IMG/VR virus record: IMGVR_UViG_3300028840_004184
Coordinates: 1 to 64,000 of that record
Strand: one strand, 5' to 3'
DNA from: a virus
Length of the DNA stretch: 64,000 nt
The translations under genes were made by a program, and so were the position numbers. The stretch's first letter is position 1; every line of letters begins with the position of its first letter. The notes beneath the pieces are model-generated. The model saw only the letters and a list, made by a program, of their open reading frames with translations, was not told the DNA's origin and did not search any database. This document shows, in pieces, positions 1-64,000 of this stretch.

Positions 1-1
1 T

Positions 2-754
2 AAAGACATAGATTTGTGTTTGCTTCCTAATAGTTTTGAAGTATCACGTAAATGTGATATTGAATTTCGTAAAGCGTTTGCTGGTGCTCTTCAGGAGGGT
101 GTTTATATACATGATGTTTTAAAAGAAGTTTTTGAGAAGCAAGGAGTATGGACCAAGGAGCATGAAAAAGATTTTAAGCGACTTGGTGTTGAGCTTCAGG
201 CACATATATTATTGCTTGAAAAATATAAGACGGCAAAAGATAAGACTAATGCTAAAAAAACTGCGTTAAAGCTTGTCGAAATTCGTAATGACATTATGGC
301 TATGAATGAGAGAAGACAGCAGGCTTATGTTTATTCATGCGAGGGTGTTGCCAACGAGGTACGTATGGAGGCTTATATAGCTTATGCAGCCGTTGATGCC
401 AGTGACTATACTAAGAATTATTATAAAAATTATGAAGATTTCAAACTAAGACGAGATGAACAAGCAGCCGTTGATCTTTGGGCATTTTATCTTAAGCAGA
501 TGATGAATGAGAACATGGGATTTATAGAAACATTGCCCGAAAACCGTTTTTTGGTTGAGATAGGTTATTTGACTGATGATCTTAAGAAGGCTATAAAAAT
601 TAACAAAGGAGTTAAGGAGGCACTTGATAAGGCCAAAGAATTGGATTCTAAGAATGTTAAGAAAAAGAGCGGGAGTGCCAAGAAAAAAACCGTGGCAAAA
701 AAAAACGAATCAAATAAGAGGAAAACAAAGAAGAAGAAAAAGACTCGCCGTTAG
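2..754 (+). CDS. Hypothetical protein upstream of tape measure (possible tail assembly chaperone), 5'-truncated by window edge
   Basis: Reading frame is open back to the window start (aaa gac ata gat ttg...). Helical protein with a Lys-rich C-terminus, directly before the TMP gene. Chaperone role is inferred from position only. Confidence 0.45.
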   Translation, partial: KDIDLCLLPNSFEVSRKCDIEFRKAFAGALQEGVYIHDVLKEVFEKQGVWTKEHEKDFKRLGVELQAHILLLEKYKTAKDKTNAKKTALKLVEIRNDIMAMNERRQQAYVYSCEGVANEVRMEAYIAYAAVDASDYTKNYYKNYEDFKLRRDEQAAVDLWAFYLKQMMNENMGFIETLPENRFLVEIGYLTDDLKKAIKINKGVKEALDKAKELDSKNVKKKSGSAKKKTVAKKNESNKRKTKKKKKTRR

Positions 755-777
755 TTTATACAGGGAGGCGAATATAG

Positions 778-3700
778 ATGGCTAGCGATATGCTACTGAC
801 TGCAAAAATTAAGTTTACTGATGTAGATATATCTAAGGTCCAGTCCGTATTAGCTAAACTTAAGGGCATTAAAGTCCCTATAGATACTACGGCTATAAAT
901 CAAGCACAACAACGCATGGCCGCCCTTACTTCTCAGTTAAGGAGAACGCAGGGACAGGCTGCTGCTTTACAACAACAGTATGGTCGTTTTAGGCAGCATA
1001 ATAGGTCTATTCAAAATGCTCAAAGGAACATGAACCGATTGGGTACTTCAACTAATCGGGCTAGAAGACATATGTTATCTTTGAGTGAAAGAATGCAGGA
1101 GATTGCACCTCGTGCCTTAGCCTTCCGTATTGCCACCACTCTTATTAATGGTTTTGTTAATGCTATTAGTGATGCTATAAATTTTATACGTGAGATGGAT
1201 CAGATTCTTGCTGATGTTAAAAAGGTGTCTGGTTTGACAACTCTTGAGTTGGAGTTGATGGGTGATAAAATTATAGAGGTTGCTAGTAATTATGGTATTG
1301 CAGCCAGAGAAGTTGCCGAACAGTTTAGAACTATTATCCAGGCTGGTTTTGATGCCAGCAGGGCTTTTGATGTAGTTGCTCAGGCGGCAGAGGGTGCTGC
1401 GGCTACTACATTGAATTTTGGTCAGGCTACTGAGGTTCTAATTCAAACTATAAAAGTATTTGGTGATGAAGAAGCAGATACAATTTTTGATCGAATTGCC
1501 GTTGCTGAGTCTACAGCCGCTGCTACTGCTACTGATGTTCAAGAAGCGATGAAACGTAGTGCCGCCACTTTCAGAGAAGTCAATGCGTCTGTTGATGATA
1601 TGATTGGCTTGATTGCTGCTTTGCAGGAATCGAGTCGTCGCGGTGGTGCTGTTGTTGGTACGGCTTTTAGGACTATCGCTACGCGTATTATTGCTGGTGA
1701 TACGGCTAAGGCTGTTGAAGATCTTGGCGTAGCTACCAAGAACGCAGATGGTACGCTGCGTGATTTTGGCGAGTTATTGGGTGAACTTAGTCTTAAATTT
1801 AAAACTTTGACCGAAGCCGAGAAGGTACAGGCTGGTACTGTTATTGCTGGTCGTCGTCAGTTTGAGTCGTTCTTTCAGATATTGAATAGTCTTGATAAAG
1901 CACAAATAGTGTCTCGTGAGTCGGCTAGGGCTCATGGCGAAGCCCAGAAGCGTGCCGCTATACAGGTTGAGACGATTAATGGCTTAATGAATCAATTAAA
2001 CAATTCGTTTTTAGCCGCTGTTAGGGGTGTTAATGACCTTGTTCCTGTCCTTGGTATATTTAAGCAATTAATTAAGTTATTGAATACTTTGCTGACTACA
2101 GCAGATGGTGCCGTTGCCAAAGTTGCTGCATTGGGTGCTGCTTTTATAGCTATGAAGGGTACAGCAAAAGTACTTGGTCCTTTGTTTGGTGGTCTTACTC
2201 GTGGTGTTGGTGGTCTTGTTGGAGTCGGTGGTGGCCGTGGCCGTGGTGGAGGCATCCCCGGACGCAATATTACTGTTTTGCCAGGCATGGGTCTTCCTGC
2301 ACGACATCAAAGCCGTGTTGTCGGTGGTGCTTCTGGTGGTGGACCTGGGGCTGTTCAGGCGACCAAGGGTATGATGAAGTCTCTTGCTGGTTTTAAAACT
2401 ATTGCCGGTGGGTTCGCGTTGGCTACTGCTTTTATGGGATCAGAGATTAAGGAAGCTGGATTTTCTATGGAAGATTTCGGCTTATCAGCGAATGCTACTA
2501 CTGAGGAAATCGAATATGCACGCAAGGCTTTTGAGGACACTAAGGGCGGTGTCAGAAGATTTGCTGACGAACTTGTTTCTTCTCTTGGTCCTACCGCGAT
2601 GGGTTTTATGATTAACCCTGTCGTCGGGCTTGGTGTTGCTATTTTGCAGGCTGGTCCGAGGATATGGAATGCTATTGATACGTATGTTGAAGCCAATAAA
2701 GCCTATGAAGTTGCTGTGAGGTCTCGTGGCATCCCCGCGACAATGGATTTAGCTGATGCTATTGAGGAACTTGAGAAGGAAGGCAGAACAGCAGAGGCTG
2801 CTATTTTACGTTATAAAGATGAAATAGGTAAGCTTAGTGCGGATCTTGTTAGAGTAAGATCTGCTGGTGAAACAGAGATGGCTGATGATATAACAAAGGC
2901 AATAGAAACTGCGGACATTAAGCTTAAGTTTTTTGAAGATGCTGAAAATCAGGCGTCTGCCCTTGGTAGTCGCGTGAGTGCCATTTTAGAAGAATTTAAA
3001 AAGCAGGCAGAGGGCGTCAAAATGTCTGCTCAGGAGATGCGTGATAATATTATCAAAGCACTTTTGGGAGACCCTAATGTTGAAAATGTTGCTCAAGCAG
3101 AGGCGATATTAACATCTGGCGATATTTTTTCTGATGTAATGAGGCAGGCTGGTTATGATCTTGAGTCGGTTGCCAAGGGTGGTAATTTATTACTTCAGGT
3201 GGTTGATCAATTTAATGATGCTGTTGTCAAATTGTCTACTACCAGGATAGACCTATCGACGATTTTAGATTCTGATGCATATATAAATGCTGTCCATGAT
3301 ATGAATGTGGAAACATTAAAGATGGCATCTGCTTCTTTAATATATAGCGAAGGTATTACTGACAGTATAGCTCTTAAGCGTGAACAAGCCCAGCTTGAGC
3401 TTGAAATTGCTCAGGAGTCGAATAAGAAGCAGCAGAAATTATTTAAAACAAACCTTGAGGCATTTGTTGAATCAATAAGTGAAATGAAGGGATACAGTGC
3501 TGCTCAGAGTACTATGTTCACAATGGATATGGAGAAGTTTTTCAAGTCCGTTTCTGCTAATGGCCAGGGCGTCGTAGATGCGGAGGCTGCTCTTAGAGGA
3601 TTAACCGAGCTTCTTCAGGGTAGATATGTACAGAGCACGGAAAAAAATATAAAATTGATACAGACTCTGCATGGTTTATGGCTGGATAATGAAAAAAGTT

Positions 3701-5919
3701 TATCTAAACTTAATCGTTCACAAATTAAGCATAAAAAAGTTGTGGACGATACAGATCTGGAAAGGCTTGTCCGTCAGTTAGAGGAAGAAAACAAAGTTAG
3801 GGAAAGAAGCATTGAGGTTATGGAAGCTTCACGTAGGCTTCTTGAGGGCACAGATATCGATTCAACTAATTTAATGGAGGTCCAAAGTGTGTTTGAGGCT
3901 TTGGCTGGCGGGTCTATAGAAACAAGTAGCGGTATGGCCAAGCTTTTAAAGTCCATTGATGAATTTGAAAATCCTGTGGCGAAACTAAGTCATGAAATAC
4001 AACGAGCTATAGGTGACGGGATTCATGAAGTTGATGTTTTGAAAAATAGAAATGATAGTATAAAGGAAGAAATAGATAGACTTAATGAAGCCAATAAGGC
4101 CGGTGATAGAAATGCCGAGATTGCTAAACGAGAAGCAGAAGTATTAGAGAACGAAAAAGATATTATGTTAGCTCGTATTAATACTATTAAAAATGTAAAT
4201 GATTTGAATAACAAGCTTAGGTCTGAAGAAAAAGACGCTGCTGAAAAGTTAGCCGATGCACAGAGTAAGCTTATCAATGCGTTTATGAATCTTGAGGATC
4301 AGATGGCTGCTCTTAGTGAAGAAACATTAACCGCTATGACCCAAGAAGATATTAATGCTCAGAATGATTTAAAAGACGCACAGCAGGCTGTTATAGATTC
4401 TACGGAATCGTTAGCCGATGCTTATGCTGACCTTGTTGATTCACAGTTGAATCTTGGTGATGCTATAACAGGATATAGGATTGGTGTATCGTTAGCTGCC
4501 CGTGAGGTAGATGTTATACGTGGTCGTATACGTGGTTTTTCTGACCAGATGCGTTCTTTACAAAATGTATATACTGATATTTTAGATACCGCAGTTATGA
4601 CAGAGACAAAACGTCTTGAGTTAATGCAAGAGATGGCGTCAGCACAGTTAAGTTTGGTGGAGTCTGTTATTGATGAAACTAAGTCGATAGGTCAGCGTCT
4701 TTTTACTGCTACGGCTGAAGAAGCAACTGACTTGGTAAGTGGATTTGCTGCTTTAAGAACTGTTATAGAGCAGTTCCAGGGAGCCGGTGGGTTCGGTGGG
4801 TTGGACATTAATGAATTTGGTAATGCTTTGATGAATTTACCTCAGGCTACTCGTCAGGCCATGGTGGATGCACTCGGTATGCTCCCGGAAACCGCCACTC
4901 TGGGAGGATTAAGTAAACAAGAGATAGAGAATATATTATTTGGTGCTGCTGTTGGTGAATCTCAGGAGGCTAATATACAAAATATAAGTGATTTAACCGA
5001 AAGACAAACAGATCTTATGGTTGAAATAGCCGAATTAAATAAGACGGGCATAATATCAGCACACCAGCAGCTTGATGCAGCAGAGGAACAACTATCTTTG
5101 GCCGAAGAGCAATTAGCTTTGGATGAAATAATGCTTGAAAGAGCAGACCAGAATGTTGTTGATGTCAGAAATGAGATTAGGTCGGCAGCTTCGTTGTTGA
5201 ATATTACTCAGGAAAAAGTTGGTGAAGTAGTTGTTGGTGGAGTAATGTCTGCTACTGATTCAGATATGCATCAGAGAGCAACGGAGCATGCTTCAAGATT
5301 GGCAGAATTAGAGCGTATTGGCGTAAACACCGATGGTTTACGCGATGCTTTTTTATCTCTTAAGGAGAGTGGTATCAATGTGGCCAAACTAGGTGGAGCG
5401 GCACATGGCAATATACCGCGTAATTTTGCTGCTGGTAATACGAATATTGCTGGTTTAGTAGCTGCATATATGCGTGAGAAAAGAATGGGACCTCCAGGAT
5501 CTCGTCCTGTAATAGCAAACGATTCTGAGTGGATTATACCTACGAGATCTAAGGGGAATGTCAAGAATTATCAAGCTGGTAACAAGAGTGCCATACCCAT
5601 CGAAAGTAGAGAAATTGTTAGCTTGTTGAGCAATATTTTGGAAGCCGTTCAGGCACAGCCTACGGTTGAAGATAGTGCCCCTACTACTGGTGCTATAACA
5701 CCCGAACAGAGAATTGAAGCTATTATTAATGTCAATGCTGAACAAAAGGTACAAGTAACTGGTGCATCTAGTGTAGCCAACGCTGTTGCTGAAGCAGTTA
5801 AAGATGGATTGAATGGATATGTTACGGATGATGCTATGGAGGCTATCAGTGCCGAGATAATGGAGATACTTAGTGTATTGAGAGAAAGAGGACTTACTAA
5901 TATATTTGGAAGAGGATAG
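778..5919 (+). CDS. Phage tail tape measure protein (TP901-like core)
   Basis: 1713 aa, Ala-rich and helical/coiled-coil. TP901-type segments (EMDQILADVKKVSG, SRRGGAVVGTAFRTIATRI) and a C-terminal GNIPRNFAAG motif. GGAGG RBS upstream. Confidence 0.9.
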   Translation: MASDMLLTAKIKFTDVDISKVQSVLAKLKGIKVPIDTTAINQAQQRMAALTSQLRRTQGQAAALQQQYGRFRQHNRSIQNAQRNMNRLGTSTNRARRHMLSLSERMQEIAPRALAFRIATTLINGFVNAISDAINFIREMDQILADVKKVSGLTTLELELMGDKIIEVASNYGIAAREVAEQFRTIIQAGFDASRAFDVVAQAAEGAAATTLNFGQATEVLIQTIKVFGDEEADTIFDRIAVAESTAAATATDVQEAMKRSAATFREVNASVDDMIGLIAALQESSRRGGAVVGTAFRTIATRIIAGDTAKAVEDLGVATKNADGTLRDFGELLGELSLKFKTLTEAEKVQAGTVIAGRRQFESFFQILNSLDKAQIVSRESARAHGEAQKRAAIQVETINGLMNQLNNSFLAAVRGVNDLVPVLGIFKQLIKLLNTLLTTADGAVAKVAALGAAFIAMKGTAKVLGPLFGGLTRGVGGLVGVGGGRGRGGGIPGRNITVLPGMGLPARHQSRVVGGASGGGPGAVQATKGMMKSLAGFKTIAGGFALATAFMGSEIKEAGFSMEDFGLSANATTEEIEYARKAFEDTKGGVRRFADELVSSLGPTAMGFMINPVVGLGVAILQAGPRIWNAIDTYVEANKAYEVAVRSRGIPATMDLADAIEELEKEGRTAEAAILRYKDEIGKLSADLVRVRSAGETEMADDITKAIETADIKLKFFEDAENQASALGSRVSAILEEFKKQAEGVKMSAQEMRDNIIKALLGDPNVENVAQAEAILTSGDIFSDVMRQAGYDLESVAKGGNLLLQVVDQFNDAVVKLSTTRIDLSTILDSDAYINAVHDMNVETLKMASASLIYSEGITDSIALKREQAQLELEIAQESNKKQQKLFKTNLEAFVESISEMKGYSAAQSTMFTMDMEKFFKSVSANGQGVVDAEAALRGLTELLQGRYVQSTEKNIKLIQTLHGLWLDNEKSLSKLNRSQIKHKKVVDDTDLERLVRQLEEENKVRERSIEVMEASRRLLEGTDIDSTNLMEVQSVFEALAGGSIETSSGMAKLLKSIDEFENPVAKLSHEIQRAIGDGIHEVDVLKNRNDSIKEEIDRLNEANKAGDRNAEIAKREAEVLENEKDIMLARINTIKNVNDLNNKLRSEEKDAAEKLADAQSKLINAFMNLEDQMAALSEETLTAMTQEDINAQNDLKDAQQAVIDSTESLADAYADLVDSQLNLGDAITGYRIGVSLAAREVDVIRGRIRGFSDQMRSLQNVYTDILDTAVMTETKRLELMQEMASAQLSLVESVIDETKSIGQRLFTATAEEATDLVSGFAALRTVIEQFQGAGGFGGLDINEFGNALMNLPQATRQAMVDALGMLPETATLGGLSKQEIENILFGAAVGESQEANIQNISDLTERQTDLMVEIAELNKTGIISAHQQLDAAEEQLSLAEEQLALDEIMLERADQNVVDVRNEIRSAASLLNITQEKVGEVVVGGVMSATDSDMHQRATEHASRLAELERIGVNTDGLRDAFLSLKESGINVAKLGGAAHGNIPRNFAAGNTNIAGLVAAYMREKRMGPPGSRPVIANDSEWIIPTRSKGNVKNYQAGNKSAIPIESREIVSLLSNILEAVQAQPTVEDSAPTTGAITPEQRIEAIINVNAEQKVQVTGASSVANAVAEAVKDGLNGYVTDDAMEAISAEIMEILSVLRERGLTNIFGRG

Positions 5920-5921
5920 TC

Positions 5922-7385
5922 ATGACAACCGAAAGTAAAACTAGGAATTCTCCCGCTAGTATAGTAGAGGTCCATTATGGCGAATATCGTCTTATACCTG
6001 CTCCATTAATTCAATGGACCGAGGAGAGCGAGCATGACCCAGATACAAAAGGGCGTACCGTACAACGAACTAGATTGAAGCTCGATGGTACTTTTATTAT
6101 TTTACCAACCGGTACCTATGAAGGTATGTTCGAGATGCAGAAAGCGTTACGTAAAGCCTTTAGTGTTGATGGTCGAGAATTTCGCATCTTGGCTGGTGCT
6201 GGTAATACAACGTTGCCTTCTGGTGCTCCGATTGTCAGTGGCATGTTCCCGCTAGTTACTAATGTAGACATAGAGGCTGACTTGCAACACAATAGGGTTG
6301 ATTATACAGTCGATCTTGAGGTTGAAGCGGCGTCTACTAGTGGTCAGGCGTTTGAAAGTCTAACCGATACGTGGGACTTAACAGAAAATCCGGATGGTTT
6401 ATATCTAGATGTTGTGCATAATGTGTCGGCTAGAGGTATTAACACTTTAGCTTCTGGAACAAACGCTGTACATAATGCCATCAATGCCGTTTATCCACTT
6501 CTTGGTGTTGACAAGATGCCTTATTATTTGCCATATTATACGGAGCCAAATGCTAGCGGTGGCGGCACTGTACAAATGTATCATGTTGCCGTTAATCGTA
6601 CCGAGCAGATAGACACAAGGGGTGGTAATTATTCTGTTACGGAGAGTTTCATTTTAGCTTCTGGTACTGACCCATATGTGCATAGTGTCAACTCTAGTTT
6701 CGATGAAGACGAAGATGGCATAGCCACAGTTAAGGTTAATGGCAAGATACAGGGCTTGGGGCGTAGTAATTTTAATGGTGATAATGGCGGTATTGCTTTT
6801 GATAGAGCCCTTAATGGTTTTTCGACTGATATACAGCCTAACTTACCATCTACTGCTTCTGGTGTGTATTTAAGATACAAGAGTGGGACTTTATATACGA
6901 CCAATCATCTTGGTTTTTCAATCAGTGAAAACAGAACGCGTGGTACTATCAATTACAGTATTAGTTATAATGATGACCCAGCAGAGAATTTGCCTAGCGG
7001 TATTGTTGAGGCGACATCATCAGTACAGCGTACAGATGGTATACGTCTTTATGGTTCGCATCCTATTCCGTTTCGAAGATTAGGCAATGTTGTGCAGGAT
7101 ATTAAAACAACCACCGAGGGACAAATGGTTATTACTGCTTCAGCTAAAGCCGAGAATACTGGTGATGCTACAGCAGATACCAATAGAGCTATTTTACATG
7201 TACAAGATGAAATTAATAGATTAAAACCTAATTCTGCTGATTTTCAAACCCTTAGACCTGGTGCGATGACTGAGAATCATAGCGACAAGGAACTTACTGC
7301 TCAAGCTAGTGTGACCTATATTTTTACTATTGATCTGGCTAGTGTTTTTGAGGTGGATAGTGATATCGCGTTACACACGCTTTAG
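5922..7385 (+). CDS. Putative tail/baseplate structural protein
   Basis: 487 aa, beta-strand-rich, immediately after TMP; 9 Ser-Gly dipeptides. Confidence 0.6.
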   Translation: MTTESKTRNSPASIVEVHYGEYRLIPAPLIQWTEESEHDPDTKGRTVQRTRLKLDGTFIILPTGTYEGMFEMQKALRKAFSVDGREFRILAGAGNTTLPSGAPIVSGMFPLVTNVDIEADLQHNRVDYTVDLEVEAASTSGQAFESLTDTWDLTENPDGLYLDVVHNVSARGINTLASGTNAVHNAINAVYPLLGVDKMPYYLPYYTEPNASGGGTVQMYHVAVNRTEQIDTRGGNYSVTESFILASGTDPYVHSVNSSFDEDEDGIATVKVNGKIQGLGRSNFNGDNGGIAFDRALNGFSTDIQPNLPSTASGVYLRYKSGTLYTTNHLGFSISENRTRGTINYSISYNDDPAENLPSGIVEATSSVQRTDGIRLYGSHPIPFRRLGNVVQDIKTTTEGQMVITASAKAENTGDATADTNRAILHVQDEINRLKPNSADFQTLRPGAMTENHSDKELTAQASVTYIFTIDLASVFEVDSDIALHTL

Positions 7386-7393
7386 GAAGGATA

Positions 7394-7960
7394 TTGACGA
7401 TGGTTAATGTACCTATAGTGGAAATACGAGAATGGGAAACCACAAGCAACCCTTCTGGTATTCGTATATCTGATGACACGGATACGTTGAACGCTAGTGG
7501 GTTTTTAGGAAGCCGTGGTACCGCTGCTGGAGATACTTTGATTTACCAGCCCCTTAATACAACTGTGTCTGGGCAAGTTAGTGATACCAAGATGTTGGTT
7601 GGTCATGTTGAGTCATGGGGAGATGCTAGTGGTATTTCCAATATGTCTCTTTTTATGTCGTCCTTAAGTCATTTTAACGCAGGTAATTATCGATTTTTAT
7701 ATAGATTTGCAACACATTGGGTAAGTGGCTTACAGCTTACGGAGAATGATAGCGATTTACCAACGTCACAACCTGGTTCGCAGACTGTATTTAGTACACT
7801 TGGTAGCGGGATATTAAAGGACACTGGTTATTATGATGAAACGCAGGCGACACAATATATGTATGTGGCTACGTTTATAGACTCTGATGTCCCTATTGGT
7901 ACATACGGCGGTCCTGGAACAGGCGGATTTCGCTATCGTTTTCTTTTTGATTTTAGTTAA
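7394..7960 (+). CDS. Putative virion structural protein (paralog of next ORF)
   Basis: 188 aa (start may be the ATG at 7400). Shares SNPSG and the C-terminal QYxY...PxGxYG...G..R..L.D pattern with 7970-8557. Confidence 0.55.
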   Translation: MTMVNVPIVEIREWETTSNPSGIRISDDTDTLNASGFLGSRGTAAGDTLIYQPLNTTVSGQVSDTKMLVGHVESWGDASGISNMSLFMSSLSHFNAGNYRFLYRFATHWVSGLQLTENDSDLPTSQPGSQTVFSTLGSGILKDTGYYDETQATQYMYVATFIDSDVPIGTYGGPGTGGFRYRFLFDFS

Positions 7961-7969
7961 GAGGGTAAA

Positions 7970-8557
7970 ATGAACGAAATGCCAGGCTTAACATGGTATC
8001 AATTTGATACTACTGAGTTATCCAACCCTTCTGGTGAGCGTCATATTGAAGGAGGGGCGTTTGCATTTGAGCGAGCAATAGCTAGTGGGACGTGTGCAAG
8101 TGGTATGGCTTTTCCTCAAATAACTATGGAGGTGCCTGGATATGCTGATCATTATGTTTCGCGTCCTGTGGCGGTAATATTCCGCCTCAGCACAATTGCT
8201 AGTGGCAGTGGTATCGCGGACATGAGATTTTATCTTACGGAGGATGCTGCTTTGAGCGGTGATGGAAATGAACCGAAGGCTTTTGTCCAGATTGCCGTTA
8301 GTGGTCAGTGGCTTCCTAATTGTACTATGCCGAGTGGAGCTAATGACAAGATGTATAAAAATGTTATTCCTGCTGTAGCAAATGTTAGTGGCCAGGCAGG
8401 TCAATTCGCTATTGAGGGAACAAACGACAATTTTGTTTCACAGTATATTTATATGAATGTAGTTGTTCCTAGTCGTTATCCTGTAGGGGATTATGGTATT
8501 TGTGGTAGTGGTCAGTTGCGTTTTTGTCTTTTGTATGATTATCAATCTATAATTTAG
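7970..8557 (+). CDS. Putative virion structural protein, very Ser-Gly rich
   Basis: 195 aa; 10 of 16 serines are followed by Gly; paralog of the upstream ORF. Confidence 0.55.
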   Translation: MNEMPGLTWYQFDTTELSNPSGERHIEGGAFAFERAIASGTCASGMAFPQITMEVPGYADHYVSRPVAVIFRLSTIASGSGIADMRFYLTEDAALSGDGNEPKAFVQIAVSGQWLPNCTMPSGANDKMYKNVIPAVANVSGQAGQFAIEGTNDNFVSQYIYMNVVVPSRYPVGDYGICGSGQLRFCLLYDYQSII

Positions 8558-8570
8558 TGTATATATTATA
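8555..8570 (+). promoter_or_regulatory. Candidate phage (late) promoter motif TAGTGTATA-N3/4-TATA, copy 1
   Basis: Same motif recurs at gene boundaries 19468 and 63002. Confidence 0.4.
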
Positions 8571-8662
8571 TGCAACTCGGCTCTGCTCAAGAGCTACATC
8601 CTCCCAAAATGTCGTTTTTTTCAATTTATTCATTTCTGTGTAGGTTTGCAGGAGGTGCAAAG

Positions 8663-8851
8663 ATGGCTACTATTAATTCGACTTCTTCTACGAATAACGT
8701 CAACCAGATTTTGTATAGTTGGAGTACCGTAATGGAGTATTTCACTGATCGTAAGGCTGGTAGCGTTGCTGCTCGTGACAGCATTGTAAAGCTTCAGGGT
8801 CTTGGCGTTAGCGTGACTGTGACAAATCCTTTTACAAGCAAGTCTTCGTAA
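8663..8851 (+). CDS. Small 62-aa Ser/Thr-rich hypothetical protein
   Basis: Strong RBS GGAGGT at 8651-8656 supports ATG 8663 over 8570; followed by a terminator. Confidence 0.65.
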   Translation: MATINSTSSTNNVNQILYSWSTVMEYFTDRKAGSVAARDSIVKLQGLGVSVTVTNPFTSKSS

Positions 8852-8871
8852 TTGAGGGTAGGTAGTTAGGG

Positions 8872-8904
8872 GATGGTCGGGGATTTCCCCGACCATCTAT
8901 TTTT
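8872..8904 (+). terminator. Rho-independent terminator
   Basis: Perfect 11-bp stem GATGGTCGGGG/CCCCGACCATC, loop ATTT, followed by TATTTTT. Confidence 0.8.
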
Positions 8905-8917
8905 AAGGTACATAATT

Positions 8918-9364
8918 ATGATTAAGCCAACGATACACCATGATAATACAAGTGGGGTTATCAGGTTTAATACTCATTTGAATAAGCCCGTGATCTATAC
9001 AATGTGTAAAATGGAGCATGAGGCTTTTTTTATTAGTTATACGGCTGTAAATAATCTAGTTGTATTACCAGCACAAGTATCATCGGTTTGGCCTAAATAT
9101 TTGCAGGCATTTTTGTTTGGTGGTAAGAAAGTTAATGCTGATTATCGTGGCAACAGCTTTCATTGTGGTAAAGAGATATACGTTGCCGAGAATGTTGATG
9201 CGATTTTGCGAGGCGACGAGTATGAGTGGGTTGCTTTAGTAGATGTCCCTCATGATATTAGATGTGTGTATGTTAATTTAGATGTGTATGATGGTAAGAA
9301 GCATGTCAGGAGATTACAAATTGATACCTTTTTTGGGCGTAGCAGGGCAATAAATTATGAGTAG
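8918..9364 (+). CDS. Hypothetical protein
   Basis: ATG 8918 lies downstream of the terminator after AAGG; the ORF-track start 8873 lies inside the hairpin. Confidence 0.55.
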   Translation: MIKPTIHHDNTSGVIRFNTHLNKPVIYTMCKMEHEAFFISYTAVNNLVVLPAQVSSVWPKYLQAFLFGGKKVNADYRGNSFHCGKEIYVAENVDAILRGDEYEWVALVDVPHDIRCVYVNLDVYDGKKHVRRLQIDTFFGRSRAINYE

Positions 9365-12179
9365 CTTGTCAGTTTATGATAGTAATCTGTTAATGTTTTA
9401 TAGGTTTGATTCACCTAGTGGTGGTGCTATTCAGAATCGTGCATATTACCGTCCTAGAACTCAGCCCGATGGTTCTGATTTGAATACTGATTTGGCTTGG
9501 TACGATAATCATATTGCTGCTTCTCCTGGTATTCCTGGTTATCATGCGTGGAAGTTGGTAGACTTGACTGAACTTCATGCTTCGGGTTTGGGTGAATTAT
9601 ATTTACCTGGTCAGTGGGGAAGTCCTAGCGGTAATGCATTTACAGACAATGGTCATCATTTGGCTATATCTGGCTTGTTGTATGATCATACTATGACGAC
9701 GAGCATATCTCATCTTCACAAGCTGAGGTTAGAGGATGATAGTGACGCTAATTTAGATGGTACTTCAATTGCACAAGCTATGGCTTCAGGCGATGTTACT
9801 TTTGGTGGATGGGTCAGGTCTTTTACGTATAAGCCTTTGACATATATGTCTATGATTGGTTTTACTCAGGTTAATACTGGGTTTAGTTCGCCATGGCTGT
9901 TTTTAGAACAAAATAATACTGGTGATAGAGACTTTGAATTAAATTTGGTTAATGCTGGTACTTTGACAACTGGTGCTGGGAAACCCTCTGGTAGTACTGG
10001 TGGTCTTCCTGGAGATATGAATGTATATAATCCTCCGTGGGGAGGATGGAACCACGTCGCGTTTTCTCTAAAGTATGGTGGTGATGGTGGGGGCATATAT
10101 GCTAGATCTTATTTAAATGGTCATCAGGTTGAAACAAGTAATAATGCTAATTGGGACGCGAAGAGGTTTGTCGCAAGGTTTTTCTATGTTGGTGGCTTGA
10201 ATTCTACTACTAATAGTGTTGGACAGGGGTGTACTGCATGGAAAGACTTTTTCTTGTTCGATCGCGTTTTATCTTCTGGTGAAATTTATCATGTTTTTAA
10301 TAATAGTATAAGTGAAACGCCAATATTAACAAGCCAGGATAATGATTTGCTTTTGTGGTATCGGTTTGTTGAGCATAGTGGAGTACCTGTCAGAAGCTGG
10401 GCAGCAAATACGCCGAACCAGGATCTGAGTGGTGGGTCACTTGATCCTTATCTTTATTGGCATGATTATCCACCAGATCCGATTTATGGTTTATTTAGAG
10501 TAGAGGCCGATTTGCCTGAGGCGTCTGGGGCGTGGTTTCCTTCGCAGTGGAATGCTCAGTATCCTGATCAGGTTAGAGTTTGTGCTTCTGGTAATACTAC
10601 TAATCCGTTCCACGGCATCCGTGGAACAAATATAGATCACTCTGATATTAGTCATGCTATTTCTTCTGGTAGTTTTACCATGTCCATGTGGGTAAATCCT
10701 AGATATTATTCTTCATACAGGGTCCCATTTGTTTGGAGCAGGGGTGATGAAGACACTGTTTCTATTGGATTGAATTGTACGAGTGCATCGCAAGTTAGAA
10801 TTAGATATAACGATGGTACTGGTAGCGATCACTCTTTGTATAGCACTAGTAATCCGCCGTCTGGTTATTTTTGGAATCATGTGTGTGTTGTACATCCCAG
10901 TGGTGGGTTTGACGGTTCTTCCGATACAGCCAGACTGTATGTGAATGGTAGTTTGGCAGGCAGTACTACTGATCCAGATTTCAATAGTCTTGCTGTGCCT
11001 TATTTGGTCAGTTTTTTCAATTACCATGATGAATGGTCAGATTCTCAATTTTTGGGTGGTATTAAGGATTTTACGCTTTGGAAGAGGACACTGGAGCCAC
11101 ACGAGATCCGCTCTTTGTTTGGTCGCGGTATTGATTTAATTTCAAGTAAGGCGAGTGGGACGATCGGCGGACATACGCTTGGTCGTACTAGGACATCTGG
11201 TGTATTCGGTGGATATATTGATGCGTGGGCTTATCAGGCTAGCGGTGTTTTTGGTGGTCACACGCTTGGTAGATGGCGTGGATCTGGTGTGCATGGCGGA
11301 TATGTTTTTTGTGGCAATAGGGTGTCTGGTGTACATGGTGGATTTATTTATTGTAGTGGTATAGGCTCTGGTGTCCATGGTGGATATTGTTTTGGTATTT
11401 TAAAAGCTTCTGGTGCTATAGGTGGTCGTACTTTTTCTGTGGTCAAGACTAGCGGAGCGTGTGGTGGTTTTGTTCATTGTGGTTTACAGGGGTCTGGTGT
11501 ATTTGACTCGTCTATGAGGGTCAGAGCAATTACGTTTTCTGATGTTGATGCTTTAGTAGAGGTTAAAAATACAATTAATAAGGATTTTGATGCCGAAATA
11601 GAAGTTTACAAAAACGAAAGACCTCCATTTGTAGCCATAGAGTATCCCCCACCAGAGATTGTTAGTGGTATACCACCTAGCAGTGTGTGGTTTGTAGGTA
11701 GTGGTGTCGCCGTGGACGGTAAGCAGATAGACAGTGCTAAGTATCTTTTCGGTGATTTAACATCTCACGCCAATGGTATTCCGTCTGGCAGCGACCAATA
11801 TGTTTCTACGTATACTTATGCTAATAGTGGTCTTTATATAGCTACATTGCGGGTTGTAGATAATAATGGGTTGGTTGGCAGCGACTCTGTTATTGTTGAT
11901 CTTGCTAGTGGCGTTCCGTTACCAGATGTTGAATTAACAGCTAGTCCACGTAGTGGAAACGCCCCACTATCTGTTGATTTTGATTATAGTGTTACTAGTG
12001 TACCCAATGGCGTAACTGTTACATCAGCTATTTTATATTTTGGTAATGGACAGTCAACAGTTAACCCAGATACTACCTATGTGTACAGAGAACCTGGGGT
12101 TTACACTCCTATATTGTGTATTTTGGATAGTAGGGGTATCATTACGTGTGATTCATTAACGATTGGGGTTAATAATTAA
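9357..12179 (+). CDS. Tail fibre/adhesin-like protein: two LamG (ConA-like) domains, 14-aa SGxxGG repeats, C-terminal PKD-like domains
   Basis: Duplicated LamG motifs (WNHVAF/WNHVCV, YLNG/YVNG, DRVLSSGEI/KRTLEPHEI). PKD-type motifs (YTYANSGLYIATLRVVDNNG, SGNAPLSVDF, FGNG...YVYREPGVY). Confidence 0.7.
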   Translation: MSSLSVYDSNLLMFYRFDSPSGGAIQNRAYYRPRTQPDGSDLNTDLAWYDNHIAASPGIPGYHAWKLVDLTELHASGLGELYLPGQWGSPSGNAFTDNGHHLAISGLLYDHTMTTSISHLHKLRLEDDSDANLDGTSIAQAMASGDVTFGGWVRSFTYKPLTYMSMIGFTQVNTGFSSPWLFLEQNNTGDRDFELNLVNAGTLTTGAGKPSGSTGGLPGDMNVYNPPWGGWNHVAFSLKYGGDGGGIYARSYLNGHQVETSNNANWDAKRFVARFFYVGGLNSTTNSVGQGCTAWKDFFLFDRVLSSGEIYHVFNNSISETPILTSQDNDLLLWYRFVEHSGVPVRSWAANTPNQDLSGGSLDPYLYWHDYPPDPIYGLFRVEADLPEASGAWFPSQWNAQYPDQVRVCASGNTTNPFHGIRGTNIDHSDISHAISSGSFTMSMWVNPRYYSSYRVPFVWSRGDEDTVSIGLNCTSASQVRIRYNDGTGSDHSLYSTSNPPSGYFWNHVCVVHPSGGFDGSSDTARLYVNGSLAGSTTDPDFNSLAVPYLVSFFNYHDEWSDSQFLGGIKDFTLWKRTLEPHEIRSLFGRGIDLISSKASGTIGGHTLGRTRTSGVFGGYIDAWAYQASGVFGGHTLGRWRGSGVHGGYVFCGNRVSGVHGGFIYCSGIGSGVHGGYCFGILKASGAIGGRTFSVVKTSGACGGFVHCGLQGSGVFDSSMRVRAITFSDVDALVEVKNTINKDFDAEIEVYKNERPPFVAIEYPPPEIVSGIPPSSVWFVGSGVAVDGKQIDSAKYLFGDLTSHANGIPSGSDQYVSTYTYANSGLYIATLRVVDNNGLVGSDSVIVDLASGVPLPDVELTASPRSGNAPLSVDFDYSVTSVPNGVTVTSAILYFGNGQSTVNPDTTYVYREPGVYTPILCILDSRGIITCDSLTIGVNN
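11151..11507 (+). repeat. In-frame tandem repeat, about 9 units of ~42 nt (14 aa, SGxxGG...)
   Basis: SGTIGGHTLGRTRT/SGVFGGYIDAWAYQA/SGVFGGHTLGRWRG/SGVHGGYVFCGNRV/SGVHGGFIYCSGIG/SGVHGGYCFGILKA/SGAIGGRTFSVVKT/SGACGGFVHCGLQG/SGVF. Confidence 0.85.
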
Positions 12180-15100
12180 TGGCTAATAATACTATATTAG
12201 TTAGCGGCGTTGGTGTGCCGGATTTTGCTATACCGTTTCCTAGCGGTCAGATTGATGCTGGTTATCCAGGATCTAATCTGTATGCATTTTTAGCCAGTGC
12301 AAATGCTAATTTTGGTTTTAATTTAACGCCTAATACTCTGGAAATGAATTTTATGCCTGTGCCTCGTGATGAGACTATATATCATGGTGCTAGTGGAAAT
12401 TTACCAACCGTCGGTATGTTTCTTGAGATGTTTATTGAGGATTTTTATTTTCGTGGTAGAATCAATCATGCTGATTATAATAATAGTGATGCTGGTACAA
12501 TTATACGTATTACTCTAGAAGATACAAGACGTTCTTTAGACAAAATAAAAATACACACAGAGGATCTTGGCGATAATGTACCTAGCGGTGTTGTGTCTAT
12601 AGGCAGAGCCTACCGTATTTTGCATGGTTTGACTGATGATGATGGTGCTGAGGTTGATGGGCTTGTTTTTGAATATAACGAGATTATGGATCGTGGGGCT
12701 ACATATAGTCAAATAATCGAAGCCTTACAGCTAGCTATTAATGAAAGACAAATTAATTTATCAATCAACCAAGTGCCTCCATTAAGTAAGCTTGAAGCTA
12801 ATATTGGTGGTACTATTGAGGCCTTGCGATTTAAATTTGATATGACAAGTTTAACAGAGGCCATAACGACCGTGTTGCAAGACTGTGCATACGATTGGTA
12901 TTGGAATATGAATACCAATAGTGTCTCTTTGATAAATCGTAAAGCTGCATTTGAATTGACCGAATCTAATTTAATGAGCCTAATTAATAAAGTGAGTGGT
13001 TATAGCGATGTGTCAGAGGGGACTAAGCGACTTGGTTTTGGCGAGGACGCCGTTCAAGAACCAACAAGGTTCCGTTTATTGGGTGGGCGACAGCAGGGTT
13101 TTATTAATTCGGAGTTATTGAGTCCTGTTGATGGTTTGGATACGTCGTCTCTTGATAATAATGTGACTTTTGTCCCGGCGTGGTCTGATATCAGTGTTGG
13201 ATTTTACGATGCTGATGGTTTTTATAGAACGTATACTCCCACAGATAAAGAATTACAAATGGCTCTCGCTGGTATTGAGCACTGGACTTATTTCAAAATC
13301 TATCAGTCTGAGCCAGCACCAGATGGGTTTGGCTTAGCATCAGATGTTGGGTCTATTGCAGCACAGCATTCGACTTTTCAAAGCAGATTTGATCCTTCTG
13401 AAACTTTGGCTGATATGGTTGCCGGTTCTGATGCAGATAATAGTTTGCGTATTATTAATAATCGTAGAGATGAAGAACATAATTGGGTGAATGATTTTTT
13501 TAATAGAGTAAATAATCATGCCCAGAGGCATTTCGGTAGATCATATGTTGCTGAGGGTATTGCCTATAATGAATCATCAGGTTTATTTAAGCCAATAGAT
13601 GCTGCCTGGTGCAACATAGAGAATCAAATAGAGGGACAAAGCGTTGGTGTCAGCGGATCTTTTGGTCCGTTTGTAGATGATTATGAGATCAATCGTTTAT
13701 TTGGTCCAGTTGCACCGTTTTTAACCGATGATTTTCGCGTATCGGCACACTGTGTACTCCCACCAGATACTCGTTATGGAGCGGATGGAGACCAGGCACC
13801 GGCTAGTTTTTCTGAGTGGACAGAAGACGCACCACCATTTAATCCATCTGGCAATGGCTATCATTACATACCGTGTTCTATTTCTGTGGTTGGAAGAAGA
13901 GTCAAAAATCCTCGTAGTGATGACTTGTATAGTTTTGAAGATTATCCTGATGGGACGCTATGGGTGCAATTGCCTACTATTGCTGGTTCGAAAAGCGAGG
14001 ATAGCGTGTTAGCTAATTTATCCACTTTAATCGAATTGAGCAGGAGTGCAAGTAGTCAGGGATTATTTGATGTTGCTAATCCAGCACAATTAATAGAGCC
14101 ATACAGTTCTTTAAGTGGTGTTGCTATTCCCGTTGAGTCACGTATACGCTATGGACAAAATTTCCCATCCCAGTGGGTTTTGGGCGACGAGCATTATCAG
14201 CGTGGTGAAGACGTTGTTGTTGATGATGCATTTGTTCCTTGGGGCTTTTATCCTGTTGGTAATGATACTTCGTTGGAGGTTATGACCAATAGGGCTGTGA
14301 GAAAAGTACAAGGACGCTTTGTTGACAATATATTTTCAAGATATGCTGATATTAGTCAGGTTGGATTGCCGACAGTTGGTTTTGATAGTTTCGCGGACCA
14401 GGGTGCCAGTGCTTCCGGAGTTTATGGTGAAAGATCCCATGGTGTTACAGAGCTTAATATTGTTATTGGACAGACTGGGTATGAAACAAGATATAAAATT
14501 GCGTCATATTTTGCTACATTTGGAAGAGAGGCCCCACTTGGTGAAAGACAAAGGACACAAGTTAATGGTATTTTACATCCGATAGATTATACTCTTTTAA
14601 CATTAACTAATCCTATCCCTGGTGATCCATCCTCACCAGCGGTAGCTGACTCTTTATATAGTATACCGCCTTCAGTAGGTGATAAGAAAACAGCACGTAG
14701 AGTAACAATCACTGAGGTAAATGATGTCTTTACGTTAGTCTACAAGAATAATCCAGCACTAGGTCCTATACAGGAACGTTATCGTGGTAAGACTGAAACT
14801 GGTGATTATGATGCACCTAATCCTAATCGAGGATCACATATCGATTATACAAATGGTGCTATATGCGTGGATGGTTTTTTGAATTACAGTGATAGGGCTA
14901 TGTATCATACGGATGATTACGAGCTTGCTACAGGCAATGTTGTCTATCGTTATTTCACTGGTGGTCGTAAATTCGGTGCTGGGAATATTGTCGATGTAAA
15001 AGAATACCTTGGTTATGATGGTACATATCATAGATATAACGTAGAGATGGTTCAGGGAGCGGGTCGTGCCTTAATTAATACTCCTCTCCTTAATGGTACA

Positions 15101-15439
15101 CTGAATATTAATGATAAAACTACGCTTGTTGCTGATGGCGGTGCTTCGGTTCAGCCGGGCAATGCACCGAGTGGTGTTTATCTTAATAGTGCCGGTGGCG
15201 GAGGAGGCACGCCGGTCATTATCCAGAGTATTACTAGTGCTGGTACATTGGACGCTTATGCTTATGCTCAACCGGTTAATGGCGATTTGGACCCGGATGC
15301 TACGCGTAGTGCTGTAAGTGGAGTACCATTCCCATATCCTCCTTATGCCCAAACTGGTGACATGGGGCTTTGGTCAACCACGTCAGATGGGAGAAATGTT
15401 ATTTATGTAAGCAGGTTACCGATTAGGAGTATCGACTAA
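12179..15439 (+). CDS. Large tail/baseplate protein
   Basis: 1086 aa, acidic and beta-rich, in the tail module, translationally coupled (TAATG). Confidence 0.6.
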   Translation: MANNTILVSGVGVPDFAIPFPSGQIDAGYPGSNLYAFLASANANFGFNLTPNTLEMNFMPVPRDETIYHGASGNLPTVGMFLEMFIEDFYFRGRINHADYNNSDAGTIIRITLEDTRRSLDKIKIHTEDLGDNVPSGVVSIGRAYRILHGLTDDDGAEVDGLVFEYNEIMDRGATYSQIIEALQLAINERQINLSINQVPPLSKLEANIGGTIEALRFKFDMTSLTEAITTVLQDCAYDWYWNMNTNSVSLINRKAAFELTESNLMSLINKVSGYSDVSEGTKRLGFGEDAVQEPTRFRLLGGRQQGFINSELLSPVDGLDTSSLDNNVTFVPAWSDISVGFYDADGFYRTYTPTDKELQMALAGIEHWTYFKIYQSEPAPDGFGLASDVGSIAAQHSTFQSRFDPSETLADMVAGSDADNSLRIINNRRDEEHNWVNDFFNRVNNHAQRHFGRSYVAEGIAYNESSGLFKPIDAAWCNIENQIEGQSVGVSGSFGPFVDDYEINRLFGPVAPFLTDDFRVSAHCVLPPDTRYGADGDQAPASFSEWTEDAPPFNPSGNGYHYIPCSISVVGRRVKNPRSDDLYSFEDYPDGTLWVQLPTIAGSKSEDSVLANLSTLIELSRSASSQGLFDVANPAQLIEPYSSLSGVAIPVESRIRYGQNFPSQWVLGDEHYQRGEDVVVDDAFVPWGFYPVGNDTSLEVMTNRAVRKVQGRFVDNIFSRYADISQVGLPTVGFDSFADQGASASGVYGERSHGVTELNIVIGQTGYETRYKIASYFATFGREAPLGERQRTQVNGILHPIDYTLLTLTNPIPGDPSSPAVADSLYSIPPSVGDKKTARRVTITEVNDVFTLVYKNNPALGPIQERYRGKTETGDYDAPNPNRGSHIDYTNGAICVDGFLNYSDRAMYHTDDYELATGNVVYRYFTGGRKFGAGNIVDVKEYLGYDGTYHRYNVEMVQGAGRALINTPLLNGTLNINDKTTLVADGGASVQPGNAPSGVYLNSAGGGGGTPVIIQSITSAGTLDAYAYAQPVNGDLDPDATRSAVSGVPFPYPPYAQTGDMGLWSTTSDGRNVIYVSRLPIRSID

Positions 15440-15440
15440 G

Positions 15441-18400
15441 ATGACTATGGCTTCAGGACAGAGGCCGTTTGATTATGACAGACAGCCATTTCCATTCATT
15501 ATTCCAGAAAACACTGGTAATACCAGTGGTGCGATGAATCCATTCCCAGAATATGGGGAGCCTTATTTTATTTACGCTCATCACCTTGGTCAAGCCTGGT
15601 TTGCTAATTTAGCTCAGTTAAGGAGCTTGCCAGATGGTCATCCTGATCAAAATGTATATCCTGCAATAGACAGAAATTGTCGTGGTATTATCCATGTACC
15701 GTCCGGTCAGATAGATCATCCCCAGCTAATAGCCCCACATATTTTCGAACCAGACCCAAGTGGTAATGCGTGGTTGTCGATGACAGCTAGGGACGATACC
15801 GGCGATGTTCTTTTGCAAAATGTTTCAGCCCATATTCAAGTCGATACTTATGGCCATTATATTTCTTGGTTAAGGAGTATGATGAACAATATTTTTGCTG
15901 CTCAGTCGCTTGATTATGATAATAAAAGTATGGGCGAGATGCGTTATGATTATTTATTGGCTTATTTTCCTCGTAGTAGTGGTTTGTATTTTGACCCTAA
16001 TGCGACTGAATTTTTAGACATTAGTTTGGCTGAAGTTCAATATAACCCCTATCCTCGTATAGCTGGTGATCCTCCATTCCCCTATGTTGGTGATTATTAT
16101 TGGACGCGTTATGCTGGGCAGTGGGGCGGAGACGTTAGTGCAGATGATGAAGATTATAGATTTGTTATTAACGGTTATTTGTATTATGATAATTTATTGA
16201 GTACGTCTGATTATGGTATAAATTATAACATTTATAGGAATTATTTTTCTAGATATTCTTGGAGGGGGTCTCCAGCTAGATCGTCACCCCTAGATGATGA
16301 TGATTATATAGCTCTTTCTAGGGAGCTACTTACTAAGTTTGGAACTATCGATGTTTTTGGTCCTGTTTTTCCTTGTTGTCAATCTTTCGATGGTAGCTTG
16401 ACTTCTCCGCATAGCGGTGATGATAGTAAATATGAGGAACCTCCGTCTCAATGGTTTGTCGATGGTGCGGCCATGGGCAAGGAGCCTGGGCAGTATACTA
16501 TTGAGCAGTCTGATACTATATATAATAAATTCAGTGATGTTATATATCCTCTGGAAGCCGACATGGATGATTTTGATGACTTTATGGCGTTTTATTACTG
16601 GAATTATCCTTATCTGTCTGCTGGGTGGGTGTATGGTGGTTCTCCAAGAAACGTATCTTTGGCTGAGCATGCTTCTTTGCATGCACTGAATGATGCTGAG
16701 CCGTTGTTGTATGGATATATTCCTGGTGATATGCTTATAGGCTATATGGCATGGTGTAGTCAAGATAATGCCAATAGTATTAGAATAGATGGAGAAGGTC
16801 TTATTCCTAATTTGACACGGATGCGTATTTGTGATTTGTCAAGTCGTGATTACGATAAATGGGTATCTACGTCTGGTCTTGTGTATCATGCTACTGGTGA
16901 TTATATTGTGCAGTCTGGTAGTAGAGAAGTCCATAATAGCGTAGACGCAAGAAATGTAAACGTTAGTTCACACTGGGGACGTAACCCAGCAACGAAAAAT
17001 GGTTTCCCATCGTATTCTGGTGAGCCAGTTCGTTATATTCTTGATGAAGATTTCACTGCTGTACAAACAAGCGGCTATGTACCGAGTATTAAAGATCGTA
17101 GGGCATGGTTTCCAATGCCTGATTGTAATAACCCTAGTGCCGCGAGTGGTGAACAGGAGTTGATATTTATAGAACCTATCTTCGCTGAACGTAGGAACGT
17201 TAAGAAAATATTGGTACAGAATGATACAAGTTATAGTAGTCGTGGTGTTTGTAATGCCGCTGCTCCTTCGGGGTTTTTGAGTGTATGGCCGTCTAATCCG
17301 TTGTTCCAAAACGGTAGCGGCGTTGGTTATCATGTGATGGATAAAGGCATTTGGATGCGTAAACATCCAGCAAGTTGTGGGATGACGTTGGTGTCTCCAT
17401 ATAATGGTCAGGAGTTGTTATTTAAGAGAGCGGAAGATAAGATACAAACATGGGGGACTCAGAATGATACATGGCGTATAGAGGTTAGACCTGGGAATGA
17501 CTTTCATTATCCTGAATATTATAATACAGCAGTTAATGCGTGGCGGAAAAATATGTTTTTTCGTGATCCTTATGCTATTAAAGAGGAAGTGACGCCGCAA
17601 GAGACCCATGCACAAGTCCCACAGTTGGCTTTACCGCATAATACATATTTGAGAGAATTCACTGGTGAGAGATCCTATGTAGCCTCTTGGTATAGGAACA
17701 AGGAGGAGCAAGTAGCTCATACTGACGGTACTTATACTATTTTTAATTTAGCAGCACAAGTGTCGTCATTTGATGATTATAAGATTTCGCGAGAGGATTA
17801 CTTGGAGCCAGATAATTACAATTTTTGGTGGCATGATGAGGTTGATCCAACTAATCCGCCTGATCTTCCTGTAATGTCTGACTGGGGATCTACTCGCATT
17901 TATTATCCTATCGATAGTGGTTATTGGCATAAAACAAGGGGCGGGAATGCTATTCCACCTAGCTTTGTTCCGCAGGGGGGTGTCGGCTTAGATCAAACGC
18001 CTGATATATATTTATTACACCCTCACGCCAAATATTCTCCTTTAAGATCACAGAGTAGTTTAATTGGTACTTTTACTGCTGGAAGAACATCCACGATTAA
18101 TGATGATTTTTATGGTCTAGAGGGTGATGATGCTGGGAAAAATAGTTTGACGTGTGATGTTGATGTCTATATAGCAAATAAGCCCTATTTGCAATTTGAT
18201 ATTCCTGGGTTGACTATACAGCGTAGCGGTGAAGCTACGATAGATATGTCTCATAGTATGCTTGAGGGTATTTTAAAAGAAGGAACCCTGAAGCCAGGGT
18301 TCAGTATTACACAGAGACGTGAGTGGGTGTTGCGTACTACCACCTATCGTTGGTTTGATGGAGAGGAAATCAATAACGAGGAAGTTGTAGATGTTTATCA

Positions 18401-19490
18401 ACATCAAGTTGCTTTTGATGGTTTTTTAATTATGCGACTTGAAATGTATGGTTTACAAGAAAGCTCTAAGGGGGGTATAGTAGAGGGATGGGGAAGGCTA
18501 TATGAAACGGCGTCTGCTGGTGTAACCGAGACTATAAATCCGGATAAAGATTGGCCTAATATGTCAACTGATTATGTCAGACCGGAAAATCCAGGAGAAA
18601 CCCAAGAAGAAGATAGAGTCAAGTATTCTTTATATCATGTTGATTATTGGTCTTCGAGTCAATATGGATGGGGGTCAGTTCCTAGATATAGACCATATCA
18701 AGCAGATCATATTGGTCAGGACCAGTATGATTCTATGAACGGTTCGCGTTTTTTCAGAGTGTGGTTTGATCCCAATGACGATTCTATTGTTATTCATTGC
18801 GAGGACGACTTGCATGATCTGAAGAGATATGGGCTATTGCTTGGTAATAGTCTTTATAGATATGATGTTGTGAATAGAGAAAGTGGTGGTATCGCGAATG
18901 TATTGCATTCCACCAGAGAAGATGAAGACTTTCTCCCCGGCATGAATCCAGGCGATCTGCCTGGGTGGGACCCGTATGTACCAGGACCACCAGGGGCTGC
19001 TACTAGGCGTGCTATGAATCAGGATTATCAAGATGCCAAGAAATGTGTTATGAGTTTTACGTGGGTTGAAGATGAATTAGTCGCTGCTGTGGAAATGTAT
19101 GATCAGCAATATGGTTCTACTATTGTTAATCATGGCAGGAAATGCGAGATCGCTACACTAGATCCTGATACTGGTATTTTTGACAATGAAAGAGCCAATA
19201 TGATTTTCGCTATGCCAGGCAGGATGTTTACTAAACAAAGACCTTTGCTCGAAGACAGGGCTGTGACTACCCCTGGTACTGCGTTTGTTGAGTTGCCAAT
19301 TTGGGATTATATTGATCCATATCAGTACGAACATTATCGTTACGGTGGGTGGCTTAACGCATTTGCTGGATATGGTGATATTGTTATAGAAGACGATCCT
19401 GATTATGGGGTTACTCCATTTTCAATTTTTGTTTATTCGTCAGAAGTTAGCGATATGTGGCCAAAGATAGTGTATACTAATATATCATAG
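15441..19490 (+). CDS. Large putative tail/receptor-binding structural protein
   Basis: 1349 aa, rich in Tyr/Trp/Pro/Asp, in the tail module; no family recognised. Confidence 0.5.
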   Translation: MTMASGQRPFDYDRQPFPFIIPENTGNTSGAMNPFPEYGEPYFIYAHHLGQAWFANLAQLRSLPDGHPDQNVYPAIDRNCRGIIHVPSGQIDHPQLIAPHIFEPDPSGNAWLSMTARDDTGDVLLQNVSAHIQVDTYGHYISWLRSMMNNIFAAQSLDYDNKSMGEMRYDYLLAYFPRSSGLYFDPNATEFLDISLAEVQYNPYPRIAGDPPFPYVGDYYWTRYAGQWGGDVSADDEDYRFVINGYLYYDNLLSTSDYGINYNIYRNYFSRYSWRGSPARSSPLDDDDYIALSRELLTKFGTIDVFGPVFPCCQSFDGSLTSPHSGDDSKYEEPPSQWFVDGAAMGKEPGQYTIEQSDTIYNKFSDVIYPLEADMDDFDDFMAFYYWNYPYLSAGWVYGGSPRNVSLAEHASLHALNDAEPLLYGYIPGDMLIGYMAWCSQDNANSIRIDGEGLIPNLTRMRICDLSSRDYDKWVSTSGLVYHATGDYIVQSGSREVHNSVDARNVNVSSHWGRNPATKNGFPSYSGEPVRYILDEDFTAVQTSGYVPSIKDRRAWFPMPDCNNPSAASGEQELIFIEPIFAERRNVKKILVQNDTSYSSRGVCNAAAPSGFLSVWPSNPLFQNGSGVGYHVMDKGIWMRKHPASCGMTLVSPYNGQELLFKRAEDKIQTWGTQNDTWRIEVRPGNDFHYPEYYNTAVNAWRKNMFFRDPYAIKEEVTPQETHAQVPQLALPHNTYLREFTGERSYVASWYRNKEEQVAHTDGTYTIFNLAAQVSSFDDYKISREDYLEPDNYNFWWHDEVDPTNPPDLPVMSDWGSTRIYYPIDSGYWHKTRGGNAIPPSFVPQGGVGLDQTPDIYLLHPHAKYSPLRSQSSLIGTFTAGRTSTINDDFYGLEGDDAGKNSLTCDVDVYIANKPYLQFDIPGLTIQRSGEATIDMSHSMLEGILKEGTLKPGFSITQRREWVLRTTTYRWFDGEEINNEEVVDVYQHQVAFDGFLIMRLEMYGLQESSKGGIVEGWGRLYETASAGVTETINPDKDWPNMSTDYVRPENPGETQEEDRVKYSLYHVDYWSSSQYGWGSVPRYRPYQADHIGQDQYDSMNGSRFFRVWFDPNDDSIVIHCEDDLHDLKRYGLLLGNSLYRYDVVNRESGGIANVLHSTREDEDFLPGMNPGDLPGWDPYVPGPPGAATRRAMNQDYQDAKKCVMSFTWVEDELVAAVEMYDQQYGSTIVNHGRKCEIATLDPDTGIFDNERANMIFAMPGRMFTKQRPLLEDRAVTTPGTAFVELPIWDYIDPYQYEHYRYGGWLNAFAGYGDIVIEDDPDYGVTPFSIFVYSSEVSDMWPKIVYTNIS
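19468..19484 (+). promoter_or_regulatory. Candidate promoter motif, copy 2
   Basis: TAGTGTATACTAATATA about 35 nt upstream of the ATG at 19520. Confidence 0.4.
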
Positions 19491-19519
19491 ATTTTATTTT
19501 CGATATAAGGAGGTTGAAG

Positions 19520-20260
19520 ATGTCTGTAACTTTTATGGCTGCTTCTGGTGCTGAAAGTTCTATGTATCACGATGAAGCTAAGCAGATTATATGGGAAATG
19601 ACACCAGCGGTAGGAGGGAACACAGGCCCTTGTCGTTTAGGCTTTTACGGTATCGCTGGGCATGGGGATTCAGTACTTTTGCTTACATGGAGTAGTTCTT
19701 CCTATATCGTGGATGTTAATGGTGATCAATATGGTGGAGGTGGCAGCGGCGTTTTCGTCCCCGTGCAGTACGTAAGTAGTTCGCAGGCAGCACTTTCTGG
19801 CATAAACGGCGGTGCAGGCTGGTCGTGGAATCTTAATCAGGACCATCGCGTTCCATGTGAAAGTGGCACAGTATTAATCCGGTTTATTGAACCTACTGGT
19901 GCAGCGGTACAAACATTAAATTGTACGTTCAGGTCTGTGCTTTTGACCGTAGACGACGTTGTAGAGAACGATACCGTCGGTGCTGATAGTTCACAGATTC
20001 AGATTTATGCTTTTGAAACCTCACGCATGAGTTTTATGACATGGCAGTGGGGACAAAAGGGGATGGAAGGTGATTCTGGTTTAACTGGTGATACAGCATG
20101 GACTAGGATAGATGATGGTGGTGCCAGCAACCAGCTTGCTGTAGATGACCATCAGTGGGAGGCTGTGGCCCACGATTATGTGGTTTGCGTCAGCGTATCC
20201 CCACAACAAACTGGATCTATTACTAGGTTTGGTTTTATGTTCAGAGTGGACTATGTTTAA
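19520..20260 (+). CDS. Putative virion structural protein
   Basis: AAGGAGG RBS at 19507-19513 favours ATG 19520; Gly/Ser-rich and beta-type; 5 SG motifs. Confidence 0.5.
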   Translation: MSVTFMAASGAESSMYHDEAKQIIWEMTPAVGGNTGPCRLGFYGIAGHGDSVLLLTWSSSSYIVDVNGDQYGGGGSGVFVPVQYVSSSQAALSGINGGAGWSWNLNQDHRVPCESGTVLIRFIEPTGAAVQTLNCTFRSVLLTVDDVVENDTVGADSSQIQIYAFETSRMSFMTWQWGQKGMEGDSGLTGDTAWTRIDDGGASNQLAVDDHQWEAVAHDYVVCVSVSPQQTGSITRFGFMFRVDYV

Positions 20261-20271
20261 GGAATATTATT

Positions 20272-20694
20272 ATGCCAGAAATTAGCGTAACTCTAAACGC
20301 CCCAGAGATTAATGAACAGTCACACTGGGAGGCCAAACTTTCGGATGGTAGGGTTATTGTCGAAGACGTTATCAAGGGGGCACCTACCGCGTGGAGTCGC
20401 ATGCGTAGGTACTTGGCAAAGTATAAAAATATAAAAATTTTAGAATTTTCCTTGACTTTTGGTGATCGTCGTATTATAATTCCTCAAAGCCTTTCTGTCG
20501 ATGGTTACTTCTTCTCCGGTAGGTCTGAAGGAGTCATCGGGGTATACCAAATGGATTTTCGTGGCGTAGGCTACGTTGTGGGTGGGAAAATATATGTGTC
20601 ATGGGCACGTCCAGCCACAAATAATTTTCCGGGTGGTGTACAACAGGAAATTATGGAATATAAAGAGGGTGACCCAAGGGTTATAATGAATTAA
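20272..20694 (+). CDS. Hypothetical protein
   Basis: 140-aa ORF with RBS, coupled to the next gene. Confidence 0.55.
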   Translation: MPEISVTLNAPEINEQSHWEAKLSDGRVIVEDVIKGAPTAWSRMRRYLAKYKNIKILEFSLTFGDRRIIIPQSLSVDGYFFSGRSEGVIGVYQMDFRGVGYVVGGKIYVSWARPATNNFPGGVQQEIMEYKEGDPRVIMN

Positions 20695-21155
20695 TGGATA
20701 AGTTTAAATCCATTACTACGCAAGGAATTAAGCATGATGCAGCTAATCTCCTTACGGAGATATTATTGCTTAATAAATATGGAGATCTGGAGCCTTATTG
20801 TTGGCGAAAAAACCACTCTATGGCAAAGGAGTGGCCCAAGTCTTTAGCACTTATCCGTAAATTAATCAAGTCTTTCGATATCAAGCCAGAACAGATAGCT
20901 TGGTTTTTCTATAAAACACGCCCAAAGGAAATCAACTCCAAAGAGTTCGGACTTGTCGCTTGGCAAATCCGGCGTCTTTTCCCACAAATGCCTCTTGGTA
21001 AAATCCACGGGATTTATCTCGCGAAATTTAAGCCAGAGCCCAGTAGTTATTTTTCTCTTAAGGAGCAAAGTAAGCCGACAGAAACTGGAAAAACCAGACA
21101 AAAGTCTAATTTGTTAGATGTATTAAGTCAATTGGAGAATAAGGGTGGCGAATAA
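20694..21155 (+). CDS. Hypothetical protein
   Basis: 153-aa basic ORF, TAATG coupling. Confidence 0.55.
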   Translation: MDKFKSITTQGIKHDAANLLTEILLLNKYGDLEPYCWRKNHSMAKEWPKSLALIRKLIKSFDIKPEQIAWFFYKTRPKEINSKEFGLVAWQIRRLFPQMPLGKIHGIYLAKFKPEPSSYFSLKEQSKPTETGKTRQKSNLLDVLSQLENKGGE

Positions 21156-22182
21156 GAAAAGTAATGAAGAGCCTAAGGTCGAGATGTTTCAGGACGAGAA
21201 AACGTTTCTTGCTCATGCTAAGAAAGAATATGGTAAGCTAAGTGTCAGGGATATCGATACAGTTGAGGACCCGAAGCCCAATTCGACTGGTTCGATTATG
21301 CTGGATATAGATCTCAAAGTCCCATACCCGGAAGGACGTATTATTGAGATTTATGGTCCTAATCAGGCTGGTAAAACATCCATTGTCCTTGAAGCTCTTG
21401 GTCAGGCACAGAAGGCGGGGAAGTATGTTGCTTTTTGTGATGCAGAAGGCAAGTTGACCAAGAGTCTTGTTAGTGGTATTAGAACAATTAATCCATTAAT
21501 TGAAGACGAAGAAGGTAATAAAACATTTAAGATTTTAAAGGGAAGGTGTGGGGAAGAGAATCTTAATTTGGTTAGGGATTATGTTAGGTCATATCCAGGC
21601 AGTGTTGTCGGTATAGACAGTGTTGATGCTCTTGTCCCAGAGAATGTTTTACAGGGCGATATCGGCGATTCTGCTGTTGCTGATTTAGCGAAGTTAATGT
21701 CTGATGGTTGTCGTAAATTAAACGAAGCAGTACAAAAAACTAAGTCCACCATTCTTTTTATAAATCAGATGCGTAATAAAATTACTCTTTTCGGAGACCC
21801 TAGAACTACGTCTGGTGGTGAGGCTCTTGGTTATTATTCTGATCAAAGGATAGTTCTTTCTGGTGTTGGAAAAGACCAAAGAGTCAAGGGTGAGGGTGGT
21901 AAAATTATTGGTCATATTGCTAGATATAGTATTATCAAGAATAAACTAAGTCCACCCGTGGAGGGTAGTGTTCGTATCATATATGGGATTGGCATACACA
22001 GGGAATGGGAGCTTGCTAGGTTACTCAAGGACCTTGGTCTTGTAGAAGCTGGTGGTAAGGGTGGACACTCTCTTAAGATTGAAGGTAGGGTGCTCACCGT
22101 GGATAAGACTGCGGCTTTGTTTGAAGCAGACCCTGATTTATATACTAAGTATTATGAAATGTTGATGGACTGTTATAAATAA
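21145..22182 (+). CDS. recA: RecA/UvsX-family recombinase
   Basis: STGSIMLDIDL, GRIIEIYGPNQAGKT (Walker A), IDSVDALVP, FINQMR, TSGGEALGYYSDQR, KNK. Confidence 0.93.
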   Translation: MANKKSNEEPKVEMFQDEKTFLAHAKKEYGKLSVRDIDTVEDPKPNSTGSIMLDIDLKVPYPEGRIIEIYGPNQAGKTSIVLEALGQAQKAGKYVAFCDAEGKLTKSLVSGIRTINPLIEDEEGNKTFKILKGRCGEENLNLVRDYVRSYPGSVVGIDSVDALVPENVLQGDIGDSAVADLAKLMSDGCRKLNEAVQKTKSTILFINQMRNKITLFGDPRTTSGGEALGYYSDQRIVLSGVGKDQRVKGEGGKIIGHIARYSIIKNKLSPPVEGSVRIIYGIGIHREWELARLLKDLGLVEAGGKGGHSLKIEGRVLTVDKTAALFEADPDLYTKYYEMLMDCYK

Positions 22183-22203
22183 TCTTACGGAGATCATCCA
22201 GTA

Positions 22204-22533
22204 ATGAGAACTTTAGCTGAGATTATTGAATGTATTAAAGATGGTTATGACCCGTCTTATGAAGAACTTTATTGGGCTATGTTGGCCATGGAGGCTTTGG
22301 CTAATTTCGATTCTATGGATATACGTAGGCTATTAAATAAGGGGCCATTATTTACGCCGGAATATGTACACAGGACTTCGTTTGATAGATGGAAAAAGGC
22401 CTTAAATAAAGACCCCAAGACCTGGGTGGGGACTAACAATGACCCCAAGACCACCGAGTATCAGAGGCGTCGTAAGATAGCTAAGAAGATATTTGATAAA
22501 GTGATGAACAAGGATGAGCCTCACGGCAACTGA
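22204..22533 (+). CDS. Hypothetical protein
   Basis: 109-aa ORF with GGAG RBS. Confidence 0.55.
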   Translation: MRTLAEIIECIKDGYDPSYEELYWAMLAMEALANFDSMDIRRLLNKGPLFTPEYVHRTSFDRWKKALNKDPKTWVGTNNDPKTTEYQRRRKIAKKIFDKVMNKDEPHGN

Positions 22534-22536
22534 GTG

Positions 22537-22962
22537 ATGAAATTTAAAACTGTTGATGGGCGTGTAGTTTCCGTAGACCTACGAAGAAAAAACACATGTA
22601 GGGATATTAGCCAGAGATCTAAAGGACAAGAACACTTAAGTGTGTGTATTGCACGTATATATCAGTTTGTTCCTGTGTTCGAAGAGTTTATTATTCCTGG
22701 TGAACAAGGTTTGTCGCTTGACTTTTTTATACCACAAAAGAAGATAGCGTTTGAATTTAATGGTCAGCAACACTACGAATATAATAAGTTTTTTCATAAT
22801 TCTAAAATAGATTTTTTAAATCAACAAAAAAGGGATAATAGGAAAAGAGAATGGTGCAGAGTAAACAATGTAACTCTAGTCGAGGTGGTAGACCAAAAGA
22901 TATCATTGGAGTCACTGGGGGAAATGATAGAAAAAGCAATCCGCAAGCAGAGCAATTATTAA
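22537..22962 (+). CDS. PD-(D/E)XK / DUF559-like endonuclease
   Basis: LSLDFFIPQKKIAFEFNGQQHY...RDNRKREWC pattern typical of Vsr/DUF559-like phage nucleases. Confidence 0.7.
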   Translation: MKFKTVDGRVVSVDLRRKNTCRDISQRSKGQEHLSVCIARIYQFVPVFEEFIIPGEQGLSLDFFIPQKKIAFEFNGQQHYEYNKFFHNSKIDFLNQQKRDNRKREWCRVNNVTLVEVVDQKISLESLGEMIEKAIRKQSNY

Positions 22963-24356
22963 TTGCTGCCATGATTAAACACCCGGATATCTTTTTTCAA
23001 TTCGACCAATATCTTACCGAAGACGATTTTTCAGTTCATGAGCATAAGCAAATATATTATGTTATTAAGCAATTTTATGATGACTCTAGGGAGGATTTGA
23101 GTATAATTCGTTTTGAGGCAAAAGCCACTGATGTTGGTTTTACTTTTTTGTGTAATAACGAAATGGTCCAAGACCTATTCACTATGTCTGTTACTAAAGA
23201 CGATGCGTCAGATAGTTTCGCGAAAGTTAAGAAGGAATCCATCAGACGTAAGTACGATGATGCTTTACAAAGACTTAGTGCTTATGTGGATGACACTGGC
23301 GATTCGGTTGGGAATATTGTTTCGAGTGTTGAAGAGGGGATTATGGAGGTTTCTTCGATTCTTCAATATGGTGAACATGGTATTATTAATCTTGCCGCAG
23401 AAGCCGAAGATATGATCCGTCGGTTAGCAGAGTCTCCTGGGCATCTTGGGCTTGATATAGGTTTTCCTATATGGCAGAAGCATGTTGGTGAACTACGTAA
23501 TGGCAGTTTACATATTGTTATTTCTGATACAGGTGTTGGTAAGTCACAATGGGGTATGCGTGGTGCGATTTTAGCCGCTAAAAACGGTATTCCGTCCCTG
23601 ATATGTGATTCTGAAATGAATGAAACAGATCAGGCGGTTAGAGCCTTTGGTATGTATATGAAAATCCCCTACTGGATACTTGAAACAGGATATTGGCGGT
23701 TAAGTGACGATGAATTAATTGAGCGTGATTTTAAAGAAACAATGCCTGAGTTTCGACAAATTCAAAATGCTAGGATGAGAATGGGCGATAAAGAGGCGTT
23801 GGATGTATTTAAAACATTCCCGTTACAATATGTTTCTATTAATGGACTGACCGTTAGTGATGCTATACCTTTTATGCGTCAATGGGTTATGCGGTATACT
23901 AATATAGACAAGGAAAATAAATTTCCACAAGCCTTCTTGGTATATGACTATATTAAGCTTGCTACAGTAGAAGAAGTGAGGTCTGGTTTACAAGAATATC
24001 AATTACTTGGTTTAAATACTTCTAAGCTACATGATTTTATGCAGAAGTATCATTTGCCCGGCCTGACTTTTGGACAGACCAATCGCGATGTGGATGATTC
24101 ATTGCGTTGCATTGCTGGTTCAAAAAGAATAGCAGAACTTTGTGATTCTGTGTCTATTTTTAAAGAGAAGAATCCTGAGGAATTACAGCTTGACCCCAAC
24201 GGGAACCATATGGTTAAGGTGTTTAAAGGCAGACATGGTAAGAGGACTGGTCGTGGTCATGTCAGTATTCAGTTTAATGGTGAAATAGGACACATGGAAG
24301 AAATAGGATTCGTTAGTTATGCAGAGAGACGAGCCCAAGAAGAAGAGCAGGAATAA
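22851..24356 (+). CDS. dnaB: Replicative DNA helicase DnaB-like
   Basis: N-terminal NPQAEQ...L.E.DF; Walker A SDTGVGKS; SEM; VYDYIKL; QTNR; KGRHG. Start position uncertain. Confidence 0.88.
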   Translation: MVQSKQCNSSRGGRPKDIIGVTGGNDRKSNPQAEQLLIAAMIKHPDIFFQFDQYLTEDDFSVHEHKQIYYVIKQFYDDSREDLSIIRFEAKATDVGFTFLCNNEMVQDLFTMSVTKDDASDSFAKVKKESIRRKYDDALQRLSAYVDDTGDSVGNIVSSVEEGIMEVSSILQYGEHGIINLAAEAEDMIRRLAESPGHLGLDIGFPIWQKHVGELRNGSLHIVISDTGVGKSQWGMRGAILAAKNGIPSLICDSEMNETDQAVRAFGMYMKIPYWILETGYWRLSDDELIERDFKETMPEFRQIQNARMRMGDKEALDVFKTFPLQYVSINGLTVSDAIPFMRQWVMRYTNIDKENKFPQAFLVYDYIKLATVEEVRSGLQEYQLLGLNTSKLHDFMQKYHLPGLTFGQTNRDVDDSLRCIAGSKRIAELCDSVSIFKEKNPEELQLDPNGNHMVKVFKGRHGKRTGRGHVSIQFNGEIGHMEEIGFVSYAERRAQEEEQE

Positions 24357-25404
24357 GCTTGATAAAGATGATATCAAGATACTTAATGAGCTAGGTAGAA
24401 GGGACTTTTCTTGTATCTTGAATCATTTTAAAATTCCTTATGCTGATAAAGGCAGCTTTCTTAACACATGCTGTCCTTTACCAGGCCATACTGGAGATGG
24501 TGATAATTGGTCTGCTTTTTCTTTTCAGTATGACACCGGTATGTGGGCATGCTGGACCCATCATTGTGAAGAGCGGTATGGACGCGATGTCATAGGCTTT
24601 GTTAAGGGGATGAGAGAGTGTTCTTTTAAGGAGGCTGTCGAGTGGTTACAAAATTTTATGTCGGACACAAAGAATCTTGATGTTTCCGAAATAAGCATAG
24701 ATGATGTTCCAGATACGAAGAAGCGTAAGAAAGAATCTATAGTTATACATCGTCCTATACCCGATATGATGTTGGATTATTTAGATTATAGCGATGATTC
24801 TTCTGGCATGTTGTATATGCTTGGTCGTGGTTTTAGTAAGAGTGTGTTAAAAAAGTTCGAGGTTGGTTACTGGGAACGTTTTGGAACCTATATGCACAAA
24901 CGTGTAATTATTCCTGTTCGGGATGCCGAGGGGCGTATTGTATTTTTTACTGGTAGAACGTTAGAGCCTAAAGAAGTATGGTCCGATAAGTCTAAGGATA
25001 TATCCAAGTGGCTCCATGCACGCAACTATGTTAAATATAATAAGAGAGATAAATTTTCAAAGACTTCAGTAGTATTTAATCTACATAATGTTATAAAGAA
25101 GAAATATGATAGTATAATATTGGTTGAAGGACCTTTTGATGGTTTCAAGCTTGAGATGGCCGGAATTTATAATTGGGGTGCATGCTTAGGTGGATTTTCT
25201 CCAGTCCAGCAGAGATTATTAATGCAGGCTGGGATTAAGTCAGTTGTTCTTGCTTTTGATCCTGACGACTCCGGTCGTCGCGGAACCCAGACAGCGAGAG
25301 CATTGCTCGCCGATGTTTTTAGTGTTAAGGAGATAGCTGTTCCGGAGCCATACGATGTTGGTTCTTTGTCTGTAGCTACGTTGAGAGAACTAATTGGAGT
25401 ATAA
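24319..25404 (+). CDS. dnaG: DNA primase DnaG-like
   Basis: CHC2-like Zn finger (CPLPGH...CWTHHC), RVIIPVRD..GRIV.FTGR, Toprim ILVEGPFD and FDPDDSG. Confidence 0.9.
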   Translation: MQRDEPKKKSRNKLDKDDIKILNELGRRDFSCILNHFKIPYADKGSFLNTCCPLPGHTGDGDNWSAFSFQYDTGMWACWTHHCEERYGRDVIGFVKGMRECSFKEAVEWLQNFMSDTKNLDVSEISIDDVPDTKKRKKESIVIHRPIPDMMLDYLDYSDDSSGMLYMLGRGFSKSVLKKFEVGYWERFGTYMHKRVIIPVRDAEGRIVFFTGRTLEPKEVWSDKSKDISKWLHARNYVKYNKRDKFSKTSVVFNLHNVIKKKYDSIILVEGPFDGFKLEMAGIYNWGACLGGFSPVQQRLLMQAGIKSVVLAFDPDDSGRRGTQTARALLADVFSVKEIAVPEPYDVGSLSVATLRELIGV

Positions 25405-25407
25405 GAG

Positions 25408-25965
25408 ATGCATAATAATATTTTTCAGTTTAAACATTTTCTTGTCTATCTTGGTGGGGCTATTCAGTATGCCTCTGACGGTGGTGTGAATTGGCGTAGA
25501 GATGTTACTAATAAGATGATGACTTTGGGCATTCCTAAGGATCAAATTATTGACCCATGTGATAAGCCATTGAATAATTTTGAAGGTGAAGATTTGGATA
25601 TGGCGTTTAGTAGGATCGGTGAGTTGCGTAAACAGAAGAAATGGAAGGAGATCGAGCGACTTAGTAGGAATACTATACGGGTTGATTTACGTCTAGTGGA
25701 TAAATCAGACTTGATCTATGTACATATAGATCCTCAAATTCATACCTGCGGGACATATGATGAGATTAGTGTGGCAAGAACACAAAAGAAGCCCGTGATA
25801 GCCGTTATTGATGGTGGTCTTGAGAATGCTCCGTATTGGCTGATGGGTCGTATAGGAGTAGAGCATATTTTCGCGACGGATGATGATGCACTGAGTTATA
25901 TAGGCGGTGTGATGAAGGGTCAAATTGCTTTTGATCCTAAATCATGGTTGTTTTTTGATTTTTAG
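25408..25965 (+). CDS. Nucleoside 2-deoxyribosyltransferase-like / N-glycosidase family protein
   Basis: VYLGGAI...WR...DP...DLRLVDKSD...GTYDEI...KKP. Confidence 0.7.
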   Translation: MHNNIFQFKHFLVYLGGAIQYASDGGVNWRRDVTNKMMTLGIPKDQIIDPCDKPLNNFEGEDLDMAFSRIGELRKQKKWKEIERLSRNTIRVDLRLVDKSDLIYVHIDPQIHTCGTYDEISVARTQKKPVIAVIDGGLENAPYWLMGRIGVEHIFATDDDALSYIGGVMKGQIAFDPKSWLFFDF

Positions 25966-26631
25966 ATGGAGCAAGTTATGGTTAAATATATTGGTTTGTT
26001 TGGACAAAAGGAAGTTGGAAAAAATACTTTTTATGATGCTTTTGAACAATATGTTGTTGGTAGACTTCGCTCTGCTTGTTCTAGGGTGGTGACGGTTAAG
26101 GAAGCTAGTTTTGCTTATCATTTGAGACGTATTTTGGCTGATACATATGGTATTCCGGATGAGATTATGTGGTCTGGTGATAAAGACCAATTGATTAAAG
26201 TTGATAGGTTAAGGTGGGAGAACCTTGGGTCTATTGTACGTAATAAATATCCTGATCGTGTTGGTTATATGACTTTACGTGAATTACTTCAGGTATTTGG
26301 TACCGATGTTATTCGTGATGGATGGGAAAAGAATTTTTGGGCTTATTTCCCGTTTATGCAACTTAAGGGAACTGATGTTGACTTTGTGATATTTACTGAT
26401 TGTCGTTTTTTGAATGAAGTGCATGCATGTATAGATCATGACGGTATAGTTATTAATCTTTTGCGACCTGCGTTAGAATCTAGCGATGCACATTCATCAG
26501 AAAACCAGGCTATACCGGAGGAGTTATTTGATTTCACAATAAAGGGTGTTGAGGGCGTGGGGCCTTTTACTCGTCAAATTCATGATTTTCTTGATGCGAA
26601 CCAGGAAAGGTTTTTTGGACAATGTATGTAA
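25966..26631 (+). CDS. Deoxynucleoside monophosphate kinase
   Basis: P-loop GLFGQKEVGKNT, RELLQVFGTDVIR, IFTDCRFLNE, HSSE. Confidence 0.85.
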   Translation: MEQVMVKYIGLFGQKEVGKNTFYDAFEQYVVGRLRSACSRVVTVKEASFAYHLRRILADTYGIPDEIMWSGDKDQLIKVDRLRWENLGSIVRNKYPDRVGYMTLRELLQVFGTDVIRDGWEKNFWAYFPFMQLKGTDVDFVIFTDCRFLNEVHACIDHDGIVINLLRPALESSDAHSSENQAIPEELFDFTIKGVEGVGPFTRQIHDFLDANQERFFGQCM

Positions 26632-27692
26632 CTAAGTTAAGCCCATCTAGAGTTAATACTTTTTTAGATTGTTCTTTTAAGTATTTTTTGACTTATGAAA
26701 TTTACATATGTCAGGATTGTCATCAACCTACGTATGTTACTGAATGGCAGGCGATGAATATCGATCATTACAGTAACAAGAAGTGTCTTAATCCTAAGTG
26801 TAATAGTACGAATTTAAAGAAGCTTGAGTTACCATCTAATTGGGGTGCGACAAATGGGTCCATTATACATAAGATATTAGAGTTGTATGCCGAGGCATGT
26901 AGAACTAAGGCTGATGTAGGTGACTGGCGTTTTAAATGGAAAGACAATTTGGTATTGGCTTATTTAGGAAGGCTTCCTAATGAAGATGGTGATGGTTTTG
27001 AGGACTTTGGTTCAGAGAGACTTAATTTGTTAGTTGATAAAAACCAGGACGGATTGAGTAGTCTTACTGAGTGTGGAGAATGCCCTTTTCATTGTCTTGT
27101 GACGGATAATAAGCCGTGCTTTGATGGTACGACACATAGTGGTTTATGTCCTAAGCTGTTCTTTGAGAAGTCTATACTATTCGTTGAGGGTGTTATTAAA
27201 CGTTATGACAATAGATATCGAGAGAATTGTTTGGGGACTGAGAAAAAATTTAACATAGGTATTGGTGAAGATATTTTTATTAATGGCATCATGGATGCTG
27301 CTTTTCGTGTAGATGATGATACTATTGAGGTAGTGGATTATAAAACTGGTAAATTTACCAAAAAGTATGATGAGTTATTGAATGATAATCAGGCAAGGAT
27401 GTATTCTATAGCAGTCAAACATTTGTTTCCTCAATTTAAGCACCATTTATTAACATTTGATTATTTCACGAGGGTGCCAGTTACTGTCAGCTTTAGTGAT
27501 GTTGATGATGAGTATATGAAGAGGCGTGTTATAGAATGGTATAGACAAATTGAGGATACCGAATACCCGAGACGTATACCTCTCCGAAATAATGGTTCTT
27601 TATTTTTTAAATGTAGATATATGTGTGATCGTGATATTTGTGATTATCATTGGGATATTTTTAATTCACGCTATGGAAGGGGTGGTTTATAA
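26622..27692 (+). CDS. PD-(D/E)XK nuclease (RecB/AddB/Cas4-like) with Cys-rich insertions
   Basis: LSPSRVNTFLDC, GSIIH.ILE, E..F, INGIMD, VVDYKTG, Q..MY, C-terminal CRYMC. Confidence 0.8.
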   Translation: MYVTKLSPSRVNTFLDCSFKYFLTYEIYICQDCHQPTYVTEWQAMNIDHYSNKKCLNPKCNSTNLKKLELPSNWGATNGSIIHKILELYAEACRTKADVGDWRFKWKDNLVLAYLGRLPNEDGDGFEDFGSERLNLLVDKNQDGLSSLTECGECPFHCLVTDNKPCFDGTTHSGLCPKLFFEKSILFVEGVIKRYDNRYRENCLGTEKKFNIGIGEDIFINGIMDAAFRVDDDTIEVVDYKTGKFTKKYDELLNDNQARMYSIAVKHLFPQFKHHLLTFDYFTRVPVTVSFSDVDDEYMKRRVIEWYRQIEDTEYPRRIPLRNNGSLFFKCRYMCDRDICDYHWDIFNSRYGRGGL

Positions 27693-28264
27693 TGCCAAAA
27701 ATCGCCAAGGATGCTATTGATATTTATTTTGAACATGGCATTGATCAAATTAATAGACGTATTTTTTTATATGGTGATGTTGATGAAGATCAAATAGGAC
27801 AGGTTATTAAAGGCATTTTTCTGTTACGGTCATTAAATAAAGAAAAATCGATTGAGATATATGTGGGGACATTAGGCGGCAATATATATGAAATGTTTGG
27901 TCTTTATGATGTAATTAGGAATTGTGATGGTAAGATTATCACTATTGGTATGGGAAAAGTAATGTCTTCTGGTATTTTAATTCTTGCTGCTGGTGATGAG
28001 AAAAAGGCGTTTAGAAACACCTCGTTTATGATGCATGAGTTTAGTGCTTATGGTGATGGTGAAGGAGCATCTAGTCAAAGGGTTTCATTGGAACATATAG
28101 ATGATCTGCATAAGAAGTGGGCAGAATGTATGGAGGAAAGAACACGCATACCAGTCAGGGAATGGTACAAGATGCTCAAGAGCCCTGATTATTTTTTCGA
28201 TATAGACGAGGCTATTGACCTTAAAATTGTTGATGAAATTATACCGGAAAAGGAGATGGTGTGA
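27692..28264 (+). CDS. clpP: ClpP-like serine protease
   Basis: RRIFLYGDV, GG....GLYDVI, GKVMSSG (Ser), FMMH (His), DYFF..EA...IVDEI. Confidence 0.85.
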   Translation: MPKIAKDAIDIYFEHGIDQINRRIFLYGDVDEDQIGQVIKGIFLLRSLNKEKSIEIYVGTLGGNIYEMFGLYDVIRNCDGKIITIGMGKVMSSGILILAAGDEKKAFRNTSFMMHEFSAYGDGEGASSQRVSLEHIDDLHKKWAECMEERTRIPVREWYKMLKSPDYFFDIDEAIDLKIVDEIIPEKEMV

Positions 28265-28803
28265 AACTGTGTCTTGGATGTGATTTTAAGATTTTGGCAC
28301 GAACTGGATATAAGTCTGTTGATATTCATGGCAAGCCAGATATTGAATGTGATGTTTTCGATCTTAGCGTAATACCTAACGATTCGTGTGAGGTTATTAT
28401 AGCCTCACATATATTAGAGCATGGTTATTTTGAGGGAGCACTATCTTATAGGGTACAACAAGTTATTAATGTTTTAAGGATGTGGAAGAGAAAGCTTATT
28501 AAGGATGGTAAGATATATATTGCTGTGCCAGACTTTGAGTATGTGGTGTCTGCTTATTTTACATCTAGGGAGAATTTTTGGGCAAATGAAGTTGATATTA
28601 TCGGTCCACTTCTTGGCGGAGCCACTAATGCTAATGATTTTCATAATATGATTTTTAATATATATTTGCTTAAATATGTGATGGAGCAGGCTGGTTTTCA
28701 GAATGTCTGTGAGATGCAGCCAGGCAGTGCCGAGTTTCTGCCGGATGTTAATGGTGCATCCAGGGATATACGCAGTATTAATATGGTAGGAGAAAATATA
28801 TGA
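28261..28803 (+). CDS. Class I SAM-dependent methyltransferase
   Basis: KLCLGC, VDI...PDI.CD, IIASHILEH, L..DGKIYIAVPD. Confidence 0.8.
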   Translation: MKLCLGCDFKILARTGYKSVDIHGKPDIECDVFDLSVIPNDSCEVIIASHILEHGYFEGALSYRVQQVINVLRMWKRKLIKDGKIYIAVPDFEYVVSAYFTSRENFWANEVDIIGPLLGGATNANDFHNMIFNIYLLKYVMEQAGFQNVCEMQPGSAEFLPDVNGASRDIRSINMVGENI

Positions 28804-29645
28804 TAGGATATAAGCTTTTATTATCATGCTGGCGATATTTTGCTGTATTATATCTTGATGATGATGCTAAGTTCAAGGATTTTCAGATTATAAGACCTGG
28901 TTGGTACTGGGGTTTTACTTATGATCAGTGTGGAAGATTTTTTATTTCACAAAAACATAGCGATCCTCCTGGTTATTATCCCATATATGTTTTAGATCAT
29001 AATTTTAAAGTTATACGTAGGATTAATGAATTACCTGAGTATGGGAGCAACGTACATCAGATTCAATGTTATGGTGAAAAGCTTTATGTTTTATGTGCTC
29101 ATAATGGTCACGTTCTTGTGTATGATTTAAATAATATAGATGGTGACCCGGAAATATGGAAGCCAGAAGGTTTACAGCGGTATTCGTATATGAATACTTT
29201 GTTTTTCCACAAGGACCATATTTATATTATGGAACATAACATGGGATATAATAATAGTATTATTTCAGAATACATGGTGAACAGCCGACGTTTGGAACAT
29301 AAACATATTTTGTATCACAAAAAGTGTCACAATATATTTGAACTCAATAATGAGATGTGTTATTGTGCATCACATGATGGCTGTATATGTAATTTGAGAG
29401 GGGAGTCGGTTGTCAATATTGTTGATGGAAGTTTTGTCCGTGGTGTAGCTATGGATAGTCGCTTTCTATTTGTGGGTGATTCTAAAATTGCCGAACGCAG
29501 TAACAGAGGCGTTGGTGATGGTCGTATTATGGTGTATAATACAGATAATTCAGAGTTTGTTAGGTCGATAAATATAGAGAAGTGTGGGCAAATTCATGAA
29601 ATTCGTTTATTGAATAGGGATGATTTATGTCATAATGGATACTAA
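28800..29645 (+). CDS. Beta-propeller-like hypothetical protein (DUF4915-like resemblance)
   Basis: Repeated short beta units; HQI, MNTL, HNI and FVRGVAMD..FLFVGDSK motifs. Confidence 0.45.
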   Translation: MIGYKLLLSCWRYFAVLYLDDDAKFKDFQIIRPGWYWGFTYDQCGRFFISQKHSDPPGYYPIYVLDHNFKVIRRINELPEYGSNVHQIQCYGEKLYVLCAHNGHVLVYDLNNIDGDPEIWKPEGLQRYSYMNTLFFHKDHIYIMEHNMGYNNSIISEYMVNSRRLEHKHILYHKKCHNIFELNNEMCYCASHDGCICNLRGESVVNIVDGSFVRGVAMDSRFLFVGDSKIAERSNRGVGDGRIMVYNTDNSEFVRSINIEKCGQIHEIRLLNRDDLCHNGY

Positions 29646-29648
29646 GAT

Positions 29649-30563
29649 ATGATACCAGATATTACTTATTTTGTTTTAGATTATAATCCATCGCATAGCG
29701 AGAAAGAAGCTGATTGGCTTCGTGAGTGTTTGATATCTTTATATGATAATACGGACGATTCTTTGTCTAAGGTTGTTTATGTGCTCAGTCAGGGGAACGG
29801 GACAAAACAGGAAGAATACCTTGGGAGACTTTCTCGTTTTCTTGATTTTCATTTGTTATGTATGAAAGATAATCTCGGCATCAGCCGGGGCATTAATCAT
29901 TGTGTCCAAATGTCACGTAGTCCAGTTGTAGCCTTGGTGACCAGCGATACTGTATTAACCAAGGGAATGGATATCGACCTGTGGTGTAAACTTAATGATG
30001 GTGACAGCCGTTTGATGCATGCGACACCCCTTACCCAGAAAAGTGATATACCTTATCAGCAGTATGTACCCGAAGAAGATTTCGGTGCTGAGTCTGTAGT
30101 TAAGATGCCTGGTAAAGATATTTTCTGTATAGCATATGAACTAACAGTTAATTTTTGGAACCGAAGATTATTTGATCAAATAGGCTTCTTCGATGAACGA
30201 TGGAAGGCTTGTTATGAGAATCTTGATTTTTCGCTTCGTTCTTATATACGTGGATATGATAGTATAGTAAGTGGTAGCTCTTTCGTGTGGCACAGGCATG
30301 GGACATGTTATCAGAACGATTTATTGAGACATGCCTATGATGGTTATTTAGACTACTTTATGTCGGGAGGGTTTAATCATACTCCGTTAAGAGAAATGTG
30401 GGACTTGAAGTGGCCTGGTATTAATAATTTTATTGACATATATAAACCTGTTCGGAGTATTGGCATTAATGATGATGATGTGGTAAGATTAAGAAGTTTC
30501 TTACGTCGTGAATTTGAACATAATATTTATTTACCCTATATACAGAAAAGAGTCAAATATTAA
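29649..30563 (+). CDS. Glycosyltransferase family 2
   Basis: NLGISRGIN, VALVTSD, FDQIGFFDE, YENLDFSLR, VWH. Confidence 0.85.
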   Translation: MIPDITYFVLDYNPSHSEKEADWLRECLISLYDNTDDSLSKVVYVLSQGNGTKQEEYLGRLSRFLDFHLLCMKDNLGISRGINHCVQMSRSPVVALVTSDTVLTKGMDIDLWCKLNDGDSRLMHATPLTQKSDIPYQQYVPEEDFGAESVVKMPGKDIFCIAYELTVNFWNRRLFDQIGFFDERWKACYENLDFSLRSYIRGYDSIVSGSSFVWHRHGTCYQNDLLRHAYDGYLDYFMSGGFNHTPLREMWDLKWPGINNFIDIYKPVRSIGINDDDVVRLRSFLRREFEHNIYLPYIQKRVKY

Positions 30564-31069
30564 TGAATGATGCAAACAGGGACTGGATTGTTAAGCAACA
30601 CAGAGAAAAGCTACAAGGTAGGATATTGGAAATTGGGTCGTTTATTGTTCCAGGACAAGAAGAAATATCTATGCGTAAAGCTATTGAGTCTTTAGGTTAC
30701 CCGTTTGTGGGTATAGATATGCGTCAGGGACCAGGCGTAGATATTGTTGCAGATGCCAAGAATATGCGTAGTATAATAGCTGATGATGAGATAGATACTA
30801 TAATTTGCCTTGATACACTAGAGCATGTTGATTGGCCTAGAGACCTTATACAAGAATTGTATCGTGTCCAGAAGCCCGGAGGATATTTTTTCTTGGCTAC
30901 TGTTATGGACTTCCCCATTCATGATTACCCTAGTGACTATTGGAGATTTACTCCACAATGTTTGAAAATGTTGCTTAAGTATGCTGGTTATGAAGTGCTT
31001 GGGGTAGAGGGATGTGGTAGGCAAGATTTTCCTGGTGTAGTAAGAGCTATAGGGAGGAAAAATGCCTAG
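30563..31069 (+). CDS. Class I SAM-dependent methyltransferase
   Basis: ILEIGS, GIDMRQGPGVDIV.D, TLEHV, RV.KPGG, HDYPSDYWRFT. Confidence 0.88.
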   Translation: MNDANRDWIVKQHREKLQGRILEIGSFIVPGQEEISMRKAIESLGYPFVGIDMRQGPGVDIVADAKNMRSIIADDEIDTIICLDTLEHVDWPRDLIQELYRVQKPGGYFFLATVMDFPIHDYPSDYWRFTPQCLKMLLKYAGYEVLGVEGCGRQDFPGVVRAIGRKNA

Positions 31070-31592
31070 GTGGTGGTTCCAAGAGAAACGTAATAAGTAC
31101 GCAGACCGGTCTTTCACTAATCATATATCGGTAGGCTGTAGACCGCACTTGAGTGATATACCTAACTGGGAATTGCAAACTTTCGATTATTGTGATGAAC
31201 TGATTATTGTGGAAGCCTGCCGAGATCACGAAGTTTTACTTAGAGAGGGGTGCTCTAGGTTTCGTAAGCCTGTGAAAATTTTTATTGAAAAAATTGAAAA
31301 AATGCTTGACTTTTTCCCAGAATGTGGTATATTTTCATGGCATCATGGACCCGAACATAGTTGGGATTGGCAGCATGTGTTGTCAGAGATGGAAAAGAAG
31401 GCAAAACTTATCATGATTTCATGCCCGTTAGGACATGTCGTTCCTGGCCACATTCACGGCCAAAATCAATGTGACGAACATCCAGATGGACTTCGTATAG
31501 AAAGAGATTACTTTGACCAAAATGGTTACGAGGTTTTTATGTGGCGAGAGAAATGGGGGATTGAAATCAATGCCATTAAGGAGAATCCGTAA
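31062..31592 (+). CDS. Hypothetical protein, possibly a divergent methyltransferase
   Basis: ISVGC and WHHGPEH lie at positions resembling MTase motifs; weak evidence. Confidence 0.35.
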   Translation: MPRWWFQEKRNKYADRSFTNHISVGCRPHLSDIPNWELQTFDYCDELIIVEACRDHEVLLREGCSRFRKPVKIFIEKIEKMLDFFPECGIFSWHHGPEHSWDWQHVLSEMEKKAKLIMISCPLGHVVPGHIHGQNQCDEHPDGLRIERDYFDQNGYEVFMWREKWGIEINAIKENP

Positions 31593-31593
31593 C

Positions 31594-32280
31594 ATGAGTA
31601 ATAGTAATGGTGTTGAAAATTTGCGTTTGTTTGCTAGGTCTGTTACTTCTCAAAATGGTGAAGACGGTATTATATCTTATCTTTTAGACAGACTCGGTAT
31701 TAGTGATGGATGGTGTTGTGAATTCGGAGCGTGGGATGGGATTCACTTTAGTAATGTATGTCGGCTGTGGCGTGATATGGATTTTAACGCAGTCCTGATA
31801 GAGTCTGACGGAGGCAAGTTCGGGGCACTGAAAAATAATGTTACTCAACACAAAAGTGTTCTTCCTATACATGCCAATGTTTCTAGTAACCAAAATAGCC
31901 TTGATTCTTTAGACGGTATTTTGTCTCGTACATTTATACCATTCAATTTTGATGTTTTGTCAATTGATATAGACGGTAATGACTATGAGGTTTGGAAATC
32001 TTTTATGGAGTATAAACCAAAAATAGTTATTATAGAGGTTAATTCTAATCATATGCCGGATGTAGAAATTATTAATGTTTTGCAAGATTTACGTGGTGAT
32101 ACGTGGCGGTGTACTTCGTTGAAGCCAATGGTTGCTTTGGCTAATGAAAAGGGGTATGAATTAGTTGCTCATATATCTTGTAATGCTATTTTTGTTGACA
32201 GGTCTTTATATCACTTAGTAGGTCTAGAGTCTAATTGTATTGAGGATATATATCATTATGAAATGGTGAGGCATAGATGA
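31594..32280 (+). CDS. FkbM-like methyltransferase
   Basis: SQNGEDGII, CEFGAWDG..SN, LSIDIDGNDY, PKIVIIE; ATG 31594 follows the upstream stop codon. Confidence 0.85.
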   Translation: MSNSNGVENLRLFARSVTSQNGEDGIISYLLDRLGISDGWCCEFGAWDGIHFSNVCRLWRDMDFNAVLIESDGGKFGALKNNVTQHKSVLPIHANVSSNQNSLDSLDGILSRTFIPFNFDVLSIDIDGNDYEVWKSFMEYKPKIVIIEVNSNHMPDVEIINVLQDLRGDTWRCTSLKPMVALANEKGYELVAHISCNAIFVDRSLYHLVGLESNCIEDIYHYEMVRHR

Positions 32281-32996
32281 AATTAACTGATTTACTTGAT
32301 ATATACAAAAGATTTGGTAACCATGGATTAGTTTCAAAACTAGAATATGAATTTACTACTGATGCCGACTTAGTAGCCTGGCGTAAATATTTTGAAAAGA
32401 TCGGCGGCTTTGCCCAAAATTCATGGTATGTTATGTGGGACGCTATTATCAAGAAGATTACTATAGAAAATTTTCTTGATCTTGGTGTACATGTTGGTCA
32501 ATTTAGTATATTGCCTGCTCTTCTTGGCAAGCGGCATGATAAAGAGTTTAATATCCATATGGTAAGCCCATTTAACGGAGTGGGTGATAAATATAGTAGT
32601 TATGAACAGAAGGATTATGGAGAAGTTTTCTTACAAGCCATGGCAGACATGATGATTGACTCATGTAGTTTCGTAATGCATAAAGGGATGTCCCAAGACC
32701 CAAAAGTTAAAGACGAGGTTAAAGATACAAGATTCGACTTAATGTATATCGATGGTTCTCACGATTATGAGGTGGTTACCCAGGATATAGATTTTTATGT
32801 TATGGAGCTTCTTAAACCTAATGGTATTGTGATATTTGATGATGCACAATTTTATATACCATCTGGCGGCCATCCGTGGGAGAGACAGGGGTATGGTGAT
32901 GTAGTGAGGGCCGTTAGAGAAAAAATGGATAATCATCCTGATTTTATGCATCTTTGTGATGTTACGCATAATAGAATATTTCAGAGGTTGAGATGA
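32277..32996 (+). CDS. Methyltransferase (Methyltransf_24-like)
   Basis: LDLGVHVGQ, DLMYIDGSHDYE, LLKPNGIVIFDD. Confidence 0.85.
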   Translation: MKLTDLLDIYKRFGNHGLVSKLEYEFTTDADLVAWRKYFEKIGGFAQNSWYVMWDAIIKKITIENFLDLGVHVGQFSILPALLGKRHDKEFNIHMVSPFNGVGDKYSSYEQKDYGEVFLQAMADMMIDSCSFVMHKGMSQDPKVKDEVKDTRFDLMYIDGSHDYEVVTQDIDFYVMELLKPNGIVIFDDAQFYIPSGGHPWERQGYGDVVRAVREKMDNHPDFMHLCDVTHNRIFQRLR

Positions 32997-33832
32997 ATTT
33001 AAATAGTGTATGCGTTTTGCTTGGTCCATACAGGAATTTGACTACTCTTTTATCAAGCATGATGTTTCTTCATCCTAATTGTCAGGTTTTAAATCATGCT
33101 GGTGATCGTGTATATCAACCTAGTGTTGGGGAAGATGTTAATTTTATTGATAGATATTCAGAAGAGACGCTAGATAATTTTGTTGATTATGCTTTACGTA
33201 TATCAAGGGAGCCAACTAGTGGTTGGCGTGGCGGATCTATTACAGTTTCTCATGCCTTTATTTTCCATCCTAAAATGGTGAAAACATATAATAATAGATA
33301 TGGGTCTTCGTTAATAAAATCCGACATTCGTTGTTTGTGGTGGAAGGAGTCTATGAAGACGACTCTTAAGCTAATGCATGATGATTTTGACTTTGATTTA
33401 TTTTTGAAGAAATCAGATCCTCGTGTTAAATTTTTGTTACCCATTCGTAACCCCATGGATTGTGCGATATCTAATTCAAATAATGGTCAGATGTGGCCTA
33501 TGTTATCCCCATCACGTTCTGAGCAAGCTATTTTGAATAAGATTGTGGAAATTATCAAATGGTTTACAGAGTGGCGTACAAGGTATCCTGATAGATTTTT
33601 TTATATTACTGAATATGATCTTGAGAATATGTTGAGTGGGACGTTATTTGATGTTGCTAATTTCTTGAAGATAGACTATGTAGATGAGTGGGTTGATGAT
33701 GTAAGGACGGTTTGTGAATTAAAAACAACTTATCCACATCCTGACGGTCTACAGAAGCATTATGATCTTTTGTTAAATACGTACTTTGGTAATTTTGCTG
33801 ATTTTAAACATAAATTATCGTTAATGAGGTGA
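32993..33832 (+). CDS. Sulfotransferase-family protein
   Basis: 5'-PSB-like LGPYRNLTTLL...HP and 3'-PB-like IRNPMDCAIS, later Y.L and FL.I. Confidence 0.65.
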   Translation: MNLNSVCVLLGPYRNLTTLLSSMMFLHPNCQVLNHAGDRVYQPSVGEDVNFIDRYSEETLDNFVDYALRISREPTSGWRGGSITVSHAFIFHPKMVKTYNNRYGSSLIKSDIRCLWWKESMKTTLKLMHDDFDFDLFLKKSDPRVKFLLPIRNPMDCAISNSNNGQMWPMLSPSRSEQAILNKIVEIIKWFTEWRTRYPDRFFYITEYDLENMLSGTLFDVANFLKIDYVDEWVDDVRTVCELKTTYPHPDGLQKHYDLLLNTYFGNFADFKHKLSLMR

Positions 33833-33841
33833 TTATTTAAA

Positions 33842-34156
33842 ATGCCTTTTTATGATTACAGATGTAATAAATGCGAAGAGATTACGGAATGTTTTTTTGA
33901 TGAGATAAAGAAGCGTCGTGATAAAATAAAGTGTGGCAATTGTGGCGAGGACGCTAAGCGTATTTATACTATTGCTGCTGGTTATGTTAAAAAGAATCGC
34001 GTTGGCGATATTTGGGACAAAAAGGGCATCGGCCCAGTTTCTGAAGGAAATTCCAAAGCCAAACAAGCTAACATGGAGCGTGTTGAAAAAATGCGTAAGG
34101 ATAAAGAGTCGAGAATTGACATGGCACGAGAAAAAAGAAAAAGGGGGGATTTATAA
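33842..34156 (+). CDS. FmdB-family zinc-ribbon protein
   Basis: MPFYDYRCNKC...CGNCG...RI. Confidence 0.8.
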   Translation: MPFYDYRCNKCEEITECFFDEIKKRRDKIKCGNCGEDAKRIYTIAAGYVKKNRVGDIWDKKGIGPVSEGNSKAKQANMERVEKMRKDKESRIDMAREKRKRGDL

Positions 34157-34157
34157 G

Positions 34158-37100
34158 ATGTCCTTTTGTCACCTACATGTTCATTCTGACGCATCGCTTC
34201 TTGATGGTATGTCTAAAGTAAAAGATATAGCCAAAAAGGCCAAGAAGCTTGGTCAACCCGCCGTGGCATTAACTGATCATGGCAATATATATAATGCCAT
34301 TGCATTTTACCAGGCTTGTAAAAAAGAAGATGTTAAGCCTATACTTGGTTGCGAATTTTATTTTGTTCCCAGTATAAAGCGTATGAAGGAAGAAAAAAAT
34401 AGAACCGCTTATCATTTAACTGTGTTGGCTGAAAATAATAAGGGGTGGAGTAACATAGTCAGGATGATTTCTGCTTCTAATCATCCGGATAATTTTTACC
34501 ATAAACCAAGAATAGATTATGATATACTTGAGCAACATTCTGATGGCCTTATTGTGTTGACCGGATGTATGGGCGGTATGATATCTAAGTCGTTAATGAA
34601 TGATGACCAAGACCAGGCTATCGATTTTGTCAAGCGAATGCGTGATATGTTCGGTAATAGATTATATTTTGAAACACAAAATGCTGGTTTGGAAGAACAA
34701 GATAGCTTAAACGAGGCAATTCGTGCCCTAGCTAAAGAAGTGGGTAGACCTACTGTGGCTACGGTTGATTCGCATTATGTGAATCGAGAGGATGCCATGA
34801 CTCATATAGAGTTGAAAACTATTTCTACTGGCAGGGATTTTGTAATGAGTGGTGGCTTTGGGGTATCTAGTGAATTCTTTTTTAAGGCAAGAGAAGAAGT
34901 ACAATTGCCAGATAAAGAAAAAGATATGACGCTTGATATTGCTGAAAGGTGTAATGTTACTATAGACTTAAAAAAACAAAGATTTCCATCTTATAGACCA
35001 AGAGAAGGTGAGATGGACGGTATTGACACACATGATATACTTTTAAGAAAGAAACTAACGGATGGATGGCAGCAACGACTAACTAAGGAGCAACGTGCTG
35101 ATGTTACATATACGATGCGAGCCCAACAAGAGTTTAAAGAAATCGCGGCTGCTGGTTTTGTAGACTATTTTTTAATTGTGGCAGATATCGTTAATTGGGC
35201 TAAGGAGAATGGCATTTGGGTAGGTCCCTCTAGAGGATCTGTCGCCGGTTCGCTTCTTGCATATTTACTGAATATAACTGATGTGGACCCCATCAAACAT
35301 GGCTTGATTTTTGAGAGATTTTACAATAGTGGGCGTTCTCACAGTGCTCCTGATATTGATACGGATATTGAGCTAAGGTATCGCAAGGATGTGATTAGGT
35401 ATATCGGGGAAAGATTCGGATATGATCAAGTAGCTCAGCTTATGACACTTAATACGATGGCGGCCAGGGCGGCCCTTAAGGATGTTATGAGGGTTAATAA
35501 CGTAGACTTTGAGACAGCAAACGAAATAACAAGTCTTATTCCGTTGAAAAACGATGAGCACGGTACTATTACGCTTAAGGAGGCTATAGAAAAAAATGAC
35601 CGTTTAAAAACATATAGCGAAAATCCGGAATACGAGATGTGTTTCAAACATGCTAAGGCCATAGAGGGTGTTGCTAAGTCGGTTGGTACTCATGCTGCTG
35701 CGGTTATTATTAGTGATAAACCGTTTTCTGATGGTGAGTTGCCGCTTGTTAGATCTCCAGATGGACAGAATTTGATGTGTGGTTGGCCGATGAAGACTAT
35801 TGATGCTTTGAATATTTTGAAGTGTGATATCTTGGGGTTAGCTACGCTTGAAGTCCTTCATCGCTGTTGTGATTTTATTAAAGAGCGTCATAATGTTGTA
35901 ATTGATTTTGACAACTTGGATTATGGAGATGATAAAACATACGGATTGATATGTCGGGGGTTATTGGATGGTGTGTTCCAGATTGAAACTCATTTGGGGA
36001 AAAAGTGGTCTAAGCTTTTGATGCCCACCTCGTTGTCGGATATTGCCGATTTATTGGCATTAATCAGGCCGGGGTGTCTTGATACCAATATGACTGATGA
36101 ATATCGTCTTATTAAGCATGGAGAGAAGCAGGCTGCATATATCCATCCGTTCCTGAAGCCCATTTTGGAGCCTACGCATAGCGTTCTTATTTTTCAGGAG
36201 CAGATCCTTGAAATATGTAAAAAGATAGCTAATATGACCCTTAAGGAGGGGGATGAGATTCGGCGTTGTTTGGGTAAAAAACTACCCGATGAAATGCGTA
36301 GCTGGAAAGATAAATTTATTACGAAGGCTGTTGAGCATACTGATATGCGGCTGGATGATGTTGAATCTATCTGGTCGTGGATTGAGGCGTTTGCTGGTTA
36401 TGGTTTTAATCGTTCTCATGCTTTGGGTTATGCTATTATCGCTTATCGTACAGCTTATTTGAAGGCTCATTATCCTTTGGAATTTATCTGTGCGTGTTTG
36501 ATTTGCTCGAAATATAATCAGAAGTCATTAGATGAAGTCAAGAGGTTTGTTAATGATGCTAAGTTATTTGGTATTAGGATATTACCTCCAGATATTTGTG
36601 CGAAGAATGTTGATTTTTCTATTGCGGATGATAATACTATCAGATTTGGTTTGTCGCATATTAAGAACCTGGGTGAGAGTGCGATTGGTAAAATTCTTGA
36701 TTCTAATGAAGCCGGGGATGATTTTTATCAATATATCATGAATTGTCCGTTGAATAAAAGGGCTGTGTTGGCACTCATGCATTCTGGAGCATTGGATTGT
36801 TTTGAGATCCCAAGAGATCGCATGGTTAATGAGTATACGCTGTATAAGAAGTTGAGTCCGATCCAACAAAAAAATTTAAAAAGTGTGTTTAAAAAAGGTG
36901 AGGATAGTGTTATTTCTATTACTCGAAAAATGTCATCCGAGGACGAGGTAGACAATTGGAAGTCTGTTGGGGTGAGACCACCAAATGTTAATGGTAGAAA
37001 GAAATTGCGGAAGTTAGTTTCAGAGTATGAGGGCATGGAGATTTTATCTGATGCCCAGATGGCCGAAAAAGAACGAGAAATACTTGGTATAGCTACTGTT

Positions 37101-37406
37101 CCTAGGATGATACCCGCTAAAAGTAAGGACACATGTCTGTCGGTCAAAATGCATCTTCCCCCCGGTACCGATAATGTTAAAATCTCGGGTTTTGTTTCTG
37201 ATGTTAAAATTGTACGTACAAAACAGCGTGGCGATCAAATGGCGTTTATAGCTTTGGAAGATTCTACGTATGCACTTGACGGTATTGTTGTTTTCCCTAA
37301 ATTATTCAATCGTGTGTCGTCGCTATTGAAGGTAGATAGACTAATTAATATTTCTGGTGTTCTGGATAATCATGGTACTTTATTGTGTAGAAAGATCGAG
37401 GCATGA
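34158..37406 (+). CDS. dnaE: DNA polymerase III alpha subunit
   Basis: PHP domain HLHVHS.SLLDG/TDHG, RGSVAGSLLAY, catalytic PDIDTD, HAAAV, YGFNRSH, C-terminal OB fold. True start is ATG 34158 (MSFCHLHVH). Confidence 0.95.
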   Translation: MSFCHLHVHSDASLLDGMSKVKDIAKKAKKLGQPAVALTDHGNIYNAIAFYQACKKEDVKPILGCEFYFVPSIKRMKEEKNRTAYHLTVLAENNKGWSNIVRMISASNHPDNFYHKPRIDYDILEQHSDGLIVLTGCMGGMISKSLMNDDQDQAIDFVKRMRDMFGNRLYFETQNAGLEEQDSLNEAIRALAKEVGRPTVATVDSHYVNREDAMTHIELKTISTGRDFVMSGGFGVSSEFFFKAREEVQLPDKEKDMTLDIAERCNVTIDLKKQRFPSYRPREGEMDGIDTHDILLRKKLTDGWQQRLTKEQRADVTYTMRAQQEFKEIAAAGFVDYFLIVADIVNWAKENGIWVGPSRGSVAGSLLAYLLNITDVDPIKHGLIFERFYNSGRSHSAPDIDTDIELRYRKDVIRYIGERFGYDQVAQLMTLNTMAARAALKDVMRVNNVDFETANEITSLIPLKNDEHGTITLKEAIEKNDRLKTYSENPEYEMCFKHAKAIEGVAKSVGTHAAAVIISDKPFSDGELPLVRSPDGQNLMCGWPMKTIDALNILKCDILGLATLEVLHRCCDFIKERHNVVIDFDNLDYGDDKTYGLICRGLLDGVFQIETHLGKKWSKLLMPTSLSDIADLLALIRPGCLDTNMTDEYRLIKHGEKQAAYIHPFLKPILEPTHSVLIFQEQILEICKKIANMTLKEGDEIRRCLGKKLPDEMRSWKDKFITKAVEHTDMRLDDVESIWSWIEAFAGYGFNRSHALGYAIIAYRTAYLKAHYPLEFICACLICSKYNQKSLDEVKRFVNDAKLFGIRILPPDICAKNVDFSIADDNTIRFGLSHIKNLGESAIGKILDSNEAGDDFYQYIMNCPLNKRAVLALMHSGALDCFEIPRDRMVNEYTLYKKLSPIQQKNLKSVFKKGEDSVISITRKMSSEDEVDNWKSVGVRPPNVNGRKKLRKLVSEYEGMEILSDAQMAEKEREILGIATVPRMIPAKSKDTCLSVKMHLPPGTDNVKISGFVSDVKIVRTKQRGDQMAFIALEDSTYALDGIVVFPKLFNRVSSLLKVDRLINISGVLDNHGTLLCRKIEA

Positions 37407-37909
37407 AGAAATTATCGGTTGTATGTAATTCATATAACAGTAGCGTGTTTTATAAGCATGATGATAATGTATTATGCGTGTTGCGTTGGACAATTAACGA
37501 GAATGAGCTTGCCGGTTTTGTTATTGATAGTCATAATTGTCTTGTAGATATATATGATAAGGATTTTTATCCATTAGATGATTCTGCGTTGTCGGCTTTT
37601 ATTATTAATATGGCCGATAGGATTAAGCTTGATCAGCAAATGGACACAGTTGAATATATTGATAGTGGTGGTGTTGCATCATACTTACCTATGTTTCTAC
37701 CTAATGAGATTAGGGATGAAGATATTAATGATTTACCTAGGTATCAAATAGGTGTATGTAAGGCCTGGGTGGCTTTTGTTAAGGAATTTAATTGTAGTCT
37801 TTATGAGGATTTTTTAAAATATTTGGATCAACAAGGTCTATTAGCTGGTTTTCTTGACCTTGTTACTGTTGAATTGTCTTCGTTGATGAAAGGAATAAAC
37901 AATGAGTGA
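37403..37909 (+). CDS. Hypothetical protein
   Basis: 168-aa ORF overlapping the dnaE stop (ATGA). Confidence 0.5.
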   Translation: MKKLSVVCNSYNSSVFYKHDDNVLCVLRWTINENELAGFVIDSHNCLVDIYDKDFYPLDDSALSAFIINMADRIKLDQQMDTVEYIDSGGVASYLPMFLPNEIRDEDINDLPRYQIGVCKAWVAFVKEFNCSLYEDFLKYLDQQGLLAGFLDLVTVELSSLMKGINNE

Positions 37910-38321
37910 TTTTAGTGAAGTAACCGTTTGTGGTAGAATGGGCGAGCCTCAGTTTTTTGAGATTGGTGAGAAGAAGACTCCGAAGGCTGCGTTTAGTGTA
38001 GCCGTGAATAAATATCGTCCCAAGCAGGGTGGAGAGGGTTTCGATCAGAGAACCATATGGGTTCCTTGTGTCGCCTGGGCTCGTGTAGCCAGCCAAATTA
38101 AGCAAAATGGTGGTAAAGGCGTTACCATTATGGCTTCTGGTGAGTTTGAAGTTGAGGAGTATCAGGACAAGGAGGGCAACCCAAAGAAATCGCAATTTGT
38201 GCGTTTGCGTTCTGTCAAATTGTTTGATTTTAAGTCTGGTAATTCTGAAGCCGCTTCTCAAAATACTTCTCAAAATACCAATAACAATAGTGGTTTCCAG
38301 CCATCTGGACCTTTTGGATAA
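37902..38321 (+). CDS. ssb: Single-stranded DNA-binding protein
   Basis: V.GRMG.P, FSVAVN, T.W..CVAW, KG..I...G, Y.DKEG; low-complexity tail ending PFG. Confidence 0.88.
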   Translation: MSDFSEVTVCGRMGEPQFFEIGEKKTPKAAFSVAVNKYRPKQGGEGFDQRTIWVPCVAWARVASQIKQNGGKGVTIMASGEFEVEEYQDKEGNPKKSQFVRLRSVKLFDFKSGNSEAASQNTSQNTNNNSGFQPSGPFG

Positions 38322-38333
38322 TGGAGAAAAATA

Positions 38334-40199
38334 GTGTCGGATAAATATAAGAAAAGAATTCTGTTTTGTGGTGAGGCATCTTTTCTGAATACAGGATTTT
38401 CTACTTATTATCGAGAACTGCTTCCCCGTCTAGCAAAGACGGGGAAGTATGAAATTGCCGAAATGGGGTCGTATGCTAATCAGGCCGATCCTCGTATTTA
38501 CGATTTTATTCGTAATAGGTGGACGTTTTATGGTGTTGAGGCTATCCCGACGCCCAATCGTGATTCGTCTGACGAATTGGCATATCGAGATCCTCAAAAT
38601 CAGAGCCCTCGTGCTCCTGGGCAAAATACTTGTCAGTTTGGTGATTACAGGTTCCAGTATGCTTGTGCTGATTTCAAGCCGGATATTGTCGTAGATATTC
38701 GTGATTGGTGGATGCTGGAGTATATCGAAAGATCTGCTTTCCGTCCTTATTTCAAATGGATAGCTATGCCAACCGTTGATGCTGAACCGCAGCGAGAAGA
38801 ATGGATTGCTACTTATCGCACAGCCAATTTATGTCTTGCATATTCTGATTTTGGTGTTCACGTATTAAAGTCTTATCCTGGTGTGAAAGTCTGGAATAAG
38901 CCTACTAGACCTGGTGTTGATCTGGATGTATTCCATCCCATGGATCAAAAAGAACTGAAGAAAGATTGGCTTGGGTGCCAGGATGATGTCAGGGTTATTT
39001 TAATGGTTGCACGTAATCAAAGTAGAAAGCTGTTTCCTGATGCCTTAAATGCCTTTGCTTTAATGAAAGAAAAATACAAGGGTGTTCGTGCTGTTGATAA
39101 GGCAGTATTTGTTGTACATAGTTCTTGGCCTGATAATCAGCATTCTTATGATTACCCTCGACATATTGCAAGAATGCATACTGGGCATTATGGTCTTGAA
39201 TATTATAATATGCCGACTAAATCTAAAAAACAGAGCAAGAAGAAGCCTAAGGGCGGGATTATGCATGATGTTTTCCAGACATATATGTGTCGTAAATGCA
39301 ATCATGTTTTTCTTGGCTGGGCTATTCATTTGTATGATAAGCCCGTTGAGTATCGTGTTCCTAATGAAGCGGGTAAGATTTATATACAATGTCAAAAGTG
39401 TGGTGAAAATTGGGCCACTACCCCAGACACATCTCGTGGATATGATCGCGAACAATTAGCTCGTTTATATGCTATGGCTGATATGTTTGTGCAGGTCACA
39501 ATCTGTGAGGGGGACGGCATGCCTATTCAAGAAGCTAAGGCCTGTGGTTGTCCCACGCTAGTTGTTGATTATTCTGCTATGGCCGAAAAGGGCCGTTTTC
39601 ATGATGAGTATGTGCATTTCAAGGACAAAGATTTTAATAAGGACGAGTATACCGTCCATCATGGGGGGGCGGCCATCCCTGTGGAAAGGTTTTATTATGA
39701 GCCCGAAACTTCATGCAAAAGGGCTCTTCCGGACACATCTGAGTTAGCAGACCAGATGTATGAATTATTGACTGATGATAAGAAGCGTAATAAGATGCGT
39801 GTTGATGCACGCAGGTGTGTTGAAGAAAACTATGATTGGGATAAGCTTGTTCAGGAATGGGAATATGTTTTGGATAACATGGACATTCTTGATCGTTCTA
39901 CCACATGGGATAAGACTCATAAAATAGTGGAAACAAGGAAGGCTGGGGATATCCCCGAGGGACTTAACGATAGTGAGTTTATTGATCATTTATATTTAAA
40001 GGTTCTTAAATACCCTAAGGTGGATGATGCTGGTAAACAACATTGGTTAGCTGCCCTGGAGGCGGGAGAGAGTCGTGAGGCAGTTTGTCGTGCTTTTGAA
40101 CAGGTGATTGGGCAGGAGGTTAAACATCAGAATGCGGTTAATGCACTGCTTGCCACACCCGAAAAAGATCCTAATAAGCTTGATGGAGAGATGATATAA
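38334..40199 (+). CDS. GT4 glycosyltransferase with CxxC...CxxC insertion and C-terminal DUF4214-like domain
   Basis: TGFSTY, GVDLDVFHP, VARNQSRK, EGDGMPIQEAKACG, YDWD; CRKC/CQKC; DSEFIDHLY..VL....D..G..HW..AL..G.SR. Confidence 0.85.
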   Translation: MSDKYKKRILFCGEASFLNTGFSTYYRELLPRLAKTGKYEIAEMGSYANQADPRIYDFIRNRWTFYGVEAIPTPNRDSSDELAYRDPQNQSPRAPGQNTCQFGDYRFQYACADFKPDIVVDIRDWWMLEYIERSAFRPYFKWIAMPTVDAEPQREEWIATYRTANLCLAYSDFGVHVLKSYPGVKVWNKPTRPGVDLDVFHPMDQKELKKDWLGCQDDVRVILMVARNQSRKLFPDALNAFALMKEKYKGVRAVDKAVFVVHSSWPDNQHSYDYPRHIARMHTGHYGLEYYNMPTKSKKQSKKKPKGGIMHDVFQTYMCRKCNHVFLGWAIHLYDKPVEYRVPNEAGKIYIQCQKCGENWATTPDTSRGYDREQLARLYAMADMFVQVTICEGDGMPIQEAKACGCPTLVVDYSAMAEKGRFHDEYVHFKDKDFNKDEYTVHHGGAAIPVERFYYEPETSCKRALPDTSELADQMYELLTDDKKRNKMRVDARRCVEENYDWDKLVQEWEYVLDNMDILDRSTTWDKTHKIVETRKAGDIPEGLNDSEFIDHLYLKVLKYPKVDDAGKQHWLAALEAGESREAVCRAFEQVIGQEVKHQNAVNALLATPEKDPNKLDGEMI

Positions 40200-41389
40200 T
40201 GAAGATTTTGATTGTTGGTCCGCTTAAGGATTTTTCAGGCTATGCACATTTGGCTCGTAATATGGCGTCGGCTCTTCATATGAATAAGGTCGATGTCGCT
40301 ATGCGTCATGTGAAGTACGATGATTATGAATATATACCTAGTGTTGAAGAACTAGATATGTTTAAGAAACCTATGGATGAGTGTGATATTGTTTGGCAGT
40401 GGACAACTCCGAATGAGATTAGGTACATTCCTGGTAAAATGAATATAGCTACTTTGTTTTGGGAAACCACACGCATTCCTAGGTATTGGGTTGAACAATT
40501 GAATTTGATGGATTTAATTATTGTCCCATGTAACTTCAATGCCACGGTTCTTAGTCGATGTGGTGTGACAAAACCTATATGTACTGCCAATCCGTTGTTT
40601 GATATTAGTATTTATAATCAGCAGTATGACAGGTTTGAAATTCCTAATGCAGGTGATAGGACCATATACTATAATATTTGTCAGTTTAATGCTAAGAAGG
40701 GTCTTGATGCTTTACTAAGATCATATTTTCGGGCTTTTTACGATATACCTGAAGAAACATTATTGGTGTTGAAAACTTATATTAGTATGGTGAATCGTAA
40801 TGGTGAGATAGATCGTGTACGTGGTTTTATTGATAATGTTAAGAAGCGTATGCGTTTACCACAATATCCGCCCGTTTATGTTATCACTAATATATTAGAT
40901 GACAAAGGCGTATATAGACTACATACTACTGGTGACGTTTATGTGTGTCCGAGTCGTGGCGAAGGTTGGGGTATTCCGCCTTTTGAGGCGATGGCAATGG
41001 GTTCCCACCTTATAACTAATAATTGGGGTGGTTTGGGTGAGTTTGTCCATGAGAATAATGCGATTCTTTATCCCGGAGCCCAGTCTATTGTTTTTGATCA
41101 ACCACATCCCGATCCTAATCTTTACACTAGTGCAGAGGAATGGTTTGAGCCTAACGACTTTCATATGTCTGTGGCTATGCGAAATGTACATGAGTGTATC
41201 AGAGGGAGGGGGCAGAAAGATTTTGTTGATAAGCTTAACGGACTCAAAACAAGAGCAAAGGCCGATATCCAGAATTATGATTTTCGAACCGCTGGTCCAA
41301 AGTTTATAGCTGAATTACGTAAACTTTATTCGTCATGGAAACAAAATGGTTGTATAGAGGTTGAACAAAATGAAGCTAATAAGGTTTAA
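40199..41389 (+). CDS. GT4 glycosyltransferase
   Basis: SGY, WETT, KKG.D.LL, PSRGEGWGIPPFEAMAMG. Confidence 0.9.
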   Translation: MKILIVGPLKDFSGYAHLARNMASALHMNKVDVAMRHVKYDDYEYIPSVEELDMFKKPMDECDIVWQWTTPNEIRYIPGKMNIATLFWETTRIPRYWVEQLNLMDLIIVPCNFNATVLSRCGVTKPICTANPLFDISIYNQQYDRFEIPNAGDRTIYYNICQFNAKKGLDALLRSYFRAFYDIPEETLLVLKTYISMVNRNGEIDRVRGFIDNVKKRMRLPQYPPVYVITNILDDKGVYRLHTTGDVYVCPSRGEGWGIPPFEAMAMGSHLITNNWGGLGEFVHENNAILYPGAQSIVFDQPHPDPNLYTSAEEWFEPNDFHMSVAMRNVHECIRGRGQKDFVDKLNGLKTRAKADIQNYDFRTAGPKFIAELRKLYSSWKQNGCIEVEQNEANKV

Positions 41390-41702
41390 GTGTATTGTTT
41401 GTAAAAGTGAGTTTTATACTCTTCCTGATTATGTCGAAGAGATTCGTAAAAAAGATGATGATCCCATTTGCCCTTTTTGTGATCCTGAGCCGGGCAAGTC
41501 AATATCAAGGTGTTTTGAGGTCGGTGATGTTGAGTTTGATGATCGATCTAAGCTTGAGGCAGATGATATTGAAAATACTGTCGAATTTTTGAAGGAAGTT
41601 GAAAAAGAGATATCTGGGCAATTCGATCAAGCTTACCATAGAATAGAAAGACTAAAAAGACAAAAGGTTGAAGATAGCGGAGACACCAATGAGCCAGAAT
41701 AA
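41370..41702 (+). CDS. Small zinc-finger hypothetical protein
   Basis: CIVC...CPFC followed by a coiled-coil-like tail. Confidence 0.55.
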   Translation: MKLIRFKCIVCKSEFYTLPDYVEEIRKKDDDPICPFCDPEPGKSISRCFEVGDVEFDDRSKLEADDIENTVEFLKEVEKEISGQFDQAYHRIERLKRQKVEDSGDTNEPE

Positions 41703-42732
41703 TCAAGGAGCTAACTATCGTGGTCAAATGGACGAAATAGCCGAGGTGCTTATGTGGCCGACTAAAATCGTTCAATGTATCCAGGTATTCAATGGGGAAG
41801 AATTCATAGAGTATGTGTTAAAATCTATATATAATGCCGTCGATCACATAAGGATTGTCGAGGGGGCTGTAAAAAATCAGGTTGGTGCTACCAAAGACGG
41901 TCATTCTACCGACAAAACTGTTGAAATTATTAAAAGATTTATAAAAGAGAGTGATCCGGGCAAAAAAGTCAGACTTATCCAGATTAAGAGACCGTATGAA
42001 AACCTGGAAGAAATGAAACAAACATTTCTTGATTATGCGGTTCCGGGTGAGTGGCTTTTGATTAATGATGTGGATGAATTTTATAGGGAAGAAGATATAC
42101 ATCTGTTAAGAAGGGCTATATATTATCAACCTCTTGCATCTGAGTTTGTTCCGTTATTTTTGCATTTTTATAGAGATTGTGTTCATATTGCTAAACCAGA
42201 ACATGAATGGCAGCCTCAACATCAAAGATTTTTCCGCTTTGTAAAAGGAATGAAATATAATGCTCATCCGATAGTGACTGATCATATGAATCATTGTACT
42301 TATTATGCTGTCCACTATCAGCATCGACGCTTTGTTGTGAAAGACTGGTATGTATGGCATTACGGGTATGCTCGTGAAAATATGGATAAAGTCATGATGG
42401 ACAAGAAGACTTATTACGAAAAAGAGCTTTCTAAGCATGCCGGGGCTGATAAGCCGTTCGATGAAAAAGCCAATCTCTTTTTGAATAGAGGTGAAGATCT
42501 TGGAGATTTTTTGTCTTACAATATCGCGTTACATCCCGAGGTATTAAAAAATCATCCGATGATGAAGTTTCGCGATGAGCAGTGGAGTGGGTTAATATTT
42601 GATCCATGGCACAAGGCTGAACCCTATTGTCTTGAGGAAATTCCTAATATATGGCTTTGGATGACTGGAGCTAATCCACGTATGCCTTTTTACAGTAATC
42701 AAATTACTTTGGACGAACTAAAAGAACTATAA
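41689..42732 (+). CDS. GT2/GT-A-fold glycosyltransferase
   Basis: FNGEEFIEYVLKSI, VEGA..STDKT, WLLINDVDEF (DxD), WHYGY. Confidence 0.8.
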   Translation: MSQNNQGANYRGQMDEIAEVLMWPTKIVQCIQVFNGEEFIEYVLKSIYNAVDHIRIVEGAVKNQVGATKDGHSTDKTVEIIKRFIKESDPGKKVRLIQIKRPYENLEEMKQTFLDYAVPGEWLLINDVDEFYREEDIHLLRRAIYYQPLASEFVPLFLHFYRDCVHIAKPEHEWQPQHQRFFRFVKGMKYNAHPIVTDHMNHCTYYAVHYQHRRFVVKDWYVWHYGYARENMDKVMMDKKTYYEKELSKHAGADKPFDEKANLFLNRGEDLGDFLSYNIALHPEVLKNHPMMKFRDEQWSGLIFDPWHKAEPYCLEEIPNIWLWMTGANPRMPFYSNQITLDELKEL

Positions 42733-42744
42733 GGAGACCGAGAT

Positions 42745-43122
42745 ATGCGTTGTATTATTATTATGTTGTTTATTATGTTGTCATTAGTCGGGTGTCAGTC
42801 AATAAATCAAAATGAACGTCATATAATGCTTGATGTTAATGTTGCTACTGTTGCAGAATATTTTTGTGTTGCCGCACAACTTGATATTATACTCAATGAA
42901 TTGCTTGTGTATAATCCTGATAATGAAAGTCTCTTAGACATTCAGAAAAAGCTTAAAGAATCTAGAGCCAACGTTGCTGAGTTGGCGGAGCATCTTCGTA
43001 AAATGGTCGAGTCTTCTGATCTTGAAGATACTGTGAAAAATAGTATGTTCGAGGTATTAAATGCTGCTATATTGTTGGGTATTGATAACACCAAGGTATT
43101 AGTCACACCAAGAGGAGAATAA
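42745..43122 (+). CDS. Putative lipoprotein
   Basis: MR, hydrophobic stretch, lipobox LVGC; helical mature part. Confidence 0.6.
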   Translation: MRCIIIMLFIMLSLVGCQSINQNERHIMLDVNVATVAEYFCVAAQLDIILNELLVYNPDNESLLDIQKKLKESRANVAELAEHLRKMVESSDLEDTVKNSMFEVLNAAILLGIDNTKVLVTPRGE

Positions 43123-43124
43123 TC

Positions 43125-43352
43125 ATGCCATTCGAACCCAGAGGAATAGACGGATTAAAAGTTTTTAATATCCCTGAAGAGAAACTCAAGGAGATGCAAG
43201 CCAAAGCAAAGCATATGATCAAAAAGAAACATGTTAAAGAATTACTAAGTGTTATGGAGCAGGTCCAACAAGCCAAAGACCAACGAAAAGCATTAATTAA
43301 ACATCTTTTTTCTGTCCTCCGTATAGCTATCGCCCTAGGTTTTCGCGTGTAA
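43125..43352 (+). CDS. Hypothetical protein with hydrophobic C-terminus
   Basis: 75-aa ORF with GAGGAG RBS. Confidence 0.55.
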   Translation: MPFEPRGIDGLKVFNIPEEKLKEMQAKAKHMIKKKHVKELLSVMEQVQQAKDQRKALIKHLFSVLRIAIALGFRV

Positions 43353-43364
43353 GGAAAAACATTT

Positions 43365-44222
43365 ATGCCTAAAATAAGCTACTTAGTATCCACATATAAT
43401 TCTGCTGATTATCTTGACAGATGTATTAGGGACCTTATGCTACAGAGCGAACAAAACTTCGAGATAATTATTGTGAACCCTAATTCACCAGATAGGGATG
43501 ATGAAATAGCCCAAGAGTGGTTGGATCGCGATTCTCGCATCAGGTATTTTTATGTTAAGGAGCGGGAACCTTATGGTCAGTCATGGCTTAGGGCATGGCA
43601 GCAAGCCGAATCCCCGATTGTGTGTAATGCTAATACGGATGACACAAGACATTATATGTTTGGTACATATGTGATTAGTGCTTTAGAATCTACGGACGGT
43701 ATAGCTTTTGTTTATCCTGGTGTTAATGTAGTAAATCAGAAAGGGATATATACTGGAGGCGGTGAGAGAGGGCCTTTTGATAGAAATGTTTTTAAGAAGG
43801 AGTGTCATGGTGGACCGTGTGTTGCTTGGCGGACGAGTCTGAGGGACGAAGTAAATATGGATGAGGCCTGGGAAAGAGCTGGTGTATATACGTCTGCTTT
43901 TGATTATTGGCTTTGGCTAAAATTTATGAGCCTGGGGTATGATGGTAAAGTTCTTTATGGAGTGCCTGTGACATATACTCAGAGGCCGGATTCAATCGAG
44001 AATAGTTCTGGTCCTAAATCTACGTGGCAGTCGTTTTGTGCTATATCTGAGTTTTTCCCCGAGGCTATCCAAGAAATAGGGAAGGAAGCATTGGACTTTC
44101 TTAGTTTTCCTGTTGTTCCTCCTCAGGACGAATGGTGTGAAATGATGAAAACTAAGATTGGACCAGATGATATCAAGAGGTGGGACGGAGCCAAGATTAA
44201 TATTTTTGCGGAGCGGGTATGA
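43365..44222 (+). CDS. Glycosyltransferase family 2
   Basis: KISYLVSTYN..YLDRCI..L..Q...FEIIIV..S.D, NTDD, DY.LWLK. Confidence 0.88.
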   Translation: MPKISYLVSTYNSADYLDRCIRDLMLQSEQNFEIIIVNPNSPDRDDEIAQEWLDRDSRIRYFYVKEREPYGQSWLRAWQQAESPIVCNANTDDTRHYMFGTYVISALESTDGIAFVYPGVNVVNQKGIYTGGGERGPFDRNVFKKECHGGPCVAWRTSLRDEVNMDEAWERAGVYTSAFDYWLWLKFMSLGYDGKVLYGVPVTYTQRPDSIENSSGPKSTWQSFCAISEFFPEAIQEIGKEALDFLSFPVVPPQDEWCEMMKTKIGPDDIKRWDGAKINIFAERV

Positions 44223-45349
44223 AGATCTTGCATTTTATACATGATTTAGGAATTGGTGGTACTCAGAAAACCTGTGAGCAGTTTGCTATTGAACTTGCTA
44301 GGCGTGGGCATACATGCTCTGTCGTATTTTATGAAGGTGGGGCAACAGACAGGTGTGAAAACTTAGATAGTTGTGCAGCGAATGATGTTGGGTATGATAG
44401 ATTAGTTTGGTTTGGTATTAATAGGGAGAATAAAGAGAAAGCCTTCCAGGAAATAGTAGATAAGTTTAAGCCTGATATTATTCATACATATTTGAGTGGA
44501 TATCCTGAATTTCCTGATCCTGGCAAAGACTATGATCCTCGCGGAGCGAAGTGTGTTCAAACGAATGTATTTGGTCATTATAATAGTAACCCTGATTTAC
44601 ACAAAGTGTTATATATGAGCGAATATCTTTATTTTCATGCCAGGAAACATGGCTATGCTACTGGTCCTGATTTCCGATATGACTTTATTTACAATCCTGT
44701 CCCTAAACCTGTGGTTAGTAGGGTGTCTAAGCTGGTGCTTGATGGTGACAAGGAAATTTGGCCGAAAGATAATAAAATTGTTATCGGTAGGACTGGTAGA
44801 CCTGAGAATGGGATATACGACTCTATATCTATTGACGCCTTAAATATATTGTTGCAAAACCAGCCGGAATTACGTGGCAAAATTAATTTTTTGGTTCTTG
44901 CTCCGCCTCCTAATATGGTTAAAGATCTTAAGAGATATAGTATTCCCTTTAGTATGCATTGTCCTACGGTCATACCTTATGAAATCGATCGTATTTATAG
45001 TAAAATGGATATTTTTGCACATGCTCGTTTGGATGGCGAGACATGTGGCTGCGTTATTGAGGAGGCTATGATGCATGGGCTTCCTGTTGTTACTCATGTA
45101 TCGCAGCCCGATGTTCCAAATGTTTATCCGTTCCAGGCACAAACAACTCTTGTGGAAAATGATCGTACAGGATTTGTTGTTGGACATTCTGCTGAAGAGT
45201 ATGCTGAAGCCTTGGGTGAGCTTATCGAAGATGCTGATCTTCGCAAGAAGCTTGGTGATGCTGGTAAGGAAGTTGCCTTGTCACTTTTTGAGACTGGTGT
45301 ATGTGTGGATAAGTTGGAGAAAATATATTACGAGTTAATAAATGAATAA
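44219..45349 (+). CDS. GT4 glycosyltransferase
   Basis: MKILHFIHDLGIGGTQ, IYNPV, GRTGR, GETCGCVIEEAMMHGLPVV, G..G. Confidence 0.9.
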   Translation: MKILHFIHDLGIGGTQKTCEQFAIELARRGHTCSVVFYEGGATDRCENLDSCAANDVGYDRLVWFGINRENKEKAFQEIVDKFKPDIIHTYLSGYPEFPDPGKDYDPRGAKCVQTNVFGHYNSNPDLHKVLYMSEYLYFHARKHGYATGPDFRYDFIYNPVPKPVVSRVSKLVLDGDKEIWPKDNKIVIGRTGRPENGIYDSISIDALNILLQNQPELRGKINFLVLAPPPNMVKDLKRYSIPFSMHCPTVIPYEIDRIYSKMDIFAHARLDGETCGCVIEEAMMHGLPVVTHVSQPDVPNVYPFQAQTTLVENDRTGFVVGHSAEEYAEALGELIEDADLRKKLGDAGKEVALSLFETGVCVDKLEKIYYELINE

Positions 45350-46034
45350 TCAAAGAGTAAAGCCATTTATTCAAGCGGTTAACAGGCTAAAAAACGCCAG
45401 GTGTGATGGCAATAAGATATATTATGATTTCCAGATACCTGGATGGTGTCATCAAGAAACAATGTTCTTTTTGAATCTTGTAGTTGGTCATTTTTTGAAT
45501 CAAGACGAACAGTATTTGGAAATAGGCACCTATTGTGGTAAAAGTCTAGTAGCTGCTCTTTATAAAAATTATGCTAAGGCTCAAGTAATAGAGCCGTTTG
45601 AGAAGCATTTGCCGGATGGAGTACATATTAGAAGTAAGTGGGTGGAAAATATTAGTCGTTTTGGTCTTGGGTCTGAGAATAGAGTCACGCTTCATAATGA
45701 AAAGTGTGAGCAGTTCGATGGCGATCTACCAGAGATCGGCGTGTTTTATTATGATGGTAATCATGACTCAGGTCACACTTACGAGGCTCTTAAAAAGTAC
45801 GAGAAGTATTTAGCGGACAATGCAATTATCATAGTTGATGATTATTATATCGGCGGAGGGGACGCCCAAACTCCTTATCCTGGATACGATGTTGTTGATG
45901 GTCATCCAGTTAAAGTTGATACTGACAGGTGGGTGTCTGAAAATCAAGATAAGGCCAGGATAGTTTGGATTATGCCGTGCGAGAACCATCAAGCCGTTAT
46001 TTTATATAGAAGAAATGGTCATGAAGAAGATTAA
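45342..46034 (+). CDS. Methyltransferase (Methyltransf_24-like)
   Basis: YLEIGTYCGKS, FYYDGNH, L...AIIIVDD. Confidence 0.85.
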   Translation: MNNQRVKPFIQAVNRLKNARCDGNKIYYDFQIPGWCHQETMFFLNLVVGHFLNQDEQYLEIGTYCGKSLVAALYKNYAKAQVIEPFEKHLPDGVHIRSKWVENISRFGLGSENRVTLHNEKCEQFDGDLPEIGVFYYDGNHDSGHTYEALKKYEKYLADNAIIIVDDYYIGGGDAQTPYPGYDVVDGHPVKVDTDRWVSENQDKARIVWIMPCENHQAVILYRRNGHEED

Positions 46035-47079
46035 GGTAGTACATCACACAAAAGGATGTGGGTATTCTGGCACAGATAGGACAGCCCAGCTTTTCTGTCA
46101 ATATTTAGACAGGAGTAAGTTTGAGCCGTATATTGTGTACAGGGAAAACGCTGATTGTTCGCGGGTAAATTTTATGAAGCGTGAACTTGAAGGCAGTAAT
46201 GTGGTGGAATACGATCACGAACACGGTAATAATGTTTCTCCTTATTGGCCCAAGAGAGATAATTTTGTAGATGTGATTCGTTCTATTAACCCAGACATTA
46301 TACATTTCCATCGTTCTGGTCATACCGAGTGGCCTTGTTTGCCTTTTCTCAAGAAGGAATTTCCGAAAGTCAAGTTTGTTGAAACTAATATATTCGCTCA
46401 TAACGATAATTTTCCATGGGACCTGAGATTATTTATATGTCCTTATATCGCAACGAGAGCAGGGCATCCTGACGGATCTTATTTATATAATCCAGTAGAA
46501 TTGCCTTATTGCGGTGAAGGTAGTGACGATTCTGATATTGTCGTTTTGGGGCGAATAGGTAGACAGGATAATTTTTATGATATATCCTTACAGGCTTGTC
46601 GATTGTTGTTAGGTCGAGGAATTAAAAACTGGAAGTACTTGATTGTTAATCCTTGTGACAAGTGGATTAACAGGATTCATGAATTAGGGCTTGATAAATA
46701 TTGTGAGCCTATTGTCCCGATTTATGATAATCGATCATTATCTAGATTTTATTCATTATTAGATGTTTTCGCACATTCCAGAAGTGATGGTGAATGCCAA
46801 AGTGTTTGTATGAGTGAAGCACAAATACATGGTGTTCCCATTGTTACCCATAAGTCGCCATGCTGGAATGGTCAGGTTGATCAAATTAATTTGAGTAATT
46901 GTGGGTTTTGTGTTGGGTGGAATGATGCCGTTGGGTATGCTGATAATTTACAGGCATTAATAGAAAGTAAGTCATTGAGAGAACGACTTGGGGGGAACGG
47001 TAGGCGGTGGGCTAATCATAATGTCGAGGCTAGTGTTGTAGTTAAGCAACTTGAGGGATACTATGAGGGACTCATATAA
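46021..47079 (+). CDS. GT4 glycosyltransferase (paralog of 44219-45349)
   Basis: SGTDR, PDIIHFH.SG..EWP, ETNIF, YNPV, GRIGR, DVFAHSR.DGE...EA..HGVPIVTH. Confidence 0.88.
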   Translation: MKKIKVVHHTKGCGYSGTDRTAQLFCQYLDRSKFEPYIVYRENADCSRVNFMKRELEGSNVVEYDHEHGNNVSPYWPKRDNFVDVIRSINPDIIHFHRSGHTEWPCLPFLKKEFPKVKFVETNIFAHNDNFPWDLRLFICPYIATRAGHPDGSYLYNPVELPYCGEGSDDSDIVVLGRIGRQDNFYDISLQACRLLLGRGIKNWKYLIVNPCDKWINRIHELGLDKYCEPIVPIYDNRSLSRFYSLLDVFAHSRSDGECQSVCMSEAQIHGVPIVTHKSPCWNGQVDQINLSNCGFCVGWNDAVGYADNLQALIESKSLRERLGGNGRRWANHNVEASVVVKQLEGYYEGLI

Positions 47080-47633
47080 TGTCTAATATATTTTTTATCG
47101 CTGATACTCATTTCGGACACGCTAATATTTCTAAATATTGTAATCGTCCTTTCTCTTCGAAAGAAATGGACGAAATGATGATCGAGCGTTGGAATAATGT
47201 TGTCAAATGTCATGATCTTATATATCATTTGGGCGACTTCGCGTTCTGTTGTAGTCCTGCATATGCCGAAAATGTTTTAAAACATCTTAATGGACAGATA
47301 TATCTTTGTAAAGGATCGCATGATAAAATTGTTCTAAAAAATAAATGTAGAACATATTTTGCGGATATTCAAGAATCATTTTATTTACATATTCACAAGG
47401 GAATATTCTTGGCTCATTGTTGTCATAAGGTTTGGCATAAATCTCATCATGGATCATGGCATCTTTTTGGTCATAGTCATGGTGGGCTTGATAACTATGC
47501 TCACAACGAGGGTAAGTTACTGGATGTGGGAGTAGACAGTAATGATTTTACGCCATGGCATATCGATGAGGTCCGGGCCGTTATGGCTAAGCGTCCCTTA
47601 AATTTTAATGATCTACAAAGGAGAGAAAATTGA
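47079..47633 (+). CDS. Calcineurin-like metallophosphoesterase
   Basis: ADTHFGH, HLGDF, GSHD (GNHD variant), LFGHSH, DVGVD. Confidence 0.88.
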   Translation: MSNIFFIADTHFGHANISKYCNRPFSSKEMDEMMIERWNNVVKCHDLIYHLGDFAFCCSPAYAENVLKHLNGQIYLCKGSHDKIVLKNKCRTYFADIQESFYLHIHKGIFLAHCCHKVWHKSHHGSWHLFGHSHGGLDNYAHNEGKLLDVGVDSNDFTPWHIDEVRAVMAKRPLNFNDLQRREN

Positions 47634-48634
47634 AGATAGGAATCTATACTACTGCACTTGGCTCGCATATTTCTGGTGGTATACTATGTATTGTTGAAAC
47701 ACTGAATGCACTTATCAGGCTTGGACATGAATGTTGCTGTTTTGTGGACGATAAGCCGTATCGATCGGACTGGTTAAAAACTGATTTCCCTGTTTTACCA
47801 TCTGATGAGATCGATAGTTTTGATGGTATACTGGTGTCTCCATATTCGCCAACGGCTGAAAGGGTTGCTTTTGCCAAAAATGCCGATGAGAGGTTCTACT
47901 GGGTGCATACCAATGAATCTTTATTCTGTCATAATGGACCGGAGTGGCAGGACCAGGCACGCAGATCATATCATTTGCCATTGAAGATTTTTTGTACATC
48001 TACATATGTACAGATTTTGATGGAAACTGTTTTTAATAGATATGTTATCGGTGCTTTAGTCCCGCCCGGCATAGACCCACAAACATTTTTCCCTAGCAAT
48101 CCGTTACAAAATAAAGATGTAGTGAACGTAGGTATGCTTCATCGTCCTGATTGGGTCAGGGGGCATGACGTTGCAGTACTTGGTATGCAGTTAGCACAAA
48201 GGACACTCGGTAAACATATGAATTCTGTGGTTATCGGTCCTACGTCAGATCGTCGTCAAATGGCTAACAGGATGCGATCCTTAGATATTTTTATTGACCC
48301 AAGTCGCGTTGCTGGTAGCCCGACTCCTGTTAAGGAGGCCATGGCGTGTGGGGCAATACCCATTTGTACAAAATATGGAACGACCGACTTTGTTCTTGAT
48401 GGTTACAATGGTCGTATCATCCCCCCTGACAATATAATGTCTTTGTCTAATCAGATAGTTAGTATTGCAAATCTTTCTTATGAAAAGCGTTGTGATATAG
48501 CCTCTCAGGCTGCTGAATATGTTAAACAGTTTTCGTGGGATCATATAGCTATGCGTTTTGAATCAGCCCTTGGAGAGGGCATTAATCGTGGCGACGAGTT
48601 ACTTAAGACAAGAAATTGGAATGAACCCAAATGA
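47630..48634 (+). CDS. GT4 glycosyltransferase
   Basis: ISGG, PPGID..TF, EAMACG, DGYNG, FSWD. Confidence 0.85.
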   Translation: MKIGIYTTALGSHISGGILCIVETLNALIRLGHECCCFVDDKPYRSDWLKTDFPVLPSDEIDSFDGILVSPYSPTAERVAFAKNADERFYWVHTNESLFCHNGPEWQDQARRSYHLPLKIFCTSTYVQILMETVFNRYVIGALVPPGIDPQTFFPSNPLQNKDVVNVGMLHRPDWVRGHDVAVLGMQLAQRTLGKHMNSVVIGPTSDRRQMANRMRSLDIFIDPSRVAGSPTPVKEAMACGAIPICTKYGTTDFVLDGYNGRIIPPDNIMSLSNQIVSIANLSYEKRCDIASQAAEYVKQFSWDHIAMRFESALGEGINRGDELLKTRNWNEPK

Positions 48635-48987
48635 AACATATAAATATGTATATCAAATGTTGTAACGAGTGTCCTTTTTTAAAAATGGATGATTACGCTA
48701 GACCTGGATATATATGGTGGTGTGAATGCAAGGGAGCACCACAGGGTGATAGGGGGCATGTTTTAGATATGCACGAACGAGGAAAAGATATACCCGTGTG
48801 GTGTCCACTACCAGATGCACACGCACTGGAGTTGCCTATGTTGGCCGCATGTATTAAGCCGGTAGAAAACAAGTGCCCAAAATGTAGAACCGTGGGTGAA
48901 GTTGGAATGATAAAATGCGATAACAATGGCGTGCATCAAAATTATCAATGTCCAAAATGTGGCTGCGGGTGGAGTGACAGAATTTGA
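48631..48987 (+). CDS. Cys-rich zinc-binding hypothetical protein
   Basis: CNECP, IPVWCPLPD, CPKC...CPKC. Confidence 0.55.
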   Translation: MKHINMYIKCCNECPFLKMDDYARPGYIWWCECKGAPQGDRGHVLDMHERGKDIPVWCPLPDAHALELPMLAACIKPVENKCPKCRTVGEVGMIKCDNNGVHQNYQCPKCGCGWSDRI

Positions 48988-49883
48988 AGATACTAGTATC
49001 GTATAGAGGCATACCACAATCTCCTGGTTGGGCTACGGGAGATCTCGTATTTAATGCTTTTAAGAGCATGGGGTATGAGGTGTACACCTACGGATATTAT
49101 TATCAGAACCCCAAGAATAGACTGCCTAATAATCTAACTATAGAACAGGCGAAACGCGAAACTTGGGACCTTGTTCTTTATATGGAATGTAATGACCCAG
49201 ACCCACAATATGTGGAGCTTAAACATTTAAATTCTAAGAAGTTTGTATACTGGGATTTTGACGCTTCGTATCATCTTGATCATACTCTTGGTTTCGTAAA
49301 CTATATGAGGTTTGATCATATATTTTGTGCTAATATTTTACTTAAGGAGTATTTTAAAAGATATGCACCTACTACCATATTACCATACGCTTTTTGTAAA
49401 GACAAACACTGTATAGTAACACAACCGGATAGAACAATGAGATTTGCTATGGTCGGTAGTAACTGGGGCGAGCGACAAAAGATTTATGAAGCTTTGATTA
49501 AGGAGCGAATTCCTGTTGATTTAGTAGTAAATAAATTTCGCGAAGAATACATAGAGGCATTGGCGTCTACGCATGTATGCATAAATCATAATGTTAAGAG
49601 TGGAAGAGGACTATTAGTGATGCGTATTTTTGAAGCCTTAGGAGCGAAGACGTGTCTGTTGACTAATGATGCCGATGGAATTCAACATTTTTTGACACCG
49701 GACCAGGATTGCATAGTGTATAAAGATATTCCGCACCTTATTGAAATTTGTCGTGGTTTGAACGCACCAAAGGGTATGATACTTGCTGACCAGATAGCCG
49801 AGATCGGACATAAAACTGGTATAGATAGGCATACGTATCATCATAGATGCCAGAAAATATTAAGAGTTTTAAACTTGGAGTAA
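48984..49883 (+). CDS. GT-B glycosyltransferase, CgeB-like
   Basis: FVYWDFD, LPYA, VGS, MRIFEALGAKTCLLT, IAE.G...HTY.HR. Confidence 0.8.
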   Translation: MKILVSYRGIPQSPGWATGDLVFNAFKSMGYEVYTYGYYYQNPKNRLPNNLTIEQAKRETWDLVLYMECNDPDPQYVELKHLNSKKFVYWDFDASYHLDHTLGFVNYMRFDHIFCANILLKEYFKRYAPTTILPYAFCKDKHCIVTQPDRTMRFAMVGSNWGERQKIYEALIKERIPVDLVVNKFREEYIEALASTHVCINHNVKSGRGLLVMRIFEALGAKTCLLTNDADGIQHFLTPDQDCIVYKDIPHLIEICRGLNAPKGMILADQIAEIGHKTGIDRHTYHHRCQKILRVLNLE

Positions 49884-49888
49884 TAGTA

Positions 49889-50575
49889 GTGAGAGATTTG
49901 ACCTTATTAATTTGTAACCATAATCACGGCCACTTCCTAAAACGCATGCTGCGGGACGTTTTTAATCAAACCCTTAACCCAGATCGCTGGAAGTTAATAA
50001 TCATCCATGATGAATGCTCTGATGGCTCAGAGGAGATTTTTGACGAGGTATGGACAGAACTTTGTTCAGCCTCAGGACGCCCGGTAGATTGGCTGCCGTG
50101 TTTTTCTTTTGTTAAGGAGAAGAAGAAGGGTTTGGCTAATTGTAAGAACTTTGGTCTTAGTCGTTGTGATACCAAGTATGTAGCTTACCTGGATGTAGAT
50201 GATGGCATGCTCCCAGAAAGACTTGCTACGCAGCTTGGTTTTTTAGAGAATAACCCAGAAATAGATGCGGTTTTTACACAAGCCTGGGATCTTAACGACA
50301 AGGGACAGCTTCTTGTAAATTGTTTTGGTATAAATACTTATATAACGCATAACGATATAGCTGCTGCTTTACATCATGAAAACGTGTTGATGCACGGTTC
50401 TGCTATGATAAAAATGGATGCTATCAAGATTGTTGGTGGTTATGATGAGTCAGGCAGGCTTAAAGGACGAGAAGACTGGGGTTTGTGGCTAAAAATGCTT
50501 CGGGCTGGCTATAAGTTTTACAAGATTAATGAGAGGTTATGTATATATAGCTTGGGTACTTCGGTGGAGAGATAA
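49889..50575 (+). CDS. Glycosyltransferase family 2
   Basis: NQT, DECSDGS, KGLA..KN.GL, AYLDVDD...PERL..Q, VGGYDE, EDWGLWLKM; GTG 49889 after GGAG. Confidence 0.9.
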   Translation: MRDLTLLICNHNHGHFLKRMLRDVFNQTLNPDRWKLIIIHDECSDGSEEIFDEVWTELCSASGRPVDWLPCFSFVKEKKKGLANCKNFGLSRCDTKYVAYLDVDDGMLPERLATQLGFLENNPEIDAVFTQAWDLNDKGQLLVNCFGINTYITHNDIAAALHHENVLMHGSAMIKMDAIKIVGGYDESGRLKGREDWGLWLKMLRAGYKFYKINERLCIYSLGTSVER

Positions 50576-50579
50576 CGCG

Positions 50580-51032
50580 ATGCGTGCAATATGTTCATGG
50601 TTGTTGAATATAAGAGCAAAAATCGGTGACGGTGTACGTAAATTAGGACTACTGATTATACCTAGAAGATATAGATTTTTGTATGTTACGAAGGGCATTA
50701 AAGCATTGAAATGTCTGGATGTTGATCAGGAATTTTATAGCCCCGGTGCTCCTTATACATGGGTGTCATTTGGGCAGTGTCCATATACTAAGGAGTGTAC
50801 AAGCAACCAGTGTTTTTTCAAAAGAAGAGATTGTTGTGGATACCAACCGTGGGCTACTGCATATAAAAATCAGGATGTTGTAGATAATGAAAAAAGAATG
50901 ACGGATAGATATGGTAAAGTCGTATTTCCTGAATTTGATATGGGGGTAGGTACAAATTGTATACGTATCGTTTGTAAAAGTGCTAAGGGTTATAGAGACA
51001 TAGACTATAGGGGTAGAGAGGTAACGCGATGA
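50580..51032 (+). CDS. Cys-rich hypothetical protein
   Basis: ORF after the GT2 stop; ATG 50580 preceded by GGAG. Confidence 0.45.
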   Translation: MRAICSWLLNIRAKIGDGVRKLGLLIIPRRYRFLYVTKGIKALKCLDVDQEFYSPGAPYTWVSFGQCPYTKECTSNQCFFKRRDCCGYQPWATAYKNQDVVDNEKRMTDRYGKVVFPEFDMGVGTNCIRIVCKSAKGYRDIDYRGREVTR

Positions 51033-51247
51033 TTTTTCTTAAGTCGTTTAATAATTCTGTTGGACCAGCTTGTCAGTTGATGCCTAACGTTTCTCCTCCA
51101 CCGGTATGGATTGATTATGCACAAGAACAAAAGATGAGTGAAATTTCTGATAGCTTTAAGCAGATATCAGCCAAGATAGATAAGCTTTCGAGTTTATTAG
51201 AGCAACTTACAAAAACTTTGGATGGATTAATTAATGAACGAACATAG
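51029..51247 (+). CDS. Hypothetical coiled-coil protein
   Basis: 72-aa ORF with GAGG RBS and overlapping start/stop. Confidence 0.5.
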   Translation: MIFLKSFNNSVGPACQLMPNVSPPPVWIDYAQEQKMSEISDSFKQISAKIDKLSSLLEQLTKTLDGLINERT

Positions 51248-52244
51248 AATTCTTTATTGCAGTCTTAAGTATGATTATGCTGAGCCTGATCGTGGACTGT
51301 CTTATGAGGCTCTTAATCTTGAACATGGTATGCGTGAGTGTGCCGAGAACGGACTGTTCGATCTTGAGGTTTTTCATATTGATGATGAGCATATTAAGCT
51401 TGGACAAGAACAGGCGGACGTTAAGCTTATTGATGTGATTAGAAGATATAAGCCAACCATTTTATTTCATACGTCGTTTGATGATAACTGGGATATTGAT
51501 CCTGAGACGTTATTGTGGTGTAAAGAAGAAGGTATTAAAACAGTTCTTTGGAATTGTGATGCGTCTTGGAGGTTCAAAGATTTTATTCTTCCACGAAAGA
51601 GTAGGTATACTCATTTTATTACAACACATAATGTTACTATCCCTTGGTTTAAACAAGAGGGAATGAAGGTTATCAAGAGCCAATGGGGCGGATCTTCTTT
51701 GTATACTAGGTACATGAATAAGTCAGCGGGTGGCGTTAAGTTATACGATGTTTCTTTTGTAGGACAAAAGCATGGCATTAGGCCACAATTGGTTCATGCA
51801 TTAAATAATGCGGGAATTAAGGTGCATTTGTTTGGAAATTATTGGGACGGGCACCCCGATGATCATGGCTTTATTTCTTTTGACGATATGATTAATGTAT
51901 TTAATCAAACAAAGATAAATCTAAATTTTTCTAATCCGTTTCAAGTAAATACAGTGCCACAGATCAAGGGTAGACATTTCGAGATACCGCAGTGTGGCGG
52001 CTTCCAACTATCTACTATTGCTGATGATATAGAGTCTTACTTTGTTTCGGATAAGGAAATTGTTCTTGTTGATAGTGTACCTAAGCTGATTAATAGTATC
52101 CGACATTATCTTGGTCATGATGATGAAAGAGAAGCTGTCGCAGAGGCTGGTTTTCAACGTATGATGAAGGAACATCAATGGGAACATCGGTTTGAGCATA
52201 TTTTAAAGGAGATTGACAAAAATGAAAACGGAACTAGAAGCTAG
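51234..52244 (+). CDS. GT-B glycosyltransferase, CgeB-like
   Basis: W.CD..WRF, YDVSFVGQ, FG..W, KINLNFS, IKGRHFEIP.CGGF.L, HQWEHR. Confidence 0.88.
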   Translation: MNEHRILYCSLKYDYAEPDRGLSYEALNLEHGMRECAENGLFDLEVFHIDDEHIKLGQEQADVKLIDVIRRYKPTILFHTSFDDNWDIDPETLLWCKEEGIKTVLWNCDASWRFKDFILPRKSRYTHFITTHNVTIPWFKQEGMKVIKSQWGGSSLYTRYMNKSAGGVKLYDVSFVGQKHGIRPQLVHALNNAGIKVHLFGNYWDGHPDDHGFISFDDMINVFNQTKINLNFSNPFQVNTVPQIKGRHFEIPQCGGFQLSTIADDIESYFVSDKEIVLVDSVPKLINSIRHYLGHDDEREAVAEAGFQRMMKEHQWEHRFEHILKEIDKNENGTRS

Positions 52245-52476
52245 GTTAGATCCCAATGAGTGTGGGGTAATTTTAAGTTTTTTGCAAAACGCGGACTTTA
52301 ATATTAAGGGTCAGTACATACCCATTGTCTCTAGTGCGATGCACAAGATGCAGGCAGTGTTGGTTGAGGCTGGGAAGCTTCAAGGAGATGCTTCTTCGCC
52401 TCAAAAGGAGCCCGTTGTACGGGCGTCTGGCATTAATAAAGCAGAGGATGGTAAAGATGGTGCTCCGTTTGGATAA
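52222..52476 (+). CDS. Hypothetical protein
   Basis: Short ORF with AAGGAG RBS. Confidence 0.5.
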   Translation: MKTELEARLDPNECGVILSFLQNADFNIKGQYIPIVSSAMHKMQAVLVEAGKLQGDASSPQKEPVVRASGINKAEDGKDGAPFG

Positions 52477-52489
52477 TAAGGAGGCATGA

Positions 52490-53458
52490 ATGAATTTACT
52501 TATCACTGGAGCTAATGGTTTCGTGGGTAAACACTTGGTCAAACTTCTCGCAAAGAAGAGGCCAGATATTAAGCTTTTTACACCATCACACGATACGTTC
52601 GATTTGCTCGATTCGTGTCATTTGTATGGATATTTAGACACATTTAAGATTGACCATATCGTACATTTGGCCGCCCGAGTTGGTGGTATCGGTGCTAATC
52701 AGAGTAAACCCGCGACTTTTCTCTATGATAATCTTTTGATGGGTATGAATATCGTACACGCAGCTAATAGCACCCCAGGTGTTAAGAAGCTTATTAACAT
52801 AGGGACAATTTGTAGTTATCCAAAACATACAGAGGTGCCATTTAAAGAAGAGAATATTTGGGATGGCTACCCCGAAGAAACAAATGCTCCTTATGGTATA
52901 GCTAAGCGTGCTGTGATGGCATATGCCATAGCATCTAATTTTCAGTACGGTACTAATGTAGTTAATTTGATGGCTGTTAATATGGCTGGTGAATATGATA
53001 ATTTTCATCCTCTCACATCACATGTTATACCAGCTATAATTTTGAAGATCGATAAGGCAATGGATGATGGTGATTCCGATATCAAATTATGGGGTACCGG
53101 TCAGGCAACCCGTGAATTTTTGTATGCTGGTGATTGTGCTCGTGCAATACTAATGTCTTTGGAGACTCATGTGGGGCCTGATCCGGTGAATATTGGTACA
53201 GGCAAAGAGATTACTATTCGCGTTCTCGCAAACGCTATTAAAAGTTTTATGAAGTACCAGGGGAATATTATGTTTACCTCTCAGGTATCTGATGGTCAAC
53301 CAAGACGTTGTTTAGATGTTTCTAGAGCTAAAAAGATATTTGGTTTTAAGCCCGAGGTAGATTTGTCAGAAATGATTCGGCGAGAAGTTCAATATTATTA
53401 TAGTCTTAAAGAACAGAATCCCGAATTAATAGATTCGTATAGAGCAATGATTAGCTAA
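52490..53458 (+). CDS. fcl: GDP-L-fucose synthase (GDP-4-keto-6-deoxymannose epimerase/reductase)
   Basis: GANGFVG, HLAARVGGIGAN, GTICSYPK, YPEETNAPYGIAK, SHVIPA, WGTG.ATREF, DGQPRRCLD. Confidence 0.93.
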   Translation: MNLLITGANGFVGKHLVKLLAKKRPDIKLFTPSHDTFDLLDSCHLYGYLDTFKIDHIVHLAARVGGIGANQSKPATFLYDNLLMGMNIVHAANSTPGVKKLINIGTICSYPKHTEVPFKEENIWDGYPEETNAPYGIAKRAVMAYAIASNFQYGTNVVNLMAVNMAGEYDNFHPLTSHVIPAIILKIDKAMDDGDSDIKLWGTGQATREFLYAGDCARAILMSLETHVGPDPVNIGTGKEITIRVLANAIKSFMKYQGNIMFTSQVSDGQPRRCLDVSRAKKIFGFKPEVDLSEMIRREVQYYYSLKEQNPELIDSYRAMIS

Positions 53459-53467
53459 GGAGGATAA

Positions 53468-55546
53468 ATGAAGACTGCTGTTATAACAGGTATAACTGGT
53501 CAAGATGGTTTTTATTTGGCGTCTTTGCTGTTAAGTAAAGGATATGTGGTTGTTGGTATAAAAAGGCGTACTTCTACCCCTCATGATCAAAGGCTAAGGA
53601 TGTTGAAGCACCAGAATCTTTTTTTGGTTAGTGGTGATGTAACTGATTCGGCTTCAATACAACGTATAGTGACTAAGTACCAACCAGATGAGTTTTATCA
53701 TTTGGCGGCAATGTCTCACGTTGGTTTTTCGTCAGAAGCACCTCAGATTACTCAGGATATTAATTGTGCTGGTACAGTGAATACTCTTGAAGCTATTAAG
53801 GATTTAAAGCCAGATTGTAGGTATTATTTCGCGGCGAGTTCTGAGATGTTTGGTAACCAGCTTGAAGAATCTAGTCTTGTCGCTCGTGCTCCGTCTACTA
53901 TCAGGTTGAATGAATTGTCCAAAATGGAGCCTCGCTCGCCTTATGGTGCATCAAAGATTTTTGGTTTTGGTATGACGAAACACTATAGGGAAGCTTATGG
54001 GTTATTTGCGTGCAACGGCATACTTTTCAACCATGAGTCAGCGTTGCGTGGTGAAAATTTTGTTACTCGTAAAATAACAAAATCTATAGCAGATATTGTT
54101 GCTGGTCGTAGTGACAAAATAACGCTTGGTAACATAGATGCTAAGAGAGACTGGGGTTTCGCGGGTGATTATTGTATCAATTTAGACGTGCCCATTCTTA
54201 CAATAAATGGCTGGAAGTATTATGACGAAATAAGTATTGGTGACATTATTGTCAATTTTGATACTAAAATGAATAGATTGTCTCGTGACAGGGTGTTGAA
54301 CAAAGTTGTTAAGAGTAGTAGCGGCGACAAGATTTTGTTTACTGGGCGGGGGCTACACTTAAATGTTACTTTGGACCATAGGATGTATTATCAGCGTAAG
54401 TCTACTAAATCTAAAGGGGGTTGGTCTGACTGGAAGGTTATGATGGCACAAGAGTTATATGATGTACTTAATGATAAATCATTAAGGACTAAGTATGATT
54501 ATAGATTGCCGCATTTTCAGGATTATTATGTTGGCGATAGTGGTAATTGTTCTATGTTTACTGATGATGAATTATATTTAATTGGTGCATTGTTGGCAGA
54601 AGGCAGTTTAGATAGTCGTTTTTTTAATGGACGTAAAGTAAGTATATCTCAGTCTTTTGTTGCTAATGAAAGTATTTTAGATAAGATTATTGATATTGTT
54701 GATCGACTTGGCTTGATATATAGAAAGAGAGTCAGAAACGATGGTGTATATGAATTAATCTTTGATGCTCAGAGTAGTGACATTATTTTGTCTCGTTATT
54801 TTGATGAAGATAATGTTCATATTATGCCCAGATCTCTGTATGATGTCGATAGTAGACAGGCTGCTATTATTTTTGGTGCGTTGATGGATTGTGATGGATC
54901 TTGGGGCAGCATGTCGTTTTCATCCAAGAGGTCTTTATTGGCTGTTGATTTTCAAACTATTGCACATTTGGCTGGATATAGAACAACGGCAGTAAAACAA
55001 TTAGAGAATGGAATGTTTCGTGTTGGTGTTATTGCTAAACGTAAGAAATATTCCTATATTCAGGATGTTGAAAAATATAATGATAGTCATGGTAAAGTAT
55101 GGTGTGTCACTACTAGTAATCAAACAATTGTGACTCGCGATCATGGCTGTGTAAATATTTCTGGTAACTGTCGTGCTATGCATATGATGCTTAATCATCA
55201 TGAACCTGATGATTTTGTGATAGCCACTGGCGAATGTTATTCGGTAAAAGATTTTTTAGTTAAGGCGTTTGGATGTGCGGGTTTTGATGAATCGCCCCAA
55301 GAGTTGATTGATAAGTATGTTGTTTTCGATGAGAGATTTCTTCGACCATCTGATATTCATATACTGAAAGGTGATTCTACTAAAGCTAGAAAAATATTAG
55401 GCTGGAAGCCAAAAATGACATTTAATCAATTGGTTTTATCAATGGTTCAGTATGATCAAGAACAAGGCGTCGAAGGTAGGAGCGGTCGTCATTTTGTTTT
55501 TGATGCATTGGGATCTAAGAGTTTCGTAGAGGAAGGTATAAAATGA
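53468..55546 (+). CDS. gmd: GDP-mannose 4,6-dehydratase containing an intein
   Basis: ITGITGQDG, SHVG.S, SSEMFG, PRSPYG.SK, GILFNHES..RG..FVTRKI, RDWGFAGDY|intein|CRAM..ML...PDDFVIATG, LKGD..KA...LGW. Confidence 0.95.
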   Translation: MKTAVITGITGQDGFYLASLLLSKGYVVVGIKRRTSTPHDQRLRMLKHQNLFLVSGDVTDSASIQRIVTKYQPDEFYHLAAMSHVGFSSEAPQITQDINCAGTVNTLEAIKDLKPDCRYYFAASSEMFGNQLEESSLVARAPSTIRLNELSKMEPRSPYGASKIFGFGMTKHYREAYGLFACNGILFNHESALRGENFVTRKITKSIADIVAGRSDKITLGNIDAKRDWGFAGDYCINLDVPILTINGWKYYDEISIGDIIVNFDTKMNRLSRDRVLNKVVKSSSGDKILFTGRGLHLNVTLDHRMYYQRKSTKSKGGWSDWKVMMAQELYDVLNDKSLRTKYDYRLPHFQDYYVGDSGNCSMFTDDELYLIGALLAEGSLDSRFFNGRKVSISQSFVANESILDKIIDIVDRLGLIYRKRVRNDGVYELIFDAQSSDIILSRYFDEDNVHIMPRSLYDVDSRQAAIIFGALMDCDGSWGSMSFSSKRSLLAVDFQTIAHLAGYRTTAVKQLENGMFRVGVIAKRKKYSYIQDVEKYNDSHGKVWCVTTSNQTIVTRDHGCVNISGNCRAMHMMLNHHEPDDFVIATGECYSVKDFLVKAFGCAGFDESPQELIDKYVVFDERFLRPSDIHILKGDSTKARKILGWKPKMTFNQLVLSMVQYDQEQGVEGRSGRHFVFDALGSKSFVEEGIK
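54173..55168 (+). mobile_element. Intein (332 aa) with LAGLIDADG homing endonuclease in gmd
   Basis: Starts CINLDVPILT.NGWK; block B VTLDHR; LAGLIDADG-like LIGALLAEG and GALMDCDG; ends VWCVT...VNISGN followed by +1 Cys. Removal leaves a normal-length Gmd of about 360 aa. Confidence 0.92.
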
Positions 55547-56268
55547 ATGAGCAATTTTCTGATATTGATATTGAGAAATTTCATGATGCAAAACAGCAGA
55601 AGCGTACTGTTGTGTCATTGGATGATGGTCAGGTTATAGAATTCGCGAGGATGTTACAGCGTCAGGCTCCTCCTGGAGATTTTAATCTGAGGTTTAATAT
55701 GTCGCCAGATGAGATAGAGCGTCAACGACATACCCTAGGGCTTATAAACGAAGATACTATTGATAGTTTTTTGAAGGCTATTGATAGTAGACAACCAGAT
55801 TTGGATCGGGAAAGGGAAATAAAAGAAGAGGATGCCAGGAGACAGAAAAGATTGGATGAACTTAATTCTTCTAGGTTTGTTAATAATGTTAAGAAGACTC
55901 CTTCACGCAAGAAGACGTTTAATAGAAGCGTGAATGAACAACAAAAAGATCTAGACGCCATGAATGATGCTAAGCACGGCGTTAAACCCAGGATGAAGTA
56001 TAATAGTGTTCAACATTATAAAGAGGTCACAGGTAAGAGATTCCGTAGGAAGCCGTCTGAAATACAAGAGGGGTTAAGTATAGAAGAGGCGTTCGAAAGA
56101 AGATTCGAAGAACCGTCTTTTCGGATTCCTGAAGACCAAGAAGAACAATTTAAGCTGGATTCTAGGCTTGGCATTAATATGTTGTGTAGTAAGTATGGTG
56201 CTAAAAGATCTGAGATTGCGGCTGAGCTTCGCAGACTTGGTGTCGATTTGGATATGTTGCCGCGATGA
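55543..56268 (+). CDS. Hypothetical charged protein
   Basis: 241-aa ORF coupled to the gmd stop. Confidence 0.55.
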   Translation: MNEQFSDIDIEKFHDAKQQKRTVVSLDDGQVIEFARMLQRQAPPGDFNLRFNMSPDEIERQRHTLGLINEDTIDSFLKAIDSRQPDLDREREIKEEDARRQKRLDELNSSRFVNNVKKTPSRKKTFNRSVNEQQKDLDAMNDAKHGVKPRMKYNSVQHYKEVTGKRFRRKPSEIQEGLSIEEAFERRFEEPSFRIPEDQEEQFKLDSRLGINMLCSKYGAKRSEIAAELRRLGVDLDMLPR

Positions 56269-56474
56269 AAAAATCTATCAATGTGAATGAAATTATCCGG
56301 TTATACGAGATCGAAAAATTATCTAGTTATGAAATAGGTGGTAGGCTTGGTATACCTCCTTCAACTATTAGATATCATCTTAGAAAAAACAGGAAGCTTC
56401 GTGATAAGGCCGCCGCTCAAAGAGAATACTTAGCACGCCATGATCATCAGCGACTTGGTAAAAGGAGTAATTAA
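56265..56474 (+). CDS. Small helix-turn-helix DNA-binding protein
   Basis: IIRLYE...LSSYEIGGRLGIPPSTIRYHL. Confidence 0.7.
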   Translation: MKKSINVNEIIRLYEIEKLSSYEIGGRLGIPPSTIRYHLRKNRKLRDKAAAQREYLARHDHQRLGKRSN

Positions 56475-57161
56475 ATGAGTGAACCTGTGAGGAAAAAGAA
56501 AAAGCGTGGACGACCAAAAAAAGCTAAACGTAAGGATATGGCTATCAATGGTGAATGGTATCATAAATTAAGAGATAACGAGATAGGAAAAGATGAGAAG
56601 AGCGGAGACGAGTTTCCATTTTTTAGTGGTTTAGCGAGGATAGCTGATGAAGCAGGGAAAGTGTCTGAGCGTGTTATAAAGACAGAGTTTTTTCGTATAC
56701 CTCGTCCGGATGATGGTTATGCTTTGGCCGCCCATGTTGTTGTTGAAGTTGCTTTCGATGATGGTACTGTTTGGTGTGGGTCTGCTGACGCACACCCCGG
56801 TAATTGTGTCGCTTTTATTGGACACCCTACTGCTTTGGCCGAAACAAGAGCCCTAGGTAGGGCTTACCGTAGAGCCCTTGGTATCCATAAGATTTGTTTT
56901 GAGGAAAAAACCGACGGCGAAAATTGTGAACATGAAATGATTAATCAGCCAAGCCCACAGCAACTTCGATTAATAAGACATATGGCTAGTAAACATGATA
57001 TAAAACTTATAGATGTAATATCTAACGTCACCAATCGTGAAGATGTAACTGCTCTTGAAGATTTAACATATAAGGAAGCCCAGGCAGCGTCTCGTTATGT
57101 TGCCAGTGTTGCCGACAAAAAAGCTATGAGGAAAAGGAAAGATGAAAGAAAAAAAGCCTAG
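56475..57161 (+). CDS. Putative Rad52/Sak-like DNA-annealing protein with AT-hook-like N-terminus
   Basis: KKRGRPKK; ALAETRALGRAYRRALGI helix; C-terminal PSPQQL..I...LT..EA. Confidence 0.45.
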   Translation: MSEPVRKKKKRGRPKKAKRKDMAINGEWYHKLRDNEIGKDEKSGDEFPFFSGLARIADEAGKVSERVIKTEFFRIPRPDDGYALAAHVVVEVAFDDGTVWCGSADAHPGNCVAFIGHPTALAETRALGRAYRRALGIHKICFEEKTDGENCEHEMINQPSPQQLRLIRHMASKHDIKLIDVISNVTNREDVTALEDLTYKEAQAASRYVASVADKKAMRKRKDERKKA

Positions 57162-57462
57162 TTTGTATAAAGTTAAGGGATTCAGGGGACCAACACTTAT
57201 ACCCATGATATGTCCGAAATGTGAAAAGCGTAGGATGTATAGGCCTGCCGGGCACCTAATATCAACTAATAAAGAGCTTGCTATAGATGGTAAAACAGAG
57301 CGTCTTATTGATGTGTGTGCTATATGTCAGCAAAAATATAAAGACATGGACGAAAAATATATGAAAAAGCAGGTTAGAGAGGCGAAGAGAGCTATCGAAG
57401 ACAGAAAGAGTCTTGATGGTACGGGCGTTTCTATAGAGGATACCCTTAATAATGGCGACTAA
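57142..57462 (+). CDS. Zinc-finger hypothetical protein
   Basis: CPKC...CAIC. Confidence 0.55.
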   Translation: MKEKKPSLYKVKGFRGPTLIPMICPKCEKRRMYRPAGHLISTNKELAIDGKTERLIDVCAICQQKYKDMDEKYMKKQVREAKRAIEDRKSLDGTGVSIEDTLNNGD

Positions 57463-58579
57463 TATCAATTATTGGTATGATACAACTAATGTAAGGGTGA
57501 AGATGAGGGCTGGTTTGCCTCGCAATAATACAGATGTAGTTATTATTGGTGGTGGGATAGCTGGTCTCAATACATTACATTGTTTGTTATCTAGAGGGAT
57601 AGATGCTATTTTGTTAGAAAAAAACGATGTAGGATTCAAGGCAAGCGGCAGAGCTAATGGCAGCGTCGGAGTTCCTTCCCGTATTGCTAAATATCCATGT
57701 TCTTTTGACGATCTGTATGGTATGGTTAAAACCAATAATAATATTCTTAGAAGAATGATTCAAACAGAAGGCATGGACTGTCATTTGGATATGTGTGGGG
57801 AATTCCAAATATGTACTGACGATCAGTCTGACAAGATGGTCGAGTCGGATGTTCATAGAGCTATTATGCATATGAATAAGGATTTATTGGATGGCATCGT
57901 TCCTAGTAAGGTGTTCGATGGTGGCTTATTTATGCCCGTGTCTTTTATGGTGAATAGTTATCGTTTGCTTTATTGTTTGGTGACTAAGTGTGAATCTTCG
58001 GGAAGCCGTATTTTTAGTCATATAGATGTTAAGAAGATAACACCACTTAAAAAAAGCGTTAAGATTACCCTGGATGATACAAATGTAATAAAGTGCAACA
58101 AGGTTGTTGTATGTAATGCTGATTTGGCCAAGAAGTTTGTTGATAACGACATATTAAGTGAGGCTACATTATATGGTGGATGCAGCCCTACTTTGCCGCT
58201 AGGTAAATGTTATACTTTTCCACCTTCGCCCATATATATATTAAACGATAATGTTAGATTGAGAATATATGGACAACGTTTATTTGTTGATGTGTTGGAT
58301 GGGCGAGATGTTATAGATGTTATGCCTAAAATATATTCCTATTTTAGTCATATTGCTGGCATAAATTTAGAATATGAGTGGTCAGGCAGAGTGGTTAATA
58401 CTAAGGATGGGCTTCCTTTGATTGGTGGTACACGTCATAGTAATGTTTATTTGAACACAGCGTTTGGGTATCACGGTTTAAGTTTTGCCTTTTTGGGTGG
58501 ACATATTATTAGTGATTGTATTATTAACGAAGTCAATGATCATAAACTTTTGTATCCTGGTCGTTTTGAAAAGGAGTAA
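57452..58579 (+). CDS. FAD-dependent oxidoreductase (DAO/PuuB-like family)
   Basis: DVVIIGGGIAGL, LLEK..GFKASGRANG, WSG...T.DGLPLIG, FGYHGLS. Confidence 0.8.
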   Translation: MATNINYWYDTTNVRVKMRAGLPRNNTDVVIIGGGIAGLNTLHCLLSRGIDAILLEKNDVGFKASGRANGSVGVPSRIAKYPCSFDDLYGMVKTNNNILRRMIQTEGMDCHLDMCGEFQICTDDQSDKMVESDVHRAIMHMNKDLLDGIVPSKVFDGGLFMPVSFMVNSYRLLYCLVTKCESSGSRIFSHIDVKKITPLKKSVKITLDDTNVIKCNKVVVCNADLAKKFVDNDILSEATLYGGCSPTLPLGKCYTFPPSPIYILNDNVRLRIYGQRLFVDVLDGRDVIDVMPKIYSYFSHIAGINLEYEWSGRVVNTKDGLPLIGGTRHSNVYLNTAFGYHGLSFAFLGGHIISDCIINEVNDHKLLYPGRFEKE

Positions 58580-58588
58580 TGTATATAG

Positions 58589-60484
58589 ATGGAACTTAGA
58601 GGACTGTCGCGAGATGTTTTTATGGACAAGTACGCCGCTCCAGGCGAAAAAGAATGGTGCGAACTATCAAAACGCGTATCTCATAATATAGCCTTAGCCG
58701 AAGGTGGTAATTACAATAAGTGGGTTGATCCGTTTTTTGACATTATAAATAATATGGACTTTATACCCGGCGGGAGAATATTGTTTGGTGCTGGTAGAGC
58801 GAATCAATCGCTACTCAATTGTTTTTCGCTACAATTTGAGGATAACGTTGAATCTTTAGGCAGGGGGCTAAGAGATGTTTATTTAATATCTTGTCAGGGG
58901 GGCGGAATTGGAATAAATTTCTCAAAAATCAGACCCAAGGGAGACCCAATACAGAATATTCCTTTTTCTGCTCCAGGGGTTGTATCTGAGATTAGAAAAA
59001 TTAATGTGATAGGCGAAGAAGTAAAGGGTGGAAAAAATAGACGCACAGCCTTATTGGCTGTTTTAAACGCAGACCATCCTGATATCTTAGATTTCCTGCA
59101 TGCTAAGTTAGATCTAAGTCAGTTAAATAATTTTAATATATCTATCGGAATAACGAATGAATTTCTCAAGTCGGTTCAGAAAAATAAAGAATGGCGTTTT
59201 AAATTTAACAACAAAGATTACAATGTATATAGTGTAGATAAAATTCCATTTGGTGACAAGAAGAAAGAAGTCGTCCAGGTAGTAGCTCTTAACGAAGAAG
59301 ATGCTATTGGTCGTGCCCGATATGCATGCAAAGATAATGCCGCAGACGACTTTAAAAATGCACGTATAGCTAAATATATGGCAAAAGATTTATGGAATAG
59401 GATTATAGAAAACTCGTGGCGGTGTGGTGATCCTGGGTTATTTAATCTTGATCTTGTGAATACACACACAACTGTTAGTTATTTTGAACGTCTTGATCAG
59501 TGCAACCCATGCGGAGAGATACCTTTACCACCCTATGGTTCTTGTTGTCTTGGTTCCATCAATTTAAATAATATGTTTAACCCCAGAACCAATGATGTTA
59601 ACTGGTCCAAGTTGAGTCGGACTATTAAAATGGCGGTTAGGTTTCTTGATGATGTTTTATCAATCAATAACTATCCTATTTCATTAACAAAAGAAGTTAG
59701 TTCAAGATCGAGACGAATAGGGCTTGGCGTCATGGGTTTGCATTATTTGCTTATTAAGAAGAAATACAGGTATGGTGATGATAAGTGTCAAGAGTTTCTT
59801 GAAAGATTATTTATGAAGATCCGTAACGAAGCCTATATTGCGTCTACAGAATTGGCTGAAGAAAAAGGCGTTTTCCCCGCGTTCGATGTCGAGGCATATC
59901 TTAAAGAAGAGTTTATTAAACATCTTCCTTCGCGAGTTACAAGACGGATCAAAAAATGCGGTATAAGAAACGCCACTCTGTTGACTATTCCTCCCACTGG
60001 GACTACTTCCATAGTTGTGGGTGTATCGTCAGGTATTGAGCCTATATTTGCCCCTGTTTATAAAAGGAGCTATAGGGACCCAGAAGATGCTTCTGTGTGG
60101 AGATCATCTATTGTTGTAGATAAATTATTTAAAGAACTATATGAAAACGGACAAGACGTTAGTCATATTATAGGGGCACATGACGTAACACCAGAGGAGC
60201 ATTTGCAAGTTCAGGCAACAGTACAGCAATTTTTAGACTCTTCGATAAGTAAAACAATTAATGTCCCAGAAAAGATAAGCACAAAACATTTGTCTGATAT
60301 AGTTTTCGAATTTATTCTTGGGCTTAAGGGTGTGACAATTTATCGTACCAACAGCAGAGGGCAAGAACCATTGATACCGATAAAAATAAAAGACGACAGT
60401 CATATGCAACGTCTTCTTAAGAAGGCTAACGAAAATGGTAGTAATTCTATAGATACATGTAAAAGTGGGTCTTGTGAGCTATGA
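58589..60484 (+). CDS. nrdJ: Adenosylcobalamin-dependent (class II) ribonucleotide reductase
   Basis: FIPGGRIL, LLNCF, GGGIG.NFS, NPCGE, SCCLGSINL, RRIGLGVMGL, PPTGTTS, C-terminal CKSGSCEL; no beta-subunit gene seen. Confidence 0.88.
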   Translation: MELRGLSRDVFMDKYAAPGEKEWCELSKRVSHNIALAEGGNYNKWVDPFFDIINNMDFIPGGRILFGAGRANQSLLNCFSLQFEDNVESLGRGLRDVYLISCQGGGIGINFSKIRPKGDPIQNIPFSAPGVVSEIRKINVIGEEVKGGKNRRTALLAVLNADHPDILDFLHAKLDLSQLNNFNISIGITNEFLKSVQKNKEWRFKFNNKDYNVYSVDKIPFGDKKKEVVQVVALNEEDAIGRARYACKDNAADDFKNARIAKYMAKDLWNRIIENSWRCGDPGLFNLDLVNTHTTVSYFERLDQCNPCGEIPLPPYGSCCLGSINLNNMFNPRTNDVNWSKLSRTIKMAVRFLDDVLSINNYPISLTKEVSSRSRRIGLGVMGLHYLLIKKKYRYGDDKCQEFLERLFMKIRNEAYIASTELAEEKGVFPAFDVEAYLKEEFIKHLPSRVTRRIKKCGIRNATLLTIPPTGTTSIVVGVSSGIEPIFAPVYKRSYRDPEDASVWRSSIVVDKLFKELYENGQDVSHIIGAHDVTPEEHLQVQATVQQFLDSSISKTINVPEKISTKHLSDIVFEFILGLKGVTIYRTNSRGQEPLIPIKIKDDSHMQRLLKKANENGSNSIDTCKSGSCEL

Positions 60485-60960
60485 TATTGCCAAATAGAAA
60501 ACAAGCTGAAATAGACCAAAAGTGGCTAAGGGTAGCCGAATGTATAGCCAATGAATTCAGTCGATGTAAAAAACGCAAATGCGGAGCTATTATAGTCGGT
60601 ATCTATGGCAACATAGTTGGTACCGGCTATAATTTTCATCCTAAAAAAACCTGCCTTGATCATATTTGCTTAAGAGAAGAGGTTAAGAGTGGAAGTAATA
60701 ATGATATAGGTTATTGCTGTCATGCCGAAGTCAATGCGGCTACACATGCTAATTATAATGATATGCAGAGGGCCACCATGTATGTTACGCATGCCCCATG
60801 TATTCAATGTGCTCGTTATATTTTAAATTCAGGTATTGCACGATTAGTGTACTATATAGATGACCAGGATCGTATTGATGGCATAAGGCTAATCAAGGAT
60901 TTAACGGCTGACTGTGGGCCGATGCGTTTCACTATGAGTAGCTATAAACGCCAAGAATAA
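60481..60960 (+). CDS. dCMP deaminase
   Basis: S.C..R..GAIIV, GTGYN, HAEVNA, APCIQC. Confidence 0.9.
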   Translation: MILPNRKQAEIDQKWLRVAECIANEFSRCKKRKCGAIIVGIYGNIVGTGYNFHPKKTCLDHICLREEVKSGSNNDIGYCCHAEVNAATHANYNDMQRATMYVTHAPCIQCARYILNSGIARLVYYIDDQDRIDGIRLIKDLTADCGPMRFTMSSYKRQE

Positions 60961-60986
60961 CGTATCCTAAGTAGGAGTAATATTTT

Positions 60987-61631
60987 ATGAGTAATGTTAC
61001 AATTTGTGATTGGTGTAAGAAACCATTTGATGATAATCAACTCAGGCCGGTTACTTTTCCAAGCAACACTTCTATGCCAGGCAGTGGTGCCGAATCCTCA
61101 TCAGACGAGTCTTTTGATCTTTGCACAAAGTGCAACGAGCAGGTTATTTCTCGATTAAGGAGCAGGGACGTACAGCTTTTTGCCGTCAACGTGAACCCAA
61201 CCATGGGACTAGAAGAATATGTGGATGATGATGGCTATGATTTTGTTGAGGAGTCTGGTGCATCACGCAGAAATAAGAGGAGGCAGCAACCGAAGAAGGC
61301 TGATGTATGGCCTGAGGATCGTGGTGATAAAATTGCTGCTATTGAGCGTGGTGACGTGCCTGTTCGTGATGGAGAAGAAAAGTCTGCTGCACGATCGAGG
61401 TCTAGTGGTGGACGTGTATTTAAGGACTCAAAGTCCGCCGAACATGCAGGAGATAAAAGAAAATGTCCTCACATGAACAAAGGCAGGATTGCTGGTATCC
61501 AAACTGGTCGTCCTTGGCGGCAGTGTTTAGATTGCAATAAAAAGATACCCATAAAGCGACCTGACGAAAAAGGTTTAACTAGGCCGCCTGCGGGTGTTAA
61601 TTTAGTATCGAGTAATGATAGAAGAAGATAG
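60987..61631 (+). CDS. Hypothetical protein with Cys motifs
   Basis: CDWC...LCTKC at the N-terminus, CPH...CLDC at the C-terminus, disordered middle. Confidence 0.55.
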   Translation: MSNVTICDWCKKPFDDNQLRPVTFPSNTSMPGSGAESSSDESFDLCTKCNEQVISRLRSRDVQLFAVNVNPTMGLEEYVDDDGYDFVEESGASRRNKRRQQPKKADVWPEDRGDKIAAIERGDVPVRDGEEKSAARSRSSGGRVFKDSKSAEHAGDKRKCPHMNKGRIAGIQTGRPWRQCLDCNKKIPIKRPDEKGLTRPPAGVNLVSSNDRRR

Positions 61632-61640
61632 GAGGATATT

Positions 61641-62099
61641 ATGAGAGTTATTCTTAGCCTGGCTTTAGTTATGTTAACATTGGGTGGATGTGTTTTGTTT
61701 GGTGGGATGCAGCAGTCATTGACTCAAATGAATGATGCTCAGTTTACGGCATTAGAAAAACAAATCTATCTGATTAGTAATCGTGGCTTTGCTAGATTGT
61801 TTACTGAGCGACCAGACCTTAAAGAGGATATGGCTTCGTTTGCTGAGATTGTTGGACCATATCTTGATGAAGCTGATTCAGATGCAGCTTTTTTTATCAC
61901 TGATGTACTTGATTCCGTTTTGCTTAAAATTTCAGACCCTGATGTGAAATTTATCCTTGAATTGGCGTTATTGGAGATACAGAAGTATGGTGGGTTGAGC
62001 TATATTGATGATGCTGAAGTAGAAGCGATTTTAAATATGCGTAGCATGAAGCTTGTTCAGGCTATTTTGAAAGGATTTGTAGAAGCCTTAAATGGTTAA
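61641..62099 (+). CDS. Putative lipoprotein
   Basis: MR, hydrophobic stretch, lipobox LGGC; AGGAGG RBS. Confidence 0.6.
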   Translation: MRVILSLALVMLTLGGCVLFGGMQQSLTQMNDAQFTALEKQIYLISNRGFARLFTERPDLKEDMASFAEIVGPYLDEADSDAAFFITDVLDSVLLKISDPDVKFILELALLEIQKYGGLSYIDDAEVEAILNMRSMKLVQAILKGFVEALNG

Positions 62100-62562
62100 T
62101 TGCTATTTTGATAATAAAAATTATTATTTCACAGATGGAGATGGTGGCTTTACTTTTTTTGCTGGCTCTGATTCTGTGGCTATGTGGAAGTTGTCATCTG
62201 ATTATCAGAGATCGTATTTGTTGTTAATGAATATGATAGCGGATCTTAAAGTCAATGGCATTAAAAATGTCAAGATACATCACAATACTAGAATTGTAGA
62301 AGAAGTAGGGGGTGTTATTAAACCTATGAATACATGGGGAAATAATGCCCTTTTGATTATTCGTCGTAATTATTTGCCGTATCTTATTGATTATTCTATA
62401 GTTAAAATATCGTCTGAAGAACTTGCTTCTGTGATTAGCGAAGGAAGAAAAAATATACAGCATTCTTGTGATATAGATCCATCGAAATTGTTACAAAGTT
62501 TTAAACAGAAGAGATTTAGGAGGTTTAAGCGTCGTTTTTCTAAGGAGGATGTACAAAATTGA
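62092..62562 (+). CDS. Hypothetical protein (possible degenerate RNase H fold)
   Basis: Y..L...I..L...G...V.I...TRIVEEV.G spacing resembles RNase HI-like proteins, but the catalytic acids are not evident. Confidence 0.35.
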   Translation: MVNCYFDNKNYYFTDGDGGFTFFAGSDSVAMWKLSSDYQRSYLLLMNMIADLKVNGIKNVKIHHNTRIVEEVGGVIKPMNTWGNNALLIIRRNYLPYLIDYSIVKISSEELASVISEGRKNIQHSCDIDPSKLLQSFKQKRFRRFKRRFSKEDVQN

Positions 62563-62675
62563 AAAGGGCAGTTGGGACAAAGGATGATCGTCGAGCAAAT
62601 TATGAGAGAAAAAAAGACGGCAAAAAAAGGGATCGCCGTAAGTCATTGTATAGGGACAAAAAATTGGAGAAATAG
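62559..62675 (+). CDS. Small 38-aa basic protein not in the ORF track
   Basis: TTG start 10 nt after AAGGAGG, overlapping the upstream stop; fills the gap up to the ATG at 62678. Confidence 0.45.
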   Translation: MKRAVGTKDDRRANYERKKDGKKRDRRKSLYRDKKLEK

Positions 62676-62677
62676 TT

Positions 62678-62890
62678 ATGGAGAAGGAAATTAGAAATGT
62701 TTTGAAGAAATTTTTTGATAAGTATGAGGTGCCTAATTCGGCTATAGAGTCTGCTGTTACCGAAATTTTAAGACTTGCTGCCGGTGGTCCTCCTAAGCAG
62801 AAGTATGGTGCTGTAGTGATGACTGAAGAGGCTTCTATGGCTGCTGATCAGAAGCTTGGTGGTGGTCGTCAGAAGCCTCCAATCGTTTAA
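62678..62890 (+). CDS. Hypothetical protein
   Basis: 70-aa ORF with GGAG RBS; last gene before the terminator. Confidence 0.55.
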   Translation: MEKEIRNVLKKFFDKYEVPNSAIESAVTEILRLAAGGPPKQKYGAVVMTEEASMAADQKLGGGRQKPPIV

Positions 62891-62945
62891 TCTTGCCTAA
62901 CTAAAAACATATCTACCTCAGTGGACCACAAGTTCGCTGGCCGCC

Positions 62946-62974
62946 AAACCCCCGAGTGGTGACCGGGGGTTTTT
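62946..62974 (+). terminator. Rho-independent terminator
   Basis: Stem AAACCCCCG/CGGGGGTTT with a 9-nt loop, then a T-run. Confidence 0.8.
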
Positions 62975-63001
62975 AATTCTATTCGTCTTTTTGTCATTAT
63001 T

Positions 63002-63018
63002 TAGTGTATATTTCTATA
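63002..63018 (+). promoter_or_regulatory. Candidate promoter motif, copy 3
   Basis: TAGTGTATATTTCTATA just after the terminator and upstream of a new gene block. Confidence 0.45.
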
Positions 63019-63090
63019 TTAGGACTCCCTACAACCTGTTATTGTTTTGGGGTTATTGGGTTATTGTGGCTGAAAGGAGGCTATAGAATA

Positions 63091-63537
63091 ATGCGTGTTA
63101 CTCAATCCATTATTGGTAGTGGAACTACAACTCTTACATCTGACATACGTCCTGGCGTTGTACCAAGTAGAGGAACTCAACCCGCACAAGGTATAAGAGA
63201 CGGCATGAACGTTGTTGTGATCAATCCTGAAGACTTAAACTCTTCACCATTTTTTGCTTCGTCTGGTGTGATGCTTGCTGCGGATACCGTCACCGAAATT
63301 CCTGGTCTTTTACCTTTGCGGAGAACGGTGCAGTTTGCTAGTACTGGTCCCGGATGGGTGTTTATAGGCTTTAATCCTGATGAATTGACCGTTATGAATG
63401 GTTTTCCTGTGCCGATGATTAAGATGGGTAATCAGACGGGACCTGGGACGTATTTAAAATTAAATTTGTTGCCTGGTGTTCAAATATTCGCTGTTTCTAG
63501 CGGCGAAGTATCTGATGTTCGCTGGACGGAATACTAA
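63091..63537 (+). CDS. Putative virion/decoration protein (paralog of next ORF)
   Basis: AAAGGAGG RBS favours ATG 63091; RRTVQF...VFIGF...NGFP...QIFAVS. Confidence 0.5.
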   Translation: MRVTQSIIGSGTTTLTSDIRPGVVPSRGTQPAQGIRDGMNVVVINPEDLNSSPFFASSGVMLAADTVTEIPGLLPLRRTVQFASTGPGWVFIGFNPDELTVMNGFPVPMIKMGNQTGPGTYLKLNLLPGVQIFAVSSGEVSDVRWTEY

Positions 63538-63552
63538 ACCCGGAGGTGAATT

Positions 63553-63990
63553 ATGCCTCATACGGCAGTTACATTACCCGGAAGTGGTACTGTCCCATCT
63601 ATTTATTCTTCTTTGCCCGGAGAGGAAGACTATGGCACTGTTGATGCTGTAACGCGTCGTGATGCTGATCCTATAGCCGTTATGAATGTCGAGGACTTCT
63701 CTGCTTTTTTGGGGCCTGGAGATACCCAAATTGTCACTGTGACCGGTGGTGGTGCGGCTGTTAAGTTGGATAAAGGGATAGTTAATAGGCGTGCTGTCGC
63801 TATTGTCAATACGCATGAAACCGCTATTCTATATGTAGGTTTTCGAGATACGATTACCACGAGTGCCGGTCCATTGGCTGGTTATCCTATCCTTCCTAGA
63901 ACCGGTATATCAATTAATTGTACTAATCGATATCAGATATGGGGTAGAAGTACCGCTAATATTGATGCGGGGATTATGGAGATAGCGTAA
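63553..63990 (+). CDS. Putative virion/decoration protein
   Basis: GGAGGT RBS; RRAVAI.N...LYVGF...AGYP...QIWGRS, similar to the upstream ORF. Confidence 0.5.
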   Translation: MPHTAVTLPGSGTVPSIYSSLPGEEDYGTVDAVTRRDADPIAVMNVEDFSAFLGPGDTQIVTVTGGGAAVKLDKGIVNRRAVAIVNTHETAILYVGFRDTITTSAGPLAGYPILPRTGISINCTNRYQIWGRSTANIDAGIMEIA

Positions 63991-64000
63991 TGATTAATGG

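Follow-up and report, generated by a model that had tools for sequence, protein, structure and literature searches.

A 64,000-nucleotide window (positions 1 to 64,000 of IMG/VR record IMGVR_UViG_3300028840_004184) from the 170-kb genome of a marine, uncultured phage, read from sequence alone, holds two real features, a large kit of glycan-building enzymes and an excess of Ser-Gly (SG) pairs in tail proteins, the connection between which is unproven. Our tentative reading of the kit is that a methylated glycan containing fucose is built in the cytoplasm, most likely with virion proteins as its carriers, while we think it unlikely that the SG serine is the site of attachment. The main kit lies among replication genes, away from the structural genes; the sole transferase gene near the terminase encodes an extra Glyco_trans_1_2 enzyme (genome 151435-151788, ~1.5 kb upstream of the large terminase) that is not among the 11 of the window. 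The enzymes of the kit were called by Pfam scans of 59 of the window's ORFs:

29649-30563, + strand: weak GT2, below the Pfam cut-off
30563-31069, + strand: methyltransferase, firm Pfam match
31513-32280, + strand: methyltransferase, weak FkbM-like Pfam match
32277-32996, + strand: methyltransferase, firm Pfam match
32993-33832, + strand: sulfotransferase-like ORF with an RNPxD motif, exactly at the Pfam cut-off
38334-40199, + strand: 621-aa GT4 with a Cys4 insert, a Lys-rich loop and a DUF4214 domain
40199-41389, + strand: 396-aa GT4, second of the core pair
41668..42732, + strand: GT2-like transferase, below the Pfam cut-off
43365..52244, + strand: main transferase array (Pfam)
43365 and 49847, + strand: GT2 in the main array (Pfam)
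44219, 46015 and 47630, + strand: GT4 in the main array (Pfam)
48984 and 51234, + strand: Glyco_trans_1_2 in the main array (Pfam)
45342, + strand: methyltransferase in the main array, firm Pfam match
47079, + strand: weak metallophosphoesterase-like Pfam match in the main array
52490-53458, + strand: Fcl, E 2e-59 against solved GDP-L-fucose synthases
53468-55546, + strand: Gmd, E 3e-102

The initial annotation had proposed about 11 soluble glycosyltransferases, and 11 were indeed found in the window, two of them (29649 and 41668) below the Pfam cut-off and none with a membrane segment in a hydrophobic-segment check; the only glycosyltransferase families matched among the 59 ORFs scanned were GT1, GT2, GT4 and Glyco_trans_1_2. 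Its assignment of Gmd and Fcl, and with them GDP-L-fucose synthesis, was borne out at the E values given above, with Gmd interrupted by a 332-aa intein-like insert (nt 54173-55168). The five to six SAM methyltransferases it had counted shrank to three firm matches (30563, 32277, 45342) and one weak one (31513). Its sulfotransferase-like protein survives as an ORF that matches and carries RNPxD, but the score is borderline and six close relatives do not have the gene, which makes sulfation of the glycan doubtful; of the first enzyme block (29649..33832), close relatives have orthologs of 29649 and 30563 only. In O-antigen pathways, too, the peripheral GT4 and GT2 enzymes have no membrane segments, so solubility is also compatible with lipid-linked acceptors.

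Wzx/Wzy, an ABC exporter and a phosphoglycosyl transferase had been reported as missing, and whole-genome searches agree: a six-frame search found no Bac_transf, Glycos_transf_4 or ABC_tran, and no polytopic membrane protein of transporter size is encoded anywhere in the genome. Neither a ThyA homolog (PF00303) nor a C5 DNA methylase (PF00145) matched in the genome in searches whose controls did match, and ThyX is canonical; a TET/JBP search gave nothing, but neither did its control. Six close relatives have orthologs of ten transferases and of Fcl, at identities of 35-54%. Glycosyltransferases were present in every relative searched, so that no GT-less relative was found among them, and Gmd was also present in all close relatives. 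The core pair (38334 and 40199), which lies directly behind PolIIIalpha and SSB and is common to the whole phage superfamily, is among just 11 proteins common to all six distant genomes compared, together with terminase, portal-size and capsid-size proteins, RecA and DnaB. The 621-aa member has 277 relatives in IMG/VR and two CxxC motifs (at aa 319 and aa 353) that are invariant in 8 orthologs; its Cys4 insert and Lys-rich loop could bind DNA, membrane or protein. Judged by this distribution the kit is a conserved core module and no variable add-on, and an enzyme set that stays stable beside fibre genes that vary is easier to reconcile with a glycan intrinsic to the virion than with a host-specific change of surface.

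The second feature is carried by the tail genes:

5922..7385, + strand: tail-tip protein with a tail-tube-like (Dit or hub type) fold, directly after the tape measure gene
7394-7960 and 7970-8557, + strand: two paralogous small beta-sandwich tail proteins, with 6 and 10 SG
9357..12179, + strand: 940-aa tail protein with Laminin_G_3 and PKD domains, with 30 SG
12179..15439, + strand: conserved 1086-aa tail protein with more than 120 homologs (mean SG 1.97x)
15441..20260, + strand: variable 1349-aa fibre or receptor-binding-like protein and a 248-aa tail protein

The many Ser-Gly motifs noticed in these structural ORFs proved to be a true excess: the nine tail ORFs at 5922-20260 (4749 aa) contain 89 SG pairs against 40.5 expected from composition, while the reverse pair GS is at expectation (40 against 40.4). 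In 2000 within-protein shuffles the SG count averaged 40.6 (sd 5.6, max 59), placing the observed value at z 8.6, and among all 400 dipeptides SG is the strongest outlier; the remaining xG and Sx dipeptides show no enrichment, nor does Thr-Gly (0.79-0.87x). Removal of the internal 14-residue repeats leaves a ratio of 2.16. Serine codons at SG are drawn from both boxes, so the signal is at the protein level and not a DNA motif. The ratio is 0.72x in the tape measure protein, 1.2-1.3x in the rest of the genome, 1.22x in control tail and fibre proteins of T4, T5 and lambda, and 1.35x and 1.34x in the large proteins of P-SSM2 and P-SSM4. The pairs sit in an [A/P]-S-G-[V/F/I/L/Q] context unlike that in the control phages, with A or P at −1 in 36% of sites, a hydrophobic residue at +1 in 51% and Q at +1 enriched 3.7x; the form [APVSG]-S-G accounts for 64 of the 89.

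The tail-tip protein has 9 SG against 3.1 expected, and its orthologs average 2.84x; its AlphaFold2 model (pLDDT 74) gave weak Foldseek matches to the lambda tail cap and tube, the T5 tail tip and SPP1 Dit. The model of the 7970-8557 protein (pLDDT 76, pTM 0.79), which had no clear match in the PDB, places its SG pairs in loops and strand ends. Ten of the 30 pairs in the 940-aa protein fall inside a block of SGVxGG-type 14-residue repeats (nt 11142-11517), while the 1349-aa fibre-like protein has 16 SG against 7.9 expected and the 248-aa protein 5 against 3.1.

Every SG-rich genome lies on one side of a single deep split, and the excess therefore counts as one evolutionary event, without independent replication. 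A comparison across genomes for co-variation, which the initial annotation had suggested, showed no link between SG and the glycosyltransferase cluster. The sister-clade phages G027-G030 have the two core glycosyltransferases and 6-9 in total, with tails at 1.18-1.64x (pooled 1.36x); the distant lineage G015 is SG-rich, yet has one glycosyltransferase in 76 kb; and P-SSM2, which has a glycan cluster, equals P-SSM4, which does not. The initial annotation's proposal of a glycan attached at a Ser-Gly sequon thus gains no support from genome comparisons as regards the link between SG and kit, while the other parts of its account, a soluble and export-less core kit, GDP-L-fucose and the absence of known DNA-glycosylation routes, stand. 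The GT2-like transferase at 41668..42732, whose orthologs are confined to the SG-rich clade, is a lead for a possible SG-linked enzyme.

It may be that SG is a structural habit independent of the kit, a strand-end or turn dipeptide fixed in one clade and inherited vertically, in which Ser gives side-chain capping and Gly backbone freedom; we regard this as a strong contender, just short of probable. About 15 of 19 SG pairs in two AlphaFold2 models lie in loops or strand ends, and in 120 homologs of the 1086-aa protein the family's 16 conserved SG columns are ~94% retained, with replacement by the turn formers N, D and G in 42 of 114 cases and by T in 13. Within the 50%-identity clade 39 SG columns are new, fewer than the 65 new GS columns, as expected under position-specific structural constraint. 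The lack of Thr-Gly enrichment and the restriction of the excess to one event that does not track glycosyltransferase content also agree with such a habit. Less easily accommodated are the sister clade's homologous Dit-like fold, which has other dipeptides at these columns, and the 2-2.6x excess shared by non-homologous, fast-changing fibre proteins in several lineages, when unrelated phage tails reach 1.2-1.35x and no further xG or Sx dipeptide is raised. Serine content is 9.7% in the SG-rich clade against 7.4%, an increment about equal to the SG surplus. Replacement of deamidation-prone NG and DG by SG would account for <10% of that surplus (NG 0.84 against 0.94 and DG 0.94 against 1.06, so that ~26 such pairs are missing where SG has 285 extra), and this small share also bears against a structural origin. 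The serine of SG is more conserved than other serines (0.69 against 0.35), and a 25%-identity homolog retains a density of 2.3x though just 3 of 16 positions are kept; this conservation, the density kept despite turnover of position, the matching serine increment, the sister clade's Dit-like fold that does without SG at these columns and the flanks unlike those in control phages lend support to a functional role for the serine. In one deep clade of the superfamily, Ser has become fixed before Gly at many strand-end and loop positions of tail-tip and fibre proteins.

For the kit, we suggest that the soluble glycosyltransferases, GDP-L-fucose synthesis, the few SAM methyltransferases and the doubtful sulfotransferase would act together on a macromolecule of the phage's own making, most probably its virion proteins, and build on it, in the cytoplasm during infection, a glycan that contains fucose and is partly methylated. 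We infer that the acceptor is protein and on the virion; a phage-made glycan on virion proteins would be a reasonable reading of a soluble, export-less core kit with GDP-L-fucose and no known DNA-glycosylation route. The position of the main kit among replication genes and the lack of Ser/Thr-rich C-terminal tails on the capsid-size and tube-like proteins count against it. The kit might alternatively remodel host envelope glycans, extending undecaprenyl-linked intermediates with priming and export supplied by the host, and so mask receptors against superinfection or the loss of progeny on cell debris. This is the usual interpretation of cyanophage 'LPS' clusters (PMC1079782, PMC12801897). O-antigen and capsule loci typically contain GT4/GT2 together with GDP-fucose genes, and their enzymes are peripheral, without membrane segments; binding to anionic membrane would also be conceivable for the Lys-rich loop of the core GT4. 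The host could provide the priming enzyme, flippase, polymerase, ligase and ABC exporter that the genome lacks, but its export machinery would need to accept a dozen foreign steps. Host-surface genes are moreover usually accessory (present in P-SSM2, absent from P-SSM4), whereas this kit is core and orthologous across a clade with variable fibre genes, and we consider envelope remodelling rather unlikely.

That the kit, or at least its two core transferases, hypermodifies the phage's DNA with an oligosaccharide to protect it from restriction is in our view the least probable use. In all lineages examined the core pair does come right behind PolIIIalpha and SSB, genes for a dNMP kinase and a dCMP deaminase and one that is deoxyribosyltransferase-like are close by, and the Cys4 ribbon and Lys-rich loop of the core GT4 would suit such a role. 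There are precedents in YerA41, whose thymidine bears an oligosaccharide of ~1 kDa (PMC9023294), and in polyarabinosylated 5-hydroxycytosine (PMC13326640). The genome, however, lacks C5 methylases as well as hydroxymethylases and hydroxylases of the ThyA type, its ThyX being canonical and the TET/JBP search, like its control, silent, while 11 transferases and several methyltransferases far exceed any DNA glycan described. Ready assembly from standard metagenome libraries would also speak against bulky adducts on every T or C.

T4 DNA carries glucosyl-hmC. The DNA of RB69 and DLP3 carries arabinosyl-5hoC (PMC13326640). Our phage resembles such systems in having glycosyltransferases near replication and nucleotide genes, with several sugars per site possible, but it has no ThyA homolog to provide the hydroxyl to which a sugar would be joined. 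In animal proteoglycans, Ser-Gly with acidic flanks is the acceptor dipeptide of GT14 xylosyltransferases, whereas the SG pairs here are flanked by A/P and hydrophobic residues or Q. The Pfam scans of 59 of the window's ORFs found neither a GT14 xylosyltransferase nor a UDP-xylose synthase, the only sugar-nucleotide SDR enzymes being Gmd and Fcl.

Lytic marine cyanophages also have large sets of glycosyltransferases and sugar epimerases, such as the 24-gene 'LPS'/cell-wall cluster of P-SSM2 (PMC1079782) and the 13 glycosyltransferases of S-SCSM2R (PMC12801897). Those clusters are accessory (P-SSM4 gave no GT2 match), whereas the present kit is core to a whole siphovirus-like superfamily, and the large proteins of P-SSM2 and P-SSM4 show no SG excess with or without a cluster, unlike this phage. 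Cytoplasmic O-glycosylation of bacterial adhesins at multiple serines is performed by the BAHT heptosyltransferases TibC and Aah, with a four-Cys metal finger insert in TibC that grips the substrate (PMC4358343), and SdgA/SdgB recognise an acceptor defined by the Ser-Asp dipeptide in Ser-Asp repeats (PMC3794999). Both rely on a soluble GT-B enzyme that acts ahead of export and glycosylates a beta-rich surface protein at many of its serines. The invariant Cys4 insert of our core GT4 recalls the TibC finger as an analogy only, known from sequence, since against PDB sequences this protein matched only BshA-like GT4 (E ~1e-3) and not TibC; enzyme and putative substrates are also not adjacent here.

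The mycobacteriophages Che8, Corndog and Myrna O-glycosylate their virions (Freeman et al. 2023, as related in PMC12619734 and PMC12801897), and the proposal for them is that glycosyltransferases encoded by the phage act in the cytoplasm on its own structural proteins. As related there, they have a few transferases, beside structural genes, where this phage has 11-12 among replication genes, and their glycans lie on capsid and tail-tube C-terminal tails, whereas Ser/Thr-rich C-terminal tails are absent from the capsid-size and tube-like proteins here and the candidate sites are internal SG pairs of tail-tip and fibre proteins. Among eukaryotic giant viruses, chlorovirus (PBCV-1) and mimivirus use their own soluble transferases, GDP-mannose dehydratase, fucose synthase and sugar methyltransferases to make in the cytoplasm a methylated glycan that contains fucose, needing neither a lipid carrier nor export machinery; the acceptors are capsid protein (N-linked, at atypical sites) or fibrils. 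Judged from its genes alone, our phage is like them in lacking lipid-carrier and export parts and in possessing soluble virus-encoded transferases and the genes for GDP-L-fucose.

The record is a single virus sequence of 170,410 bp with direct terminal repeats, the window being its initial 64 kb, and most window ORFs of at least 100 aa lie on the + strand. The genes for terminase and for the portal-size and capsid-size proteins are found at 153–170 kb, and the record is therefore permuted across its ends. The gene order in the window is:

Tape measure protein, 1713 aa (PhageMin_Tail), preceding the tail ORFs
5922–20260, nine tail ORFs
RecA, DnaB, primase, dNMP kinase, PD-(D/E)XK nuclease, ClpP-like protease
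First enzyme block
PolIIIalpha and SSB
Main glycosyltransferase array
Fcl, Gmd, ribonucleotide reductase, dCMP deaminase

A megablast search with 24 kb of sequence and a tblastn search with the 1086-aa tail protein turned up no cultured relative in a phage collection of 50,697 records, and the terminase matched these records at about 23–26% identity only. The ClpP-family protease (27692–28264) lies among the replication genes, distant from the head module. PolIIIalpha is split into two ORFs of about 545–725 aa each in three of the four genomes of a sister clade (G028–G030; e.g. G030 80493–85908), and is one long ORF in the fourth (G027) and in the genome studied here.

The initial annotation had described Ser-Gly (SG) dipeptides as abundant in the tail proteins, and this is borne out by the nine tail ORFs (4749 aa), which contain 89 SG compared to 40.5 expected from composition (z = 8.6 relative to 2000 within-protein shuffles, mean 40.6, sd 5.6), while the reverse dipeptide GS is at expectation (40 vs 40.4). 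SG is the top outlier among 400 dipeptides; none of the other xG or Sx pairs shows enrichment, Thr-Gly included. The motif [S/T]-G-S is likewise at 1.23x in the tail block and 0.31x in the additional fibre-like ORFs, thus not enriched. The ratio of observed to expected SG is still 2.16x without the internal repeats of the 940-aa protein. Both Ser codon boxes feed SG and off-frame hexamers are not enriched, thus the signal lies at the protein level and a DNA-level cause is ruled out. Five unrelated phages likewise rule out a generic tail-protein trait, with SG at 1.22x for T4, T5 and lambda (tail and fibre proteins), and at 1.35x and 1.34x for the cyanophages P-SSM2 and P-SSM4, respectively (large proteins). 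The tape measure protein shows 0.72x and the remaining genome 1.2–1.3x, i.e. without the tail-type excess. The flanks are also distinctive: A or P occupies position −1 at 36% of sites (background 11%, cyanophage control 13%), and 51% of sites have a hydrophobic residue at position +1 (background 34%, control 32%), where Q is enriched 3.7x. Ten SG pairs lie in the 195-aa tail protein (7970–8557), and fibre-like ORFs just beyond the window (genome 63990–65480 and 67016–69190) have SG at 2.4x.

The 940-aa ORF (9357–12179) carries about nine tandem 14-residue SGVxGG-type repeats (nt 11142–11517), which supply 10 of its 30 SG. Both large tail proteins carry PSGQID close to the N-terminus (12239–12256, aa 21 of the 1086-aa protein; 15699–15716, aa 87 of the 1349-aa protein), and this hexapeptide may be a shared docking motif. 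The stretch past the window (genome 63990–69190) holds three fibre-like ORFs outside the tail block; HALSGLWGL-type units recur in the two SG-rich ones, and a right-handed beta-helix domain is present in the third.

The SG excess is a trait of the lineage rather than of a single genome. Across 39 IMG/VR relatives, the orthologs in six tail protein families have SG at 2.0–3.0x and GS at about 1.0–1.3x (except one small tail-protein family, GS 1.84x), and neighbouring replication proteins are near 1. Across 120 homologs of the 1086-aa protein (12179–15439) SG averages 1.97x; columns kept in at least half of them include sixteen SG compared to five or six GS, and Ser conservation is 0.69 within SG vs 0.35 elsewhere. 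Lineages at 42% and 25% identity still have SG at 2–2.6x, including in non-homologous fibre ORFs, and the 25%-identity homolog of the 1086-aa protein retains 3 of 16 SG positions yet contains 24 SG in total.

In two AlphaFold2 models (pLDDT 76 and 74) the SG pairs lie mostly in loops or at strand ends. The ORF immediately following the tape measure gene has weak matches to tail-tube, Dit and lambda tail-cap folds, as expected for a tail-tip protein; a small beta-sandwich tail protein had no clear Foldseek match, and PHROGs has no family for ten tail-region ORFs. In the Dit-like protein (5922–7385), common to both clades, the sister clade holds other dipeptides at the SG columns, therefore the fold does not require SG. 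Substitution of SG for deamidation-prone NG or DG accounts for < 10% of the surplus, as both show just a slight drop in the SG-rich clade, where the extra Ser is about the size of the SG surplus.

The glycan kit (glycosyltransferases, methyltransferases and Fcl/Gmd) is a real, soluble, core module. Pfam identifies 11 glycosyltransferases in the window (two below cut-off) and both Fcl and Gmd are encoded there, in agreement with the initial annotation; of the 5–6 methyltransferases it had listed, Pfam finds three firm and one weak. The sulfotransferase-like ORF scores exactly at the Pfam cut-off, with an RNPxD motif present and the first PAPS-binding motif degenerate, and for ten enzymes NCBIfam returned only far sub-threshold matches. 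No glycosyltransferase has a hydrophobic segment, and the supposed lack of export and priming parts holds for the whole genome, in which no transporter-size membrane protein, Bac_transf, Glycos_transf_4 or ABC ATPase was found. Glycosyltransferases occur in every relative searched, and Gmd in all close relatives. Ten transferases and Fcl have orthologs in six close relatives, compared to which three methyltransferases, the sulfotransferase-like ORF and one GT4 are genome-specific. Gmd (53468–55546) is interrupted by a 332-aa intein-like insert (nt 54173–55168) with two LAGLIDADG-like blocks, Cys at its start and Gly-Asn at its end, followed by Cys; Gmd of the relatives is uninterrupted (332–366 aa). 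A twelfth glycosyltransferase (Glyco_trans_1_2; genome 151435–151788) lies about 1.5 kb upstream of the large terminase, and is paired with a GT2 in most close relatives.

A pair of GT4 enzymes (38334–40199 and 40199–41389) is among just 11 proteins common to all six distant genomes compared, and the core GT4 lies near PolIIIalpha in every lineage examined. The first of the pair (621 aa) has 277 IMG/VR relatives and nearest Atlas clusters that are almost all viral; it combines a DUF4214 tail with a Lys-rich loop and a Cys4 insert that is invariant. Neither the core GT4 nor the GT2 at 41668–42732 had an informative match to solved structures or the Atlas past generic families, the nearest clusters being mostly viral. 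The loop (KSKKQSKKKPK, aa 301–311) immediately precedes the invariant CxxC...CxxC insert, a combination compatible with binding of DNA, membrane or acidic protein.

Co-variation of SG enrichment with the transferase set, the check that the initial annotation had proposed, was assessed in six whole records carrying the core GT4, plus G015.

Tail SG and glycosyltransferases in relatives
G020: SG 2.6–2.8x; 8 glycosyltransferases
G025: SG 1.9x; 7 glycosyltransferases
G027–G030 (sister clade): SG 1.18–1.64x, pooled 1.36, GS 1.14; 6–9 glycosyltransferases
G015 (25% lineage): SG about 2.3x; 1 glycosyltransferase in 76 kb, the core GT4 ortholog

No link emerged, the sister clade having 6–9 transferases at a pooled 1.36x. 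Trees of the core GT4, DnaB and RecA unite G027–G030 in a single, fully supported clade and set the SG-rich genomes on the opposite side (G015 being an unstable long branch). The kit therefore predates the SG excess and has a wider distribution, and the excess is to be scored as a single evolutionary event. Clear orthologs of the GT2 at 41668–42732 occur in SG-rich genomes only; this phyletic pattern, reflecting a single evolutionary split, makes it the lone candidate for an SG-linked enzyme, and we treat it as a lead rather than as evidence.

Remodelling of the host envelope is the usual reading of cyanophage clusters (PMC1079782, PMC12801897), but it fits poorly with a kit that is a conserved orthologous core module and whose priming and export parts are wholly absent. 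Modification of phage DNA with glycan would suit the location of the core GT4 after the polymerase gene, and DNA bearing oligosaccharides has precedents (PMC13326640, PMC9023294); however this is unlikely by known routes, as no ThyA homolog and no C5 methylase were found in the genome and ThyX is ordinary. Because a DNA target is unlikely by known routes and envelope remodelling fits poorly, we favour a glycan built on phage proteins, tentatively and at somewhat under an even chance.

The SG serine is an attractive acceptor because it is conserved, SG density is held in divergent homologs, the fold is independent of it and its flanks are distinctive. However, co-variation does not support this assignment and Thr-Gly shows no enrichment, and we therefore consider it improbable; that the motif is a structural habit unrelated to the kit has only slightly less than an even chance. 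If SG serines were acceptors, cytoplasmic enzymes encoded by the phage might attach O-glycans to many [A/P]-S-G-[hydrophobic/Q] sites in the tail-tip and fibre proteins of this clade of large, siphovirus-like marine phages, a scheme we consider doubtful. The clade-specific GT2 (41668–42732) and/or the Cys4-bearing GT4 (38334–40199) would start the glycan, which the remaining kit would extend into a fucose-containing, methylated chain.

Since the first cyanophage genomes in 2005, it has been an open question what purpose the large glycosyltransferase clusters of marine phages serve. Here such a kit is retained as a core module by a phage superfamily with hundreds of public-virome relatives, and one clade adds a sharp protein-level SG signature on exposed tail parts, which still calls for a structural explanation if the link between SG and glycan fails. 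Site-directed phage glycan coats, if real, would be relevant to host recognition, to the stickiness of virions and to their survival in seawater, as well as to the engineering of glycosylated phage particles, and under the acceptor reading, if true, the tail of a bacteriophage would carry a glycan coat directed by a sequon.

What the first reader, a model, noticed from the sequence alone, without database searches (positions are those of the whole stretch)
5922..20260. Directional Ser-Gly enrichment restricted to external structural proteins
Hand counts of SG: 9/487 aa (5922), 6/188 (7394), 10/195 (7970; 10 of its 16 Ser), 30/940 (9357), 12/1086 (12179), 16/1349 (15441), 5/246 (19520). That is about 2 per 100 aa overall. 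Comparators are much lower: about 6/1713 in the internal tape measure, about 5/1082 in DnaE and about 2/631 in NrdJ. The reverse dipeptide GS is rarer (1 vs 9 in 5922; 2 vs 10 in 7970; about 15 vs 30 in 9357), so composition alone may not explain it. The -1 residue is usually small (A, P, V, S, G). SG sites stay at equivalent positions in diverged duplicates (LamG1 vs LamG2; 7394 vs 7970), and PSGQID occurs near the N-termini of both 12179 and 15441.
Basis: seen in the sequence. Interest (0 to 1): 0.8.

Follow-up and report, generated by a model that had tools for sequence, protein, structure and literature searches.

The report
Ser-Gly excess in phage tail proteins
The tail-tip, baseplate and fibre proteins of this uncultured 170-kb phage and its relatives carry more than twice as many Ser-Gly pairs as chance predicts, at conserved serines, which I read as most likely sugar-attachment sites for the phage's own enzymes, though no chemistry shows this and a purely structural role is not excluded.

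Summary
The seven proteins hold 88 SG where shuffling predicts 38.8 (z = 8.8). SG is the top outlier of all 400 dipeptides. GS, TG, NG and DG sit at expectation, and the rest of the window shows no excess.

- **Level:** the effect is at protein level; only in-frame hexamers are enriched.
- **Conservation:** Ser in SG is kept in 76% of sites, against 44% for other Ser.
- **Clade:** 13 related metagenomic loci show SG O/E of 2.64.
- **Corrections:** the signal is tail-specific, not "external". The capsid protein has 0 SG. Two fibre genes beyond 20260 are equally enriched.
- **New result:** a more distant subclade enriches Thr-Gly instead, and three relatives enrich neither.

Hydroxyl-specific, direction-specific and clade-shifting enrichment across unrelated folds suggests recognition by a trans-acting enzyme. 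The leading candidate is O-glycosylation by the phage's soluble kit of about 11 glycosyltransferases (confidence 0.45). No GT tracks the signal, and a structural loop habit remains possible (0.33). This scan has noted the same phenomenon in at least seven other phage genomes.

The parts
5922..7385 (+). Tail-tip hub or Dit-like protein (487 aa) built of tandem tail-tube-fold domains; 9 SG vs 3.1 expected, 1 GS
   Evidence: AF2 model with pLDDT 89. Foldseek matches lambda gpV, SPP1 Dit, Mu/VgrG hubs and CIS baseplates. The family of 375 homologues has SG O/E of 2.7 near and 1.65 far.
7394..7960 (+). 188-aa beta-sandwich tail protein, paralogue of 7970; 6 SG vs 2.5
7970..8557 (+). 195-aa beta-sandwich tail protein; 10 of its 16 Ser precede Gly (10 SG vs 1.6, z = 7)
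   Evidence: Seven of the ten sites are conserved in eight orthologues. AF2 model with pLDDT 86.
9357..12179 (+). 940-aa protein with two LamG domains, a tandem repeat and a PKD domain; 30 SG vs 12.7
   Evidence: Pfam.
11154..11501 (+). Nine tandem 14-residue units (SG-v-x-G-G-x8) inside 9357, one SG per unit
   Evidence: Spacing of SG sites at residues 600-713.
12179..15439 (+). 1086-aa orphan tail protein; 12 SG vs 8.2 (not significant alone); 9 of 12 SG sites kept as SG in orthologues, with all 12 Gly kept
15441..19490 (+). 1349-aa orphan tail protein; 16 SG vs 7.9 (z = 3.3)
19514..20260 (+). 248-aa protein; 5 SG vs 3.1 (not significant alone)
778..5919 (+). Tape measure protein, the internal negative comparator: 6 SG vs 8.3, sites not conserved
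   Evidence: Pfam PF10145.
63990..64000 (+). Start of a fibre-like gene that runs to genome 65480 (496 aa, 22 SG vs 9.5). Its paralogue at genome 67016-69190 has 21 vs 6.7. Both lie outside the finding.
29649..55546 (+). Candidate trans-acting kit, with the link to SG inferred and not shown: about 11 GT1/GT4 and GT2 glycosyltransferases, 4 methyltransferases, a sulfotransferase-like protein, an epimerase and a GDP-mannose 4,6-dehydratase. DnaE, SSB and other genes are interspersed.
   Evidence: Pfam. None of the GT ORFs has a TM-like segment. No PF02397, PF00303 or PF01075 in the complete genome.

Best explanation
Ser-Gly is a short motif, here [P/A]-S-G-[I/L/V], kept by selection on the amino acids in the distal-tail, baseplate and fibre proteins of a clade of large uncultured phages. 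It is most likely a recognition site for a lineage-specific enzyme that acts on the serine hydroxyl. The leading candidate is cytoplasmic O-glycosylation of tail proteins, before or during assembly, by the phage's own soluble glycosyltransferase kit. Shown: the excess, its direction, its protein-level origin, its conservation, its restriction to tail proteins, its absence from model phages, and its shift to Thr-Gly or to nothing in relatives. Inferred: that an enzyme reads the motif, that the modification is a glycan, and which enzyme does it.
For: (1) SG is the only outlier among 400 dipeptides (z = 8.8). In the pooled clade, S is the only enriched residue before G (2.61; all others at or below 1.04), and G is the only enriched residue after S. 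(2) The effect is at protein level. In-frame hexamers are 88 vs 39.2, while off-frame counts are 12 vs 9.3 and 26 vs 32.6. About 20% of conserved SG serines have switched between AGY and TCN codons. (3) SG serines are under stronger purifying selection: 62/82 kept vs 119/268 for other Ser (p = 6e-7), and Gly 74/82 vs 193/290. (4) The excess arose independently in unrelated proteins. Only 7394~7970 and 63990~67016 are paralogous, and the folds differ: tube-fold hub, beta-sandwich, LamG, PKD, repeat fibres. (5) The same kinds of protein in T4, lambda, P2, SPP1 and Che8 lack it, at roughly 157 observed vs 140 expected. (6) Only hydroxyl residues are involved. A related subclade enriches TG (O/E 2.70) plus SG (1.85), with GT at 0.77 and GS at 1.02. 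In the pooled SG and TG clades DG and NG stay at or below expectation. Three relatives with homologous hubs show no [S/T]-G excess. (7) SG sites have no single geometry in two confident models, which fits a linear motif better than one turn type. (8) The complete genome encodes about 11 glycosyltransferases with no TM-like segment, plus sugar-nucleotide and sugar-tailoring enzymes. It has no PF02397-type lipid-carrier priming transferase (other priming families were not searched) and no dCMP-hydroxymethylase homologue. (9) Precedent: TibC/AAH glycosylate Ser but not Thr in the cytoplasm, and TibA Ser-313 lies in N-S-G-G (PMC4358343).
Against: There is no chemical evidence of any modification. 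GT genes occur throughout the wider group whatever the signal. The conserved GT of about 540-645 aa is orthologous in genomes with SG excess, with TG excess and with neither, so no enzyme is tied to the motif. The capsid protein, the usual target in glycosylated mycobacteriophages, has no SG. The phage's cytoplasmic enzymes and the tape-measure side show no SG avoidance. The -1 P/A, Gly and following hydrophobic residue also fit a type I turn with a G1 bulge leading into a strand. Gly is kept at 90%, and repeat units place SG at a fixed position, as a structural element would. The GT kit could instead serve host-envelope or DNA modification.
Confidence: 0.45

Rival explanations
1. Purely structural loop habit. 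In this lineage [P/A]-S-G-hydrophobic, or hydrophobic-T-G in the sister subclade, is the preferred way to end a loop or strand and start the next beta-strand in beta-rich oligomeric tail proteins. No modification is involved.
For: The flanks match type I turn plus G1 bulge preferences (preferences from my own knowledge). Sixteen of 19 modelled sites touch non-regular structure, four sit exactly at a strand C-terminus and about five lie within two residues of a strand edge. Gly is kept at 90%. The excess of about 50 sites roughly equals the 60 conserved sites, so these are old fixed positions rather than shifting ones. Tandem units carry one SG each. Distant members of the hub family still show O/E of 1.65.
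Against: Asp and Asn normally substitute for Ser and Thr in such turns, yet they are not enriched in this phage or in the pooled SG and TG clades. Homologous or analogous folds in five model phages lack the excess. The same hub family uses SG in one clade, TG in another and neither in a third. Other beta-rich proteins of the same phage, such as the capsid, lack it. Site geometry is heterogeneous and edge enrichment is not significant, though n = 19.
Confidence: 0.33
2. The motif is read by some other trans-acting factor, for example a different O-linked modification (phosphorylation, acylation), a tail-assembly chaperone or a protease.
For: It fits the same lineage-specific, module-specific, fold-independent and hydroxyl-specific pattern. 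No GT tracks the signal. Many ORFs in the genome have no assigned function.
Against: No kinase, acyltransferase or dedicated chaperone was identified in the window. Proteolysis at about 90 conserved sites is implausible. The only large enzyme set without an assigned acceptor is the glycan kit.
Confidence: 0.1
3. Composition, repeat or DNA-level artefact: S/G-rich linkers, inherited repeats, or an over-represented nucleotide word.
For: About 10 of 88 sites come from one 14-residue tandem array. The two fibre genes outside the finding are internally repetitive.
Against: Per-protein and codon shuffles fail to reproduce the excess. GS is not enriched, so these are not S/G linkers. Off-frame hexamers are at expectation. 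9357 without its repeat still has 20 vs 8.8. Most of the proteins are unrelated to each other.
Confidence: 0.02

Closest known systems
Bacterial autotransporter heptosyltransferases (TibC/AAH) acting on TibA and AIDA-I (PMC4358343)
   Same: A cytoplasmic GT-B enzyme modifies many serines, not threonines, in loops of a beta-rich repetitive surface protein. One mapped TibA site is N-S-G-G. The modification precedes export or assembly.
   Different: This complete genome has no GT9 or BAHT homologue. The substrates here are many unrelated tail proteins rather than one beta-helix. A sister subclade prefers Thr. Nothing here has been shown chemically.
Mycobacteriophage virion glycosylation (Freeman et al. 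2023, known here only as cited in PMC12619734)
   Same: Phage-encoded glycosyltransferases decorate virion proteins in the cytoplasm.
   Different: That system puts glycans on the C-termini of the capsid and tail-tube subunits. Here the capsid has no SG and the signal lies in distal tail and fibre proteins. The Che8 proteins tested (minor tail proteins, capsid and tail tube) show no SG excess (53 vs 42.7).
Type I beta-turn followed by a glycine G1 bulge (3:5 hairpin loop); textbook structural motif, from my own knowledge
   Same: Pro or Ala, then a small polar residue, then Gly, then a hydrophobic strand. Many sites lie at loop or strand edges.
   Different: Asp and Asn, the commonest residues at that turn position, are not enriched. 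The positions are heterogeneous. The excess is specific to one lineage and to tail proteins.
Virus-encoded cytoplasmic glycosylation machineries of chloroviruses and giant viruses (from my own knowledge)
   Same: A large virus-encoded set of soluble glycosyltransferases and sugar-nucleotide enzymes that does not rely on host secretory glycosylation.
   Different: Those systems modify capsid or fibril proteins, with N-linked atypical sequons in chloroviruses. No Ser-Gly motif is known for them.

Membership tests
BAHT (TibC/AAH)-type serine hyperglycosylation | GT9-like ADP-heptose-dependent heptosyltransferase | tested here: not met
   PF01075 is absent from the complete 170-kb genome. The Pfam scans found only GT1/GT4 and GT2 types.
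BAHT (TibC/AAH)-type serine hyperglycosylation | Serine, not threonine, as acceptor | tested here: inconclusive
   Statistically, SG is enriched and TG is not in this phage, but a related subclade enriches TG. No chemistry was done.
BAHT (TibC/AAH)-type serine hyperglycosylation | Acceptor serines in loops of a repetitive beta-helix | tested here: inconclusive
   The 14-residue array in 9357 and the fibre repeats carry one SG per unit, but most sites are in non-repetitive folds.
BAHT (TibC/AAH)-type serine hyperglycosylation | Sugar covalently bound to the serine | not testable with these tools
   This needs mass spectrometry.
Mycobacteriophage-type virion glycosylation | Phage-encoded glycosyltransferases | tested here: met
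   About 11 GT ORFs in the window.
Mycobacteriophage-type virion glycosylation | Targets are the C-termini of capsid and tail-tube subunits | tested here: not met
   The capsid protein has 0 SG in 343 aa. The signal is in distal tail and fibre proteins.
Type I turn plus G1 bulge structural motif | Pro/Ala, then a small polar residue, then Gly, followed by a strand | tested here: met
   At -1, P is 3.9x and A is 2.3x; after Gly, I/L/V are 2-2.4x.
Type I turn plus G1 bulge structural motif | Asp/Asn interchangeable with Ser/Thr before the Gly | tested here: not met
   DG O/E is 0.94 and NG 0.90 in the SG clade. In the TG clade, all xG other than T and S are at or below 0.95.
Type I turn plus G1 bulge structural motif | Uniform position in hairpin loops | tested here: inconclusive
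   Nineteen sites in two models: 4 at a strand C-terminus, about 5 within two residues of a strand edge, the rest in long loops and 1 in a helix. Edge enrichment has p = 0.09-0.43.
Eukaryotic xylosyltransferase Ser-Gly (glycosaminoglycan) sequon | Acidic residues flanking Ser-Gly (from my own knowledge) | tested here: not met
   D, E, R and K are depleted at -3, -1, +2 and +3.

The most novel reading that the evidence does not exclude
[S/T]-Gly is the sequon of a previously unknown phage-encoded cytoplasmic protein O-glycosylation system. It coats the adsorption apparatus (hub, baseplate, fibres) but not the capsid, across a widespread clade of large uncultured aquatic phages. Acceptor preference has shifted between Ser and Thr in different subclades. 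The glycan is built from GDP-sugar-derived deoxyhexoses and is methylated or sulfated.
Probability: 0.35. Interest if true: 0.85.

Novelty: new variant of a known kind. Interest (0 to 1): 0.62.

Why it matters
If the motif marks modification sites, phage receptor-binding machinery would carry a programmed glycan coat written in a two-residue code that can be read directly from sequence. It would also give a simple sequence statistic for finding glycosylated virions in metagenomes. If the motif is only structural, it is still an unusually strong lineage-specific rule for building tail proteins. It would be useful as a marker of this clade, and a caution against reading motif enrichment as evidence of modification.

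Tried and rejected
- **DNA word or codon-pair cause:** rejected. Only in-frame hexamers are enriched.
- **S/G-rich linker composition:** rejected. GS is at expectation.
- **Generic beta-turn or beta-rich tail explanation:** rejected by five model phages.
- **Single SG-rich ancestral domain:** rejected by all-vs-all blastp.
- **Directional SG avoidance on the tape-measure side of relatives:** not supported once duplicate loci were removed. SG is 0.87 and GS 0.90.
- **Strand-edge localisation:** a trend only, not significant.
- **GT co-occurrence as a test:** uninformative. GTs are present in 12 of 14 related records searched, including relatives without the signal. The core long GT is orthologous in all classes.
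- **Classification of the GTs:** generic GT4 and GT2 types, far below curated cut-offs. Their nearest clusters are virus-only.
- **Fold-inherent test with LamG homologues outside the clade:** failed. Only clade members were retrieved, and no PDB sequence match was found.
- **Cultured relatives:** none for the tail block, hub, fibre or core GT. The portal-like protein has only remote Bacillus phage matches.
- **Solvent accessibility:** could not be computed, because model coordinates are not exposed.
- **Literature:** the Freeman et al. paper is not held. A search found no report linking Ser-Gly to phage tails.
Full report
**What the window is.** The window is the first 64 kb of a complete 170,410-bp phage genome with direct terminal repeats. 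No cultured relative exists. The morphogenesis module runs from about 155 kb across the genome end into the window. It comprises a portal-like protein, the major capsid protein and neck and tail-shaft genes. The tape measure follows at 778-5919 (PF10145), and then the block named in the finding.

**The proteins in the block.**
- 5922-7385 folds confidently (pLDDT 89) into tandem tail-tube-fold domains. These match lambda gpV, SPP1 Dit, Mu/VgrG hubs and contractile-injection baseplates, so this is a tail-tip hub or Dit-like protein.
- 7394 and 7970 are paralogous beta-sandwich proteins of about 190 aa.
- 9357 has two LamG domains, a 14-residue tandem array and a PKD domain.
- 12179, 15441 and 19514 are orphans.

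**The observation.** With per-protein shuffling the seven proteins hold 88 SG against 38.8 expected (z = 8.8). SG ranks first of 400 dipeptides, and the runner-up has z = 3.8. GS (38 vs 39.2), TG, NG, DG, AG and GG are at expectation. The other 52 ORFs of the window have SG 65 vs 63.3. The 14-residue array contributes about 10 sites, and without it 9357 still has 20 vs 8.8. Flanks are non-random: A and P at -1, and V, then Q, I and L, after Gly. Pooled over 1,114 sites from this window plus twelve non-redundant close relatives, the motif is [P/A]-S-G-[I/L/V]-hydrophobic in an uncharged context. S is the only enriched residue before G (2.61; all others at or below 1.04), and G is the only enriched residue after S.

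**The level of selection.** Codon shuffling gives 39.2 in-frame SG hexamers against 88 observed. The same hexamers in the other two frames are at expectation (12 vs 9.3, and 26 vs 32.6). Serine codons at SG sites are mixed, and 18-20% of conserved SG serines have switched between the AGY and TCN families in orthologues. So the constraint acts on the amino acids.

**Conservation.** Compared with syntenic relatives at 41-65% identity (L003, L005), Ser in SG is kept at 62 of 82 sites. Other Ser is kept at 119 of 268 (p = 6e-7). Gly in SG is kept at 74 of 82, against 193 of 290 for other Gly (p = 1e-5). SG sites in the tape measure are not kept. The orthologous blocks carry the same excess (92 vs 36.4, and 88 vs 35.2). 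In the 7970 family, seven of ten sites are conserved in all eight orthologues. Three of them persist in the 25%-identical paralogue.

**Extent within the genome.** Two fibre-like genes just beyond the window are as enriched as the block: 63990-65480 with 22 vs 9.5, and 67016-69190 with 21 vs 6.7. They are built of repeat units that each hold one SG. Neck and tail-shaft genes are mildly enriched (25 vs 13.1). The capsid protein has 0 SG in 343 aa, the portal-like protein has 1 in 805, and the terminase-to-capsid group has 9 vs 9.1. The signal is therefore tail-specific rather than 'external'.

**Not generic.** Baseplate, hub, fibre and spike proteins of T4 and lambda give 83 vs 72.3. P2 gives 10 vs 10.4, SPP1 gives 11 vs 14.5, and the glycosylated mycobacteriophage Che8 gives 53 vs 42.7.

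**Not one ancestral domain.** All-vs-all blastp links only 7394 with 7970, and 63990 with 67016. The other proteins are unrelated and have different folds.

**Clade-wide pattern, and shifts within it.**
- The hub family has 375 homologues. SG O/E falls from 2.7 in near members to 1.65 in distant ones, with GS near 1.0 throughout.
- Of 28 related IMG/VR loci, thirteen non-redundant close ones give SG 1106 vs 418.5 (O/E 2.64) in the genes from the hub onward. GS there is 1.06, and the upstream side gives 0.87.
- A full dipeptide scan of the more distant loci gave a new result. In L030, L031, L033, L034, L037 and L040 the top or near-top dipeptide is Thr-Gly (z = 4 to 12), with SG second.
- Pooled for that subclade, TG O/E is 2.70 and SG 1.85. 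Every other xG is at or below 0.95, GT is 0.77, GS is 1.02, and upstream genes are flat.
- The flanks differ there: -1 and -2 are hydrophobic instead of P or A.
- L028, L029 and L039 show no [S/T]-G excess (DG is modestly raised in L028). The shared element is a hydroxyl residue directly before Gly. Its identity and its presence vary between subclades that share homologous tail proteins.

**Structure.** In the two models, 19 SG sites have no single geometry. Four serines are the last residue of a strand, about five sites lie within two residues of a strand edge, most of the rest are in longer loops, and one is inside a helix. Enrichment at strand edges is not significant.

**The sugar kit.**
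- The window encodes about 11 GT1/GT4 and GT2 glycosyltransferases, four methyltransferases, a sulfotransferase-like protein, an epimerase and a GDP-mannose 4,6-dehydratase.
- None of the GT ORFs has a transmembrane-like segment.
- The complete genome lacks a PF02397 priming transferase, a thymidylate-synthase or dCMP-hydroxymethylase homologue, and a GT9 enzyme. This suits a soluble acceptor.
- GTs are present in 12 of the 14 related records searched, including records with no [S/T]-G excess.
- The conserved long GT (window 38334-40199) is orthologous in SG, TG and 'none' genomes.
- The GTs classify only as generic GT4 and GT2 types. No enzyme is tied to the motif.

**Interpretation.** A purely structural habit explains the flanks, the high conservation of Gly and the one-per-repeat placement. 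It does not explain several other findings:
- Asp and Asn are not enriched.
- The same folds elsewhere lack the excess.
- One fold family uses SG, TG or neither, depending on the clade.
- Unrelated tail proteins converge on the motif while the capsid and the enzymes of the same phage do not.

A trans-acting enzyme that reads a hydroxyl residue before Gly explains all of these. It has a precedent in the cytoplasmic, serine-specific autotransporter heptosyltransferases, one of whose mapped sites is N-S-G-G (PMC4358343). I therefore favour a modification site, most likely O-glycosylation, at 0.45. A structural habit stands at 0.33, and another trans-acting factor at 0.10. Every step from 'motif under selection' to 'glycan on serine' is inference.

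**Prior knowledge.** The held literature yielded no report of Ser-Gly enrichment in phage tails. Phage virion glycosylation is known from mycobacteriophages, at capsid and tail-tube C-termini (as cited in PMC12619734). This scan's own notes record the same phenomenon in at least seven other uncultured large phage genomes, one of them with Ser/Thr-Gly. Those are unchecked notes and were not used as evidence.

Noticed in passing
L030, L031/L032, L033, L034, L037/L038, L040 (IMG/VR relatives), genes downstream of the hub homologue: A sister subclade enriches Thr-Gly (O/E 2.70) more than Ser-Gly (1.85), with hydrophobic rather than Pro/Ala residues at -1. L040 also has a strong TP/PT excess (z = 10-12), suggesting Thr-Pro linkers.
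   Followed up: partly
L003:9020-10000 and L004:9014-9994: A 326-aa LAGLIDADG_3 plus AP2 homing-endonuclease gene sits between the 7394 and 7970 orthologues in two relatives. It is absent from the window.
   Followed up: no
window 38334-40199: A 621-aa GT1 protein with a C-terminal DUF4214 domain is a core gene of the wider phage group. Orthologues of 540-645 aa occur in all 11 relatives examined. Its nearest clusters are virus-only.
   Followed up: partly
window 33933-37406: The DnaE ORF called from the GTG at 33933 begins with a hydrophobic stretch.
   Followed up: no
window 25408-26631 and 27692-28264: A nucleoside 2-deoxyribosyltransferase-like protein and a dNMP kinase lie next to each other, which may hint at nucleotide or DNA modification. 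A ClpP-family protease is encoded among the replication genes.
   Followed up: no
genome 65499-66959 (beyond the window): A 486-aa ORF with an N-terminal TM-like segment lies between the two SG-rich fibre genes and is not itself SG-enriched.
   Followed up: no
window 32993-33832 and 30563-32996: A sulfotransferase-like protein and three methyltransferases, one of FkbM type, sit beside the glycosyltransferases. This suggests a tailored (methylated or sulfated) glycan.
   Followed up: no
L002:7465-8121 (genome 162465-163121): The 218-aa protein just after the capsid gene has both SG (5 vs 1.9) and GS (6 vs 1.8) in excess. That is an S/G-rich composition, unlike the directional signal in the tail proteins.
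   Followed up: no
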